This document shows, in pieces, positions 1 to 64,000 of a stretch of 64,000 nt of DNA. The DNA is taken from positions 186,001 to 250,000 of the forward strand of contig JBLDXI010000040.1 in assembly GCA_047495785.1 (NCBI GenBank), written 5' to 3'. How positions within the stretch are numbered: the stretch's first letter is position 1; the number at the start of each line of letters is the position of its first letter. Made by a program: the position numbers and the translations under genes. The notes under the pieces are model-generated. The model worked only from the letters and a program-made list of their open reading frames with translations. It did no database searches and was not told the DNA's origin. This DNA comes from Lepidodermella squamata (lineage: Eukaryota > Animalia > Gastrotricha).

Positions 1-90
1 TTATCTGGAAATTTTGATTTTTTTTTCCTTTATTTTAATTTATTTTTCCAATTTTTGTTTACATTTTTACGAAATTTTTAAAAAATTCAG

Positions 91-1208
91 TGCAGATTAT
101 TCATTCAGTGTGGGTTGAATCCTTTGCCAGGTGAATTTTAGATTAACAAACTGACACAAATTTGTGGGGGTATTAATTATTCAACTCCACCCCCGACTTA
201 GTGCGTGACCTATTCGGAAAGCAAAATCAATGGAAAATTCCGATCGAAGAGATCGTATGAATTGAAATTTGCACCACCTTGAGGTTCCAGTGCAGAAATA
301 AATTTCTATGATTTGGACTTGAAATTTTCTTAATTGATACTGATTGCCCCATGACCCTGGGAATTTCAATTTTCGCTACCTGGAATCATCAGCTAGGTAG
401 AAAAATATTCAGTATTACCCTCCAAGTTTGCTGATATCGGAAAAATCACTGATTTACAAAATCGATAACTGAAATCGATATCAGCTCTCCAAGCTGAAAT
501 ATAACTCTTAAATTGACTACTAATATCGAAAAATGTGTGTAATAGTGGGATTTATTGGTAGGTCATGAATTGAAAATTTGAAAAAAATATTAAGGAGGAA
601 TATTGAGAAGCCATACTTTAGCTTTAAATTTAGTATTGAAAATTTAATGAATTTTGAATTAATATGGCAGATCCTATCGAAAATTATAGGAAAAATGAAG
701 CGACAGAGTGAAGTTGGAACCTCAACTTTAGTTCTGTAAATTTATTAAGGTTTCAAAAATTTCAATTATTTATTGAAATTTCAAAAATTTCAATTTTTTA
801 GTTAATATTTCGAAATTTTTAATTTTCTGTATTTTTGCAATTTTACCTCGATTTTAAGTTGTCGCATTTTTTCTTCTGACAGGTGCTGAAAATTCAGTCG
901 AGGACACTAATGAGGACGACGCTGTGCCGGCCACGCGTTCGCCTCGAACCTTGGATTCGTCGCCTCATCACCGCGAACCGCGGTGCGTTTCGCCTAAATT
1001 ATACCTGCAAATAGTAGTCGCCAAAGCGCGGAAAGAATTTATGACCGAGTGTTTGGCTCAATTTAAATCGCCGCACATTTGCCACCGAACGACAACGTTT
1101 TACCTGTGGACTCGCAATGAGACGATCAATTTGTGGAAGCGCATCCTAAAACGCGTCATCGAAACTTATCCGAAGCAAATCGGCATAAAAATGTGCACTA
1201 GAAGATGA
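91..1208 (+). CDS. 3' part of an unidentified gene (exons 91-130 and 883-1208); 5' end lies outside the window
   Basis: ttcag|91..130|gtgaat (phase 1) joins in frame to ctgacag|883. Reads CRLFIQCGLNPLP-GAENSVEDT...KMCTRR*. AATAAA near 1295. No motif recognised. Confidence 0.5.
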
Positions 1209-1546
1209 ATCAGTTATATCAATTTAGAAAATATATAAAATTTGTAAAAAAATAATTGAATATATTTGTTTTTTTTGCTTGGACAACAATTCTGAATAAA
1301 TCTTGGATAAAACTTTTTTATTGCGTATAATTATGTCATATTTAAATATTATATATAGGTCACGAGCACCGTTCAAGAAAAAAAATATATATAATTTTAT
1401 CGGGATGATTTTTTTACGTTAATCAAAGAAGCGCCATATTCAGACCGAATTCACGAATATTGATATTGATTGATGCACAAATAATATAATTCGCATAAAT
1501 GAAGAGAAGGTTTGAATCGACTGTTGAATCGAAATGGTAAGGACAA

Positions 1547-4664
<3,118 letters not shown>

Positions 4665-7125
4665 TTTAGAATAAAATAATTTTTTGTGACTAAAAATTCG
4701 AGGGTAAAATTTGTTATTTCCACTGCAGCGCGTGCTCTTATTTTAAGATTATGCCTAAGGCTTCAAAGACTATCACAAATTTTTCTAATAGGACTGTAAT
4801 GTATTTTCAGACTCGGTGCAAGTTGAAAAAAACAAAGCGGACCCTTGAGGCAGAAAGATAGATCAGATAATAATTAAAAAAAAAGTAGACTGCTGTGTAA
4901 ATAAATGGGAAAAATTAACGTAATAATGCTTTTTTTCAACCCTGCGGAAATATTTATTATACAAAATAAAATTTTAGCTTTAATATATGTTTTAAACGTG
5001 ACTTTTAGTGCGATGCCAGCATAGCAAGTTTTATTAAGGCATTATTTCACGAAACTCATATAAAGCCCGCATTTGCTTATGCCTTGTACGTTAATTATGC
5101 AATGAGCCAGAATAATGATGACGACGCGCAAGAAATGACCCAGGTAATATAGATAATAATAATATAAATTCTCACGCAAATTATGCGCGCACATTTTGCG
5201 TGAATTTTTGCGACATCTTGCGCGCATAAAAAATCCAGCTTAATACGCGCTATTTTTGAAAAAAATAGGAACTTGCGGAACCCAATATTATTTTTTGCGT
5301 GGTACTGCGTTGAAGAATTTTGTCAAATAATATGCAAAAATAAGCAAGCGAAATGCCGGGTCTAAAAATTTACTTTATCGAACCGATGAGAATTTGCTTT
5401 GAATGTTTGCGAAGGAAATGTATCAATATAAAATTAGGTAGAAACAACTAACACCACTGCGGATGGGTGGATGAAAAAGTGGATTTTATAAGGAAGTCAA
5501 ATATAAAATATAGGAAATTGGCCTTATTATTAAATTATACAAGCCGTCTGATAGCTGGGTTGACACTTTTTTCACTCAATTTTATGTAAGACGTGTTTCG
5601 TGTTTTATTGAATGCTTGCGTATCATATTTAACTGTTTCAGCGGGGTGAAAAATATCTTTGATGAACCCGAGCCGTGAATACCAGAAAGGTGGCAGACCC
5701 CGCAGAAGAAGGGTTATTTTATTACTCTTAAGAAAAAATGCTTAAATTCTGACTACTTTTTATGTCCGTGCATTTAATAGTCGAAACGCTCTCATTGCAT
5801 TTTTTCGATTGGCCGAAAAGTCGCATGAAATGTCTCTATACTTTGCTCCGATGTAAAAATTAAGTGCAGAAAAAAATCAATTAAAAAAATAAAAGTATCG
5901 TATATGTTAGGGTTGGACGATTTTAGACAAAACCATGTTTTAATTAATTAGTCATAATTTAAAAAAATATTTGTTAATTTAATTTTTGTGTAAAAATGTG
6001 TTTAATGTTATTCCCAATTTTACTGTAAATTTTGGCGATTTTACGAATTTTACACCTAATTTTGGCAATTGAAAAACGTTATGCATCAATTTGGACAATT
6101 TTCCGGGTAATTTTGGACGCACTCATTTGCATATGCAAGGGTAATATTGTGAGTTATCAATTATATGGTTAATTACAATTGGCAAAGTCCAAAATTACGC
6201 TGATCAAATTTATGCAGCGCTGTACGGTAGAACGGAGATATTTTTGCTCAAGTTGCGAAAAATTGAAAATAATTGCGGTAATTAAAAAAATGAAAATAAA
6301 AAATATTATGCTGTTAGGAAGCGCATCATGTTGTGTTAGTGAATAATCTATGAGAGGTTGGTTTTATATTTTTTTGGCGCTAGCCACACCGCCATGGACA
6401 AATACACCGGGTGCAATGCACATGACCGCGAGAAATTATTAACTAAAAATAACCCCCAATGACAATAAGCATCGCGAACCCTCGATTTCAGTCTTGACAT
6501 TTTCATTGCCATGAGAAATTAATTTTCTGAAAATACACATTCCCTTCGCAGTTTAATGAATGTTTGATGGCCTTAAGAATTTGAATAAAAACACCAACAA
6601 CAATTTTAATATAAAAAATACTTTCCAGTTAAGTAATATACCATTAATATTTCTGTTCATAAAATTCTGTGTCTAAAACTGAGCAAGAATCATATCGAAC
6701 CTAAAGCTAAGAAAATAACTTGGCCTTATCAAATTTGCTGGCAAAAACATGCAATTAGGGTTGGAAAGCTCCGGGAACCTAAAAGGTCCTGGACCTTGGA
6801 TCAAACTTCATGAAAATAGGGGAAGTCTCTCTCGATTTTGCCAGCAAATTTGATAAGATTATCATCTTAGATTTCTGGATGAAATATGATTCATGTTCAG
6901 CTTTAAATGCAAAATATTCTGAACAAAAAAGTGTCCAGCTGCCTTATGGCTTGTTTGAATTGAACGTGAAATTGAAGCATCAAGTTAATAAGATTACTGT
7001 AATTTATTGTGTAATATCCTGGGTTAGTAATTTCACCGAACTCAAAAAATTGTGAAGTAAATTGGGCAGTTAATCGAGGGGGATTCCAGGCAGGCTATTA
7101 TTTATACCTTGAAACTACCCGTGCC

Positions 7126-7247
7126 AAAAAATGTTGTTTTATTAACGTGTCGTTACAAAAGATGTCGTTATCTTTTTCCTATATGTCATGTTCAACGAAA
7201 AAAACGACATTTTTTGTAACGACACGTTAACCAAACGACATTTTTTT
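7126..7247. repeat. Short foldback/inverted repeat (probable MITE remnant)
   Basis: ttaacgtgtcgttacaaaagatgtcgtt pairs with aacgacattttttgtaacgacacgttaa across a short spacer. Confidence 0.55.
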
Positions 7248-7329
7248 GTCATCAGCTTAATTATTGTCATCTCCGTTGCTGGAATCAATATTAAAGTCAA
7301 TTTTCGGGATTATTATTTGAGGGGTGATC

Positions 7330-7523
7330 TGGGGTTTTCCGTTTAAGAAGGATGGCAGCATCCTAGCGGACTGAAATTCGAAAATTTAAAATCCTCAAGT
7401 AGAACCGAGTAAGAACATCTCGGAATCCAAGAATCTTTCTTCCTAAAGTCAACACACTTTTGCGATTTGCTGGAAAATACAGAAAATTCGCCAAAACCCA
7501 CTTTTCACTTGTCAGCGGTCATC
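7330..7523 (+). repeat. About 190-bp dispersed repeat; inverted copy at about 10398-10596
   Basis: gcatcctag..ctgaaattcgaaaa..gagtaagaacatc..gatttgctggaaaata..gaaaattcgcc..cggtcat is mirrored in reverse complement at 10398-10596. Confidence 0.7.
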
Positions 7524-9251
7524 TGTTCAATGTTAAACCGCACTTTTGAAGAATATAACTTATCAAAGTGTTGGGCGCAAAAATTTGAAATAAAACATCG
7601 CTATATCTTGCCCATATAGCTACGATAGAGCTATTCAAAAGAAATTAACCTGTGATTTATTTTTCGTTGAAGTAAGTACATATTTTCAGTTTAGAATTGC
7701 GTTGGTTTGCGGTCATTTTGGATCAAACAAGAAATACTACAGCGTCCGGCATGGTCTCAACTGCGAATGTTCAACAAATAATGAAATTTAATATAATCAG
7801 TCGAAAACGTGAAATTTAAATTGATTTAATATTTAAATTGGCTGAAATCAGCTGGGCAATTTCGTGGCAATTTCGAACAGGTGACCATTCTCGGAGGTTA
7901 TAGCGTAAAAGCACCGTCAGCAAAACCTGGGAAATCATTCACAAGCACATTTTATTTATTAGTGCTTAATTAGTTACGATCGAGATAATTGCAAAGCTCA
8001 TGTCGCTTGCCTGAGCTGAGACGACGTATAATACAGAATATTGCGGCGTCAATTTAAAAAAAAAACCATCTGCCAACTAGCCAATTATTCGAGCTAAATA
8101 GCACCATTCATCAGCACGTGGCTTTTGTATAGCTAGTTGGTATAACATAGCATTAACAATAAAATACCACGATATTCCGAGCTCGTTAGACAATGGATCT
8201 CACTTTCAGCGCGGAACCAAATTTGCCTGTTAGCGGAACCAAATTTTGGAATTTTCAACGGGTTTGGTAACCAATTTTCGAAGCTTCTAAAGATGCTATG
8301 ATTGATCAGCACATATTTTCGAAAAGCAAAAGACAAAGTTGGTTCCGCTTATGGATGTTCTGTTATACGTTATACAATGAACCGGTGCGAGATGGGAGAC
8401 ATAAAGGTCAAACTTCCATCCGATTTTAGGCTCTGGGACTATATCTGCCCTTCTTTTTCATTCTTTTTCCCATTACAGCCCAGAATGTTTTTGAAATTAT
8501 TTTTATTTTTCTTTCCCTATTGACGTATTTGCGCTGTTTCGATAGAGAAAAAATTGGGGAGAAAGAATCCAAAAACCCATATTCCAGTGTCAAGTCGGAC
8601 GGTTATTTCGAGAACGGTAATACCTAGGAAGCCGCTCTCAAAGAAAAAGTTCACCAGCGTGATGAGATCTACCTAGAAATGCATAGGTGATACTTCATCG
8701 TGTAACATCGATTTTGATGACACTTTAGTGCAGTTTGGTGACAGTCCCAAAAAAACGGGACCTAGCTCATCGCCAAGCCGACGAGACACTGGCCATTTAT
8801 CCGTTTTCACTAAATTTATACAACTTCCCAGCGCGGAGATATGCCTGGGGTTGTAGTCACCCTACAGGATTGCAGTAATCTTTTTATCACTTTTCGCTTT
8901 TCGCTGTAAAATTACTGATCTTGTTCTGTTCTCTTTTTTTTTTAGGCGTGGAAATCTTCTAACCACCACGTATGGCTCCTAGAGCAAAAAGTCATCTTTA
9001 AAGTCGGATAATTGACGGATAATTGACTCGGCCGACAGAGTTTTTGCTGTCAATCATAGGCTGAACGCGCCAATTCGTGTGCGCAATCGAGCTAGCCAAG
9101 CAGTAGGTATATCGCACTCTCCTTATCTATATGAGCGTATCTATTGCCCGAGTTATTATACCAATTAGGCCTACCTGGCCATTTTTTATAGCGAAAAGCA
9201 CAAAACGTTAACCGGGTGCGAAATTATTAAAAAAAAATGATTCGACGACGC

Positions 9252-9258
9252 TATAAAA
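9252..9258 (+). promoter_or_regulatory. TATA box of Cys-rich gene copy 1
   Basis: TATAAAA about 60 bp upstream of ATG 9313. TATAAA sits at the equivalent position upstream of copies 2 and 5. Confidence 0.55.
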
Positions 9259-9312
9259 CGGGCCGAAAATTCTTTCAGAACATGCCCATTTTTCGACTTC
9301 AAATTTTTGACA

Positions 9313-10228
9313 ATGGCTTTTGAATTGACTGTGGCGGTTCTTGCCGCTGCCTGCTGTGCCGTTATCGCTTGCCCGTCCTCAACAACTAGCTCGAGCTCTT
9401 GCCCTTCTGGCCAATCGTGTATTGCTACGTCGAACAGCTGCGATACATCAACCAAGAACTGCATCGACAAGACCGGAACTCAATGCCAAGGCACCCAGGT
9501 GTGCGCCCCAGCGGTAAATCCAATGTCTGTAAATAATGATTCCTCGGAACTCAAAATTGTTCATTATGTAACAGCAAACTTTCCAATTATGCACTGGCTC
9601 GACCTTTGGTACAGCAGTCTCAAAAACTGTCAAGCTGTGCATTTCTAACGGCCTGGCTTGCACCGCTGCTTTCGGCCCTAGTACATTCACGGTAAGATAG
9701 CGTATCGATGAGATCGAGTAATAAATCAGTTGTATTCTCAGCAAGCTGCTGCCCCGAACTCGTTTAACTCGTTCGCAGACTGCTGCGCCGCTGCAACCCC
9801 AACTGGTGCGGGACTGACCGGCAACATTCGCTACGACGTTCTCCCAGGCCTCACGGCATCTGTAGCTCCGGCTCTTGCATGCATCTCAACTGATGATAGT
9901 ATCCCATACAAGGTTACAGCGACTGACACCGTTGTTAAGGTTGGCAACTGCGTTCGCTTCCCGCACACTTCCAATGCTCTTGGTGATGTTGAAGCAGGGA
10001 CAGGAGTCGTACGTTATCTTGTTCTTTTTACGATTTTTGTTAATTGCAAACCAACCATTGCCATTTCAGAAGCCGAGCCCTTCATTAAAAGCCTTCACCT
10101 CGTACTCAGCCTGCTGTCTCGCTCTAGTAGCTGGAACTGGCGCTGGTAACGCCCCCAATATTGTGTACTATCAGATAACAACGGCGTATGGCCTCACGTT
10201 GGATCGATGCTCATCCACCACGCAGTAA
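9313..10228 (+). CDS. Secreted cysteine-rich protein, family copy 1 (4 exons, about 245 aa, intact)
   Basis: Signal peptide MAFELTVAVLAAACCAVIA. Three short phase-0 introns. Exons read CPSGQSCIATSNSCDTSTKNCIDKTGTQC / QTFQLCTGSTFG..KLCISNGLAC / NSFNSFADCC..NIRYDVLPG..ACISTDD..KVGNCVRFPHT / FTSYSACC..YGLTLDRCSSTTQ*. Confidence 0.85.
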
Positions 10229-10629
10229 AGAAACTTTGATCTCACATTCGATCGAAGAGTGTTTGGTGAGCGAAACATTCCCATTCTACAGTATATAACT
10301 TGTCGCTGATAATTTCTGCTGACAAAGTTGATGATGAATGAATAGGTAGAAAAAAATCCGAGTATTAATTGTTACACAAAAGCGCTTGCAAATAAAATGA
10401 CCGTCAACAAATGCGAAAAGTGGGGTTAGGCGAATTTTCAATATTTTCCAGCAAATCTCGCAAAAGTGTGTTCACTTGAAGATGGACGATTCTTTGATTC
10501 AGTGATGTTCTTACTCAGTTTTTCTTGATGATTTCAAGTTTTCGAATTTCAGACCTCTAGGATGCTCCCATCCTCCTTAAAACGCGGAAAACCCAAGGGT
10601 TGCCCAGAAATGTGTATCTCAGACTGATG

Positions 10630-10756
10630 CGCAGCCGCAGCCGAACGTTTCAAACATTCGCTACTAAATCCTTCCAGGCATCACAGCAACTGTAGCACCG
10701 GCTCTGGCTTGCATCGGAACTGATGATAGTGTCCCATTTACAAGATCACAGCTACC
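10630..10756 (+). pseudogene. Orphan exon-3 fragment of the Cys-rich family
   Basis: Reads NIRY*ILPGITATVAPALACIGTDD, with an in-frame stop and no flanking exons. Confidence 0.75.
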
Positions 10757-11077
10757 CCTATTTTTGCAGAAAGTGGCATGTGATTTGGTGAGAATGCCAA
10801 AATCTTCCGTAAAACTTTGTATGCCAAGACAAATTGGCTGAAACTACTGGGCAAGCAGTATACTTATACTAGTCATCACCTTCTATTATCTGAGCATATC
10901 TGCGTTGCGTTGTTATATCACTAATAAGGCCGAGCTAGCTGGCGAAGACGCAAAGTTTGCTAGCTAGCAAAGTTGACCGGGTGCGAAAGTATTAAACAGC
11001 ATTCCACCATGATGCGGATTCAAGGTTATAAATTCGGCCGAAATTCCAGGCAATTCCATTTCTCAAAGCTCGCGACA

Positions 11078-11410
11078 ATGACCTTACTGGCTGTGACTGC
11101 TGTTCTCACCTCTGCCTGCAGTGCCATTGCAGCTAGCCCAGCCTCTTCGACGTCATGTCCGACCGGTTCGGCCGCTTGCCCTTCCGGCCAAGCGTGTTAT
11201 GCTTCGTCGAACAACTGTGATACATCGTCGAAAACTGCGTCGACAAGACCGGAACTCAATGCCAAGGCACTCAGGCGTGCTCTAAAGCGGTAAACTCTTG
11301 TGCCTATATAACTAGCCGAACATTAAAATGCTCCTTTTGCAACAGCAAACCTTTCAATTGTGTACATGTGCGACTTATGGTTCAATCTTCAGTAAGACCG
11401 TCAAGCTATC
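11078..11410 (+). pseudogene. Cys-rich family copy 2: frameshifted and truncated
   Basis: Near-identical to copy 5 promoter and exon 1, with a 1-nt deletion (tcgaaaactgc vs tcgaaaaactgc). Exon 2 breaks off after KTVKL, where retroelement sequence begins. Confidence 0.8.
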
Positions 11411-11672
11411 TGGAACTGTCTACATCAACAAGCACCAACAATGTTGCAAACACTGTTCCAACGCGAACGGCTTTCGTCATTTTGAGCCAATGATCAAGCC
11501 AACAGAACGCAAAGAGCGCGGTGCACTCAGTTTAGGCTACCGCGGGCCTGATTGGTGGAACCAGCTTCCGACGGCAGCACATCAAGCAAAATCAGCGCAG
11601 GAATGTCGTGAACCTGTTTATCAGCATTGTTATTCCAATAATGCCGGCAAATTGAAATTGAATAAAAATTAG
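11411..11672 (+). mobile_element. 3' remnant of a CR1/L2-type LINE inserted in copy 2 exon 2
   Basis: ERGALSLGYRGPDWWNQLP resembles the F.YRG.(K)LWN.LP C-terminal motif of CR1/L2 ORF2. It ends near attgaaattgaataaa. Confidence 0.55.
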
Positions 11673-12099
11673 CTTTTATTCTGTCCTATGTATTACTTAC
11701 ATTTTTATAAAGCTATCCAACGAAAACGAAAGCTTTTTATTTTGTCCTTTTTTCCAGATGAATGATGCCTAACGAAAATGTAGCAAGGTAAGAAAAAAGG
11801 CGCAGGCACAGCACGAAAAGTTTCACTTAAAAACACAAACATGGCATCAATTAAGTCAGATAAATACGTTATTTCGACGGGCTTGCCATTGGCACCCTCC
11901 CAGACGAAAATCAGTTGACCGAGAGCTCAGTAGATCGAACGTAGATCCAAAATACAAAATATTCGTCCAACATTGCTCTTTTTCTGACTTATTGTCGATC
12001 TATTAGACTGGATCTACGGGCATCGATCCTGTGTAGGTCCTAATTTTACCATTCGATCTACGTAGGGTCTAACCCATACGATCTATCCCAGTGTCAAAT

Positions 12100-13150
12100 T
12101 TAGATCAAGCCATGGTCTACTTTTTTTCGACTGGGCTGAGGGTTCCACTGCAGCATAGAGACGGGAATGAGTTGAGTTGTCGTCATAGCGGTACGAGCCG
12201 GTGTCATCCATCCGCTGGTCATTGCCGCCAATGTGGAGGTCGTAGACTTCATTAGACATTGGACAGGCGAGCCAACGATTCTTCTGGTTAGCGACCTGGT
12301 TAGCGCGATCAGCCGCGACGGCGTCAGACAGGGCGTGCAGTTGTAGCTGGATATTCTTGAGCAGAGAAGAGATGCCCGCTTCACACTTCTCAGATATGGG
12401 TGTTTCTGAGCGCAACGGCCACACTTTACCGGGGTACTGGGCGGGCAGTCCATGGTAACATGGCCATACCGGTTGCACTTACCAGTTGGGCGAAGAGGCC
12501 GAACTTTGACGCGCCGGTTCAACCACTTGAGGCCATTATCGCGTGCATCTTCGTAGCCTTCTTTATTCGCGAATACGATGACCCGGGTGGGGGGACGCTG
12601 GGGATTCTTTGCTGGCAAATCACGAATTTCCTCGACATAGTCAGGCGAGAGGTGGGCCCGCAGATCGTCAACAGAGTAGCAGGCCGATAGACGCGAGGTC
12701 AGCACGGTACGGTGTTCTTTCTCAACTGCAGGAGGCAAGGGACGAGTCGAATCTGGCTCATCTGGCCAAAGACATTATCAATGATAACCACACGTTTGCT
12801 AACAGGGTTAGACGGGGCCGGTGCGTGACGAGCCGGGCCGACGGGAGCACCACGAGGGGGCAGAGCTGGCGGCTGGTTGGCGACCGGCGGAGAGGACGAC
12901 GACGTCCGGAGCACCGGAAAATCGGCGTCGGCATCCATGCGGTCGACGGAGGACGACGGAGAGGCATCGGCACTGCGGTGCTGTAGGATGAGTGCTTGGA
13001 CCTCGGCGATGGCAGCGGCCAAGAGGCCCTTCACATTGAGTTTCTTCGGCAGCTTCGCGCCGTCAGTGGCAAACGACGGTGGGTCCGGTTTTGACCTCTT
13101 CCGCTGAACGCCCCCGGCGGCGACCGGAGGGCGGTCTGCCGTTTTCAGCC
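12100..13150 (-). mobile_element. 5' fragment of a non-LTR retrotransposon: gag-like ORF1 plus the start of the APE endonuclease, frameshifted
   Basis: GC-rich island. RRM-like segments (VIIDNV, RVIVF), then a zinc knuckle CNRYGHVTMDC..KCGRCAQKH, then SMLQWN resembling the APE N-terminal motif. ORFs 12699-13220 and 12100-12738 overlap out of frame. Confidence 0.7.
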
Positions 13151-13642
13151 ATATAATCAGTAAGTAATGCGTCGCTGAATAGCACAGATGATCACCAACA
13201 ATTTTAACGTAAAAGAACAACCTCAGAAAATTTAATATTCAATCGCAGGTATTCCAAGATTCTAATTAAATCCGTAGCGCAAATTGATACCGAATAAATA
13301 CGACCAGGTAAAAAAAACCATATAAAACTTGTTCCTCGAAAGTTCTTGCAAACAAAAAACTACCTCGTAGTTACATTTCAACATAATTATGCGGCCGAAG
13401 GAAGGCCCAATAATGGTTCTGAATTTTTTAGTAAAATGCCGCTGTGCCCATGCGTTAATCTGACCCTGACTTGATGGATAACATCCGGTTTCAAACAAGC
13501 AATTATACTGCTTCATCGTTGGCTAGTTAACGTGAGAATCTTAGCATGTTTTGAAGACGCTTGTGGCAGTTTAAACAAAAACAGCAAAGCGCATCTATTT
13601 ACACTCACTGCAGTATCCACTACTCTTATAGTCTCAACGAAT

Positions 13643-16475
13643 ATGTTGCCTTGCAATTGGAATCATTTAATTTTGATAACTGCAATTTTATCAATTTTGT
13701 TGACAACTAGCGAAGCTTGCACTTCGCCATCGCCTCCATCAAGCTTCGTACCATTTACCAGTCCGCCTTCATTTTATGGTTGCCCAAGCAGTCAAATATG
13801 CGTGCCAACCACTAACCTGTGCTCAGATCCCTCGAAATCTTGCCAGCCAATAGCCAGTCCCTCTCCTGGACCCTCCCCTTCACCTTCAGTAAGTAATGTT
13901 TTTTCCGATAAGATATAGATATGACGTACAAAGAAGAGCAAATTGTATATTGGCTTAAAACGCTAGATTTTAGAGCAATGCATTAAAACCTAGATTTTAG
14001 ACCATTTTTAGACCAATTTGCTCCAAAACCCAGATTTTTTGCCCCATTGTTAAACATCTAGCGTAATGAGCAATCCCGCTAGATCGAAGACAGATACGCG
14101 CCAAGACGCACGCCTCGCCCGACTAAGCTTTTATTTCAAGCCTGATATTAATAATTTCATAATTTTCTCAATTCGAAATGCCCAATTGCTTCCTAAGGAT
14201 CACGATGAATATGATCAAGGCTGTGTCGAGTAAACGTGGTGAAAAGATTGAAGGAATATCATCGGACGTGAAACACAAGTCACTATATACTGCCTTTGCA
14301 CCGACGGCGAACTGCACTGTCAAGAAGCTGTGGTGAAGCATAGGCCAACAGCCGCATAATAACCTTGTCTCACTTTAACCGACTGGTGAAGAAATATCAT
14401 GAAGAGACGTCGGATCACTACGGGCGAGACGCTATAAAGAACAGCAAACTGTTGATCAAGTACTACAAGGTACCAGTACAGGCAATTCAAGAGGTAATCG
14501 ACAAATGTGGAGTATGCGCGAAGCATTGCGACCGATCCCAAAGCTTTCCCAGAGGTCAACCTATCACAGCCAAAGAGATTTAGTATCGCGTTCATATCGA
14601 CTTGTTCGAGATGTCTTCCAAGCCGCGTGAAGACCGAAACAGAGTCGTGATTGGATCATGATCGAATTCAAAGCAAATTAACGGGTTAGTCCTGTTGTGG
14701 CTTAATTCACAGGTAGTGCCACAAAAAATAGTGCACACAATTGCTCGATGACTTGAAAGCTATCAGCGGGGCACTAGAATATTTTGCCAGACAAGACGCG
14801 AGAAGGTAAATTTGTCAACCTGGGGAACCTGGGAGACGGGCTTGTGATTTCAGTCACAATAGGAAGGCATCAGTTGCTGGTAGAGGTAGCTTGTGGCACA
14901 AAAAATGCGACTTGAATGACGATGTTTTCTCGTCAGAAATTGTTGGAACTAGCTTCCTAGTGTTAATAAAGAATTTGAGCATCGTCCCGATGCCATCGGT
15001 TATGCAGACCGGAAGGGCAGATCGAATGAAGGAAATGACCCAAATGACGGGAATAGCGTGAAAGTTTAACAATATTAGAGCTAGATGAACAGCAGAAAAA
15101 ACGGCAGTATTTTTTGCAGTACATAGCGCGAGCGATTTATATTACATAGCGTTTATATTAGCGTTGTTTAACAAAAAACAAATGTATTACTCTGCTGATC
15201 ACAGCACTCTAAGCTTAACAAATCGTTTAATTGAATCAGTTATCACAGATCACAGAAGCCTTCGTTGTAAAATTAAACTGACTTAAAAGTAAGAGTGGTT
15301 GTAAGAGTTAAACACAATACTAGTGAGCAAACTTCAATCTTATTTATTTCGATAAATCAGTGACTTTATAATATATGGGTACATGGCGGGAATCGAATAT
15401 ACTAGATCAAGGGTATAGAAGTTTCCAGAACGTTCCTAGCCAATCTGTACAATCTGTACAATTATAGCGAGCACCAATAGCGAGCGAGCGCAATTATAGC
15501 GTGCGCGCCACTCCGAACATATATACACATGTTACATGGTTGATCATAGGACACGCTGTAAAAAATAGAAATGATGGCTCTCAAAAAGGGCAATATGGTT
15601 GAAGTATAAGGGAGAGATGAGCATTCCTGATTTAATTGGAAGCGAGATAATTTTCACGGGTCCCGTTGAAAATTGTTGATTGTTGCCTCACCCAAGCCGC
15701 AGAAATATCGGTTATATTGATGCGAATATTCTTGATACAAGCCCCCAACGTAACATCTTATAGCTCGGGTAAAATGTTAGCAAACCTTACTCCATGCTCG
15801 AACTCAATATTCTTCATCATGCAACAGCAAACCTTCCAATTATGCACTGGCTCGACCTTTGGAACAGTCTGTCAAGCTGTGCATTTCTAACGGCCTGGCT
15901 TGCACCGCTGCTTTCAGCCCTAGCACTTTTACGGTAAAAAAAAATCGCGTTTTTAAGCAGCGAATAACATCGGTTTTATTCAGCAAGCCATTGCGACTCC
16001 TTCTGCCCCGAATTCGTTCACGTCTTTCCCAGACTGTTGCGCAGCTGCAGCCCCGGCCCCGCCGAACGCTGCTAACATTCGCTACGAGATCCTCCCAGGA
16101 CTAACAGCATCAGTAGCTCCGGCTCTCGCATGCATCAGCACCGATGATGCTAACCCATACAAGATTACTTCAAGCGCAGCTGGTACGAAGGTCGGCAACT
16201 GCGTTCGCTTCCCGCATACTTCCTATCTCGCCGTTTCTGTTGCCATTACAGACGAATCCGGAGTCGTAAGTTACACATAGTTTGACGCGTATATCACGTT
16301 TATTAATGATCAATAATTGCAATCGTAGATCACCAGCCCTACTTCAATCTACGCAGCTACATCATACACAGCCTGCTGCGCACTTCTTACAGGAAGTGCT
16401 CCAAATACTGTTATTATGGTAACATCATGGGCTTTTGGTCTCACATTGGAACGATGCCAATCCACCACGCCGTAA
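13643..16475 (+). pseudogene. Cys-rich family copy 3 (type-B exon 1); frameshift in exon 2, possibly rescued by a cryptic acceptor
   Basis: Signal peptide MLPCNWNHLILITAILSILLTTSEA; exon 1 ends at gtaagt 13889. Exon 2 has an 11-nt deletion that leads to a stop at 15890. Exons 3 and 4 are intact up to ERCQSTTP* at 16475. Confidence 0.7.
14048..15536 (+). mobile_element. Degenerate Ginger/KRBA-like integrase element in intron 1 of copy 3
   Basis: HHCC zinc motif HEETSDHYGRD...CGVC followed by QPITAKEI*YRVHIDLFEM (start of the integrase core). Candidate ends TGT...ACA. No TSD found, so boundaries are approximate. Confidence 0.55.
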
Positions 16476-16594
16476 ACAAAGCCTCACTGGGAAAAAAACT
16501 GGGTTTATTAGCTGAAAATAACCAGAATGATCAAAATAATACAAGCAAGATCTTTAAAAAGACCGAACGATGGCGTATCAACAACAACGCAATA

Positions 16595-17792
16595 CCATTA
16601 TAGGGCGACTTTGCAGTCGCGGGATTAAGGGCAAAGTCCGCCTATGTTTTGCTGGTCTGGGTCGCTTGTTCGCGAGGTCGCTGTGGTGGGGCGGTCCAGC
16701 GTCCAGCATCCTTAGTTCGACTCCTGGTGGTGCATCATTTTTTCACTCTCGTTTTTCAGCGAGACATTTTTACACGACCGTCCCACAACAACGACTAGAG
16801 ATGCCGCGGTTAAAAAAATAACCGCAAAACCGCGGTTAACCGACGGTTCGGTTCGGTCCGGTTCGGTTCGGTTCATCGGACGCCGTAACCGCGGTTTTAA
16901 CCGAAATAACCGCCCTATAGACCGGATATAGACCCTCAATTGCAAAACTTCGGAAAAGTAACCATATTATTACAGGTTACTACCTTTTCCATTCTTTTAC
17001 ACTGGTTCGCAAGTGTTCACATGTCAATTAGCCGATTAGGAAAATCAATCAATTAGCCGATCACCGATCACCGATAATCGATAATCGATCACCGGTACGT
17101 GATAATGGATGTTGCCAATGAATTCAGCGGCAAATTTTACCCTAGACACCAAATTTTGAGGTCGTAATTCATGATAATATAAAATATATCGCAAAATCAA
17201 TTTCGCTTCCGGTTAATGATCACCCTTTTAATTTGGCGGTTTTAATCCTCTGAAGTTTTCTGAAGTTAAAAAATCGGGTAAACCGCCTTCTTTGTGTCTG
17301 AAACCCCCCTTAGTAACTTTTCACGCCGGATCAGAATCCGTTGACAGAATTTCGATTGCCATCATACCTCCGGAGATAATTGCCCTTTTTAAATTATTTT
17401 ATTGCTTTATTGCACCCATTTAATTTTTTTTCCCCGGATGAGTTTTATAGTCGAGTAATACATGAAACTATCCAGTTTTTTATGTAGAATCGCGTGGTTT
17501 AGCTCAAATTCTAACTAGAGCTATGGTTAAGGGGCTATTGCTATGCAAAAACGTTCAATTTTAACATTCAATGAAATGAATGCTATGCCAGCGATTAACC
17601 GTGTTTAACCCGGTTAAAACCGCGGTTAACCCGGTTCGGTTACCGATTTTCGATTAACCGAACCGTAACCGAACCGGCGGCTTGAAACTTTAACCGCGGC
17701 ATCTCTAACAACGACCTCGCGAATAAGCGACTCAGACCAACAAAACAAGCGACCCCTAAATCCCGTGACTGCAAAGTCGCCCTATAATGACG
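16595..17792. mobile_element. Non-autonomous TIR element with TA target duplication (Tc1/mariner-type), carrying a nested hAT MITE
   Basis: TIRs cattatagggcgactttgcagtc(g/a)cggga at both ends, flanked by TA at 16593-16594 and 17793-17794. The paralogous 3' flank of copy 4 (about 23010-23040) is the empty site. Confidence 0.85.
16796..17707. mobile_element. hAT-type MITE nested in the TA element
   Basis: Perfect TIR tagagatgccgcggttaa. 8-bp TSD acaacgac at 16788-16795 and 17708-17715. Subterminal aaccg/cggtt repeats. Confidence 0.9.
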
Positions 17793-18048
17793 TATTCAAG
17801 GCATAATCACAGTGGAAGGGAAATAAACTTAACTATGTTTCCGAGTTCCTTACAAAAACGGCAATTTTTGATAGGGCTCTAAACCCGTCTGCCTTTTGAT
17901 CAGGCTGATATATTAGCAGTAGATCTGACACGCTAAATTGCTGAATGAATCATTACTAAAAAGAGGAGGTGAACTTTTCAAATATTGCATAAAAAATCCA
18001 GAAGTGATTGGCAAAATGTTCATGAGATTTTTCTGGATATAAAATATT

Positions 18049-18443
18049 GAGTGCGGCTATTCGTACATAAATATGTACGCCATTTTGGCTATTCGTACAT
18101 ATTCTCCCTTGATTTTTTTCTGATATTGAATTCGATCCTGAATTTTAACGGTAGCTCACAGAGACTTGGGAATTTAGGGGAAGATGTGCCTAATTGTGCA
18201 GAAGTTGTGCCAAAAAATTTGACATGCTGGGACCAACCTATCTTTCGGGATGGACCTAAAATCAATTCATTATTTACCCCTTTAGTTTTTTCTGGGATGT
18301 GCCCACGGAGCTGAAAATTTCAGGGTTCTAAATTCACCCAGTTTCCGATCTGTAGTAAAAAATTCTACGTGTTATCTCAAAAATTGTACACATGGCAGCA
18401 AATCAATTTGTTTCCAAAAATATATGTACGAATAGCCACTCCG
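18049..18443. mobile_element. MITE with 9-bp TSD (Mutator-like)
   Basis: TIR core ggctattcgtacata / tatgtacgaatagcc. TSD taaaatatt at 18040-18048 and 18444-18452. Confidence 0.75.
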
Positions 18444-18468
18444 TAAAATATTAGGTTGTGTGCGAAAA

Positions 18469-19448
18469 GCATAGCATAGCATAGCATAGCATTTTCTTTA
18501 TTTTATCTTTTCCTTGATCAACAATAACATAATAATAACAATTGAGTTCAAGTACAGAAACGAAGAAACAAAAATGAGAAGGAAAAATGATAAAATAAAA
18601 TTCACTCCGGTGTACCCAATTCGCCGGGCGTGATGTAAATTTTGTTCACGCCAAGCGAACCGAGTGTCGGAGGAGGACCGGTAGCAAGCTACCTATCCTG
18701 ATCGTCAACCTCAAAAACTCATCCTTACTCTGATATTTCAATTTCACCAAAATAACTATGAATTTTTTGTCTCCAAGTAGTTCTATCCTGGGCCAGGGCG
18801 TCGGCCTCCTCAAAATTGTTAATCCCTAATTTGTTCAAATGTTTTTTGATGCAATCAATCCACCTTAATTTTGGTCGCCCTCGAGGTCTACTCCAAGTAT
18901 CATCCGGCGGCTGCCAGTACCGCATCTGGCTTGCCAGCCTTACGGGGTCCATGCGAGCGACGTGCCCGTACCAGCGAAGTTGCCGCCTAGCAATTTTGAA
19001 TGTAAATTGTTCTGAACCACACATATTTCTAATGACCTCATTGCGAATCCTGTCCCTAAGTGTTACTCCGCATATCTTACGCAAATAACGCATATAGCCT
19101 ACGTCGAGTCGCCTCGCATCCTCAGAAGTTAACGTCCAACTTTCGCTGCCATGCATGATAGTCGCATCCACAACGCCCTTTAAACATTTCATTTTTTCTT
19201 TAGTCGGGACAGATCGATTGCCAAAAATATACTTACGCATAGCGCCAAACGCTTTGTTGCCTTTTTCTAAACGAGTCCTTACATCAGCCTTACACCTGCC
19301 GTCAGACGTGATAACACTTCCCAAATATACGAATTCATCAACTTCTTCAATGTACTGCCCGTAGATGGAAAAAGGTAAATGTAAATTGCAGTCATTTTTA
19401 TTAACTCTCATGAATTTGGTTTTTGGAACGTTAATTTTCAAGCCCAAG
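18469..19448 (-). mobile_element. 5'-truncated RTE-clade LINE insertion
   Basis: RT C-terminal region GLKINVPKTK..EFVYLGS..HGSESW..LRWYGHVARM..RPRGRPKLRW..AQDRTTWR is uninterrupted. (ATGCT)n 3' tail at about 18469-18492. 12-bp TSD tgtgtgcgaaaa at 18457-18468 and 19449-19460. Confidence 0.92.
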
Positions 19449-21129
19449 TGTGTGCGAAAAAAGCAAGCGAAATTAGAGCAATGAGATATGAGCAATGATA
19501 TAAGAGCAAAACGACGAAAGAGCAATTATCACGAAATCACGAAAAAAATAGTGGCACGTGACTTTTTCTTCATCATTATCAAGTGATTAGCGGAGCGGTT
19601 TAACAGCAATTCGAGATACTTAATGGGTCGAGATTCAATTGTCTGTTCGAAGAAGAAAAAAACAAGTCGCATGCCACTATTTTTTTCGTGATTTATCATT
19701 AATAATTGCTCTTTCGTCGTTCTGCTCTTATCTCTATACCGATATACGGATTTTTGGCTTGCAATATGGGCACCGATGACGTTGCCGACAGCATGCTCAC
19801 TAGCTTGATCCCAACACAATTTTTAAATATCCCTCACTTTGGATTACCCTTTGAATGTCGACTGTGCATACGAAAATAACGTCAGAATTTATTGCGTGGG
19901 GGATTATAAACTGATGCAATAAAAAACTCAATTTTGTTTAGCGCGCATTTTTTGAAATTTGCATTTTTTCGCTCAAACCCTGATGTATATCAACCTATTT
20001 TTGATATCGTTTGACTCCACGTTATTTTATCTTGAAACTGGCATCAAAATCTCACGATGTACGAAAATTCGCCAAACCTTAAGGCTCGACTCCTGTTCCG
20101 GTCCGTTTCGGGTAACTATCTAGTAGAGGGTTTTCGAAGCAATAACTCACGGGCTTCCCATTTATTTCATTATTAAGGATACACCACTGCTCACACGGCT
20201 TTGAAAGGTTGGAAAGACACTTGAGAGATAGCTTGCGAATGAAATCACACTGATAGTTATGGCTGTTGAGTACAACTTACAATAAAAGAGAGCGAATAGA
20301 ATAAAACCGGTGGACTTGTTGGTTGGTTAAGAAGATCTAGGGTGCCAATCCAAAAATATGGGAAAGCAGAGGACGATTGGGCTCGAGCTCCTATCGGGAT
20401 AACATCAGGGCGTTGGTCGACCAACTAGATCGCGAATATTTTGCGATAGTGCCAAGAATACATGACAAGTTTTGCCGCAAGTATATTATATTCAATAAAT
20501 TGTCAGTTAATAATATGATTGATGGATAAACGATTCAGAAATACTCAAAGAATACATACGTGAAACACTTTTTTTAAGATGGATTAAAGGAATCTTCGAT
20601 GGCTCAGAATGCAGAAATACTTTTCCTGCACGAAAGACTGCTTAAATCGAGGTTCCGAAAGATGAATGCGGGCGTGAGAAAAGCAATATTGGATTCTACT
20701 CCATCCAGAAACACTGCATGAAAAGTGTTTCTGTATTCCATGCCATCCGAAATAGCTTAATGCTTAATTCTGTTGCACAAATTGGCGCCGAACGACCGGG
20801 TAAAAATTACTGTTCCTCGAAAGTTCTTGCAATCAAAATACGGCGAACTCTTGCAAACTGTAATATTCATGCGACCGAAGGAAGGCCCACTTATCATTCT
20901 GAAATTTTTAGTAAAATCGCGCTGTGCCCATGCGTTAATCTGGCCCTGACTTGATGGATAACATCCGGTTTCAAACAGGCAATTATACTGCTTCATCTTT
21001 GGCTAGTTAACGTGAGAATCTTAGCATGTTTTGAAGACGCTTGTTGCAGTTTACACAAAAAAAGCAAAGCGCATCTACAGCGTATTTACACTCACTGCAG
21101 TATCCTTTACTCCAATAGCCTTAACGAAC

Positions 21130-22887
21130 ATGTTGCCCTGCAATTGGTATCGTTTAACTTCGATAACTGCAATTTTATCAATTTTGTTGATAACTAGCGA
21201 AGCTTGCACGTCGCCATCGTCTGCATCAAGCTTCGTACCGTTTACCAATCCGCCTTCAGTAAGTAATTTTTACCGATATAATATTATGGACATGATTCAT
21301 AAACACCGGAGAGTAGCGTTCCGAAACGTACTGTTTTTTCTCGCGTGAAAAATATGACTCACCTTTTTCAACTTTGAGCAGCGATGGCTTGGTGCTTGGT
21401 AACCGTTAGGGATTAGCTCATGAGATTTTTTGAGCTCATTAATATGGGTTCGGACAGGTTCGGACTGTTAATGGTCAACATTTGAGTTTGGGGGACCTCA
21501 TGATCAAGGAATATCAAGTTTTGGAAAGAAATCGAAAATATTTATGCCTATTTAGGTAAACGTATCCTACCGTACAATTTTTATTGCTGACATTGTATTA
21601 TAGTGCTAATTCTGCCGCCTCAATTGCATCCTTTCCTACTATAATTATCACTATTTTTAGCAGATCGTTTCATTTAAATGAGTAATTTGAATCACGAGTT
21701 TCAAGATAGATATCGATTGCATTTTAAATTCCAATTTAATCTTAAACAGTCAGATTTGAGTCACAATAGGCACAGTAGTTTGTGGCTATTGGCGGATTAG
21801 GGCAATATGGTTAAAGTGAAGGGCCGAGATGAGCATTCCTAATCTAATTGGAAGCAAGATAATTCCCGCTGGAAATTGTTGATTGCTGTCACACCCAAAG
21901 CCGCTGAAATAGCGGTTTCATTGCGAATATTTTTGATAAAAGCCCCTAACCTAGAATCTTATAAGCTCGAGTATAATTTTAGCTATCCTTACTCCATGCT
22001 CGAACTCAATATTGTTCATTGTTCATCATGTAACAGCAAACCTCAGGCATTTGTGCTCCTGGTACCATGTGTCTTTACTTGGCAAACAACTGTGATATGA
22101 TAATCAAGAACTGCATCGACAAGACAGGAACTCAATGTCCTGTGGGCGCCACAGTGGTAAATCCAATGTCTATAAATAATGATTCCTCAGAACTCCAAAT
22201 TTTTCATTATGCAACAGCAAAATTTTCAATTATGCACTGGCTCGACTCAGGGTTCATCTATTTCTAAGACAGTCAAGCTGTGCATTTCTAACGGTCTGGC
22301 TTGCGCCGCTGCCTTCCTCCCCGGCACATTCTCGGTAAAATAAAAACATCGCGATTTTGAACAGCGAATAACATCGGTTTTATGCAGCAAGCCGCCGCGA
22401 CTCCTAATGCCCCGAATTCGTTCCCATCTTTCACAGACTGTTGCGCAGCTGCCGCCCCGGCCCCGCCGAACGCTAATAACATTCGCTACGAGATCCTTCC
22501 AGGCTTCACGGGAAGTATAGCTCCGGCTCTCGCCTGCATCAGCACTGATGATGCTAACCCATACAAGATTACAGCTACTGCAAACGCAATCGGTACGAAG
22601 GTCGGCAACTGCGTTCGCTTCCCGCATACTTCCAATACGAACAGTGATGTTGCCCTTTCAAGCGCATCCGGAGTGGTAAATTACACATAGTCTGACGCGT
22701 ATATCACACGTTTATTAATGATCAATAATTGCAATCGTAGATCACCAGCCCTGCCAACACCTATGCAGCTACATCATACACAGCCTGCTGCGCACTTCTT
22801 ACAGGAAGTGGTCCAAACACTGTTATGATGACAACAACATCGGCTTATGGCCTCACCTTGGAACGATGCCAAGTCACCTCACCGTAA
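21130..22887 (+). CDS. Cys-rich family copy 4 (5 exons, intact)
   Basis: Signal peptide MLPCNWYRLTSITAILSILLITSEA. Extra exon QTSGICAPGTMCLYLANNCDMIIKNCIDKTGTQC at about 22037-22156. Then the three conserved exons to ERCQVTSP*. All introns phase 0. Confidence 0.8.
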
Positions 22888-23929
22888 ACAAAACCTTACT
22901 TGGAAAAAACCGAGTCGTTGATATACAAGCAAAAACATGAAGTTGAAAATAACCAGAACGGTCAAAATGATACTAGCAAGATCTTTATAAAGACCGAACG
23001 GTGACGTATCAACAACAACACACTAATCAAGGCATAATTACAGTTGAAGTACAATAAACATAACAATGTTCCCGAGTTCCTACGTGAAAAAACGGCCAAC
23101 TTTGATAGGGCTCTAAACCCGTCCGCGCAGCCGGAGATTTACTTTTTAGCAGCCGAAATTGTAAGCTTTGCAGCGCAATTATTTATCCACCAATTATTTA
23201 TCAATTTTCTCTTCATCAAAGCATTGAAATGATCTTTACATGTTTCCCGAATATATTGATAAGACCCGAGCCTATATGGCCTATATGGCCTATATGGTTT
23301 CTGTAAGTTTCGAATAGGCCGGTTCAGGGACGGGAGGTGAGACATGCGCAGAGCCTCGTGATGAGACGCGCAGACCCGTGCGAATCCATGACTGGCTGGG
23401 AGCCATTCATGATTAACTCCAAAAATTACCAATACAAAAACCGTTGACCGTGACTAAAAGGTGAACCTTCCATCAGAGTTTGGGCTTTAGGCCTGTACCT
23501 ATCCTTCTTTTCCCTTTTCATTGTTAACCTGGCTGGATTGTCAATAATTCTCATACTGCGTTTCTGCGATATCTTAAATCTAAACCGGATGAACTAGTAG
23601 ATTTTACGACCTCTGAGGTGAGGCGCCGAGTACTAACCTATTGCTAACTGTTGTGTAACAAAACGCATAATAAAGTCAGAATCAGAATCAGAATGTGGAG
23701 GCATGGGGCATGGACTTCATCGATTCCCACATCGCCCCTTAGTTCCTGATTCCTGAGATCAGTTCGCCATCAGTTCTATTTACCAAACCCTTGGGAAAAT
23801 CGAAACGGTCACGGAACCAGTAAAAAACCAATCGAATATTTTGTTTACTTTACCTCCAAGCACTGATGAATCAGCTGACCATCTGGCGCCCATGGCGTAG
23901 CACCCTTTTTCTCGTGAGTAAGCAGTCTA

Positions 23930-23998
23930 TCCTAAATTATGTCTATGACAACGGCGTATGGCCTCACGTTGGAGCGATGCCAATCCACTACGCAGTAA
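23930..23998 (+). pseudogene. Orphan last-exon fragment of the Cys-rich family
   Basis: Reads MTTAYGLTLERCQSTTQ*, followed by 3' sequence like that of copy 1. Confidence 0.75.
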
Positions 23999-25630
23999 AG
24001 AAGCTTAGATCTCGAACTTGATTAAAGCTCGATTCATTATCGCCAACATGATTTTTTATGAGCTCGAGACATCCAATTTTATGGTTTTTAACAAGTTTTT
24101 AACAAGGCGTTTGTAAGCCCACCAAACCGCAAATATTTTGAGACTTCCCTAACAGTAAATGAAAAGTTTTGCCACAATTTTATTTTATTCATTACTCGGT
24201 CAGTTAATACTACTATCACTGTAACGTTATTACATATTGTTACAAATTTATCAGGATCACGGCGAAAAAACTCACGTCACTTGTATGAGTTAGCGATGGA
24301 TAATAGCCGCGTCAATTTCACATTTTTATAGTTTGTATAGTAAAAAACTATAACAAACTAACACGATATTCATGAGATCATTAAACAATGAACCGGTGAG
24401 CTGGGTGATTCTGACAACTCCTCGCACAGTCTTCAAAATCATAAACGAGTTTCAAGAAAACTTCAAAAACTTCAAGATCTTTTGCCAGATATTGTTATCA
24501 AGTTCGGCCCTGACCTCCTTCGATCGAAATAAGCGAGGCAATTAGTCATAAGTATAAAAGTACTTTATTTTTCGATTGGTTATAATGTATAATTATCAGT
24601 TTTTCACGATGGGCCTGGCAAAGCTCATGTCGTTTGCGTGAGCTGACGAGGTATAATACATATGTATAGCGACTTCAATTTCAAAAACCATCTGCCAACC
24701 AACCAATTTTTCGGGCTCAATAACATCATTCATCAGCATGTGGCTTTTGTAGCTAGCAGCATAAAGTATACATTATTAAAAAATAGTACCAATAAACGCG
24801 ACATTTCGAGCTCATTAGACAATGAATGACAATGAATGTGCGAGATGTGTCATAACAAGGTCAACCTGCGACCTGCGAACACAAGTCTGATCAGATTTTA
24901 CGCCTATATCTGCCCTTCTTTATCAGTGTTAAACTAGCCAGGACCATTGATAACCCTTTTCTTCACTTGGTTTCCATCCTGAGATTTGACCTTTGCAGCC
25001 ATAGGTGCAATCCATTTACACATCTTCCTTAAGGTTCCTCGTTCAAAATTTAGGTATGATTGATAGGTTCGCTATTGACCTTTATTGATCCTTCTGCTTC
25101 TTAATCGAAGTCCTGTCAAGTCGCGTTATACAATTTTCCCTAGCCGATTGTTTTAATTATTGCTCCTTGTAATTTTCCATCATTTTCGCTCTCAAATTGC
25201 TGACCTTTTTCTTTTCGCCCACAACCCGTTATTTCGACCTGGAAAACTTTCAACCACCACGTAGCTGTTAGAGGGTTAACAAGAGCATAATTTTCTCTAA
25301 CACCACGCATCTTTAATGTATAAGGATAATTGACTCGGCCGACTTTTTTGCTCACTAGGTAGGTTTCTAGGTTGAAGCTCCAACTCGTGGAAATTAGAAA
25401 ATAGGCAATCGAGCTAGGCAAACAGTATACTTATATTAGTCATCGCCTTCTTTTATCTGAGCGTATCTGTTGCCGGCGTTATTATATTACTAATACGGCC
25501 GACCTAGCTGGCGAAGACGCAAAGTTGACCGGGTGCGAAAGTATCAAACTGCATTCCATCATGCGGATTCGAGGCTATAAATTCGGCCGAATTTTCAGGC
25601 AGAGCTTCCATTTCTCTAAGCTCGCCGAAA

Positions 25631-26553
25631 ATGATCTTCTTAGCTCTGACCGTTCTTGCCGCTGCCTGCAGTGTCATTGCAGCTTGTCCAGCCTCTTCGA
25701 CGTCATGCCCGACCGGTTCGGCCGCTTGCCCTTCCGGCCAAGCGTGTTATGCTTCGTCGAACAACTGTGATACGTCATCGAAAAACTGCGTCGACAAGAC
25801 CGGAACTCAATGCCAAGGCACTCAAGCATGCTCTAAAGCGGTAAACTCTTGTGCTTATATAACTAACCGAACACTAAAATGCTCCTTTTGCAACAGCAAA
25901 CCTTTCAATTGTGTACAGGTGCAACTTTTGGTTCATTAATCGGTAAGACTGTCAAGCTATGTATTTCTAACGGTCTCGATTGTACCGCTGCTTTCGGCCC
26001 CAATACATTCAAGGTAAGATAAAGAATCGTGATTAAGCAGTGAATGTCAATTGTTGTTTTCAGCAAGCTACAGCAACTGCAACTGCTCCGAACTCCTTCA
26101 GCTCGTTTCCGGACTGTTGCGCCGCCGCAGCCCCGGCTGCACCGAACGCAGCAAACATTCGCTACGAAATCCTGCCAGGACTTACAGCATCAGTAGCTCC
26201 GGCTCTTGCATGCATCTCAACTGATGATTCCACCCCATACAAGGTCACAGCGGCTTCGAGCCTTCTCACTGAGAAAGTTGGCAACTGCGTTCGCTTCCCA
26301 CATACGGCAAATACTGACACTGATTCTATTGCTGGCATCGGTGTCGTAAGTAAATCGCGGATAATTGACGCCTTAATTTCAAACTCATTCATTGCCATCG
26401 CAGGTCGCCGCAACCAAAGCCTCCACTTCGTACACAGAATGCTGTTTAGCTCTGAAAGGTGGCATTTCTTCAGGTACCCCCAATGTTGTGACTTATGCGA
26501 CAACATCGGCTTATGGGCTCATGTTGGACCGATGCCAATCCACCTCGGCGTAA
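25631..26553 (+). CDS. Cys-rich family copy 5 (4 exons, intact)
   Basis: Signal peptide MIFLALTVLAAACSVIAA. Same three phase-0 introns. Ends TSYTECC..YGLMLDRCQSTSA*. Confidence 0.85.
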
Positions 26554-26717
26554 AAATACTTCGATCTCGAGTCGTAGTAACTTCTGTGAACGAAACATTT
26601 CCATGCTATATAAATTAATTTCTCCCGCAGCACAAATATACAATATACCACAAATAAATAACGTGGAACCCACCGCACCGTAAGACTTATTTCTCACCAA
26701 ATAAACAATTAATTCTT

Positions 26718-27068
26718 CAGAATATCTTTTGGCGGAACCAAATTTGCCTGTTGCGGAACCAAATTTGACTGTAGCGGAACCAATTCGGCATTTTGCGGAA
26801 CCTAATTTTAGGTAAGCAAAAGGCCGCTTTTTGAATATTTCTACGAAATTGAGGCAATGCATGAATTCTAAAGTGAAGAATGCATCTTTTACAGAATTTT
26901 ACGCTGAATTTAATGATGATTTATCTCAAATTATGCTGATAAATCATGACAAGATTGAAAGCTTCAAAAAGTGGCTTTAGGCCCATTGAAAATTCCAAAA
27001 TTTGGTTCCGCTAACAGGCAATTTTGGTTCCGCTACAGTCAAATTTGGTTCCGCTAAAAGTAAGACCC
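26718..27068. mobile_element. MITE with about 22-bp subterminal repeats and 9-bp TSD; relatives at about 8200-8350 and 56785-57025
   Basis: gcggaaccaaatttg repeats on the left and caaatttggttccgc on the right. TSD ttaattctt at 26709-26717 and 27069-27077. Confidence 0.8.
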
Positions 27069-28130
27069 TTAATTCTTCACCGGCTTCCATTTTTCGATCC
27101 TGTCTTGTATCATCAACATAGATAATAGTAAAGATCGGACGCTTACGATTTACGATCCTGCCATAGTGTCAAATTTTAGGGTGCAAAGGTCACCATGTGC
27201 ACAGCCACATTTTTGTGCTTTTTATTTGAGGCATGTGCGCCTAGCTAAATGCATGTAAAATCGACCCATTCTTAAATCGATTTTTTGAAAAACGCCATTT
27301 TTCTAATTTTTTGATAATTTTTATTCTGGTACAACTTTTAGCGTCATCCTGGGGCCTTTGCAAGGTCATCTAGATATTCGCAGAGAAGCTAAAAAAACTC
27401 CCGAAGATCGAAATTTGTCGATTTTGTTGAGGCGGAAAAAATTGTTAAAATTTGACCTGAAAATTCCAGAAAAAATATTTTCTTTACCAGGATGAGCTAA
27501 GCTATCGAAATATATAACTTTTATCCCCGTCCGATTTTTTGGGTATTTTCCAGTAATTGTGGGGAAATTGTTGTAAGATTGCTCAATGAAGAGTTTTATT
27601 CAATTTTCAACTCAAATAAATCCCAGTTTTCAATGTATTAGATCACAACCCAAGCAGCATCCTCGAAGAAGACAATTTTACCTTACATGATGCCGATATG
27701 ATCGGCCTTAGACCCTATGGCCCTTGAAAGGTGGTACTTGAAAAGCGCGCGCCGAATATACGCCAAAATTCAGGCCGCCTAAGTTGTTAAGCGGCAAAAC
27801 GCACTGTAGCAGGTGTTCAATCGTTTTATGATTAGCGCGATTATAGGTCCTGCTTTGAATTGCAATTGGAGACGCAAGTGGCAGTGTGAACATGCGGTAA
27901 GTTTCGACTACAGGCCAGCCGAATTTCCGATTTTCCGATTTAGCCATGTTTACGTCAGTTTCAAGGTGAAAGGTGGCAAGTAAAAGCGCTGTATTTTACG
28001 TGAATAAAGAGGCAAAAACAAATTACTTTTCATTTGCCTCCTTCCACCTTGAAAATGTGCAATGTCAGCTCTAATGAAAATAATGAACGAATTGAATACA
28101 ATTCAAAAATAATAATAATCATGTTTGGCA

Positions 28131-29046
28131 ATGACCTTCTTGACTCTGACTGCTCTATTTGCCGCAGCCTGCAGTGCCGTTGTAGCTTGCCCAGCCTCTT
28201 CGACGCCGTGCCCGACCGGTTCGACCGCTTTCCCTTTCGGCCAATCTTGTTACGCTTCGTTGAACAACTGCGATACATCGTCGAAAAACTGCGTCGACAA
28301 GATCGGAACTCAATGCCAAGGCACTCAGGCGTGCTCGACAGCGGTAAAATCTTTGATAATCATTTCTCGGGACTAACAAATGTTCATTGCGCAACAGCAA
28401 ACGTTTCAACTATGCACTGGCTCGACTTTTGGAACAGCAGTCTCGAAGACTGTCAAGCTGTGCATTTCTAACGGCCTGGCTTGCGCCGCTGCTTTCGGCC
28501 CTGGCACATTCACGGTAAGATAAGGTAATGCGATCAAGCCGCGAATGGCTTTAGTTGTAATCAGCAAGCAACGGCAACTGCAACTGCCCCGAACTCCTTC
28601 AGCTCGTTCCCAGACTGCTGCGCCGCTGCAGCCCCGTCTGGTGCGGCGAGCGACAACATTCGAAACGAGATTCTCCCAGGCCTCACTACACCTGTACCCC
28701 CGGCTCTGGCTTGCATCGGAGTTGATGACAGTCAACCATACAAGATTACTGCAACTAGCAACGGCGTTAAGATTGGCAACTGCGTTCGCTTCCCGCACAC
28801 TGCCAATGCTGTCGGTGATGTTGAAGCAGGGACAGGAGTCGTACGTTATCTTGTTCATTTTCACGTTCTTTATTAAATTGCCAATCGCAGGTCACAAACC
28901 CTGCACGTAAAACGTTCACCTCGTACACAACCTGCTGTGCCGCTCTGGTAGCTGGCATAGCCACTGGCGTTCCTAATGTTTTGACCTATGCGACAACATC
29001 GGCATAAGGCCTCACATTGGAGCGATGCCAATCCACCTCAAACTAA
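28131..29046 (+). pseudogene. Cys-rich family copy 6; premature stop in the last exon
   Basis: Four exons are present, but TAT>TAA at 29005-29007 removes the last conserved Cys (ancestral stop at 29044-29046). Exon 1 also has Cys>Phe (STAFPFG vs SAACPSG). Confidence 0.75.
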
Positions 29047-29444
29047 AGGAACATCGAACATCGAAACTAAATGCCTGACATTTGTTAATGCTTATACTTC
29101 GAATTTCCCCGTACACACAAAGTTGTAATAATTGCCCCAGGGAATAAGCTGTTGCAAATAAATTGTGGCGCGACAAAACAGCGAAAACTTACAATGTAAA
29201 AGATGCATCGTGTTTCTGCTGTTTTGTCGCGTTTGCTGTTTTGGGTATTTGCTGTTATGACGGTCTGCCAATTATATTGATTGATAATTTATTGATTATA
29301 AGAATAAAATATTGAAACGAAACCGGCTCGAATTGTATAGGAAATTAGCCTAATTTTTGAATATAAAAGCCTAAAACGAAACAGTCGAATTTTCGAGTTT
29401 TATTTTCGATATTGTCAACCGCGGTTTAATCGTTTCAAGCAATT

Positions 29445-32400
29445 TCAAGCTTTGGCAACGTAGTCATACGCGCCTTTCACATTCTTGAGATCCGGAAATT
29501 TGTTGAACAAAAACTGAACAACCGCCGTTTTGCTGCCGTAAGACGCCAGGTGAACAGCCATATCACCAGCCTTGTCACGCTTCATCGCATCCGCGCGCTT
29601 CTCATCAATCAAATACTCAACAACAGCCACGTGACCAGCATAAGCCGCCGACATGACCGGCGTCCTTCCCAGCTCATCCACCGCTTCAACATCAACCAAA
29701 TGCCGGCCATCATCATCGGGCAGGGTGGTTAGCAATTTGACAACCTCCAAATGGCCGGATTGAGCCGCGTAATGCAGCGGCGTTTCGCCCTTGTCGTTCT
29801 TCGCGCCGGCTAGCGAGTGCTTTTCCGACGTCAGTAAGGTGGCTAAATATTGGACGATATCTAAACGACCAGCTTGAGCGGCGATGTGCATAGCGGTGTC
29901 GCCTTTCGCGCCGTCTTCAACCTCGAAATTTGCCGATTTTTCGGCGATTAAATACCGAACAATGGGCAAATGGCCGATGCGGCATGCGGCCATTAATGAG
30001 GTGCGATATGGGGATAATTCCGATCGGCTGTCAAGTAAATATCGGATTCGGGAGTCGTCGAGTTGAGGATTTTCGAGAATTTCTTTCACCTTAGCCAGAT
30101 TTTTGGCCGCAATTGCTTGACGCAAGGATTTCATAGTGGCTTTGAGTTCTAAAAAATTAAAAAATTAAAATTAAAATTAAAATAACGAAAGAATAAAAAG
30201 AAAATATTATTTTAAATTAATTAATTTAATTTAAATTTCTGATAAATTATAATTACAATTTTTTTCAATTTATTCAATTATTTTCAATATTTTCAATATT
30301 TTTGAATTAACCTGCTGGAGCGCTGATGCATTTGCTAGGCTGTGGTTGCCAAGTGTTGGGACCGGCACAAGTTAGCCCAGCTTCAGCTTCAACAACGAGT
30401 GGAATAATGCACTTCAGAACCAGCTTGGAACCAGTTTTGAGCCGGGTCGGATTCTTGACCTCCCTTTCTTTGCCGGGCGCGGAAATCGCGAAAAACGCAC
30501 CGTTAGCTACAACAGGCACTTCGCACTAAAATTTAAGTAAAAAAAAATAATAATTAATTCCATTAAGAATAAAATTTAGTAAGAAAGACGGGATATAGTG
30601 AAATCATTACCAAATTATTGAATTCAGTACCAAATTATTCCAAACAGTTCCAAATCCCCTATTTGAAGACCCAGTCTTTAACCCTAACCTAACCCTAACC
30701 TAACCCTAACCCTAACCCTAACCCTAACCAGTTAAAAACCGAATAAAATTGTTGGGTATTGAATTAAATGAAATTTGGTACCGGCGTAAGATTTTCCCTT
30801 GGGAAATTTAAATAAATTACCATGAATTTTGCGTGAATTTTAGCATGTCGTCAACTTTAGAACACAGCTAATTTTCATTTAACAAAAATTATTCGAAAAT
30901 GAATATTTTTTCCAAGTTGGATTCCTGAGTGTGAACTTTGGTTCCAATTAGGTTCCAATTTGGTGATTTTTTCAAAAATCTCAATACTCACCATTTCGAT
31001 TGGAGCTGTTCGAAAAAAATGGAAAAGGTATTTTTCAGGTAAAATGACAATTTGAGCAATATTACCAAGATGTTGCTGGAGAAAATTTGCCACGTCACCA
31101 TGTCCAGCTGACCTAGCTAGATCAACGGCCTGGTTGCCACCAGCATCAACCGCCTTCAAATTCGCCCCTCTCTTCACCAGGAATTTAATCACCGAAAGAT
31201 GGCCAGTCATCGCTGCAGCGATTAAAGCCGTCCTCGACGTGTCATCCTTCGCTTCGATATTCGCATCGTGTGCGTTAAGCAGCAATTGAACCACGCGCAA
31301 TTGACCTGATTCGGCTGCGCTAATTAGGGGCGTCGCGCCGTGTGACCCAGATTCTTCTAGCAACGCACTGTCACGAGATAGCAATATTTCTAACACGCCA
31401 TTATTGCCAAATTTAGCCGCGATGTGAATTGGAAGGTCATCGTCGCGATTTTTCACTCGAGTTTTGGCACCTTTAAAAAAATTGACATGGGAGAAAAATT
31501 TCGAAAAAAATGAAATTAATAATTAATAAAAAAGCCGCCTTAAAAATTTGATTTTGAATTTTTTCAGAATAATCTCACCTTTTGCTAATAGAAAGGCGAC
31601 GATGGCTTTCGAGGCATTTTGAGCCGCAAAATGTAACGGCGACCATTTCTCGCCATCAGTCGCGTCAACATCAGCCGAAAACTGCTTGACCAGCTCAACA
31701 GCACAGCTCAATTTATCGTTAATAATCGAATACATAAGCGGCGTTTTCCCCGACTCGTCATCCTTCGCTTCGATCATCTCGGGATTTCGCTGAGCGAGAT
31801 ATTTCAACAGTTCGATGTTTTCGCAATTTTTTGCCGCAACGTGCAACGCGTTTCGACCAAGCCGGTCTGTTGTAGTCGGGTCAAGGTAACGATCTTCGAC
31901 CAGGTATTTCAAAACGTCGAGTTTCCCGCTTTCAGCCGCTCGCATTGTTAGAGTTTCATCGTTTTGCTCGTGGTCTCGGCTGGTTTCGAGGTATTTAGCG
32001 AAATCTGGACTTAGCGACGGTCGGAAGATGTTCTTGACATCGCTCAATTCCCCAGCAGTAATCGCATTTCTCAATTCTGAAGCCTCATGAACGAGTTCTG
32101 AATTTACAAAGAAATTTAGAAATTGAAAGAAAATTGAAAATTAATCAGAGATTGACATTAAATTTAAAAAATTCAGAATTTGTAATTTCGAATTTTTATT
32201 TCAAATTCAATTTGAAATTTAAAAAATTCAAATTTAAAATTTTTTCAAATTCGAAAATGGTCATTTCAAATTATTTTTAAAATTTAAAATTTTATATGTT
32301 TCAATCCAAATGCTTCTTTACCTTCAGGAGCTTCTCCGCATTGACCAAGATCCGGAAACCATTTGCCTTCGGGTAAGCAAATTGACGAATTGGATCCGAA

Positions 32401-35400
32401 CAGTAAGTAACCATCGTTACAAATCACCCGAATTTTCTGGCCAACTCGTTGATTTTCGCCATCATTTTCCTCAGCGACAACGCGGCCGTTTCCAATCTGG
32501 GGTAGGACGCAAAAAACTCGGGTCGGTTTTGGTGTAGTAGCCGGGCTAGGTCTCGGCACACATCGGCCAAGTTCCTGAGGGTAATAACGGCCTTGTGCGA
32601 CGCACATGACTGCGCTGAAGCCTTGGACAATGTAGTCATCAGGGCATGAAAGGGACACTTCGCTTCCAACTTCGACGCTTAAGGTGAATTCGGGGAGAAT
32701 AGGGCTGAAATCACGGGAAAGTTGCCCGATTTCGACTTTGGGCAGTAAACAATAGGCTTTTTGTGTCGTAGGTGTGCTTCGAGTTGAAGTAGTCGTCACT
32801 AAAAAATTCGAAATTTAAAAAATTTATCCGAATTTCAAACAATGATTATTTAAATCAAAATTTCAAATTTGTGAAATTTTATTTTCAGTAATTTTTCAAA
32901 ATTTTGCTTACGAAATTGGCAAGTTGCCAAGCTTGGAAACCAGTCACCCGAATCCAGGCAGATACTGGACGTAGCACCGAAATTGAAATAACCCGGGTCA
33001 CATTTGATTCTAATCACGTGACCAGCCGGCAATGATTCATCTTCAATTGTCGCCGTCGTATCCTTCGGCTTTGTAATTTTGAACGATCCGTTTTCAATTG
33101 CCGGTTTCGAGCATGGGGTAGAAATAGTTGTCCTAGTCGTTGTTGCTACCACCTCGCACGTTCCTTTTGCCTTTGGGAACCAATCATTTTCGCCAACACA
33201 GCGGATTTCGGTCGCGCCTGTAGCGACGTAACCTTCGTCACAATTTAGCCACAATTCAGTGCCAAGAGGTAACTTCTCAGCCTAAATTTAAAAAAGTGAA
33301 ATATTAAATTGGATGTTAAACGGACAAAAGTCAGAAAATTCGCCCAATAAAATTTCACTTCTTCGATTTTCTAATTTTTTAATTTTTCAATTAGGAAAAA
33401 ATTGAAAAATTGAAAATAATTCAACTTGCCCCGTGATCTGAATATCCATCAAATTTGCCATGTTCGACCACTGGCGTGTCGCAATAAATCGTTTTCGAGT
33501 CCTCAGCAGTAACTTTATCAGCCACATGTGTGCTACGCAGGTCGCACTCTCCAGGTAGAGGGAAAAACGTGTTGTGATTTACACATTTGATGGTTCCATG
33601 TGTAATAGGCACCTCATAACCTTCGTTACACGTCAAGTGCAACTCGGTGCCAACACCAACCTTATTAACAACTCCGTCGGCCGCGTAGTAACCTGAGGAA
33701 AAAGTATAGAAAAATATAACATTTCAACAACAAAAATGAGCTTGGAGATAAATAAATGACATTCATTGAGAAGGAAAAAATCAGGTTTCGACGCGTTCGA
33801 CGCGCGCTAATGATGTCAAAGGGCAATTATCAAATAGTTTGTCGGTTTTCATCCCAAAATGAAGTTCAGAAAATTCACTATCGATTGAGTATAGGGATTG
33901 AATATTCTCGCGCGAAAAATTTAATAGGAAAAAATGGAAGCGCACTCGAAATTTGTGAGTCAATTAAGTGCGTTATTCCTTCGCGCGCTCGAAATTTAGC
34001 GTGTGTTCCCATTGATTTGTTCGCGCCAGAACCCTATATTCAATCGATAGAGAATTTTCTGAATTTTAATTTGGTATGAAAACCGCCAAAATATTCAAAA
34101 GTACCCCATTGACGTCAGCGCGCGCCGTCGAAAAATTCTTATGAATTCTTCGAACGCGCACACAAGTTTTAATTTTGCTAAATTTATTAGGTCAGGCAAT
34201 CTAGCGAAAAATCGGCTAATTTTAAGTTATTTTAAATAGTCTAATGAACTAATAAAAATTGTGAAAAATATTAACAGCTAATAAAATTGATGGCACTCGT
34301 GATTATTACCTGTACTTATTTTTGGGACGTCGCACTCTGCTGCCTCCGTCTCCAAATTCGCGCCAAAAGTTTCCTGATTAATTCGCACTGAAGGCGTAGA
34401 TCTCGGCACACAATTCGCCTCCGTAGTAGGCGGGAACCATTTATTGCTATCGGCACACATCACGTGATCAGCGCCCACTGCGTCATACCCGTCCGGGCAA
34501 TCCAGCCACATCTCGGTACCCAGCGGTAGCTTTTCCTCCGTAATTTCGAAATATTGCGCATCACGAAAGTGCCCAATTGACAAAGTTGGGACATTGCAAA
34601 ATTTCTCACCGCCAGAAATTCGGTCATTGGGTAGCACGATTTTAGCCGTCGTTTGCGGAACGGGTGTAGTCACTTTGGAAAAATTAATTAAAAATTAAAA
34701 ATTAAAAATTAAATTAAAATTTACCTTCAACACAATCAGCAGTTTTCGGGAACCAGTTGCCACCAGCTATGCAGATCGAGCTAGAACTCGGCCCGGATGG
34801 TTGGTAGCCTGGGTTGCAAGTCAGTTGAATTTTCCGACCCGGCAACACACTCATAGGATCGTCTTCACTTGACAAGTCATACCGCCCATTGTCCACAAGC
34901 GGCACCGAGCAATAGATAATGGTCGTCGTTTCGGTAGGAGTAGTAGCGGTTGTTGTTGTAGTAGTCGTGGTCTGCTCAGGTACGCATTGGCCGAGTTCGG
35001 GGTATAGCTGGTTGCGGCTTACGCACATGACCCGATTCGCACCAGTGAGCACGTAATTACCAGGGCAGGTCAGCGTGACCTCGGAGTATAATGAGACAGC
35101 TTCGAATGTCTCATGATTCGAGGGTTCGATCGAGAGCTTTCCAATGCTGATTGATGGCAGTTGGCAGCGAACTTCTTGCGTAGTCGATGGAGATTCGGTT
35201 GTAGTGGTAATGACTTGAAAAATAATTAAAAATTCAAATTACGAATTTTCAATTTTCAATTTTTTAAAAAGTTGCGATAAATTAAAGCAGAAAATTCAAA
35301 TTTTGAATTTTTAGCCCATAGGTCTCATTATTACGCGTAATTTGCGCTATCATCGGTCAGATTATGAGTCATACTTAAGTCTGCGAAGCCGATATCGATT

Positions 35401-37170
35401 CCTGTTATCGATTTTACAAATCAGTGATTTTTCCGATATCAGCAGTTAGGGAATCCTACATCGAACAATTTTCTTCATACCTTAAGTTATCAGGTTGCTA
35501 AAATGTAAAATGCATATCCTAGAGCTATAGGGTGAATTATTATTGTTTAAGGATCGAAAAATCGAAATCGAAGAAAATCGGAAAATCGGAAAATCGAAAT
35601 TTGATTTTTGAAAATATTCAGATAATTAGAAAAAATATGTTTACCCTCGCTGCAATTTCCAGGTTCTGGAAACCATTGCGAGTTCTCGCGGCAAATAATT
35701 CGTTTGCTGCCGATAATTTCGAAATTTTCCGACGAGCATTGAAGTACCAAAACGGTACCGACAGGCGACAAGTGACTCTCGCCCATAGCCTCCAGCAGAC
35801 GATCAGGATGGTCTTCTTCCGACCACCAGCCGCCAGCCACCGACGGCCATTTGCAAGAGACCGGTTGCAGGGTGGTTGTAGTCGGGATCGAGATACATCG
35901 GCCGGGTAGTGGGAACCAGCTGGCTGAAGGCTGATGAAGGCTGTAGCACAGCAACTCGGAACCGCCGAGTAATTTATAACCGGGTGAGCAGGTCAGGCGC
36001 AACTTGGTTCCGATTGGTACGAATTCCGGTTGGCTTTGAAGTTCATGATCACTATGGAGGTCGTAATCTAGTGAATCAGCATCATTGACGATTTCGAGTT
36101 TCCCATTAGCAACAACAGGATGAAGGCACTATATAAATAAATTGAAAATAAAAAAGTCTGAGATTTTACTCAAAATATTGAAAATTGATTGATCTTGCGA
36201 AAAATTGGAAAAAATTGAAAAAATGAATTTTTTTTTGAAAAATTAAAAATTTCAGGCAAATGTAATCAAGTAAGAATTAAAAAAAATTACATAAAATTGA
36301 AAAAAAATAAATTAATAACGAACCATAGGTGGAGCTAGAGTTGTAGTCGTAGCGTCTACGCATAGGCCGGGTTGTGGGAATAACACGCCATTGAAGCACA
36401 GGCTTTCGGTTAGATTCGTGCCCAAAGTTGTGTAGCCAGGATCGCAAATTAGCCGAATTTTCACACCATGATTGATTTCTAGAGTTTCATCACTGGTTGG
36501 AACTCCTACAATTTCGAAATGACCCTTCGCAACTGGCGGCAATAAACACTGAAAATTCAGGAAAAAATCAATGAGTTTAAAAATTAAATTAAATTTTGAA
36601 AAATGGGAAAAATTTAAAAATTGAATTTTTTTAAATTTCGAAAATTTACGTTGACAGATTTTTCGGCTTCGACTTTGATATTTTTAGCCGAAATAGGATC
36701 CGTGACTTCAGGCACAGCTTTTTCAGTCGTCGTAGCTTCAGTTATCGTAGTTGTAGTCGTAGTCTCAAGCTCAACGCATTGCCCGAGTGCCGGCGTGAAA
36801 TTGCCATTCACGCATTTCGATTCGCGTTTCCCGACCAATTCGAAGCCGAAAATACAAATCAGCCGAATTATTGAACCTTGCACAGCTTGACCTTCATTAT
36901 TACCGCCTTGCAACTCAATTTCGCCATTCTCAATGGCGGGCAAAAAACATGTTTTCGGCTATTAAATTGAAAAAAATTAAATTTCGAAAATTCACAATTT
37001 CGAAATCGAACCTCGATTTTTTCGGTAATTAAGGTGGTCGTGGAAATTTCTATTGTCGTAACTGGATGAGTTGCAGTCGTTGAAGTATCAGTGTCATCAT
37101 AGTTCAAGTCGAATTCGTCTGCTAACGAGGCGCCAAAAAACAACAAAGAATAAAGTAAAAAACGTATCAT
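29445..37170 (-). CDS. Secreted mosaic protein: signal peptide, about 12 CCP/Sushi modules with Thr-rich linkers, about 8 ankyrin repeats, 1 CCP, about 5 ankyrin repeats
   Basis: Signal MIRFLLYSLLFFGASLA. CCP pattern C-x2-P..NG..C..G[YF]..C....W.P....C. In-frame phase-1 joins GEAPE|ELVHEASELRNAI and ISAPA|ELKATMKSLRQAI link CCP exons to ankyrin exons (TPLHYAAQSGHLEVVKLL etc.). No TM segment seen. AATAAA about 40 nt after the stop. Confidence 0.82.
30679..30729 (-). repeat. Interstitial telomere-like (TTAGGG)n tract in an intron
   Basis: (CCCTAA)n with some CCTAA units on the + strand. Confidence 0.9.
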
Positions 37171-37365
37171 AATTATTGTGTTTATTAATCATGTAAAATT
37201 ATGAGGTGTGCCTATAATTTTGTTTCCAGAATTTCCAGATGAGTGCCAGATGTTGGGGCACGCGCGGGAAATTCAAACACGTGTTTCCACAGTCAAATTT
37301 TAATTTCTTAAATTTTTCGAAAAATTAAATTTGGATTTTAAACAGAATAAGAGCTAACAACGAAG

Positions 37366-38867
37366 ATGCTTTTTCTCAGTTTTTTATTGTTGATATTTTA
37401 TCATCTCGAAATTTCTATTGCAAGTAACTCAACCGTGACCGAATCTGCGAGAAATTCTACTTCTTCACCAATAAAATCTGTCTATGTTATCGGCATTGTT
37501 TCGATTCAACGTAACAGTTTATCCGAAAGCCAGCCATGCGGAACAGCGGGTCATCTATCGCTAATTGCCGATCAATCACCGCAAATTTTCGAGCAATTAC
37601 TCGCTAGATTGATGCCAGAAGCTGCCGAATCGATTCACAAGGCTCTCACAATCGATACGCGTGAGACTTATCTGTGCGGCGATTTAATCACGCGTGACGA
37701 AAAAAAGCCCACCTTAATAAAATTGCCGAATTTTGCGCTTCAATGCTTTGCGCGGCGTTTGTTCGGCGCCTGCTCACCGTTGGAAATTTTACGCCCGGAT
37801 TTAACTGTGAACACCCTGCCGGCCCGAGCTGCGACAAGTTGCACATCACGCCGTCACGCTTCGCCGATTTTTGAGACAATTGTCGAGTCGTTGCTAGGGC
37901 GTAGTGTGAGGATAGAGCGGAATTTCACGCTCAGTCACGCTGTTGAGCAGAAGGCGTGGCAGTTTCACGACGGCAAGTCAGCCAAGCATTTTCTTAGCCG
38001 AAAAACGGAAGCAAGTGCCGAGTACTTTGGCGAGGTGGATGATTTCGTCGATTTTCACGCATCAGGTCGATCGATTCAGGTAAAAATTTCAAAAATTTCA
38101 AAAAATTTCAAAAAATTTCAAAAAATTTCAAAAAATTTCAGAAAATGGCAGATAATTCGTAAATAATTTTTTTGAATCTCATTTGAATTTTCCGAAATTT
38201 TGAAATTTTTTAACCAATTATTTCCGAGTTTCCAATTGAAAATTTTGAAATTGAAATTGAAATTTGTATAAAATAATTTTTAATTTTTTGAAAGTATTTT
38301 TGTCGAGGCGTTGTGACTCCTTTGATTAAATCGACCCTTGCGCCAACATCGCCGGCTACAACAACAACCGCGGCTACTACAACCGAATTCGAGTTGGCAG
38401 CCGAAACCGCCCCGATCCAGGCCAGCCAACGGCCGCCTCGCCGTCGAAGGGCGAGTAATGCCGAGGTTCTATACGTTTTCGCGCTCTCTTTCTTCTCATG
38501 CTGCGCTACGGCAATTTTAAGCTGGAAAGTTGTTCAGAGATATCGCAATCGACGACATGTCCAGGCTTTGAGGTCAAGTCTCTCCCCGGCTGTTCCGAGG
38601 CGGAGAAATAACCCACCTGAACTAACCGGTTAGTTTGTCCTAAATGAGGCCATTTTTTATATATCAAATTTATTTATCATTCTAGTAACTGGAGCGACCT
38701 TTGACTCGCAGGCGATGACTTCAAGGTCCCAGGGTGCGACAACGGGTGATTTCACCTCGACACTGGGAGAAACAGCGGTGAATTCGAGTCGACCTCCGAG
38801 TTACGACGAGCTGATCCTGAATGCTTCTACCCTTCAAGCCTATTCAAAACAAGAGGCGCAAAATTGA
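37366..38867 (+). CDS. Type-I membrane protein: unrecognised 6-Cys ectodomain, Thr-rich stalk, TM helix, cytoplasmic PPxY (3 exons)
   Basis: Signal MLFLSFLLLIFYHLEISIA. Exons 37366-38079, 38295-38628 and about 38686-38867. TM VLYVFALSFFSCCATAILSW, then a basic stop-transfer stretch, then tail RPPSYDEL. Confidence 0.8.
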
Positions 38868-39173
38868 CAAAAAAATCCCGTTTCGAAATTTTTGTTTTAA
38901 TTTATGAAATTTACCAGCAAAATGTTATAAACACAATTTAAATTTTGATTTTTGTACGTTCAATAAAATGAAATTTTTTATAATAATTCAACTCGGTCAG
39001 CACTCGGCAATTTTTTTATTATACCTACTCTGAGAGTCACTCGAGGTTTTTCCAAGTTTTATCACGCATTGCCACCTTGGTTAATTTCACACACAAAAAA
39101 TCATAAAAAACGCTTAAATAATTTCTCGTCAGAATGAGGCGATGAAGAATTGCTGCGAATTCAAGGCGCCGGT

Positions 39174-41444
39174 ATGATCAATTTTATTGGATGGCTAGTT
39201 GTTGTTTTATTTTCATTTTGTGAATGCCAATCGTCGAATTTAACAACAAATTACGGCCCGCTCGTTGTAGGCGGGTCATTTGCTCAACGATTCGAATTTC
39301 CATGGATGGTATATAGAAAATTTCAAAAATTTCAAAAAATTTAAATTATGAAATTTAGGTTCGAATTTATAGCGATGTCCCAGGTGTTGACACATTTGTA
39401 TGCGGCGGTGCCCTAATTTCAGACAATTGGGTCATCACAGCCGGTCATTGCGTATCAACAGGTCGAGAGACAGCAATTAGGTACCTTGACCTCGATTTTA
39501 ATTAATTAATTTTAGTAAAATTTCAATAATTAGGTCAAGAGTTATCCTTGGGAAAACTGATCTTAGTACAACTGAGCGAGGCGAGACGATTAGATTAGTC
39601 TCGGATAGGGACATTCACGTGCATCCTTACTATCGGCCCGGTGCTAATACTGATTTCGATTTTGCCCTGCTACGCCTTAATTACCCGGTTTCGCTTTCGA
39701 TGGCGATAAAACCTATTGATCTGCCCGATAATTACTGCGATAATGACTATGACCTACTTTCGTCCACAATCGATTCGTGCTGGAAAGGGACGTCAGTCGG
39801 CTGGGGTAAGGCTTGAAAAAATAAAATTCCTCAATTTTCTCGAAATTTTTAAATCAAAATTTCAAATTTTCAAAATTTTCAATTTTTTTTAATTTTAATT
39901 TTTAAATAGGATTGACGGGCCCCTCCGATTACATGTCAATGAGGCTGAAAAAAATTTCGCTAAACATTGCGCCGTTTCTCCAGTGCGCGCTCACCTATCA
40001 GGGTGACTACTTCACGGATGCGAAAATATGCGCAACTGGCGGTCCGAACCAGCAAACTTGCCGTGGCGATTCTGGCGGACCTTTAACCTGTATAGGGTCA
40101 AATAACCAGCCTTACCTGTTGGCGCTCACTTCCTACGGCCATTTGGCTTGTAATGAAACTGGAGGCGAAAAGCCATCAGTTTATTCAAGTATGTTTTATT
40201 GTTTTTGGCGAAAAGCCAATACATTTTAAAAAATTTAAAATTCAACCAATTATTAAAATTTTAAAATTTAAAATTTAATTTTTGAAATTTAAAATTTCAA
40301 TAATTTGAACACTGAATTTTTAAATTTTGAATATTTTTGAAATTTGAAATTTAATTTCATATTTTTTTAAGGAATTTGTCGAGTTATTCCGTGGATTCGC
40401 CAATATTTAGGACCATTGGTAAAAAGTACCCCCCGGCCGACAATTCGGGCTCAAAATTCGCCTCAAACAACTTCAACCCGAGCCACAACAGTTCGAAGCA
40501 ATTTAATACCAATTTCAACAATTAAATTCATTGATACAACACCGAGACCGATTCCAACTCGAACAATTGATGACAATGCTTATCCACCTGTTATTTACCC
40601 GAATTACCCGCCTATGTTATCAGCATCGAATCCCGCTCGATTCTTGTTCCCACCAGCTGTTCGAGACTGTTCCGACCCTAGTTACCTCATTACCCTAACT
40701 CGACTAGGCACCCTACAGGCAATATGTCCCTTGAACCAGGTCAATCCTTACGTCATTAAATCGGCATTTTTCAACGCGATTCGAGCTGATTTGATCGAAG
40801 TTGTCGCCTCATTTCTCGACTCAAGCTACGTCTCGGTGAATGAAGAAGAGCTGTACCCTGACTACGGCTATAAACAATCCGCCTTAATATTAGCCGCACG
40901 ATGGGGTCGGCTCGCAATTGCGCAGCTATTACTGGCTCGGGGTGCGGATTTGAATGCGAGAGATTCGTTGTACAATCGAACGGCTGTTATATGGGCGGCG
41001 TGTGAAGATCGCGAGGCGATGGTACAGGTTTTGCTGGGCCGAGGCGCGTCGCTGATTGGCTGCAGGTGTAGTGCGCGCAATAATGCGTTGTGCGCGCCTG
41101 AAAGTGGGACACAGCAATTGAATGACCTAATTGTTGTTCCGCGATTTAATAACGCGATTTTCAACGCGATTTCAGCGACTAATTATGGCTTGGATTCTTC
41201 AGAAGAACAACTGGATTATGAATTTTCGTCCGAAATTCCCGAAACTACCACGCAAAATAATGAAGTTTCAAGTGGCTATCGGAGATTTTATACGACATCG
41301 ACTAGAAAATTGGCGACAAATCAGCAGCGATCTGTGGACATATTGGCACCGAAAATTCCGATTTTAGCGAGTTGTTCTGGGAAAATGGAAATTAATACTA
41401 GCATCATGTTTTTAATTATATTTTGGAGAATAAATGAAATCTAA
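39174..41444 (+). CDS. S1 (chymotrypsin-fold) serine protease + mucin stalk + Cys-flanked ankyrin repeats + hydrophobic C-terminus, paralogue 1 (5 exons)
   Basis: Signal MINFIGWLVVVLFSFCEC. Activation site GPL|VVGG. Triad TAGHC / DFALL / GDSGGP. Splice YS-RICRVIPWIR runs in frame into ORF 40416-41444, which has SALILAARWGRLAIAQLLLARGADLNARD. Confidence 0.88.
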
Positions 41445-42111
41445 ACTTCTTAATTGTCGCCTGTTTTTTCTGAATTCTCTAAAAATTGAGACATTGGGAC
41501 GACGCACCTTCCTAAGTTATGGTTCAAGCACTAAAAACTTAAGAAAATTGAAATTTAATGGGAAAATTAGTTTTTGAACTTTTCACTTGGTTTTGAACTT
41601 CAACTTCAGACCTGAACATTTGACCGCTGCAAAGTGAAACGTGTACCTTGGCGAATTTTTTCACATTTCCAGATGAGTACATGGGGTTGTTGGCCATGAC
41701 ATCCCGAATCCATAGGTGAAAACCGTTCGACAAAATACCTCAGAATGACGTAGTTATCGCGTATATAGACGTTTAAAGATAATTGAAAAATGTAAAATTA
41801 TACCGTAATCCGGTACAACTTTCAACACTTACGTCCAGGCAAACTTCAATGTGCTGTGTAAATTCAACAGATGCTATTTTGGTCGGGTTTTCAACGTATT
41901 TTGATAGGGGCCGCCTTCCGTAACATCCTGATATTTTTTATTCTAGGAAATTCGCAAGCGCAAGGATTTGGCAAGGGGTACCCCAAAAGTACAACTTTGA
42001 ACAGCAAGATTTCGTAAAATAAAAAATCCACCTTTATGAGCGCGCAGAGAATTTTGTGCAAATTTCATTGAAATTTGCGATTTTCACCTCACTGGTTTGC
42101 TTCATAGAGAA

Positions 42112-42477
42112 CATAGAGAACGTAGTGATCAGAGAGGAAACTTCCTATCTCGTAATGGCAACGAATTAATTTTAAATTTCGAGTAAAAAAATCCACCATA
42201 AAAAAGTTGATAAATTCGAATTTTTGCTCCCCATTGTTTTTATGCGTAAAATTGCCAATTTTCACGAATTTTTTTCGGCGATGGGTCGTTTTTGAATCGC
42301 TAAAATTGTGATTGAACTGAGTAGATCTTCCTCTGCTCTATTCGCTGGACTTCCCCGTGTGTCTCGGAACGCATTTTTGGAGAAACGGCAAGGTATGTAT
42401 GATTGATCACTTTTAAATTTAAAATTAATTCGTTGACATTACGAGAAGTGTCCTCTTCGATCACTACGTTCTCTATG
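42112..42477. mobile_element. MITE with about 70-bp TIRs
   Basis: catagagaacgtagtgatc...tctcgtaatg.caacgaattaattttaaatt is mirrored at 42416-42477. Confidence 0.75.
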
Positions 42478-42749
42478 CTCGACTGTAAATGCGAAAAATG
42501 ACTGGATATTACTTGAAACATGATCCTCAAAGTCAAAATAATGAATTTCTATCGTGTTCCGTTGTTGTACCGGCTACCTTTGCAAATTTGAGCGCATGCC
42601 ACGCAAAAACCACTCGATAGATGGGCGCGCCTTTTTGGCTACTTTTTCAGAAAGAGAGAAAACCTTTTAATGGTATACTGTGTTATATACAAACTATAAC
42701 ATTGCCTTTGAGACACAGGATTATAAATTATTAAGTTTATAATTTGATG

Positions 42750-43190
42750 AGATTAATTGATGAATTAATTGCTTGATTGATTGATTAGTTAGCGTCTTTG
42801 AGTAGGTTGGCTATTTGAGTAAAGATGATTATTCAGGATCCTAATGCTATCCTTAAGGATTTGATGGGCCATATCAACAGCTGTACTTCTGCTGATTCCG
42901 TAATCTTGAAGTAATTGGATCGCTTCTTTGGTTAGCGAGCCCCGTGTGCCGATATAAAGGCCGTGTACTTCTATCGAGTCCAAATCAAAGGCTTCGCAGA
43001 TGAACTTGCTACACGGCTCGTAGATCGAACGCTTCTCAATGTCGACATCTCCGAATTGACCTTCTGATGATTCAAATCTAATTGTGGGGTCGATGATTGC
43101 TCCATGTCTGCTTCCTCTTCGAATTCGCTTCGATTCGCCTATTTGGACCGCTCGGATATCTGCTACGGTTATCGCAGGGCAGCACTTCAA
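42750..43190 (-). mobile_element. 3' fragment of an R2/NeSL/Utopia-type non-LTR retrotransposon (restriction-like endonuclease domain)
   Basis: ADI..AIIDPTIRFE..EKRSIYEP..GLYIGTRG..ILNNHLY* followed by a (TCAA)n-like tail. Confidence 0.75.
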
Positions 43191-44188
43191 AGTAGACCAA
43201 AACCGCTGTTTTTTCGAGAATTTTTAAGGCAGAGACCGTGAGGACTATGGCGATGAAACTTAGCGAAATGTTATATCTCAACGATATCTATATTCAGTAA
43301 AATTCCCAAGTGGTTTCAGAGAACCGCTGATTTGCGTGAAATGTTCAAAGTTGTACCGAATTACGGTAAACGTTATTTTGCGCGCAACAAAAATTATTTT
43401 CACAAGTTTTTACCGTCATCATCTCCGGATGTAATAGCCCTATTCTTACACATTTTATACCGTTCGAAAGAGCGAGATACGGCGCGTTTCACACCAGCAT
43501 TCAATTGGAATATCAATTAAAAATGGCGATGTAACATAATTTATCGGTATTCTTATATAAATTTAAATTCCAGCGCATAATTACCACAAACATTGATACC
43601 TGAAAGCTCCAAGCAGTTCAGGACCTATGAATTGGTATTCTCGATCCCCAAGTGTGTTATTGCAGCAAGGCCCATGCAAATTTCTTTACAACTATTTCAA
43701 AGTGATAGGTGACAAGTAAAAAGTGGGATTTCTGATGTAAATAAAGCGGCAAAGACAAAAGACATTTTACTTGTCACCTATGATCTTGAAATTGTTCGTT
43801 AACAAGCATAAATCCGAGGTATTCAACGACGCTAACGATATCTTGAACTACCGTCTTGAAAACATGTAAGAAAAATCAGCTTTGTGTAAGGAGTTATTCG
43901 TAGAAAGGAATGGCTGGCAAGTTAAATTACGGGCAAGCGATAATGCCGGTGTGGAATGAAATTTCATCGTTAAAAAATAAATAATGCGCGATGATATATT
44001 CTATTCATAATTATTCGAATATTATTGTTAATCTTATGATGCTAAAATAGGTTTTTTGCGGCGAGCGCGCGTGATGGAAATGACAGCTGAACATGCTCGG
44101 AGCTGCGCCAACTAAACGGCACACTGGAACGCAAGCATAATAGACAATTAATCTAGCGCAACTGATGAAATGATCGGCATCGCTCGCC

Positions 44189-44195
44189 TATAAAA
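44189..44195 (+). promoter_or_regulatory. TATA box of the repeat-peptide precursor gene
   Basis: TATAAAA about 115 bp upstream of ATG 44304. Confidence 0.5.
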
Positions 44196-44303
44196 CGTAG
44201 CTGGAAATGGTGAAATTTCCCAAATTAAAAAAAAAAACCAACGTTTCAACAAAAGCAATTTCCTCTTTAAAATATCCCGTCAGCCCTTTCATTCAAGCCC
44301 GAA

Positions 44304-44727
44304 ATGATCTGCAAGCTAACGATAGCAGCATGCCTGGTGAGTTTCTGCAATTGACGAGCGTATCATATAACTAATGGCAATGATAAATTTGTTTTGAAAC
44401 TAGGTAGCAGCGGTTCTTTCGAATCCGCTCGGGGGGACCATGAGGCGTGAGGCTCAGCGCCGTGAAGCTGGTTACGAAGAGGCTCAGCGCCGTGAAGCTG
44501 GTTACGAAGAGGCTCAGCGCCGTGAAGCAGGTTACGAAGAGGCTCAGCGCCGTGAAGCAGGTTACGAAGAGGCTCAGCGCCGTGAAGCTGGTTACGAAGA
44601 GGCTCAGCGCCGTGAAGCAGGTTACGAAGAGGCTCAGCGCCGTGAAGCAGGTTACGAAGAGGCCCAGCGCCGCGAAGCTGGCTACGAAGAGGCTCAGCGC
44701 CGTGAAGCTGGCTATCAGGAAGCTTAA
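44304..44727 (+). CDS. Secreted repeat-peptide precursor (118 aa): signal peptide, RR-EAQ, (RR-EAGYEEAQ)x8, RR-EAGYQEA
   Basis: Exon 1 44304-44336 (MICKLTIAACL|gtgagt) joins exon 2 at 44404 (aactag|VAAVLSNPLGGTMRR...) in frame with ORF 44440-44727. The 30-bp repeat units differ only at synonymous positions in this frame, except the last unit. Confidence 0.85.
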
Positions 44728-46094
44728 ATAATTTTAAGCGATTGCAACTGCGATTGTCATATTCCACTACAAGGGAAGAGACTTGTATAGGATTTCGCCC
44801 GGTTTAATTTATTCGTTGCACCCTAATTGCTCGCATAAATCATAATGCTCTAATGATGGCAGGAAAAAATCATACTTTTCTCCTTGCAATCATGGAAACA
44901 ATCGCTTCTTTAGGTCATCACTATCGCCTTACCTTGTGAATAAACAATTCAGTTAAAGGATGACGTTTCGCTCTCGTACTAATTTTGATGAGGTGTATTT
45001 GGGTGTATATGTTGCAGTGTTTGGGATTTTATTGAGATTTGATTTAAAATTGTTTGATTTGATTTTTGCGCAAAGATTTGATTCAGCTTTTCAAAAATTT
45101 CGCCAATGATTTTGTTGTCCTCGAGTCTCAATTTAACACTGAAAACGATTCGACCATCCCTATTTTTCTATGTAAAAATGGTGACCGATATTCATTTGAA
45201 GCCAAGAATTTCGCCGGTTTTCAACTCAATACAGTTGTCAATGCAAAATTGTCGCCTCATTTTCCAAAAACAATGTTGTTCAGCTTTTCGAGGTGGACAT
45301 ATTTAAGGGTAAATTCTTTCAAGATTTTAAAAGATTCGCCATGGTGTCATGGGCAGTTTATGGATGCCTGTGCTCAATGGCGCATACCTGTGGACTACTC
45401 GTATCTGATCTCAGCCATTTAGCTAGGATATGCCGTATACCCAGAACTGGAACTTGGAAAATTAATTCCAATCAATCCAAACAATCGGCCAGCTTTCGAT
45501 GAAATCGAAGAGAGCTCAGGCAGCATTGAATCCCAGAAATCGCAACAGGGCATCGATTGCGACATTGAAAGCAGGAAGATACAGAACAACGATACAGATG
45601 TTTCGAGCGATTCCTGACACCATGGCAAATAGCAGCCTTTCGTTCAAGAACGGATTTCGTCAATCCAGTTTTTCGTCGACTTTGAAAGCGCTCTGCTAAC
45701 TGAGGTGTTGAAGGGTCTTTTGACAGTTTGACAGCCATGCGAAGCCACCCGAGCAGAACCATCTTGCGTCCTACAGCCCAATTTTGCGATTCAGTAGCAG
45801 CAATTTGTTGAGCATGCGAGAAATGCGGGAAATTCGATGTGAAAAACAAACCAAAAACTCGCTAAGTGAAGAATGCGAGAACCATAGAGAATAGAGTTAC
45901 CTATTCTCTATCTATGATCTCCAGAAATTTTTACGAATGACGAGACAACATTTTATTGGACAAATTAATGAAAAATTCAGGTAGGACAGACATTTCATTT
46001 GCCAAAAATATGATTAAGCTGCTTCCGATAATAGTTCATGGTCGATCTCAGAGGGATGTCGAGAAATTATTTTCGAACTTTTTTTTTAATATTT

Positions 46095-47835
46095 TCATAA
46101 TTTAGTAGGCTCCGCGCCAGTTTCTGCCTTGATAAGAGCCGAAACGGGTAGAATTCCAGCCTCTAAGCAATCAGCCAGCGACAAATAGCCAACAGTTTCA
46201 GCCTGTTCGTTGATAACAAACGCGCCTCGTAGGCCGTGAGCCGACATTTTGACCACCGCATCCATAACATGTTCAGTTTCAAACAGTACACAATAGCCTA
46301 GGGTCAAGGCGCTACTACGGCCGAGCGAATTCGCTTGAATGAGCGCTTCATCCACGGTTAGATCGAGGCAATTCGATTTAGCGAGTAGGCGAATGTCGGC
46401 GTCGGTTATTGCGTCGATCAATTGACCCTGGTCGTTAATTACCCCGACGAGGCCAGCGTGGCTGTACAATAATTTCGGCATGGCTTCGGTTAATTTGCAT
46501 GACTGAAGGACTGTACATGGCAACCGAAGAGGATCCTGGAAAAAATCGAGAAATTCGTTAATATTTTCGATTAAAAAATTAACAAAATCGGTTATCGATC
46601 CAAAATTTATGAATTTCGATTTTTTATAGTTTGAAAATTAAATTTGAAATTTTGAAAAATTTAAACTTACAGTTGACATGATATCTTTAACGGGTCGGTG
46701 GCGCCACTTCGTGCGTTGAATGTGGTAGTCACGACTCGCCACGCCTCGCCTCGCTCGTTGGGTGCACACAGCGAGGGCGTCACCCAGGGCGGCCATGCAC
46801 TGGCTTGACGTAGTCGGAAAATTCGATAGCAAATGAGCCTCGGGTAAATCCGGAATTTCGAGCTAAAAATTCGAATAACGATTCAGCATAAAAACATTTT
46901 AATTATTAAATTTCAATTTTGATCTTTTAAAAATGCAATTTTTCAAAAAAAATCAATTTCACCGATTTTGACATTTTCAAAAAAAATCAGAAAATTTCAA
47001 AATTATTTTTAAAATTATTAAACTGAGTGAGTAAGTTTGAAACTTCAATAATTTAATATCATCATTTTTTAAATTTCTTGAACTTTCAAAATTCAAAATT
47101 TTCAACCAGTTGAAATTTTTTCAATTTTTCAAATTTTTGAGCTTACACAAATTTGCGCAAAATCGCCTAATTGGCTGCCTTTTTTAGCCGTAACAGCAAT
47201 TATCGCAACACCTAGCCGTTGAGCCCGTAAAAGCGCCGGTATCAATTCGGGGACTTCGCCACTCTGCGACAGCACAATAAAAGCGTCGCCCTGATTAATC
47301 GAGTCCAACTCGCCGTGGTAGCCTAGGTCGTCCGGGTGTAGGAAGAAGGCCGGCGAGCCTGTTTGAGCGAGAGCGGCGGCCAATTTTCGCTCGACATGGC
47401 CACCTTTCGACAAGCCGCTGACAATAATTCGACCTCGTAGGGTGAGTAAAACTTCACAGGCTTTGGCGAAGGAAGCGCCTAACAAAATTAAAAATTAAAA
47501 TTAAGGAGGACTTTTTAAATTGAAATTAAAATATATTAAGGTGGATTTTATTATGACCCAATTTTTTAGTAACCTATCATTGAGTTGGCCAAATGTCGCA
47601 AAGCTGCCGCTTCATCGTTGATAATGCGCCTCGCTTCACTGATTGCCGTGACGTGGTCAAGCGTGACGAGTCGCAAGGTTGGTTTCGGCGGTTTATTTGA
47701 CCTCGAAGCGGATGAAGAAGCGACCGATGATGAGTCATCAATGTATCTCAACCGATTGAGGCGTGAATTCAGCTGAAGCCAGTCAACCGAATCGAACAAC
47801 TGGCTAGCGATTTGATGCGGAAATTTATTCGCCAT
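46095..47835 (-). CDS. KdsD/GutQ/KpsF-family sugar-phosphate isomerase-like protein (SIS + CBS pair), 4 exons, divergent
   Basis: ARRIINDEAAALRHL..FAKACEVLL..GRIIVSGLSKGGHVERKLAA..TGSPAFFLHP..HGEL..LSQSGE..EAH..PTTSSQ..GDALAV..VKDIM..ITDADIR. Three GT-AG introns join in frame. Confidence 0.88.
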
Positions 47836-48357
47836 AATAACTACAATGAGCCGCGCGGAAAATATGATGCGCGTCCTCCGCCTAAGACTTTTGTTTATAA
47901 CGATGGTTTTTCGTGTTGTCAAGTGAAGAGGCTATCGCGACTTATATCAGGACAATAGGTGGTAAACATGGGTCATTAGTTGTATATGGCGATAAACACT
48001 CGCGCGTTCTCATTGACAAATATGATTGAGTAGCTGAGCGCGGATATTAGGTATCGCGTTACACCCCATAGGATTTGCACTTATTCCACCTTAAATAATA
48101 GAAAAATCGGGAGACTGTTGCAATCAAAGACGCGGGGCTGAAAATTGGGCACAAAACAGGTCAAAAACTCATCATTGGTTCAACAACGCCGCCTTAAAAT
48201 AAATGAGCTATAAAAATATTACCAATAATTATGGAAAATGCATAATAGCCGCACTCTAACGCAATAACCCGCATTTTGACACTTGCGCGCGCATAATATA
48301 ATATATTGCGCGCAATAATTTCAGCGCCTAATAAAATTTAGTGTGAAAATTGAATTG

Positions 48358-48700
48358 GCCAATCAGCGTGCGCGGTTAATGCGCGCGCGAACCAATCAGC
48401 GCGCTTAGAATTTTAGCGCAATAAAAATATGTAGCACAACTTAATGTGGTTGATTGAGCTATTAAATGTCATAATTTTAGAGTAAATCTGTCAAGTATTT
48501 GATTAATGGCGATTGAAACTAATCAAATTATGCAATATATCCATCAAATAAGCAATTAATCCATCAAATTTCGTGGCAGGTAGTCTTAAATGTCAGAAAA
48601 ACGTCGAAATTATGTCATAATGTCGAACAATTTGATGATTTAATTGCCCCAATTGAACTACGCAATGATTAATTGCGGTCAACCGCAGGGTATATAAAGG
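48358..48700 (+). promoter_or_regulatory. Candidate promoter: two CCAAT boxes and a TATA box
   Basis: ccaatcagcg at about 48359 and 48392; gtatataaaggg at about 48690. May drive the 49932 gene through a 5' UTR intron (donor about 48803, acceptor tttcag 49908). Confidence 0.35.
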
Positions 48701-49931
48701 GGCGAAATCGCGCTGTGAGCTCACTTGCGCATTTTCCGTTTTCAAATACACCTGAATTACGCCAGTTTAAAGTTAGCCCTACTCACTCATTTTCCCATCA
48801 CGGTAAATTCAAACACTCTGTGCGCGCATATTTCCAGCGACTAAAAAGTAGGTTTACGCGCGGACTAAATTATTGAATTTTTGTGACAATCATTAAAATG
48901 ATGCGCTCTATTTAAATTTGATAACCACATTGTGTCACCACCCGCCGTTAACAATAGGCGCGCGCGTTTTGACAAGGAGGCGCGTGACAAAACGCGCTGT
49001 TCCGCACCTCAATGAGAACACCCGCCGCGCATTTTATTATTAGAGATTAGTGGGCTTGTTATATATCAAAATGCTCCTAGAAACACTGGCTACTCAGCCG
49101 TGTCAACGGATTTTCTAGAAAACACGATTTAACGGACGTTACAAGACAAAAATGATGAGCAAATGCAATTTTTTGTATCTGCGAATTGTATCGCGATAAA
49201 GTTTTAATAATGTATTGATAAGTTGAAGTCTCTATTTCTCCAAGTGATAACTGGTATTACTTTTGTAGCCTTTGAGTCCTGAAATATTAGCGTCCCTTTT
49301 ATCTATTTTTGAAATTTTTTAATGAACCCTTTGCCCAATGGATATTTTATTTTCGCTATTTGGTGACCTCAGGTACCTTTCAATATTTTCAAGGATGGCT
49401 CCGCAGGCTGCTGATTGCTGATACTACAGAAATAACCGAATTGTAATATCGATATTGGTAGTGCAGCAATAAAAAATTGAATTTATCCCGCAGCACTAAT
49501 TTGAGCGTGTCCATCCATTTTTCTAATTTGATAGTTTAAATTTTGTTAAGGGTGCGTGAAATATAAAGCTTAAACTGTAACATCCACTCGCATATTTTTT
49601 TACACACTAATCGGTCGTTATTTATTATACCACCGCGCCTGTTACGCGCGCATGTCAATCATGTGCGCATGTCCGCATATTATAGTAATAAATAGGTAGC
49701 ACATAATGAACACCTTCAACGGTCATGCTGGTAACTTCGCACAAGAGCAATATAAATTTCAATTTTAATGACGTTAATTATAAGAATTTTAATCAAAAAT
49801 ATTTCTGAAAAATTTGCTATATTTTTATTTGGAGTAATAGGCTGGAAAATCCACATTTCCAACTGAACTGAAACGTGCCAGAAAATTTTATTTACTATTA
49901 ATTTTCAGTTTAAGCAATTTTAAGCTGTCTC

Positions 49932-50501
49932 ATGGATCCTAATTCTGAAAATTACACTGATGAAAACAACAATGAGAACGCTTCGCTCGCCAATAGCAAT
50001 AAAGCTATTGTGCCGGCCCGTCAACCGTTCCAGGAAATGCAAAATGCCGACCTGGAGTTACCGCCGCAATCACCGCCGAGCCAGCAACAACTGGTCCCAA
50101 GTCAGCCAAGCGTGACTGATAATAACCTGCCGGAAGAAGAGATAGGAGAAATTGTGCATTCGCCTCAGGAAATCAATGGCCATAGATGGATTCGAAGTCC
50201 AGTGAACTTCCAGGTGTCCAATAAATAAATTAAATTAAATTAGTTGGATAAATTAATTTATCAATTTAAAGCTATTTTTTACTAATTTTTCGCATTTTTG
50301 TTTGCCTATACTTCACAGTTGCAGGTCAACCTCTTAATTGAACATCAATTATACGAATTTGGTCCATATTTCCGATTTCGACTTCAAACAATCGCTCCAC
50401 AGGGTGAAACAGGGATTGTTGCTATTCCCGGGATATATCGATTGCGACTTATGATAATGACACCCTTTGGCGGCGCTTTATTGGATGTCGGCCTTGACTA
50501 A
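49932..50501 (+). CDS. Hypothetical two-exon protein (acidic/Pro/Gln-rich N-terminus, short beta-rich C-terminus)
   Basis: ATG 49932. FQ|gtgtcc donor joins cacag|LQVNLLIEH in phase 0. AATAAA near 50593. No family recognised. Confidence 0.55.
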
Positions 50502-50923
50502 CCACCCCATAAATGTTCCGCCATTTCACTGCTGAAAAACCTTATTTATTGTCTCCTATATAACCTATATAACCTGCATGTACTATTAACTAATAAACTA
50601 TAATCAATTATCCAGAAAATCAAAGATTATTGACTGAGGGTGATTTTCCATTGAGACGGTAGGGACCTTTCGAGGTAGGTTTCCATATGCTTGAAATAGA
50701 GCTCATTTTTATTTTCATCGGCCCATAAAGATTTTGAATTTATCCAAGTTTAGGGCTCCAAAAAATGGCTAATAGTCTAACCAAAAAGATTATTTTTTTT
50801 TACCAAGCCGTAAATGGTGAAGATGAATTTTAATCCTAAACGCCTACACATAGCTAATAATATTGCACCTGCACACGTTACAAGGGTGGCAAAGTTAAAA
50901 TTACATATCTCTTGGATAAAAAA

Positions 50924-52390
50924 ATGAAATTATTCCCAAGTCTCTTTGCTACTTTTTTGAGTTCATGTTACATTTTACCATCCGATGCAGATTTGGTAAG
51001 TTTTCTCGAGAGTTTCGAAAATTTATCGATAAATTGATTCGGTTTGCTTTAAGACGCGGCTTGAAGCTTTGGCAGTTGTCCCAGACAGACTAACCGATGA
51101 TGAAATTACTACCCTCGATAATTTGTACGATCGTCAGAAACTTTACCAATTCACGAAGCCTATGCTGATAGTCAGACATCTCAATTCTGAGGGCCATGAA
51201 GCAGTCAAAACTGTAATTTTTTTAAATTTTCTTAAATTTTCCTCGATATAAAAAAAATCAATTTAACCTGAGAATTTTTGAATTTTGTTCGATAAGAATT
51301 TTGTAATTTTTAGGATTTTTTTCTATGTCTTACAAATTTTTCTGAATTTTTTGAAGTTCAGGTTATTTTTTTTCAAGATTTTTCAAAATTCTAAGGATTT
51401 TCTGAAATATTTATGTACCTTTCCAGTATCTGGCTAATTTTTTCAAAGAGCGCCGATATGTGACTGAGGAGCACGTTTTCCAGGACCAAATGCCGAACGG
51501 GACTGAATTCACCGGGGCGAATATAATCGCAACCAATCGGCCTTACTCGCCTACAACTCGCCGTTTAATCTTATCCTGCCATTGGGACTCAAAATATCTA
51601 GCCGGTCTGCCTTTCATCGGCGCCATAGACGCCGCGCTACCGTGCGGAATGCTATTACTGATCGCCGATGTGTTGAGGCCGGTTTTTGCGAGACCGGTGA
51701 ATCAGCAGTTGCTTCGAAGGGCTAATGTGGCGCTGCAATTCGTATTTTTCGATGCCGAGGAGGCGATCGAATCGTGGACGGAAACTGATTCGATCTATGG
51801 AGCTCGAAAATTAGCGGTTAAATGGACTCGGTAAATTTAAAAAAATTTGAATTTTTTCTGATTTTTTTTAATTTTTTGTTAGCGAGAACCAAATTTCTGG
51901 CATTGACCTGTTGGTGCTGTTAGATCTGCTCGGTGCAACTGGTATTGACCTACTTTCACACTTTTCGCAATTGACCTAAATTTAATTATTTTCCATTTTT
52001 ATTGCCGCAGATTCGCAGCTCTCGTCCTATTTTAGCGAAACACTGCCATTCTTCGAAGCTCTAGGCGACGCTGAATCTCGACTCCGCGGCAAATGGGCAA
52101 ACTTCAATGACTCATCAGCAAATGCCCTCGCACCAGTTTTCAGCCCCGCGTTGAGTAGTTCGACGTATATTAAGGCGGATCATTTGCCGTTTTTGCGGCG
52201 CAGCGTGCCTATTTTGCACATGATTCCTTATCCGTTTCCGAAAGTTTGGCACACCATCAACGATAATGAGGCTAATCTCGATTGGGACCAATCCGACCGG
52301 TTGACCCGGGTTTTACTGATTTTCACCGTTCGACAGTTGAACGCAATGATCGCAGCTAATGGAATAACAAATAGCACACTTGTTTTGTAA
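50924..52390 (+). CDS. QPCT: Secreted glutaminyl-peptide cyclotransferase-like protein (M28 fold), 5 exons
   Basis: Signal MKLFPSLFATFLSSCYIL. Motifs LSCHWDSK, GAIDAALPCGML, FFDAEEA, DSIYGARKLA, VLLDLLGA, DHLPFL and PFPKVWHT. Confidence 0.9.
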
Positions 52391-52598
52391 AATAAAAAAT
52401 CTACCTTAAAATTTCTGAATTTTTTTATTTTTAAATAAACCACCGGTTAATTTTTTCAAGCGCGTTTAAACGAAATTTATACAATGTTGTAACAATCATC
52501 GGATTGATTGACTGCATCGCCGGGCGAAAAGTACAGCTATTTACAATTTATCACAAAGCACAAGCCATTAAATAAAAAGAAAATTCCTCAAAAATAAA

Positions 52599-55500
52599 TC
52601 ACCGTTGTCTGGATACAATTAAAAATGTTGATAAATTTAGGAATGTGAATAAAATTAATCGAGGCGAGTTTTGGCGATTCGCTCCGTTTGATATAATCAC
52701 CTTCTGACCGGAACGGTTTGAAGTCGAAGAGCCGCCATTCGGCTGGTCGGCATACCAAAATTGCACCTGGTCAGTTGAGTTTCCACTTGGAGCTGTAAAA
52801 TAAATATTTTAAAAATTCATAAAATTTGAATTATTAATTAAATTGATCAATAAAAAAACATAAATTGTTAAACTTTTTAAATTTAAATTAATTATTAATT
52901 TTTGAAAATTCTGTCGATTAATTTTTAAATTTTCAAAATTTTCAAATTTCAATTTTCAATTTTCAAAAAAAATGCGGGTCTCACCTGTATCATATCGGTA
53001 CGTCCTGCCAACTGCCCTGGCCTGGCTGCCACCAGACTGGCCCGAATCTTGAACCAACGGCATGGCTTGCCACAAAGTCGAACACGGCTCATCCGTACAT
53101 TTACAATCTTTCGCATTAACCGACCCACCCCGCTGCAGTAAAATCGAAACAACCCGCGGTTTTCGCTCACAAATCGCCCAATTTATCGCCGTCCGCTTGT
53201 AGTAGCTATCCTTGGCGTGAATATTAGCCTTCCGGTCTAATAAAACCCCGACAACAGCCGGCCTGTCCCAACGAGCTGCGACAATGAGGGCAGGTTGGGT
53301 GTAGCCGTAATCCGGGTAGGACTCCTCAGAATTCACGTCGAGTTTACCATCATCAATTAACAGCCTAACAACACTCGATAAATCAGCCCGAATCGCGTTG
53401 AATAACGCTGATTTGCCAACATTTCTATTCAAGGTCGCGAGAGGGCATGACGTCATTTGACCTGTTAGCAGCTTTAAAATGACGTAATCTGGGTCAGAGC
53501 AATTAGCGGTTGGGTCGTTCGGCGGCGTGAATAGCGAGCTATTTGATGTTTTATTAGGCGACTGGTCGTAAATTTGAGCGATTATTTCGCTGTCGATGAA
53601 AGGCAATTGCGTGGTGTATGACGCTGGTGGCCGCGCCGATGATCGCGCCCATGAACCAGTTTTATTAGCCCATTCGTCCATAACGGATCGAATCCAAGGT
53701 AAACCAGCGCAAATTCTTAATTAAAGAAAAAAATCAGTGAACGGCTGTTTTATTTTTTCCATAAAAATCAGGAATATTTTAATCAATTTTTTAAATTCAT
53801 GAATAAATTAGTAAAAATCGTAAAATTATGAAAACATGGAATTTGAATTTTTGGAAATTTTTCAAAATTTTCAAAATTTTATTGAACAAAATGAAAATTC
53901 TAATTTAATTTCAACTCTCTCAATTTCAAATTTTAATTCAATTTTTTTGAATTTCGAGATTTTTGAAGATTCATTGAATTTTTTCTCAATTTCAAAATAT
54001 CAATACTTCACCTGGAATAAACAGCCGGCTTGGTTCCCGTTGTGTCATTGCAGTTAATATTGCCATAAGACGTGATTCCAATGATGAAAGGCTTCGTTTT
54101 GCTATAACAAGCCAGTGGGCCCCCAGAGTCACCCCGGCACGTCTGCTCACCCGCCCTGCCTCGGGCGCACATCTTCGCCTGGCTGAAGTAGTCTTTAACG
54201 AAGGTCCGGCTGCAGATTGAAAACGGGATGAAGCTGAGTGTGACTTTTTTAAGGTTGTACGACATGTAATCGGCGGGCCCTGGGCGGCCCCATCCGGTTG
54301 CGATGGCCTCGGAGCAGCCGTCGATTTCATCGTCGTAGTCGGAGTAGGAACCATCCGGCATACAGCTATCGGGACCGGGCAGGTCGACGGGGGAAATCGT
54401 TCGAGATCGACGAACAGGCGATTTTAAACGGATTCTAAATTAAATTAAAATTTCAAAAAATTCAAAAGTAAATTCAAAATTCTCTACAATTTTAGAAAAA
54501 ATCAGAAATTTTAAAATAAATTTGAATTAAATAAATTAGCTGAAAATAAGACAATTCTCAAATTTCAAAATTCCAATTTTTCAATACGAAATTTAAAATT
54601 TCAATTTTTAAGAAAACTAACAAAGCAAAATCGTGATCGGTATTGGCGCCAGCGTAAAAATCTGGGTGAACGTAAATATCGGCCGATGACGCTGCTCGGT
54701 ACTCTTCACCCGCCTCGCCGGGTACGGATAGGTCGTGTTTGCCCAGGTAGGCGCGCACGCTGTCCGCCTTGTTTCTTCCGGTTGAGACGCAATGAGCGGC
54801 TGTAATAATCCACTGCTCGTCGATAAGCGTGGCGCCGCATGAAAATGTGTCCGTATTAGGAATATCGGTATAAAGTCGAACCTGGATTTTTTTTATAAAA
54901 TTGAACAAAAAACAACTGCATAAAAAACTGCAATAAAAACAGCAATAAAAAATAAACAGGATTTCCGGTATGAAAAAAATACAAAATTCAGGCCTGTAAA
55001 CTTGCGGCTGAACCATTGGGGTTTCGGGCTTTTTGGTAAATTACCATAAGACGTGATCCAACTGATAAATGGCTTCCCTTTACTACAACAAAGTTCCCAA
55101 CTAAATGATAAATTCAGGTAAAAATAAGCGGCGAGGTTTGAAATTCATGAGGCCTTTGAATATGCAAATGAGCGAATCTCTGATTTATTAAATTTATATT
55201 GTAAAAAATCCGGTAAATTCGGGAAAATTAAAAAAAATCAGAGAAAAGCGGAAATTTTTAATTGTCTTTTGTTGAATTTTTGAGCAAATTTTCAGCCTTG
55301 AATCTTCAAACAAATCATCAATATTGGATTTATATTTTAAAATATTCAGAACTTTGAAATTTCAAGGCTTCCAAAAAATTCAGAAAAATTCAGAAAATTA
55401 TTTTAAAATGTTCTAAAAATTGGAAATTTGATTTTAAGATGCTTACCATCCACGGAAATTCGTGTTTTTGAGCAAAAGATCCGCCGAATACAAGCCAGCC

Positions 55501-55614
55501 AACATTAGGATCGTCGACAGTTCGCCGGTCGCGCTCTAAATTCGCCGCTATTCCCAGTGAAAAATTATTCATAATAAAAATAGCGACCAGCGCGAAACTT
55601 CGAAGGTGCTCCAT
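52599..55614 (-). CDS. S1 serine protease + Cys-flanked ankyrin repeats + GPI-like tail, paralogue 2 (5 coding exons)
   Basis: Signal MEHLRSFALVAIFIMNNFSLGIA. Activation site GWL|VFGG. Triad TAAHC / DFALL / GDSGGP. YS-RICAGLPWIR splices into the ankyrin exon. Last exon 52792-52599 ends SNGANRQNSPRLILFTFLNLSTFLIVSRQR*. Confidence 0.88.
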
Positions 55615-57567
55615 TCTTTGAAAGCCCTAAATAAAAATTCAAAAATTAATTAAAAAAAATCCAATTTTTTAAAACTATTCAAGTTACGAAATTCAAAACA
55701 ATTAGATTTTCAATGGGCAGGTGCAAATTATTTAGGCATTAGGAGGGACTTGACATGCGGTTAGCTTAATCGTGAAAATCCCTTGATAAATTAGTAGATC
55801 TTACATTACAGCTAAATATCACGCTTTTACGCGCATTTTTGTTATTTTAATGGCCACAAAAATGGTCATGACTATTTTTTTGCCCATCTACGCACGCCTC
55901 TTTTTTGCATTTCCAAGCATCAATTTTATACCTGTATAACAGCTCATCAAGCTTTGCTCTCGTGTCGGCACGTGTGATTCCTTATTACACCTCCATCTAA
56001 ATAATGATGGTGGAAAAAATTTGTGGGTAATAATAATATTGTGATAAGTTTCAATCTTTATTACTTCAAGAAAAAGCGTTTTAATTCTAATAGCCCTCAC
56101 ACGACTTCGCGAATTTTAATTGCCTGCGTAATAAGGAGGTGGTCATTTTTTCTGCATTTTTTGTCAAGAGATCTTAACATATGCGTTCATATACCTGTAA
56201 TTTCGTGGTCAGCGGGCAGGAAACCCCTTCACCGGCACGAGAATCTTGTTTTTCTCCCACGAGTTTTTTTTCGTTTTTTTTTACAACACTTCTTTATGCC
56301 TGCGGTCATCAAAAAACGGCCAGATTGCGGTTGTAACAACGTGTAAAATCTTGTTTTATGATAAATGGAAAGCAGGATGAAAAAGTTGAACGCTGAGGAC
56401 AATAATTTTTTCTGCTGACTGGATACTCGTATGCGTTTTTTGAACGTATTTTTCATTCGTACTTGAACGGATTTCCGGTCATATTCCGGTCATAGTCGAT
56501 TTATTTTCAGTAATATTCTGATTTAAACCTGAGTAAGGATCATAGCTCATCTAGAAAGCTGAGATAACTTCTTATGATAAAATTTGCAGGTAAAACACAT
56601 GAAATTAGGCTTGGAAAGCTCAGGAAACCTGAAAGGTCCCGAACCCTAGATCGAACTTAATGAAAATAGGGAAAGACCCCACTGAAAATCAACGGCCAAC
56701 TGTTATTAAAAGGGACGGCTTTTGATGCAAAAAATAACATGAAATTGATAAAGCTGAATATGGAATGGCGACCTAGAATGTAACTTTGCCTGTTAGCGGA
56801 ACCAAATTTTGGAATTTTCTAGAGGCCTGGAGTCACTTTTCGGATATTTCTTGGGTGTCAAGATTGACAATAGTAATTCTGAAAAAATCACTATTAAATT
56901 CAGCGTACCATTCTCTTAAAGACTGAGCTTTCAATTCAGAACTCATGCTTCGCCTGAATTTATAGAATTATTCAAAAAGTGACACTTGGCATATTTCGAG
57001 TAAGGTTCCGCTAAAAGATATTCTGGTTTTAGTACCCTCACTACATCGAATTTTTTACTCAACTACGACTATAATAATCGTTTTTTGCTCTGGCATCAAA
57101 TTTGCTTAAAATATGGCTTTTGACGTTCATTATGACCCACGCCACGGTTTTACGACTTCTCAACAGCGTCAATTGCGCAGTGACACTTGAGCAGTGAACT
57201 GGAACTTCAATTTTATTCAGAATCGTGCAGAAATTTAATAGAATCTAATTCAAAGCATTTATATTGAATCAACAAAAAAATCAAATTTTGAATGATTTTT
57301 AACCTTTCTATATTAGTCCTGATTATTCGGTCCGGCAACAATTGGCTGTCAAATGAAAACAAACACAACAAGCAGACAACACACGCTTGACTGCACACGT
57401 TTCAAACGCGTGCGCTGTAAATCGCACTTTTCCGCGCCCTAATTCGCGCTATAAAACCCACGCAAAATCCACCTTAAAATGCAGTTATTATCATTACAAC
57501 ACATCTTACTACATACACACATTTTTGTTCAGTTTTATCTGCGGTTAAGAGCGGTTAACAATACATC

Positions 57568-58872
57568 ATGATGCTGTTCAATTTTTCTTGCTTTTTTCTT
57601 CTAATGGCTGGTGTAATGTCCCAAGAGCAAGCTATCGACAGTGCGATTCGCGAGGCGTCGCGCCGCCGTGCGCCCATCCAACTCGTCGGCTCGATTTCAG
57701 TCGCGGCCAACTCGATCTCGCAGGCATCGCCGTGCGGCGCCGACGCCAAGCTATCAATCGCTCTCGGCTCGTCGATCGAACTGTTCGAAACCACGGCCAA
57801 GGCTATCATCGGCTCATTCGGCGATATCGCCATCGAATTTCGCGATAAGCATCTGTGCGCCGATCGCAGTTGCGCGAGTGGCAATGAAGTTTTTGCTGAA
57901 TTGACGCGGCTGAACATGAAGTGTCATAAGCGCAAGTACTTTGGCGGATGTTCGCCGTTGGATTTGCTCGAGCGTGACCTGCCCAAGGCGAATGCGACCG
58001 ACTGTTCGACTCATCGCACTTACGTGCCGGCTGAACACTTCATGAAGCTCAAGGACGAGATTTTCTCGCCCGTCGAGGCCTATGAACCAACGCCCATTGC
58101 GTTCAATGTAACTGAGGCTATCGAAGAGAAGACCTTCATGTTCCAGGTAAAGTTTCATGAATGCTTCATTTCAAAAATGTATTTGAAAAATTTACGAAAT
58201 TTGAATCTGAATCTTTGAATATTGAATTTGAAAGCTGAAATTTTTTATTTCAAACATTTTCTTATCTTCTTAAAATTCTCTCTATTAGGGCTGAATTTAG
58301 GGAAAATCCGCGAATTTTTATAAAATAATAAATTTTAAATTTCAAAATTGTTCAATATTTAAAAAAATTCGAAATTAAATTTTCAATTTTTTTCAATTTT
58401 TTTCGTACTTCGGAATTATTATTCCTTTCATATTTCGAAATTGAATTTTTTTTTAAATTTCCAGGAATAATAAAAAAAAGGGTATAAGGCAGTTTGCTTT
58501 TTTCAAAATTTCAAAATTTAAATTATTCTATTTTTTCATACTTGGAAATGATTATGCCTCTGATATTCCAAAATTCAAATTGTTTGAATTTTTCAAATTT
58601 TCAAATTTTCCAAGTAAATAAATTCGATTATTTGATTGATTGTGTGCCAATTTGACCTATTTTTTTTATTGTCCACCTTATTATAGGACGGTGCGTATTC
58701 GAAATTCTTTGTCCGCAAGTTCGGCAAGGATCGCCAGGTCAACTTTTTCGGCCGTCTCGTCGACGATCTGATCGCGTACGAGAAGAACAACCGCTTCGTT
58801 GTCTACATGTGCCAGGGCGTCATCTACCCGCGATTCGACGGCGAACAGGGCTTCCGCATGCTGCCCAACTGA
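57568..58872 (+). CDS. Soluble secreted protein made of the same unrecognised 6-Cys domain as 37366-38867 (2 exons)
   Basis: Signal MMLFNFSCFFLLMAGVMS. Exon 1 to 58146 (FQ|gtaaag). Exon 2 58687-58872 reads DGAYSKFF..FFG..DD..YMCQGVIYP..LPN*. TATAAAA near 57450. Confidence 0.85.
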
Positions 58873-59201
58873 AAAAAAACTCGAAAAAATTGAACTTTGT
58901 TACCAGATTTTTTGTACCACTCTAATCGATTTTATGAAGCAATAATTAAATTTAATTAATTTTTGATAATTGACCAATCAAAATAAACAATCAACAGAAT
59001 TATCAATAACGGTGCTTATTTTTATCAAACAATTTATTTATTAAAAAAAATCAAATTTGACGCACGCTCTTCAAAAGAGTTTGTCCAATCTAAGGCAAAA
59101 ACAGAAAAATAACGAAAATCAGGGAGATAAATAATATTCAGTACTTGCTGAGACCGTTTCTCTCGAAAAATATTTTTTTAATTGATTTTTTTCGCCGATT
59201 T

Positions 59202-60587
59202 TTACACGTCATATTTAGGCGCCTTAGTAAGGCCGAGTGGTTTCCGCGATACAGCCGGCCGTCGCAGCGGCGCCCGGCGCGTCGTGGCGCCATTCATCAT
59301 GACCTTTTTCGGCACGGTAATGCGCCGCGGTCGTGAGGTTGTAGCCGCTAGGTCCGCTTGGGAGTCGCGATAATCAAAGCCGCCGTTGTCGTAGTTGTAA
59401 GGCTCTGGCCGTTGCGGCGGGTCGCAGGCGTTTTTGTATATAACAAACGTAAAACCGGAATCTGTACCGACTACAACGTAGTTCGGAATATCGTACCAAA
59501 CCTTCCAGCCTTGAGAAAAAAATTGAAGATATCGAAATTTTTTATGCCAAAAGTAACAATGAAAAACCATCAATAGATCCTAAACATATTCTTTCCATAA
59601 AATCGTGTTTTTCAGAAAACGATGATTAGGGTTTAAAGGTTAGGATTCGGTGTTAGGGTTAGGGTTAGGTGGATTAGGATTCAGTTTAAGGTTAGGTTTA
59701 TGGCTGGATAAGGGTTCAGGGTTAGGGTTAGGGTTAGGGTTAGGTTTAGGTCGATTTTCGAATTTTTCCAAGGTCGGAATTTAGGTCCCTTGCACTTCAA
59801 AAAAATTCGAAAATTAAATTTTCGAAAATTCGAAATTAAAATATTTTTAACAAACTTGAAACTTTTTTAATGCTTTCAATTATGAGGTCGATTAATGATG
59901 CAAAGGGGTAAATTATTGAGGTCGAGTAAAAGCCTGATATCAATAATTTCTAAATTTCTGAAAAAATTAATTCGTTATGGACAAAAAACAGTTCCAAGTT
60001 AAAAACAGGAAATAATTTTCTTCGAAATTTGAGTCAAATCTCAAACTCATGAATATGCAATTTAGGTCCAAATCTAAATCCATAAACTATCAAAAATTGG
60101 GAAGAAAATAGTGTATAGAATATAGTAAAATAGGAAAACTAACCGAAAAATTTGGAATCTTACTGGAATTTTTAATTTTATTTTTTTCAGAATTCTGGAG
60201 AAAAATCGTTAGAAAAACGTGGATTTGTCCAAGTTTCCATTTGTTCGCTAAATTGAGAGGAAATTTATTCCTACCTGAATCCCTGCCACCATTGCGCATA
60301 ACAATGGTGGCCCAGTAGAATCCATACGCTTGGTCGAATCTTTTGCGCACAAATTCCGACATGGCGGTTAATAGCCCGCTAACATTAGGATTACGAATGT
60401 GCGTATCAAAGTAGGTCAACGCATCTTCAACAACGGAAACGGCCCAAAATTGAAAATCAGGACTCATGCCAGCATCGGCGTAGACAACGCGCGCCATCGA
60501 CGGCGTTATGTCGCCATTAATTATCGGCCCACTTGTTATTAACAAAAAAATGAGTGCGCAAAAATTATTATTGCGTCGGCGAGGCAT
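59202..60587 (-). CDS. Signal-peptide protein with a dynein-light-chain (LC8)-like domain and a basic tail (2 exons)
   Basis: Hydrophobic FCALIFLLITSG. Domain AGMSPDFQFWAVSVVEDAL..MSEFVRKRFDQAYGFYWATIV..SG|WKVWYD..YVVV..FTFVIYK. Phase-1 intron gtagga...ctcaag. Confidence 0.7.
59626..59750 (+). repeat. Degenerate interstitial (TTAGGG)n tract in an intron
   Basis: ttagggttagggttagggttagg plus degenerate units. Confidence 0.85.
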
Positions 60588-61071
60588 AATATACACAAAA
60601 AATTATGCGCGACAATAAAAATTAAGGCGGATTTTTTTTTGTTTCAAGCAAAGCAAATTTTCAACCCTTTTCGCGCAAAATATTTGATTGCGGGTGTAAG
60701 CAAACGCTGCTTTGTGAGCTGCGAAAACATACGTGTCGCACAGGTGTGAACGTGCGGCGGCGCGCTGTTTTTTTGCGCGCAACGCCAATGTTTTTCGCAC
60801 TTTGCGCGCGCAAAAATTGACGCTTTTTCGAATATATTACCTCGCTTGCTTCCTGCCTATCAGTCATCTATAACAATATTATCGTTTATTTTTACACTTT
60901 TGACACGTGGCAGCGGTCGCAATTATACGCCAATGAATAAACAATAGAAGTAAAATAAATGCTGATAAAGACAAAAAAGATAACGGTCATAAAGGGGTAT
61001 GTAAAAAAGCGAGTTCGGACAGAGAGTTCATTACTCAATTTTTTGTACTCGTTACTGGGCTGTTGAAAAGC

Positions 61072-62743
61072 ATGTTGGCATATTTATTTGCAATTTTTGC
61101 GATTTTTGCTTGTTCCACCAACGCTGTTGGGTTGAATCAGAAGTTGCTTGTTGTGTCTTTCGATGGATTTCGGCAAATTTATTTCGATAACCGGTTCTTG
61201 CCTTGGTTCAACAAATTTCGAGACGAGGGTGTCTACGCGGCTTCGACTCAAAGCGTCTTCCCCAGCGAGACATTCCCAAACCACGTGAGCCTTTAATTTC
61301 AATAATTAAACTTTAAAAAATCTGAAAAATTTGAATTATTTTGATTAAATAATTTCTACAAATTGATAATATTTTTTCAAAATTTTCAAAATTTTTTAAA
61401 GATTTTAAAATTTTTCTAAATTATTACTTGCTAATTTATTAATTTAAAAAATAATTATTCAAGCTCCGAAATGAACGGAAATGAACAAACAAATTATTCA
61501 ATAATTTTTGGATTTTTTTCAGTGGTCCATAGTTACAGGAATGTACTCTGAAAGCCATGGAATAACCGGTAATAACATGTACGATCCTCACCTAAACGCA
61601 ACATTTTCAATGGACAATGTCGATATCGCATGGTGGGGCCAGGCCGAGCCGATTTGGATTACAGCTCGTAAACAAAATAAAAAAACTTCAGTCACCCTGT
61701 GGCCAGGGTCGGCCGTTGTTTTCCCGGGCGGGTTGACGCCGGACTATTACCGGCCTAAATACGAGTCGAATTTGCCGATGGAAACGCGAATCGATGAGGC
61801 GATTGACTATTTAACGGAGAAAAATGTCGATATGGCCTTCATTTACTACAACCAGCCTGATAATGTCGGTCAGTGAAAAAATTCGATTTTTTTCTAATTA
61901 TATAAAATTAATTAATTATTTTCAAAATTAGGCCACTCAAAAGGCCCAGATGCTACTGACACTGCGACCCAATTATCGCTATTGGACTGGTACCTGTCCT
62001 ATTTAATGACCCGGTTAGACGAGGTTGGACTCGGTACCGATAAATTGAACGTTATTCTGTGCGCTGATCACGGCATGACCAAAGTCGTTGAACGGCTCAA
62101 TCTCGAAGACTACATCAGCGTTTCAACTTACATCGAACGGGTAAATTTTAGAAAAAAATTGAAAAATTTCAAAAAAACTTCGAAAATTCTTAGATTCCGT
62201 CCTATGGTGCTGTGATGAATATTGAACCCAAGGCAGGACAATTGGACTATGTCTACAAAACTTTGTCAGCCGCGGCTAAATCGACGGGCAAATTTTCAGT
62301 TTATACCAAAGCTACGATGCCGTCTGATTTCCACTATTCGAGCAATGACCGCATTATGGAGGTCATTATTGTCTGCAATCTCGGATTTTTCATGGGACCG
62401 GTAAGCAAAAATCAATCAAGCATAAAATAAATTTTTTATGAAATTACCAAATTAATTTCGAATTTTTCTGATTTTTTTAATTTTAATTTTTGGAAATAAT
62501 TTTATAATTTTTTTTTAGAAAAAATCATCGGGTGGTAATACGGCTACGCATGGTTACTTGCCATCTGAGCGTCACATGCAGCCTCTGTTCATGGCCCGAG
62601 GCCCAGCTTTCAAAACCGGTGGCTACAAATCGACGCGGTCTTTCAAAACAAAGGACATTTACGCCATGATTGCCCACATTGTCGGCATCAGCCCGCCGCC
62701 AAATAATTCTACTCTGGCCGATGTCGCTAATTTATTCGCTTGA
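61072..62743 (+). CDS. Secreted ectonucleotide pyrophosphatase/phosphodiesterase (ENPP4-7-like), 5 exons
   Basis: Signal peptide. Motifs LLVVSFDGFR, FPSETFPNH|WSIVTG (catalytic Thr), SHGITGN, QPDNVGH, ADHGM, HGY and FMARGPAF. No C-terminal TM. Confidence 0.93.
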
Positions 62744-63133
62744 TCGATTTCTGAGAAAATCGAAAATCCTGGTGCTATTTTAAATTATCGATATTTTATA
62801 ATTGATTATTCGATTTTACAACGGTGGAATAAACATCAATATTTGCGTGTCTGGTTTTTTTATACGCTATTCCGGGTGATCGGAAAAATCATTTTTTGCG
62901 CGCTCATTAATATATTAAGGTGCGCGTTAGAGCGTGACATCTTTTTCTTTCTCACCTCGGTGGTTTATAGCAACGCAAAAAACACAAAGGAAACAATCCA
63001 TTCTTTGATCGATTTTTTTCATGTATTTCTCGCCACCTTAAAACTGAACACCGCAGCAGTTGAGTGCATTTCCCCACGCTTCGATCATTTTCTTAGGAAA
63101 TTTAATTTTTTCCACTATAGAAAATTCGTCATC

Positions 63134-63858
63134 ATGGCATCTGTTGAGGAGAATCAGGCCGAAGATGATACGTATTTTATGAGGTCGAATAGCAGTAATA
63201 CCATGCTGCTACAACCCGGTGCGCAGCCACTCAAGCGTGACCCGAGTTTTTGTGGCTACGTCGAGGATATCCGCAATGCGAATGTTCTAGAAGAGCCGGA
63301 CCAGTCGGCGTTCTACCTCGATGAAAATGTTGACCATGAAGATCCGACGCTGGTCTCGCCTAGTTCAATTAGGCAGCAAGATTTAAAGATGGTTCGCGAT
63401 TGCGAGGCGATTCCGACCAACTTGAAGGAAGAAATTTGCAGCACGCTGCAAGGTTTGAGCAAAAAAATTCAGAAAAGAATTTGTTACGAACTTCCAAAAA
63501 TTAAAAAAAAATAAAGTCACAAAAAGGGTTCGAAAATGTTCGAAAGCAATAAAAAAATTTTTTTGAGCTTGGGATTATTCATGAATTTTTCCGAATTTTT
63601 ATGAATTTCATTTTGAATTTTAAAGTTTTTTTAGAATTCGACGCGATAGATATAGGAAAAAATTCTTAAATTTTTTAAAAAATTACTCCTTTCCAAATTT
63701 TGAATTAATGGAATATTTTCTCAATTTCAGAAAGGGGAATAAAAGCGGATGATCTGGTCGCGAAATCGGAGGAAGATGTCGACTTCCTATTTCCTGATCC
63801 AACTATTCGAAAGGCGGTCGGAGACTTTCGAGGTCTGGAAATTTGGAAACGAGACAAG
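63134..63858 (+). CDS. 5' part of an unidentified intracellular protein; continues beyond the window
   Basis: ATG 63134 MASVEENQAEDD..CSTLQ, donor gtttga. Next exon 63731-63858 reads RGIKADDL..WKRDK|gtgagt. Confidence 0.6.
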
Positions 63859-64000
63859 GTGAGTGAAAAAAATCCAATCTGCAAATATTAACTTAATATA
63901 TAATAAATCAGAAAAAATTAATTAATTTAATACAATTTTTCAACTAAATAATTTTTATAAAATTCCTCAAAATTGAGGTTATGCTTCCCAAAACAATTAA

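Follow-up and report, generated by a model that had tools for sequence, protein, structure and literature searches.

Ankyrin repeats are a textbook intracellular module. The latrotoxins of spider venom (about 20 repeats) are an animal case in which such repeats act outside the producing cell; they are pore-forming toxins and are not known to have a classical signal peptide or Sushi or protease domains. Engineered DARPins are evidence that an ankyrin domain of three repeats can serve as an extracellular binder. Among serine proteases, prostasin (PRSS8) and testisin (PRSS21) are GPI anchored; in each, one S1A domain follows a signal peptide, and the C terminus bears a short hydrophobic signal. 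Here, we describe two genes, PA1 and PA2, in a stretch of 64,000 nucleotides (the window) from Lepidodermella squamata. On balance, we judge their products to be extracellular, probably GPI-anchored S1A proteases with a C-terminal three-repeat ankyrin module that is adapted to secretion by disulfides. Each gene lies beside a gene for the same six-Cys domain, and a Sushi-ankyrin gene (CCP-ANK) is found in the same window.

Gene models

Spliced models were built for all five genes, and Pfam scans were run on their exon pieces. Introns were GT-AG throughout (except for one GC-AG), internal stops were absent, and signal peptides were present in all five models; Pfam returned Sushi, Ank, and Trypsin in the exons for which the first-pass annotation had named them. 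CCP-ANK (37170-29445, minus strand) has 14 exons, with Sushi and Ank exon matches, and encodes 1664 aa. The membrane form of the six-Cys gene (37366-38867, plus strand; exons 37366-38079, 38295-38628, and 38686-38867; 409 aa) is followed in tandem, after a gap of 306 nt, by PA1 (39174-41444, plus strand; exons 39174-39308, 39359-39480, 39534-39805, 39910-40188, and 40372-41444; 626 aa). PA2 (55614-52599, minus strand; exons 55614-55447, 54881-54622, 54434-54012, 53715-52985, and 52792-52599; 591 aa) is head-to-head with the soluble form of the six-Cys gene (57568-58872, plus strand; exons 57568-58146 and 58687-58872; 254 aa), with start codons 1953 nt apart. That each protease-ankyrin gene adjoins a six-Cys gene, as the first-pass annotation had it, is borne out by these distances; the clustering it described needs one correction, in that about 11 kb separates the two pairs and this interval holds unrelated genes, such as one of the SIS+CBS type and one that is M28/glutaminyl-cyclase-like. 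An Rfam scan gave tRNAs and nothing else.

Protease-ankyrin fusion

The fusion of protease and ankyrin module is real. In both PA1 and PA2, one exon runs from the last helix of the trypsin domain through the linker into the ankyrin module; in PA1, this is the last exon and also carries the hydrophobic tail. The module was placed by sequence alignment at 40665-41069 (plus strand) in PA1, as three putatively disulfide-capped repeats with six invariant Cys, and at 53097-53531 (minus strand) in PA2. Hydropathy showed no transmembrane segment between the trypsin and ankyrin domains of either protein. The same architecture occurs in a second organism (ENA metagenome contigs L001 and L004) as a single intronless open reading frame of 563 aa, head-to-head with a membrane-form six-Cys gene.

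This ortholog (P0077) matched Trypsin (PF00089) at 148.1 bits (cutoff, 20.6) and Ank_2 at 57.6 bits, the exon pieces of PA1 and PA2 scored 23 to 64 bits with the Trypsin profile, and Ank_2 reached 47 to 58 bits across the protease-ankyrin proteins (cutoff, 27.3). PA2 is 46% identical to PA1 and 47% identical to the intronless ortholog. By region, identity is 51 to 56% in the trypsin domain, 45 to 50% in the ankyrin module, 19 to 32% in the linker, and 9 to 21% in the tail; at the level of sequence, the ankyrin module is conserved nearly as well as the catalytic domain. In the L003 assembly of the second organism, the reading frame is cut short by a stop at codon 413, immediately ahead of the ankyrin repeats; either some genotypes may be able to do without the module, or this stop may reflect an error in sequencing.

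Among the best 8000 candidates (those with the most shared words) from 5.8 billion proteins, Trypsin and Ank were combined only in the second organism's cluster P0077, in keeping with the lineage restriction first proposed. A homolog search with the last exon of PA1 gave matches spanning 8 to 40% of the query (the ankyrin region), none with a trypsin domain, and a JGI metagenome scan with the ankyrin module found no relatives.

Protease domain

PA1 and PA2 look like active enzymes: His57, Asp102, Ser195, and the GDSGGP motif are kept in both and in the L001 protein. Among solved chains, factor XIa and plasma kallikrein come nearest (E value, 3.5e-33). VVGG, VFGG, and LVGG of the three proteins align to IVGG of factor XIa, and the preceding residue is Leu, not Arg or Lys; residue 16 of factor XIa aligns with the residue directly after this conserved Leu, which belongs to a conserved G-[WP]-L at the predicted activation site. 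The propeptide is 12 to 17 residues long in PA1 and PA2. Residue 189 of S1 is Gln, and with Gln at the base of the pocket, alongside the predicted post-Leu activation cut, the predicted specificity is not trypsin-like, and substrates with a nonbasic P1 would be expected. In the family scan of P0077, only Trypsin and Ank were found, and CLIP (PF12032), CUB, and Sushi had no match. The likeness to complement and arthropod zymogens drawn in the first-pass annotation is not supported on two points: these modules are missing from the proteases, and the predicted cut falls after Leu rather than Arg or Lys.

Ankyrin module and route of secretion

The module comprises three repeats plus caps, and its six invariant Cys lie in the caps and in repeat 3. 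An AF2 model of the orthologous module (pLDDT, 87.8; pTM, 0.84) has three helix pairs and a hairpin, and Foldseek matched the modeled module to DARPins at a probability of 1.0 (root mean square deviation, 1.7 Å over ~99 residues). Mature PA1, PA2, and the ortholog contain 16 Cys each, of which 10 fit the canonical pairs 42-58, 128-232, 136-201, 168-182, and 191-220 and 6 are in the ankyrin module. All three proteins end in hydrophobic tails of ~10 to 15 residues at the extreme C terminus, and it is the shape of these tails that suggests GPI anchoring. Judging from these sequence features, the whole protein is built for the endoplasmic reticulum (ER) and the secretory route, and the ankyrin repeats are placed in its predicted secretory or extracellular part. 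The initial observation of ankyrin repeats behind a signal peptide, with no transmembrane segment in between, was upheld by the intact spliced models and by hydropathy.

Signal peptides and disulfides speak for entry into the ER only and not for a final destination, and the proteins might be retained within the secretory pathway, whether in granules, in lysosome-like organelles, or in the ER, as processors of its cargo. We think this very unlikely, as a place at the cell surface or in the matrix is indicated by the GPI-like tails, the mucin-type linkers, and the Sushi context.

Six-Cys gene

The membrane form consists of a signal peptide, a six-Cys domain of ~220 aa, a Thr-rich stalk, a transmembrane segment (residues 296-313), and a PPSY tail. 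Six Cys are common to the membrane and soluble forms, five of them invariant in the first-exon alignment and the sixth in the exon that follows, within a short conserved motif, and the two proteins are homologous (tblastn E value, 2e-16), which agrees with the earlier assignment of one domain to both. A membrane-form ortholog (P0073) shares the layout at 32% identity, with conservation of the transmembrane segment and of the tail motif PPSY[D/E]EL; P0072 and P0075 are ortholog-like counterparts of the soluble form.

The six-Cys domain had no match in Pfam and no relatives in the JGI metagenome scan, and its profile gave 3 matches among 1.84 billion cluster representatives. Its AF2 model is weak (pLDDT, 61.7 with 7 sequences; four of five models below 41), and searches for its fold with Foldseek (AFDB clusters and PDB), VIA-align wide, and ESM Atlas found none (TM below 0.36, Z below 3). 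An Atlas feature search with the domain scored 0.66. Subtilisin-inhibitor chains were dismissed as relatives on account of weak similarity (probability, at most 0.13). A model of this quality lends no structural support to binding.

The receptor-like membrane form, with its conserved cytoplasmic motif, bears on whether the proteins could be exported effectors or venom-like factors directed at a host, prey, or symbiont, with ankyrins that act on foreign cells or within them, like those of latrotoxins and bacterial Ank effectors. Such a role would suit the literature searched, in which latrotoxins were the sole animal extracellular ankyrin proteins. We nonetheless hold it to be unlikely, since a putative partner of this kind argues against it and the GPI-like tails would keep PA1, PA2, and the ortholog on the producer's own surface.

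Pairing of the two genes

Protease-ankyrin and six-Cys genes are paired twice in the window and again on L001, L003, and L004, so that the adjacency first noted here extends to the second organism. None of the other neighbors on those three contigs was found in the 64-kb window. The two genes might be neighbors by descent only: one ancestral pair would have been duplicated without joint function, and the ankyrin module would have some other binding partner. The two pairs in the window do differ in orientation, and in the second organism, the six-Cys genes of the soluble form are flanked by a guanylate cyclase gene and a small transmembrane-protein gene and have no protease-ankyrin neighbor on their contigs. 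Against this, the pair is the only neighborhood common to two organisms whose orthologs are 32 to 56% identical and whose intron content is wholly different, and the head-to-head spacing in L001 is 612 nt. We regard descent without joint function as possible but doubtful; the genes may have stayed adjacent through inheritance and not through selection.

Sushi-ankyrin gene

CCP-ANK begins with a signal peptide, after which come 12 Sushi domains and their Thr-rich linkers, then ankyrin block 1, Sushi 13, and finally ankyrin block 2; 52 of its 55 Cys are Sushi Cys (13 × 4). PF00084 was above its cutoff (20.7 bits) on four of the scanned exon pieces (28 to 50 bits). The ankyrin blocks, of ~310 and ~230 residues, follow Sushi 12 and Sushi 13: block 1 (32097-31579 plus 31470-31066, minus strand; residues 1047-1359) gave Ank_2 scores of 73 to 80 bits, the Sushi 13 exon (30312-30525, minus strand) lies between the blocks, and block 2 (29445-30148, minus strand), the last exon, gave an Ank_2 score of 195.6 bits. 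The protein has no predicted transmembrane segment, as no 19-residue window exceeds a Kyte-Doolittle value of 1.67. A hidden transmembrane exon between Sushi and ankyrin was considered and rejected; the introns have 9 to 30% GC, and their only hydrophobic readings are T-rich, stop-ended tracts that do not share the frame of the next exon. The 224-nt intron at block 1 (17% GC) has no hydrophobic open reading frame.

Block 2 starts near an in-frame ATG (open reading frame 29445-30134) and could in principle be read alone, as would be expected if separate cytosolic ankyrin genes had been wrongly joined to Sushi or trypsin exons. For the proteases, the shared exon rules out such a gene-model artifact, as does the intronless ortholog. 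In CCP-ANK, both Sushi-to-ankyrin junctions are phase matched (the phase-1 donor of Sushi 12 meets the phase-1 acceptor of block 1), block 1 has no in-frame ATG ahead of its first repeats, and similarity between the blocks reaches the first base past the acceptor, upstream of the internal ATG. The Sushi 13 exon, between the blocks, opens right at an AG acceptor and is closely preceded by an in-frame TAG, and neither an ATG nor a signal-peptide exon was found in the 540 nt before it; it is thus an internal exon joined to block 1. We consider an artifact highly improbable.

No Sushi-ankyrin genes were found on the second organism's related contigs or beside the pair, which does not support the proposed membership of CCP-ANK in one system with the pairs. 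A homolog search with block 2, at an overly strict E value cutoff of 1e-25, returned one bacterial ankyrin protein and so is uninformative on Sushi-ankyrin relatives, and full-text literature searches gave no paper describing a combination of Sushi and ankyrin. CCP-ANK is a secreted mosaic protein that shares with PA1 and PA2 only the principle of extracellular ankyrin repeats.

Proposed function

If PA1 and PA2 are the surface proteases that we favor, three disulfides would adapt the ankyrin module to the secretory pathway, a cut after Leu would open the zymogen, and the module would serve as a protein-binding exosite, as for DARPin-like domains. Its likeliest partner or target would be the six-Cys protein, seen as a receptor-like type I membrane form with a mucin stalk plus a soluble form, and a possible substrate, receptor, or regulator of the protease. 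More broadly, the ankyrin repeat might be a general extracellular scaffold in this lineage, exon shuffled with Sushi domains, mucin stalks, GPI anchors, and serine proteases to give diversified surface recognition with protease effector arms, the six-Cys receptor/ligand pair being the dedicated protease partner; this wider reading is tentative and, in our estimate, rather unlikely. The locus offers a natural and conserved ankyrin domain, predicted to be disulfide bonded and to lie outside animal cells; the protease to which it is fused looks active, and the neighboring gene is receptor-like and an orphan. Protease-ankyrin and six-Cys proteins form a defined pair whose interaction is directly testable. 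Were the favored reading true, ankyrin would join extracellular recognition scaffolds such as LRR, Ig, Sushi, and lectins.

Comparison with known systems

PA1 and PA2 resemble the S1A proteases of complement, coagulation, and arthropod cascades (C1r/C1s/MASP, factor XI/plasma kallikrein, and CLIP proteases) in having a secreted chymotrypsin fold, the triad, canonical disulfides, and protein-binding modules. They differ in the module, which is ankyrin and C-terminal in place of N-terminal CUB, EGF, Sushi, apple, or CLIP, as well as in the predicted cut after Leu and in Gln at S1 residue 189. The CUB-EGF-CUB-CCP-CCP N-terminal region of MASP/C1r/C1s has no counterpart in P0077, where only Trypsin and Ank were found, and CLIP cascades are set apart by the lack of a PF12032 match and by Leu at P1. 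Prostasin and testisin are similar in signal peptide, single S1A domain, and short hydrophobic C terminus, but they are not known to have a module between protease and anchor, where PA1 and PA2 carry a linker and ankyrin repeats ahead of a putative anchor. CCP-ANK is like the multi-Sushi proteins of the complement-control type (CCP/SCR arrays) in its 13 four-Cys Sushi domains behind a signal peptide and unlike them in its two inserted ankyrin blocks. The predicted fold of the protease-linked module superposes on three-repeat DARPins (1.7 Å); unlike DARPins, the module occurs in nature, carries six invariant Cys, and is joined to a protease, and it would, if our reading is true, be the natural counterpart of these engineered binders.

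The window holds animal DNA, rich in introns and with a GC content of ~40%, and five genes carry all the Ank-, Sushi- and trypsin-coding sequence in its 64 kb. The first-pass annotation had described these as a set with secreted ankyrin, Sushi and protease parts, an observation confirmed by Pfam matches (Sushi, Ank and Trypsin, on single exons), spliced gene models and a shared trypsin-ankyrin exon. All modelled introns were GT-AG except one, in Sushi 9 of the Sushi-ankyrin gene CCP-ANK.

The protease-ankyrin genes PA1 (39174-41444, +; 626 amino acids [aa]) and PA2 (52599-55614, −; 591 aa) each comprise five exons, with GT-AG introns throughout. In both, a fusion exon begins just 3′ of a conserved VYS motif and runs unbroken from the last trypsin helix, marked by PW[IL]R, across a linker rich in Ser, Thr and Pro and the ankyrin module into the C-terminal region. 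Since the end of the trypsin domain and the ankyrin module share one uninterrupted exon, the fusion is independent of splice prediction.

A two-protein profile of the six-Cys domain, searched against 1.84 billion cluster representatives, matched three proteins, the contigs of which were ENA metagenome assemblies. On one contig of this second organism (L001), a 408-aa membrane six-Cys form and an uninterrupted 563-aa open reading frame (ORF) lie head-to-head, 612 nt apart; the latter encodes a signal peptide, trypsin domain (Pfam Trypsin, 148 bits), linker, ankyrin module (Ank_2, 57.6 bits) and hydrophobic tail, and shares 47% identity with PA2 and 44% with PA1. Contig L004 is nearly identical to L001 and arranged alike, with the protease-ankyrin ORF intact in both. 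L003 has the same arrangement, but its protease-ankyrin ORF (3943-5631, −) is cut short by a stop at codon 413, just before the motif YPDYGY; this stop represents a null allele or else an error in sequencing. The earlier claim of a protease-ankyrin fusion thus holds, on the single exon of PA1 and PA2 and the uninterrupted orthologue, and the pairing with a six-Cys gene is conserved across organisms (L001, L003 and L004). Other genes of the related contigs (short-chain dehydrogenase, amidase, guanylate cyclase and carbonic anhydrase) have no counterpart in the 64-kb window, and the protease-ankyrin/six-Cys pair is the only neighbourhood common to both.

PA1 and PA2 retain His57, Asp102 and the GDSGGP serine motif, and position 189 is Gln in both and in the orthologue. 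In all three, Leu precedes the xVGG N-terminus, and this N-terminus aligned with Ile16 in factor XIa, whose structure is the nearest among those solved (E, 3.5e-33). Each mature protein has 16 Cys, 10 in the trypsin domain, fitting the canonical pairs 42-58, 128-232, 136-201, 168-182 and 191-220, and 6 in the ankyrin module; such an even number is consistent with an extracellular protein in which every Cys is oxidised. All three end in a hydrophobic stretch of ~10 to 15 residues, which we infer from its length to be too short for a transmembrane (TM) segment and typical of GPI signals. An extracellular location of the ankyrin repeats is well supported in the proteases.

The six ankyrin-module Cys are invariant in the three-module alignment (two in the N-cap, one in repeat 3, three in the C-cap), which also contains family-specific motifs, such as YPDYGY. 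Identity was 51 to 56% in the trypsin domain and 45 to 50% in the ankyrin module, compared with 19 to 32% in the linker and 9 to 21% in the tail; the module is under constraint.

The 409-aa product of the membrane six-Cys gene (37366-38867, +) starts with a signal peptide, after which come the six-Cys domain (~220 aa), a stalk rich in Thr, basic residues clustered next to the membrane, a TM segment and a tail; the soluble form (57568-58872, +; 254 aa) is without stalk and TM segment. Its orthologue in the second organism (P0073) has the same layout as the membrane form, a markedly conserved TM segment (12 of 21 residues identical versus 32% overall) and a tail motif, PPSY[D/E]EL, in which PPxY and YxxL signals could both be read. 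Ahead of the TM segment lies a cluster of basic residues, RRRR or KRR (window 38430-38560; P0073 residues 290-325). The cluster and conserved TM segment may mark a shedding site or TM-mediated contact. The six-Cys domain had no Pfam match and no match in any structural search, where the query model was weak. In a third organism (L005, JGI), a soluble six-Cys gene is interrupted by a single intron of 47 nt. Near the second organism's soluble six-Cys gene, a small ORF (L002:11534-11788, −) encodes a single Sushi-like domain and ends in a hydrophobic tail.

CCP-ANK (29445-37170, −) was modelled with 14 exons as a 1,664-aa ORF free of stops. Its signal peptide is followed by 12 Sushi domains, whose linkers are rich in Thr, and then by ankyrin block 1, Sushi 13 and ankyrin block 2; a micro-exon of 14 nt, where reading through would also stay in frame, lies between block 1 and Sushi 13. 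A GC-AG intron (donor GCAAGT, 33428-33429, −) splits Sushi 9. The 13 Sushi domains, at four each, account for 52 of 55 Cys, and no hydrophobic segment reaches TM level across the whole ORF. The Sushi 12-ankyrin junction is phase-matched over a 224-nt intron (17% GC) containing no hydrophobic ORF. The Sushi 13 exon begins at an acceptor and has a stop codon close by on its upstream side; neither a start codon nor a signal-peptide exon precedes it. Lacking its own start and lying between two ankyrin blocks, Sushi 13 places at least block 1 in the same compartment; its position is the strongest internal argument for the fusion. The related contigs yielded no Sushi-ankyrin gene. The CCP-ANK ankyrin repeats are likely extracellular. 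Its start codon lies 195 nt from that of the neighbouring six-Cys gene, a proximity that may be either significant or incidental. Within the CCP-ANK intron that separates ankyrin block 1 from Sushi 13 is a short telomeric TTAGGG-type repeat run (30679-30729, minus-strand reading; GGTTAG units, some imperfect).

Elsewhere in the window, intron-split SIS and CBS exons (KdsD/GutQ-type sugar-phosphate isomerase; 46095-47922, −) lie between the two protease/six-Cys pairs, and a glutaminyl-cyclase-like gene (51069-52390, +; Peptidase_M28 matches on two exons) ends ~200 nt from the PA2 3′ end. A tandem 30-nt repeat (44363-44767), in which several frames of either strand are open and give EAGYEEAQRR-like units, is more likely a minisatellite than a gene. 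Two ORFs without Pfam matches (18725-19525, −; 42789-43190, −) resemble C-terminal parts of retroelement proteins. An ATP-sulfurylase-like exon (2129-3699, −), with Atlas look-alike clusters carrying PF01747 (ATP-sulfurylase) and PF14306 (PUA_2) (score, 0.87), may belong to a PAPS-synthase gene.

When the 563-aa orthologue was searched against 5.8 billion proteins, Trypsin and Ank occurred together only in its own cluster (P0077) among the 8,000 candidates scored, the remaining matches being ordinary proteases (~45% query coverage). The word ankyrin occurs nowhere in a published survey of trypsin domain architectures (PMC6767649; occurrence count, 0), and full-text literature searches found no animal proteins with secreted ankyrin repeats described besides latrotoxins. 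AlphaFold2 folded the ankyrin module at a mean pLDDT of 87.8, with all five models between 84 and 88. In the model, a helix forms the N-cap, three pairs of helices with a hairpin follow, and a last helix closes the C-terminus; it matches DARPins (Foldseek probability, 1.0; rmsd, 1.7 Å).

What the first reader, a model, noticed from the sequence alone, without database searches (positions are those of the whole stretch)
46095..47835. Bacterial-type KdsD/GutQ gene with spliceosomal introns in an animal-type locus: candidate domesticated horizontal transfer
Seen: a full SIS+CBS architecture with three host-style AT-rich introns and a Ser-rich N-terminal extension of about 60 aa, flanked by animal genes, so contamination is unlikely. 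Known: arabinose-5-phosphate isomerase feeds Kdo synthesis in Gram-negative bacteria and plants, and animals are not known to make Kdo. Compared with E. coli KdsD as I recall it, the Lys of GKSG, the His of HGD and the Glu of SGE and EAC are kept. GKSG has become SKGG, and the catalytic-His HPGG loop is replaced (RDYHIQRTKW). Inference: a transferred gene repurposed, for example as a sugar-phosphate or adenylate sensor, or as an isomerase with a new substrate.
Basis: partly seen in the sequence, partly recalled or inferred. Interest (0 to 1): 0.75.

Follow-up and report, generated by a model that had tools for sequence, protein, structure and literature searches.

The report
Altered bacterial-type sugar isomerase gene in animal
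A small invertebrate carries a real, spliced and selectively maintained gene of the bacterial KdsD/KpsF sugar-phosphate isomerase family whose catalytic loop and substrate-site residues have been rewritten, and the same rewritten form is kept in a second animal, so it probably senses or regulates rather than makes the bacterial sugar precursor.

Summary
A four-exon minus-strand gene (47835 to 46095) encodes about 408 aa: an N-terminal extension, a SIS domain and a CBS pair of KpsF/GutQ/KdsD type. Its three GT..AG introns have GC 0.19-0.20 and match the host's intron style. The flanks hold animal-type genes.

An RNA-like run covers only exons 2-4 and joins intron 2 exactly. All variable sites in exon 4 are synonymous.

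In 1.84 billion representative proteins, the only relatives closer than bacteria are four genes on metagenome contigs of an unidentified animal. All share one intron position and phase with the window gene.

Per-exon trees put the five animal genes in one clade (100/100) among alphaproteobacteria-like KdsD. The clade splits into three canonical genes (GKSG, EAC, HPGG intact) and an altered pair: the window gene and L087.

The altered pair shares KGGHVERK, a shortened [ST]KW loop in place of HPGG, and an N-terminal YIDD/Ser-rich motif. Its CBS pair is better conserved than in the canonical genes.

Best reading: an old bacterial acquisition was duplicated, and this copy belongs to a conserved, probably non-isomerase, ligand-sensing or regulatory subfamily.

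The scan noted the same kind of altered copy before, on another piece of this genome (s1-374181).

The parts
47574..47835 (-). Exon 1: ATG at 47835, 87 codons plus 1 nt (phase 1). It encodes the N-terminal extension and the first KdsD helix (ISEARRIINDEAAALRHLANSMI).
   Evidence: BLASTP to the N-terminus of the altered orthologue P0007 gives E 4e-14. It aligns to the bacterial N-terminal helix. The RNA-like run X3 gave no coverage here.
47734..47772 (-). Conserved motif of the extension, LNSRLNRLRYIDD, followed by a Ser-rich stretch. It is shared only with the altered orthologue (LNSKFNNFQYIDD).
47479..47573 (-). Intron 1: 95 nt, GTTACT..TTAG, GC 0.19. It is absent from all four relatives.
47147..47478 (-). 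Exon 2: the core of the SIS domain.
   Evidence: Pfam SIS 4e-14. GutQ 1.4e-24. 2XHZ 2.7e-19. X3 contigs cover it.
47396..47416 (-). GLSKGGH, where bacteria and the canonical animal copies have G[ML]GKSGH. The catalytic Lys is kept, but the flanking Gly and Ser, invariant in bacteria, are changed.
   Evidence: The altered orthologue has GTTKGGH followed by the same VERK.
46863..47146 (-). Intron 2: 284 nt, GTAAGC..TTTTAG, phase 0. It is the ancestral intron, at the same place and phase as the single intron of all four metagenomic animal homologues.
   Evidence: An X3 contig joins 46862 to 47147.
46671..46862 (-). Exon 3: the last part of the SIS domain, the linker loop and the first strand of CBS1.
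   Evidence: X3 covers it.
46692..46733 (-). Remodelled loop RDYHIQRTKWRHRP in place of (D)F..HPGG.(L/I)G.., 3-4 residues shorter. The [ST]KW core and the length are shared with the altered orthologue (EFYRKHDSKWSTKT).
46536..46670 (-). Intron 3: 135 nt, GTAAGT..CCAG, GC 0.20. It is absent from the relatives.
   Evidence: X3 depth is zero here.
46095..46535 (-). Exon 4 with the stop codon: the CBS pair (Bateman module) and a short C-terminal tail.
   Evidence: Pfam CBS 2e-8. AlphaFold model pLDDT 86 and pTM 0.78. CBS-pair matches at Z 13-15, including the arabinose-5-phosphate isomerase CBS pairs 4o9k, 3k2v and 3fna. 53% identity to L087. All variable sites are synonymous.

Best explanation
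What it is: a functional gene of a KdsD/KpsF-type family (SIS domain plus CBS pair). An ancestor of this invertebrate most likely took the family from a bacterium, with alphaproteobacteria-like affinity in the sampled trees.

Order of events, inferred from shared features: the gene gained an intron and then duplicated, and the window's lineage later diverged from that of a second animal.
- One daughter lineage kept the full isomerase signature (GKSG, EAC, HPGG).
- The window gene belongs to the other lineage.

What changed in the window's lineage:
- The residues around the catalytic Lys, the ASTG stretch and the EAC motif were rewritten.
- The His-Pro-Gly-Gly loop was rewritten. In KdsD this loop supplies a catalytic His to the neighbouring subunit (recalled, not read here).
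- The loop was shortened to a conserved [ST]KW form.
- The CBS pair, with both ribose-binding-type motifs (ITDAD, LSLAD), and a new N-terminal YIDD/Ser-rich motif were kept under stronger constraint.

How it most likely works (inferred, not shown): the protein no longer interconverts ribulose-5-phosphate and arabinose-5-phosphate. It keeps the SIS scaffold and acts as a ligand-binding or regulatory protein through its CBS pair. It may assemble with the canonical paralogues, which earlier notes of the scan report elsewhere in this genome.
For: Real gene:
- Intact spliced frame, with GT..AG introns of GC 0.19-0.20 like a neighbouring host intron, and host-like GC3.
- Run X3 covers exons 2-4 only and joins 46862 to 47147.
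- All 10 variable sites in exon 4 (11 observed variants) are synonymous.
- Against the L087 orthologue, pS is saturated (0.78-0.93) while pN is 0.30-0.39.

Family and origin:
- NCBIfam and Pfam hits.
- An exhaustive search of representatives found only P0001-3 and P0007 above or beside the bacterial level.
- The word search with P0003 found no annotated eukaryotic relative.
- The five animal genes form one clade at 100/100 in both exon blocks. They sit on the alphaproteobacteria-like side of the bacterial split, at 96-99/85-97.
- They share the intron position and phase and a 13-aa insert between the two CBS domains.

Altered subfamily:
- The window and L087 pair at 100/92 and 97/84.
- They share KGGHVERK, an RRG insert, the [ST]KW loop and the N-terminal motif.

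Loss of isomerase features:
- Columns invariant in 77 bacterial sequences and kept by the canonical animal genes are changed only in the altered genes.
- L087 has also lost the H88 equivalent.

Mosaic of evolutionary rates:
- In the SIS block the window branch is 1.75, against 0.2-0.36 for canonical genes.
- In the CBS block it is 1.09, against 2.9-3.5.

The CBS pair folds confidently.
Against: - Four of the five residues I recall as catalytic in E. coli KdsD (K59, H88, E111, E152) are still present in the window copy, so some catalysis is not excluded.
- The roles of those residues are recalled. The paper, Gourlay et al. 2010, is cited in PMC5362203 but could not be read.
- The RNA status of run X3 is only a guess, its depth is about 4, and it does not cover exon 1.
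- No ligand, oligomer or activity was tested.
- The canonical paralogues in this genome are known only from earlier AI notes and were not seen here.
- The trees use 110-117 columns. The L087 SIS branch is very long (4.4), so its pairing with the window in that block could be inflated.
- No plant or protist isomerases were in the trees.
Confidence: 0.6

Rival explanations
1. It is still a sugar-phosphate isomerase. It would act either on arabinose-5-phosphate and ribulose-5-phosphate with a rebuilt active-site loop, or on a new phosphosugar.
For: - The K59, H88, E111 and E152 equivalents and the SxSGE and GDALA motifs are kept in the window copy.
- The rebuilt loop is conserved rather than random, and the gene is under purifying selection.
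Against: - The HPGG motif, invariant in 77 of 77 bacterial sequences, is gone, and so are the invariant Gly and Ser beside the catalytic Lys, the ASTG Ser and the EAC Cys.
- The L087 orthologue has also lost the H88 equivalent and the TGSPAFF stretch, so the subfamily as a whole does not conserve the isomerase site.
- The SIS exon evolves 5-8 times faster than in the canonical copies.
Confidence: 0.25
2. The family was not acquired from bacteria by an animal. It would be an old eukaryotic gene, for example of organellar origin as in plants, kept in this lineage and lost in almost all other animals.
For: - The alphaproteobacteria-like affinity is also what an ancient endosymbiotic origin would give.
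- The long stem and the shared intron show that the gene is old in this lineage.
- No plant or protist sequences were available for the trees.
Against: - No annotated animal or other eukaryotic protein scored above bacterial ones in either search.
- The SIS exon is still 45-51% identical to proteobacterial KdsD, against 51-54% to the animal canonical copies.
- Many independent losses would be needed.
Confidence: 0.1
3. It is a decaying pseudogene or a bacterial contaminant.
For: The active-site motifs are eroded. Exon 1 has no read support in X3.
Against: - There is an open frame across four exons with canonical splice sites, and exon-only coverage with an exact splice joint.
- Only synonymous differences were seen.
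- The orthologue keeps the same derived motifs after synonymous saturation.
- Host-style introns and animal genes lie on both sides in a 64-kb contiguous window.
Confidence: 0.03

Closest known systems
Bacterial arabinose-5-phosphate isomerases KdsD, GutQ and KpsF (NCBIfam TIGR00393, NF008141, NF008581; structures 2XHZ, 3ETN, 5UQI; CBS pairs 3FNA, 3K2V, 4O9K)
   Same: - The architecture is the same: N-terminal helix, SIS domain, CBS pair.
- The SIS exon is 45-51% identical to proteobacterial members.
- The K59, H88, E111 and E152 equivalents are kept.
- The CBS pair superposes on isomerase CBS pairs at Z 13-14.
   Different: - It is an animal gene with three introns and a 50-55 aa N-terminal extension carrying its own conserved motif.
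- GKSG has become SKGG, ASTG has become AQTG, and EAC has become EAH.
- The HPGG loop is replaced by a shorter [ST]KW loop, and there is a 13-aa insert between CBS1 and CBS2.
- The per-exon scores add up to well below the family's curated cut-off. The whole protein was not scanned.
Canonical animal KdsD-like genes on metagenome contigs L001-L006 (P0001-P0003 with P0281-P0283), and the copies reported by earlier scan notes s1-410364 and s1-387844
   Same: They share the intron position and phase, the VPEL and INxGD motifs, the insert between the CBS domains and an N-terminal extension. They form one clade with the window gene at 100/100.
   Different: They keep GKSG, EAC and NHPGGNIGRR and evolve slowly in the SIS domain. 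Their CBS motifs are degenerate. The window gene shows the opposite pattern.
Altered orthologue on metagenome contigs L087-L090 (P0007/P0160), and the altered copy noted by the scan on another piece of this genome (s1-374181)
   Same: It shares KGGHVERK, the RRG insert, the [ST]KW loop of the same length, the N-terminal LNS..YIDD motif and the intron position. Its CBS pair is 53% identical.
   Different: - L087 has one intron, not three.
- Its SIS domain is more eroded: the H88 equivalent and TGSPAFF are lost.
- It keeps a His at the old catalytic-His column, where the window has Arg or Gln.
CBS-pair nucleotide sensors (AMPK gamma / Snf4 Bateman domains, IMPDH CBS pairs)
   Same: The exon 4 model gives its best structural matches here (2nyc Z 14.8, 2uv4 Z 13.3). 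Both G-h-h-[ST]-x-x-D-type motifs are present.
   Different: There is no sequence kinship beyond the shared fold (about 20% identity). The ligand is unknown. A shared fold does not show function.

Membership tests
KpsF/GutQ/KdsD sugar-phosphate isomerase family (TIGR00393) | SIS domain followed by a CBS pair | tested here: met
   Pfam SIS 4e-14 in exon 2 and CBS 2e-8 in exon 4. The exon 4 model is a Bateman module.
KpsF/GutQ/KdsD sugar-phosphate isomerase family (TIGR00393) | Whole-protein score at or above the curated cut-off (203.7 bits) | tested here: inconclusive
Only the exons could be scanned, giving 75, 15.2 and 25.7 bits. The simple sum is below the cut-off.
KpsF/GutQ/KdsD sugar-phosphate isomerase family (TIGR00393) | Phylogenetic placement among family members | tested here: met
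   The exon 2 and exon 4 pieces fall with the other animal genes inside a sample of bacterial KdsD/KpsF.
Catalytically competent arabinose-5-phosphate isomerase (EC 5.3.1.13) | Catalytic residues K59, H88, E111 and E152 (E. coli numbering; roles recalled from Gourlay et al. 2010, not read here) | tested here: met
   All four equivalents are present in the window copy.
Catalytically competent arabinose-5-phosphate isomerase (EC 5.3.1.13) | The His of the HPGG loop (H193), and the loop itself, invariant in 77 of 77 sampled bacterial sequences | tested here: not met
   H, P and G are replaced by R, T and W, and the loop is 3-4 residues shorter.
Catalytically competent arabinose-5-phosphate isomerase (EC 5.3.1.13) | Invariant G-K-S-G, A-S-T-G and E-A-C motifs lining the site | tested here: not met
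   The changes are G58S, S60G, T70A, S73Q and G92D in 2XHZ numbering, plus EAC to EAH.
Catalytically competent arabinose-5-phosphate isomerase (EC 5.3.1.13) | Isomerase activity | not testable with these tools
   This needs an enzyme assay or complementation.
Horizontally acquired bacterial gene domesticated in an animal | Integrated in an animal chromosome, with spliceosomal introns and host-like composition | tested here: met
Horizontally acquired bacterial gene domesticated in an animal | Nested among bacterial sequences and absent from other animals | tested here: inconclusive
   No annotated animal homologue appeared in the searches. The clade sits on one side of a supported bacterial split. 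However, the trees are unrooted and lack plant and protist isomerases.
Horizontally acquired bacterial gene domesticated in an animal | Expressed and under purifying selection | tested here: met
   There is exon-only coverage and an exact intron 2 joint in X3, whose RNA status is a guess. All 10 variable sites in exon 4 are synonymous. pN is far below the saturated pS.
Pseudoenzyme paralogue (non-catalytic member kept beside active paralogues) | Active-type paralogues coexist in the same organism | tested here: inconclusive
   In the metagenomes, the canonical and altered genes occur in the same four assemblies. For the window's genome this rests only on earlier notes s1-410364 and s1-387844, which were not checked.

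The most novel reading that the evidence does not exclude
The altered subfamily would be a dedicated regulatory subunit. It would keep the SIS tetramer interface and a nucleotide- or nucleotide-sugar-binding CBS pair, assemble with the canonical animal isomerase paralogues, and gate arabinose-5-phosphate production. That would imply that this animal lineage runs an undescribed arabinose-5-phosphate-dependent pathway, for example a Kdo-like or D-arabinose-derived glycan.
Probability: 0.15. Interest if true: 0.8.

Novelty: new variant of a known kind. Interest (0 to 1): 0.55.

Why it matters
Animals are not known to make Kdo or to need arabinose-5-phosphate isomerase, and I found no paper describing this family in animals.

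In this lineage a bacterial-type isomerase family has been kept for a long time, has gained introns, and has split in two. One branch looks enzymatic. The other keeps the scaffold and the CBS sensor but has rewritten the catalytic site in a conserved way.

That makes it a clean natural case of a transferred enzyme turning into a probable pseudoenzyme or sensor. It also raises a direct question: what does an animal do with arabinose-5-phosphate?

Both questions can be tested with ordinary expression, assay and knock-down experiments.

Tried and rejected
- A scan of JGI metagenome contigs with the CBS-block profile found no relative.
- A profile word search for C-terminal halves returned only the three already known.
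- phmmer of exon 3 against PDB sequences found nothing.
- No synteny was found. tblastx of the relatives' contigs against the window matched only the gene itself and generic ankyrin repeats.
- Rfam and tRNA scans of the window found nothing that could place the host.
- The host's phylum stayed unknown. The run names are coded. The Atlas gave only animal-type PAPS synthase clusters. The relatives' guanylate cyclase has no close annotated kin, with 48% identity as the best match.
- Alternative frames across the replaced loop do not encode HPGG, so a recent frameshift does not explain it.
- The papers on the KdsD active site could not be opened. Residue roles are therefore recalled, and I used conservation in 77 bacterial sequences as the objective measure instead.
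- The scan's notes contain no mention of kdsA, kdsB or Kdo-8-phosphate genes. This is not evidence that they are absent.
- A look-up of the scan's notes by sequence was blank.

Full report
**Observation**

Reading the minus strand and checking it by script gives a four-exon gene:
- Exon 1: 47835-47574.
- Exon 2: 47478-47147.
- Exon 3: 46862-46671.
- Exon 4: 46535-46098, with the stop at 46097-46095.

The introns are 95, 284 and 135 nt. They start GTTACT, GTAAGC and GTAAGT, and all end in AG. Intron GC is 0.19-0.20, against 0.49-0.57 in the exons.

Scanned exon by exon:
- Pfam finds SIS in exon 2 (4e-14) and CBS in exon 4 (2e-8).
- NCBIfam finds GutQ (1.4e-24), KdsD (4e-23) and KpsF (7e-21) for exon 2. 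Exons 3 and 4 give weaker hits that line up in order along the same models.

The surroundings are animal-type: Sushi, trypsin, ankyrin, an M28 peptidase and a PAPS-synthase-like exon. A neighbouring trypsin gene has an intron of GC 0.16-0.24 with the same AT-rich word style. GC3 of the four exons (0.49-0.59) lies in the range of host exons (0.41-0.56).

Contamination is excluded.

**Is the gene alive?**

Four public runs were laid on 45900-48000.
- X1 holds the locus. It also shows a second haplotype.
- X3 is labelled RNA only as a guess, and its depth is about 4. It covers exons 2, 3 and 4, with zero depth in all three introns.
- One X3 contig joins 46862 to 47147, which is exactly intron 2, with one base difference next to the joint.
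- Exon 1 has no X3 coverage.

All 10 variable sites in exon 4 (11 observed variants, from the second haplotype in X1 and from run X2, a 95-99% relative) are synonymous. Two of them fall in one codon and are synonymous in combination.

**Relatives**

The exhaustive HMMER search of 1.84 billion representatives with exon 2 found 5092 hits. The best reached only 55% identity.
- The top three (P0001-P0003) and P0007 are fragments from ENA metagenome assemblies.
- Each of the four has an N-terminal extension.
- Each stops a few residues after the end of the exon 2 equivalent. This is the signature of a prokaryote-style gene call running into an intron.

Their contigs (L001-L006, L087-L090) carry animal-type genes: a Cys-loop receptor ligand-binding domain, ankyrin proteins and a receptor guanylate cyclase. 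The guanylate cyclase's best named relatives are hemichordate and bivalve receptors at 48% identity. The carrier is therefore an animal without close annotated kin.

Further searches added nothing closer:
- A word search with P0003 found, after these fragments, only bacterial KpsF/GutQ proteins, many of them alphaproteobacterial. It found no annotated eukaryote.
- A profile of the C-terminal halves found only the three matching second halves.
- A scan of JGI metagenomes found nothing.

I found no paper describing this family in animals.

**Shared derived characters**

- All four metagenomic genes have a single intron. It lies at exactly the place and phase of the window's intron 2, before L[LE]IP[DN].
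- All five genes share a roughly 13-residue insert between CBS1 and CBS2. They also have VPEL/AELL after SG[ED]; INxGD is seen in the window and the canonical genes only. All five have an N-terminal extension.
- The intron therefore predates the split of all five genes. Introns 1 and 3 are specific to the window's lineage.

**Trees**

I built maximum-likelihood trees for the exon 2 columns and the exon 4 columns. The other rows were 77 bacterial sequences (under 70% identical to one another) and the relatives' pieces.

- Both blocks place the animal rows in one clade, at 100/100 and 100/99.
- With L087 added, the support is 100/100 in both blocks.
- The clade lies on the side of a supported bacterial split (96/85 to 99/97) that holds the alphaproteobacteria-like sequences (Terasakiella and Rhodospirillaceae-type). 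It lies away from the gamma- and betaproteobacterial set.
- Inside the clade, the window pairs with L087, at 100/92 in the SIS block and 97/84 in the CBS block.

Caveats:
- The L087 SIS branch is very long (4.4), so that block alone could be inflated.
- The CBS block has no such long branch, and the shared motifs agree with the pairing.
- The trees are short (110-117 columns), unrooted, and contain no plant or protist isomerase.

**Two subfamilies with opposite erosion**

I took the columns that are at least 93% conserved in the 77 bacterial sequences.

The canonical animal genes keep nearly all of the SIS columns, including GKSG, ASTG, EAC and HPGG.

The window has changed G58S, S60G, T70A, S73Q and G92D (2XHZ numbering). 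It has also changed EAC to EAH, LAPT to NFPT and H-P-G to R-T-W, with a 3-4 residue deletion.

L087 shares several of these features:
- the exact KGGHVERK stretch;
- the one-residue RRG insert;
- a loop of the same length with the same [ST]KW core.

In addition, L087 has lost the H88 equivalent.

The CBS pair shows the reverse pattern. The window and L087 keep both G-h-h-[ST]-x-x-D-type motifs (ITDAD/LTDSD and LSLAD/LSLAE). Two of the three canonical genes have lost them.

Branch lengths say the same:
- SIS block: window 1.75, against 0.2-0.36 for canonical genes.
- CBS block: window 1.09, against 2.9-3.5.

Other comparisons of the window with L087:
- Identity is 44%, 46% and 53% in the exon 2, exon 3 and exon 4 parts.
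- The N-terminal extension is conserved (LNS[RK][LF]N..YIDD plus a Ser-rich stretch, E 4e-14). This also supports exon 1 and the start codon.
- Synonymous sites are saturated (pS 0.78-0.93), while pN is 0.30-0.39.

**Structure**

Exon 4 alone, modelled with a 28-row alignment, folds as a Bateman module (pLDDT 86, pTM 0.78). Its best PDB matches are:
- Snf4 and AMPK-gamma CBS pairs bound to AMP;
- the CBS pairs of arabinose-5-phosphate isomerases 4o9k, 3k2v and 3fna, at Z 13-15.

The title of 4o9k is cut off in the output. From memory its ligand is CMP-Kdo, which I did not verify.

**Interpretation**

Shown:
- It is a real, intron-bearing, selected gene of the KdsD/KpsF family in an animal.
- It belongs to an old animal clade with a shared intron.
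- Within that clade it belongs to a conserved altered subfamily.

Inferred:
- The origin is bacterial. Direction was not tested against other eukaryotes.
- Isomerase function has been lost or changed. Residue roles are recalled from Gourlay et al. 2010, which is cited in PMC5362203 but could not be read.
- The protein has a ligand-sensing or regulatory role through the CBS pair, possibly together with canonical paralogues.

Earlier notes of this scan bear on this:
- s1-374181 reports the same kind of altered copy on another piece of this genome.
- s1-410364 and s1-387844 report canonical-looking copies.

I did not see those loci. My independent analysis of this locus agrees with the reading given for s1-374181.

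**Left out**

- As a result, the whole-protein family cut-off, a full-length model and a full-length tree are missing.

Noticed in passing
window 48260-48420: About 450 bp upstream of the gene's ATG lies a GCGCGC-rich stretch. It has two near-identical CCAATCAGCG boxes (around 48358 and 48392) and several TTGCGCGC/GCGCGCAA palindromes. It could be a shared or divergent promoter.
   Followed up: no
window 46640-46674, 46938-47019, 47492-47526 (inside the three introns): Contigs of run X4 (organism D, same study as X1) match only short AT-rich words inside the introns, at high depth and partly. The introns seem to be built from a dispersed low-complexity repeat (TTGAAAATTT / AATTTTGAAA). The same repeat is seen in the neighbouring trypsin gene's intron (54400-54560).
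   Followed up: partly
window 45961-46089 and 47877-47882: Run X1 holds a second haplotype at about 40% of the depth. It has many substitutions and small insertions in the 3' flank of the gene and a cluster of changes in the 5' flank. Inside exon 4 it differs only at synonymous sites.
   Followed up: partly
window 2129-3699 (minus strand): Exons of a PAPS-synthase-like gene (PUA_2 plus ATP-sulfurylase). The nearest Atlas clusters are animal-type, fused with APS kinase.
   Followed up: partly
L001-L006 and L087-L090 (ENA assemblies ERZ23486787, ERZ23486764, ERZ27333047, ERZ27332993): The same four metagenome assemblies hold three canonical KdsD-like genes (P0001, P0002, P0003; 60-79% identical to one another over the aligned half) and one altered gene (P0007). 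They lie on intron-poor contigs of GC 0.36-0.40 from an unidentified animal. Its receptor guanylate cyclase is at best 48% identical to any named protein.
   Followed up: partly
P0101 (429 aa): A bacterial-looking representative has GKWG in place of GKSG and RPTG in place of HPGG. Erosion of the same two motifs may therefore also occur outside animals.
   Followed up: no
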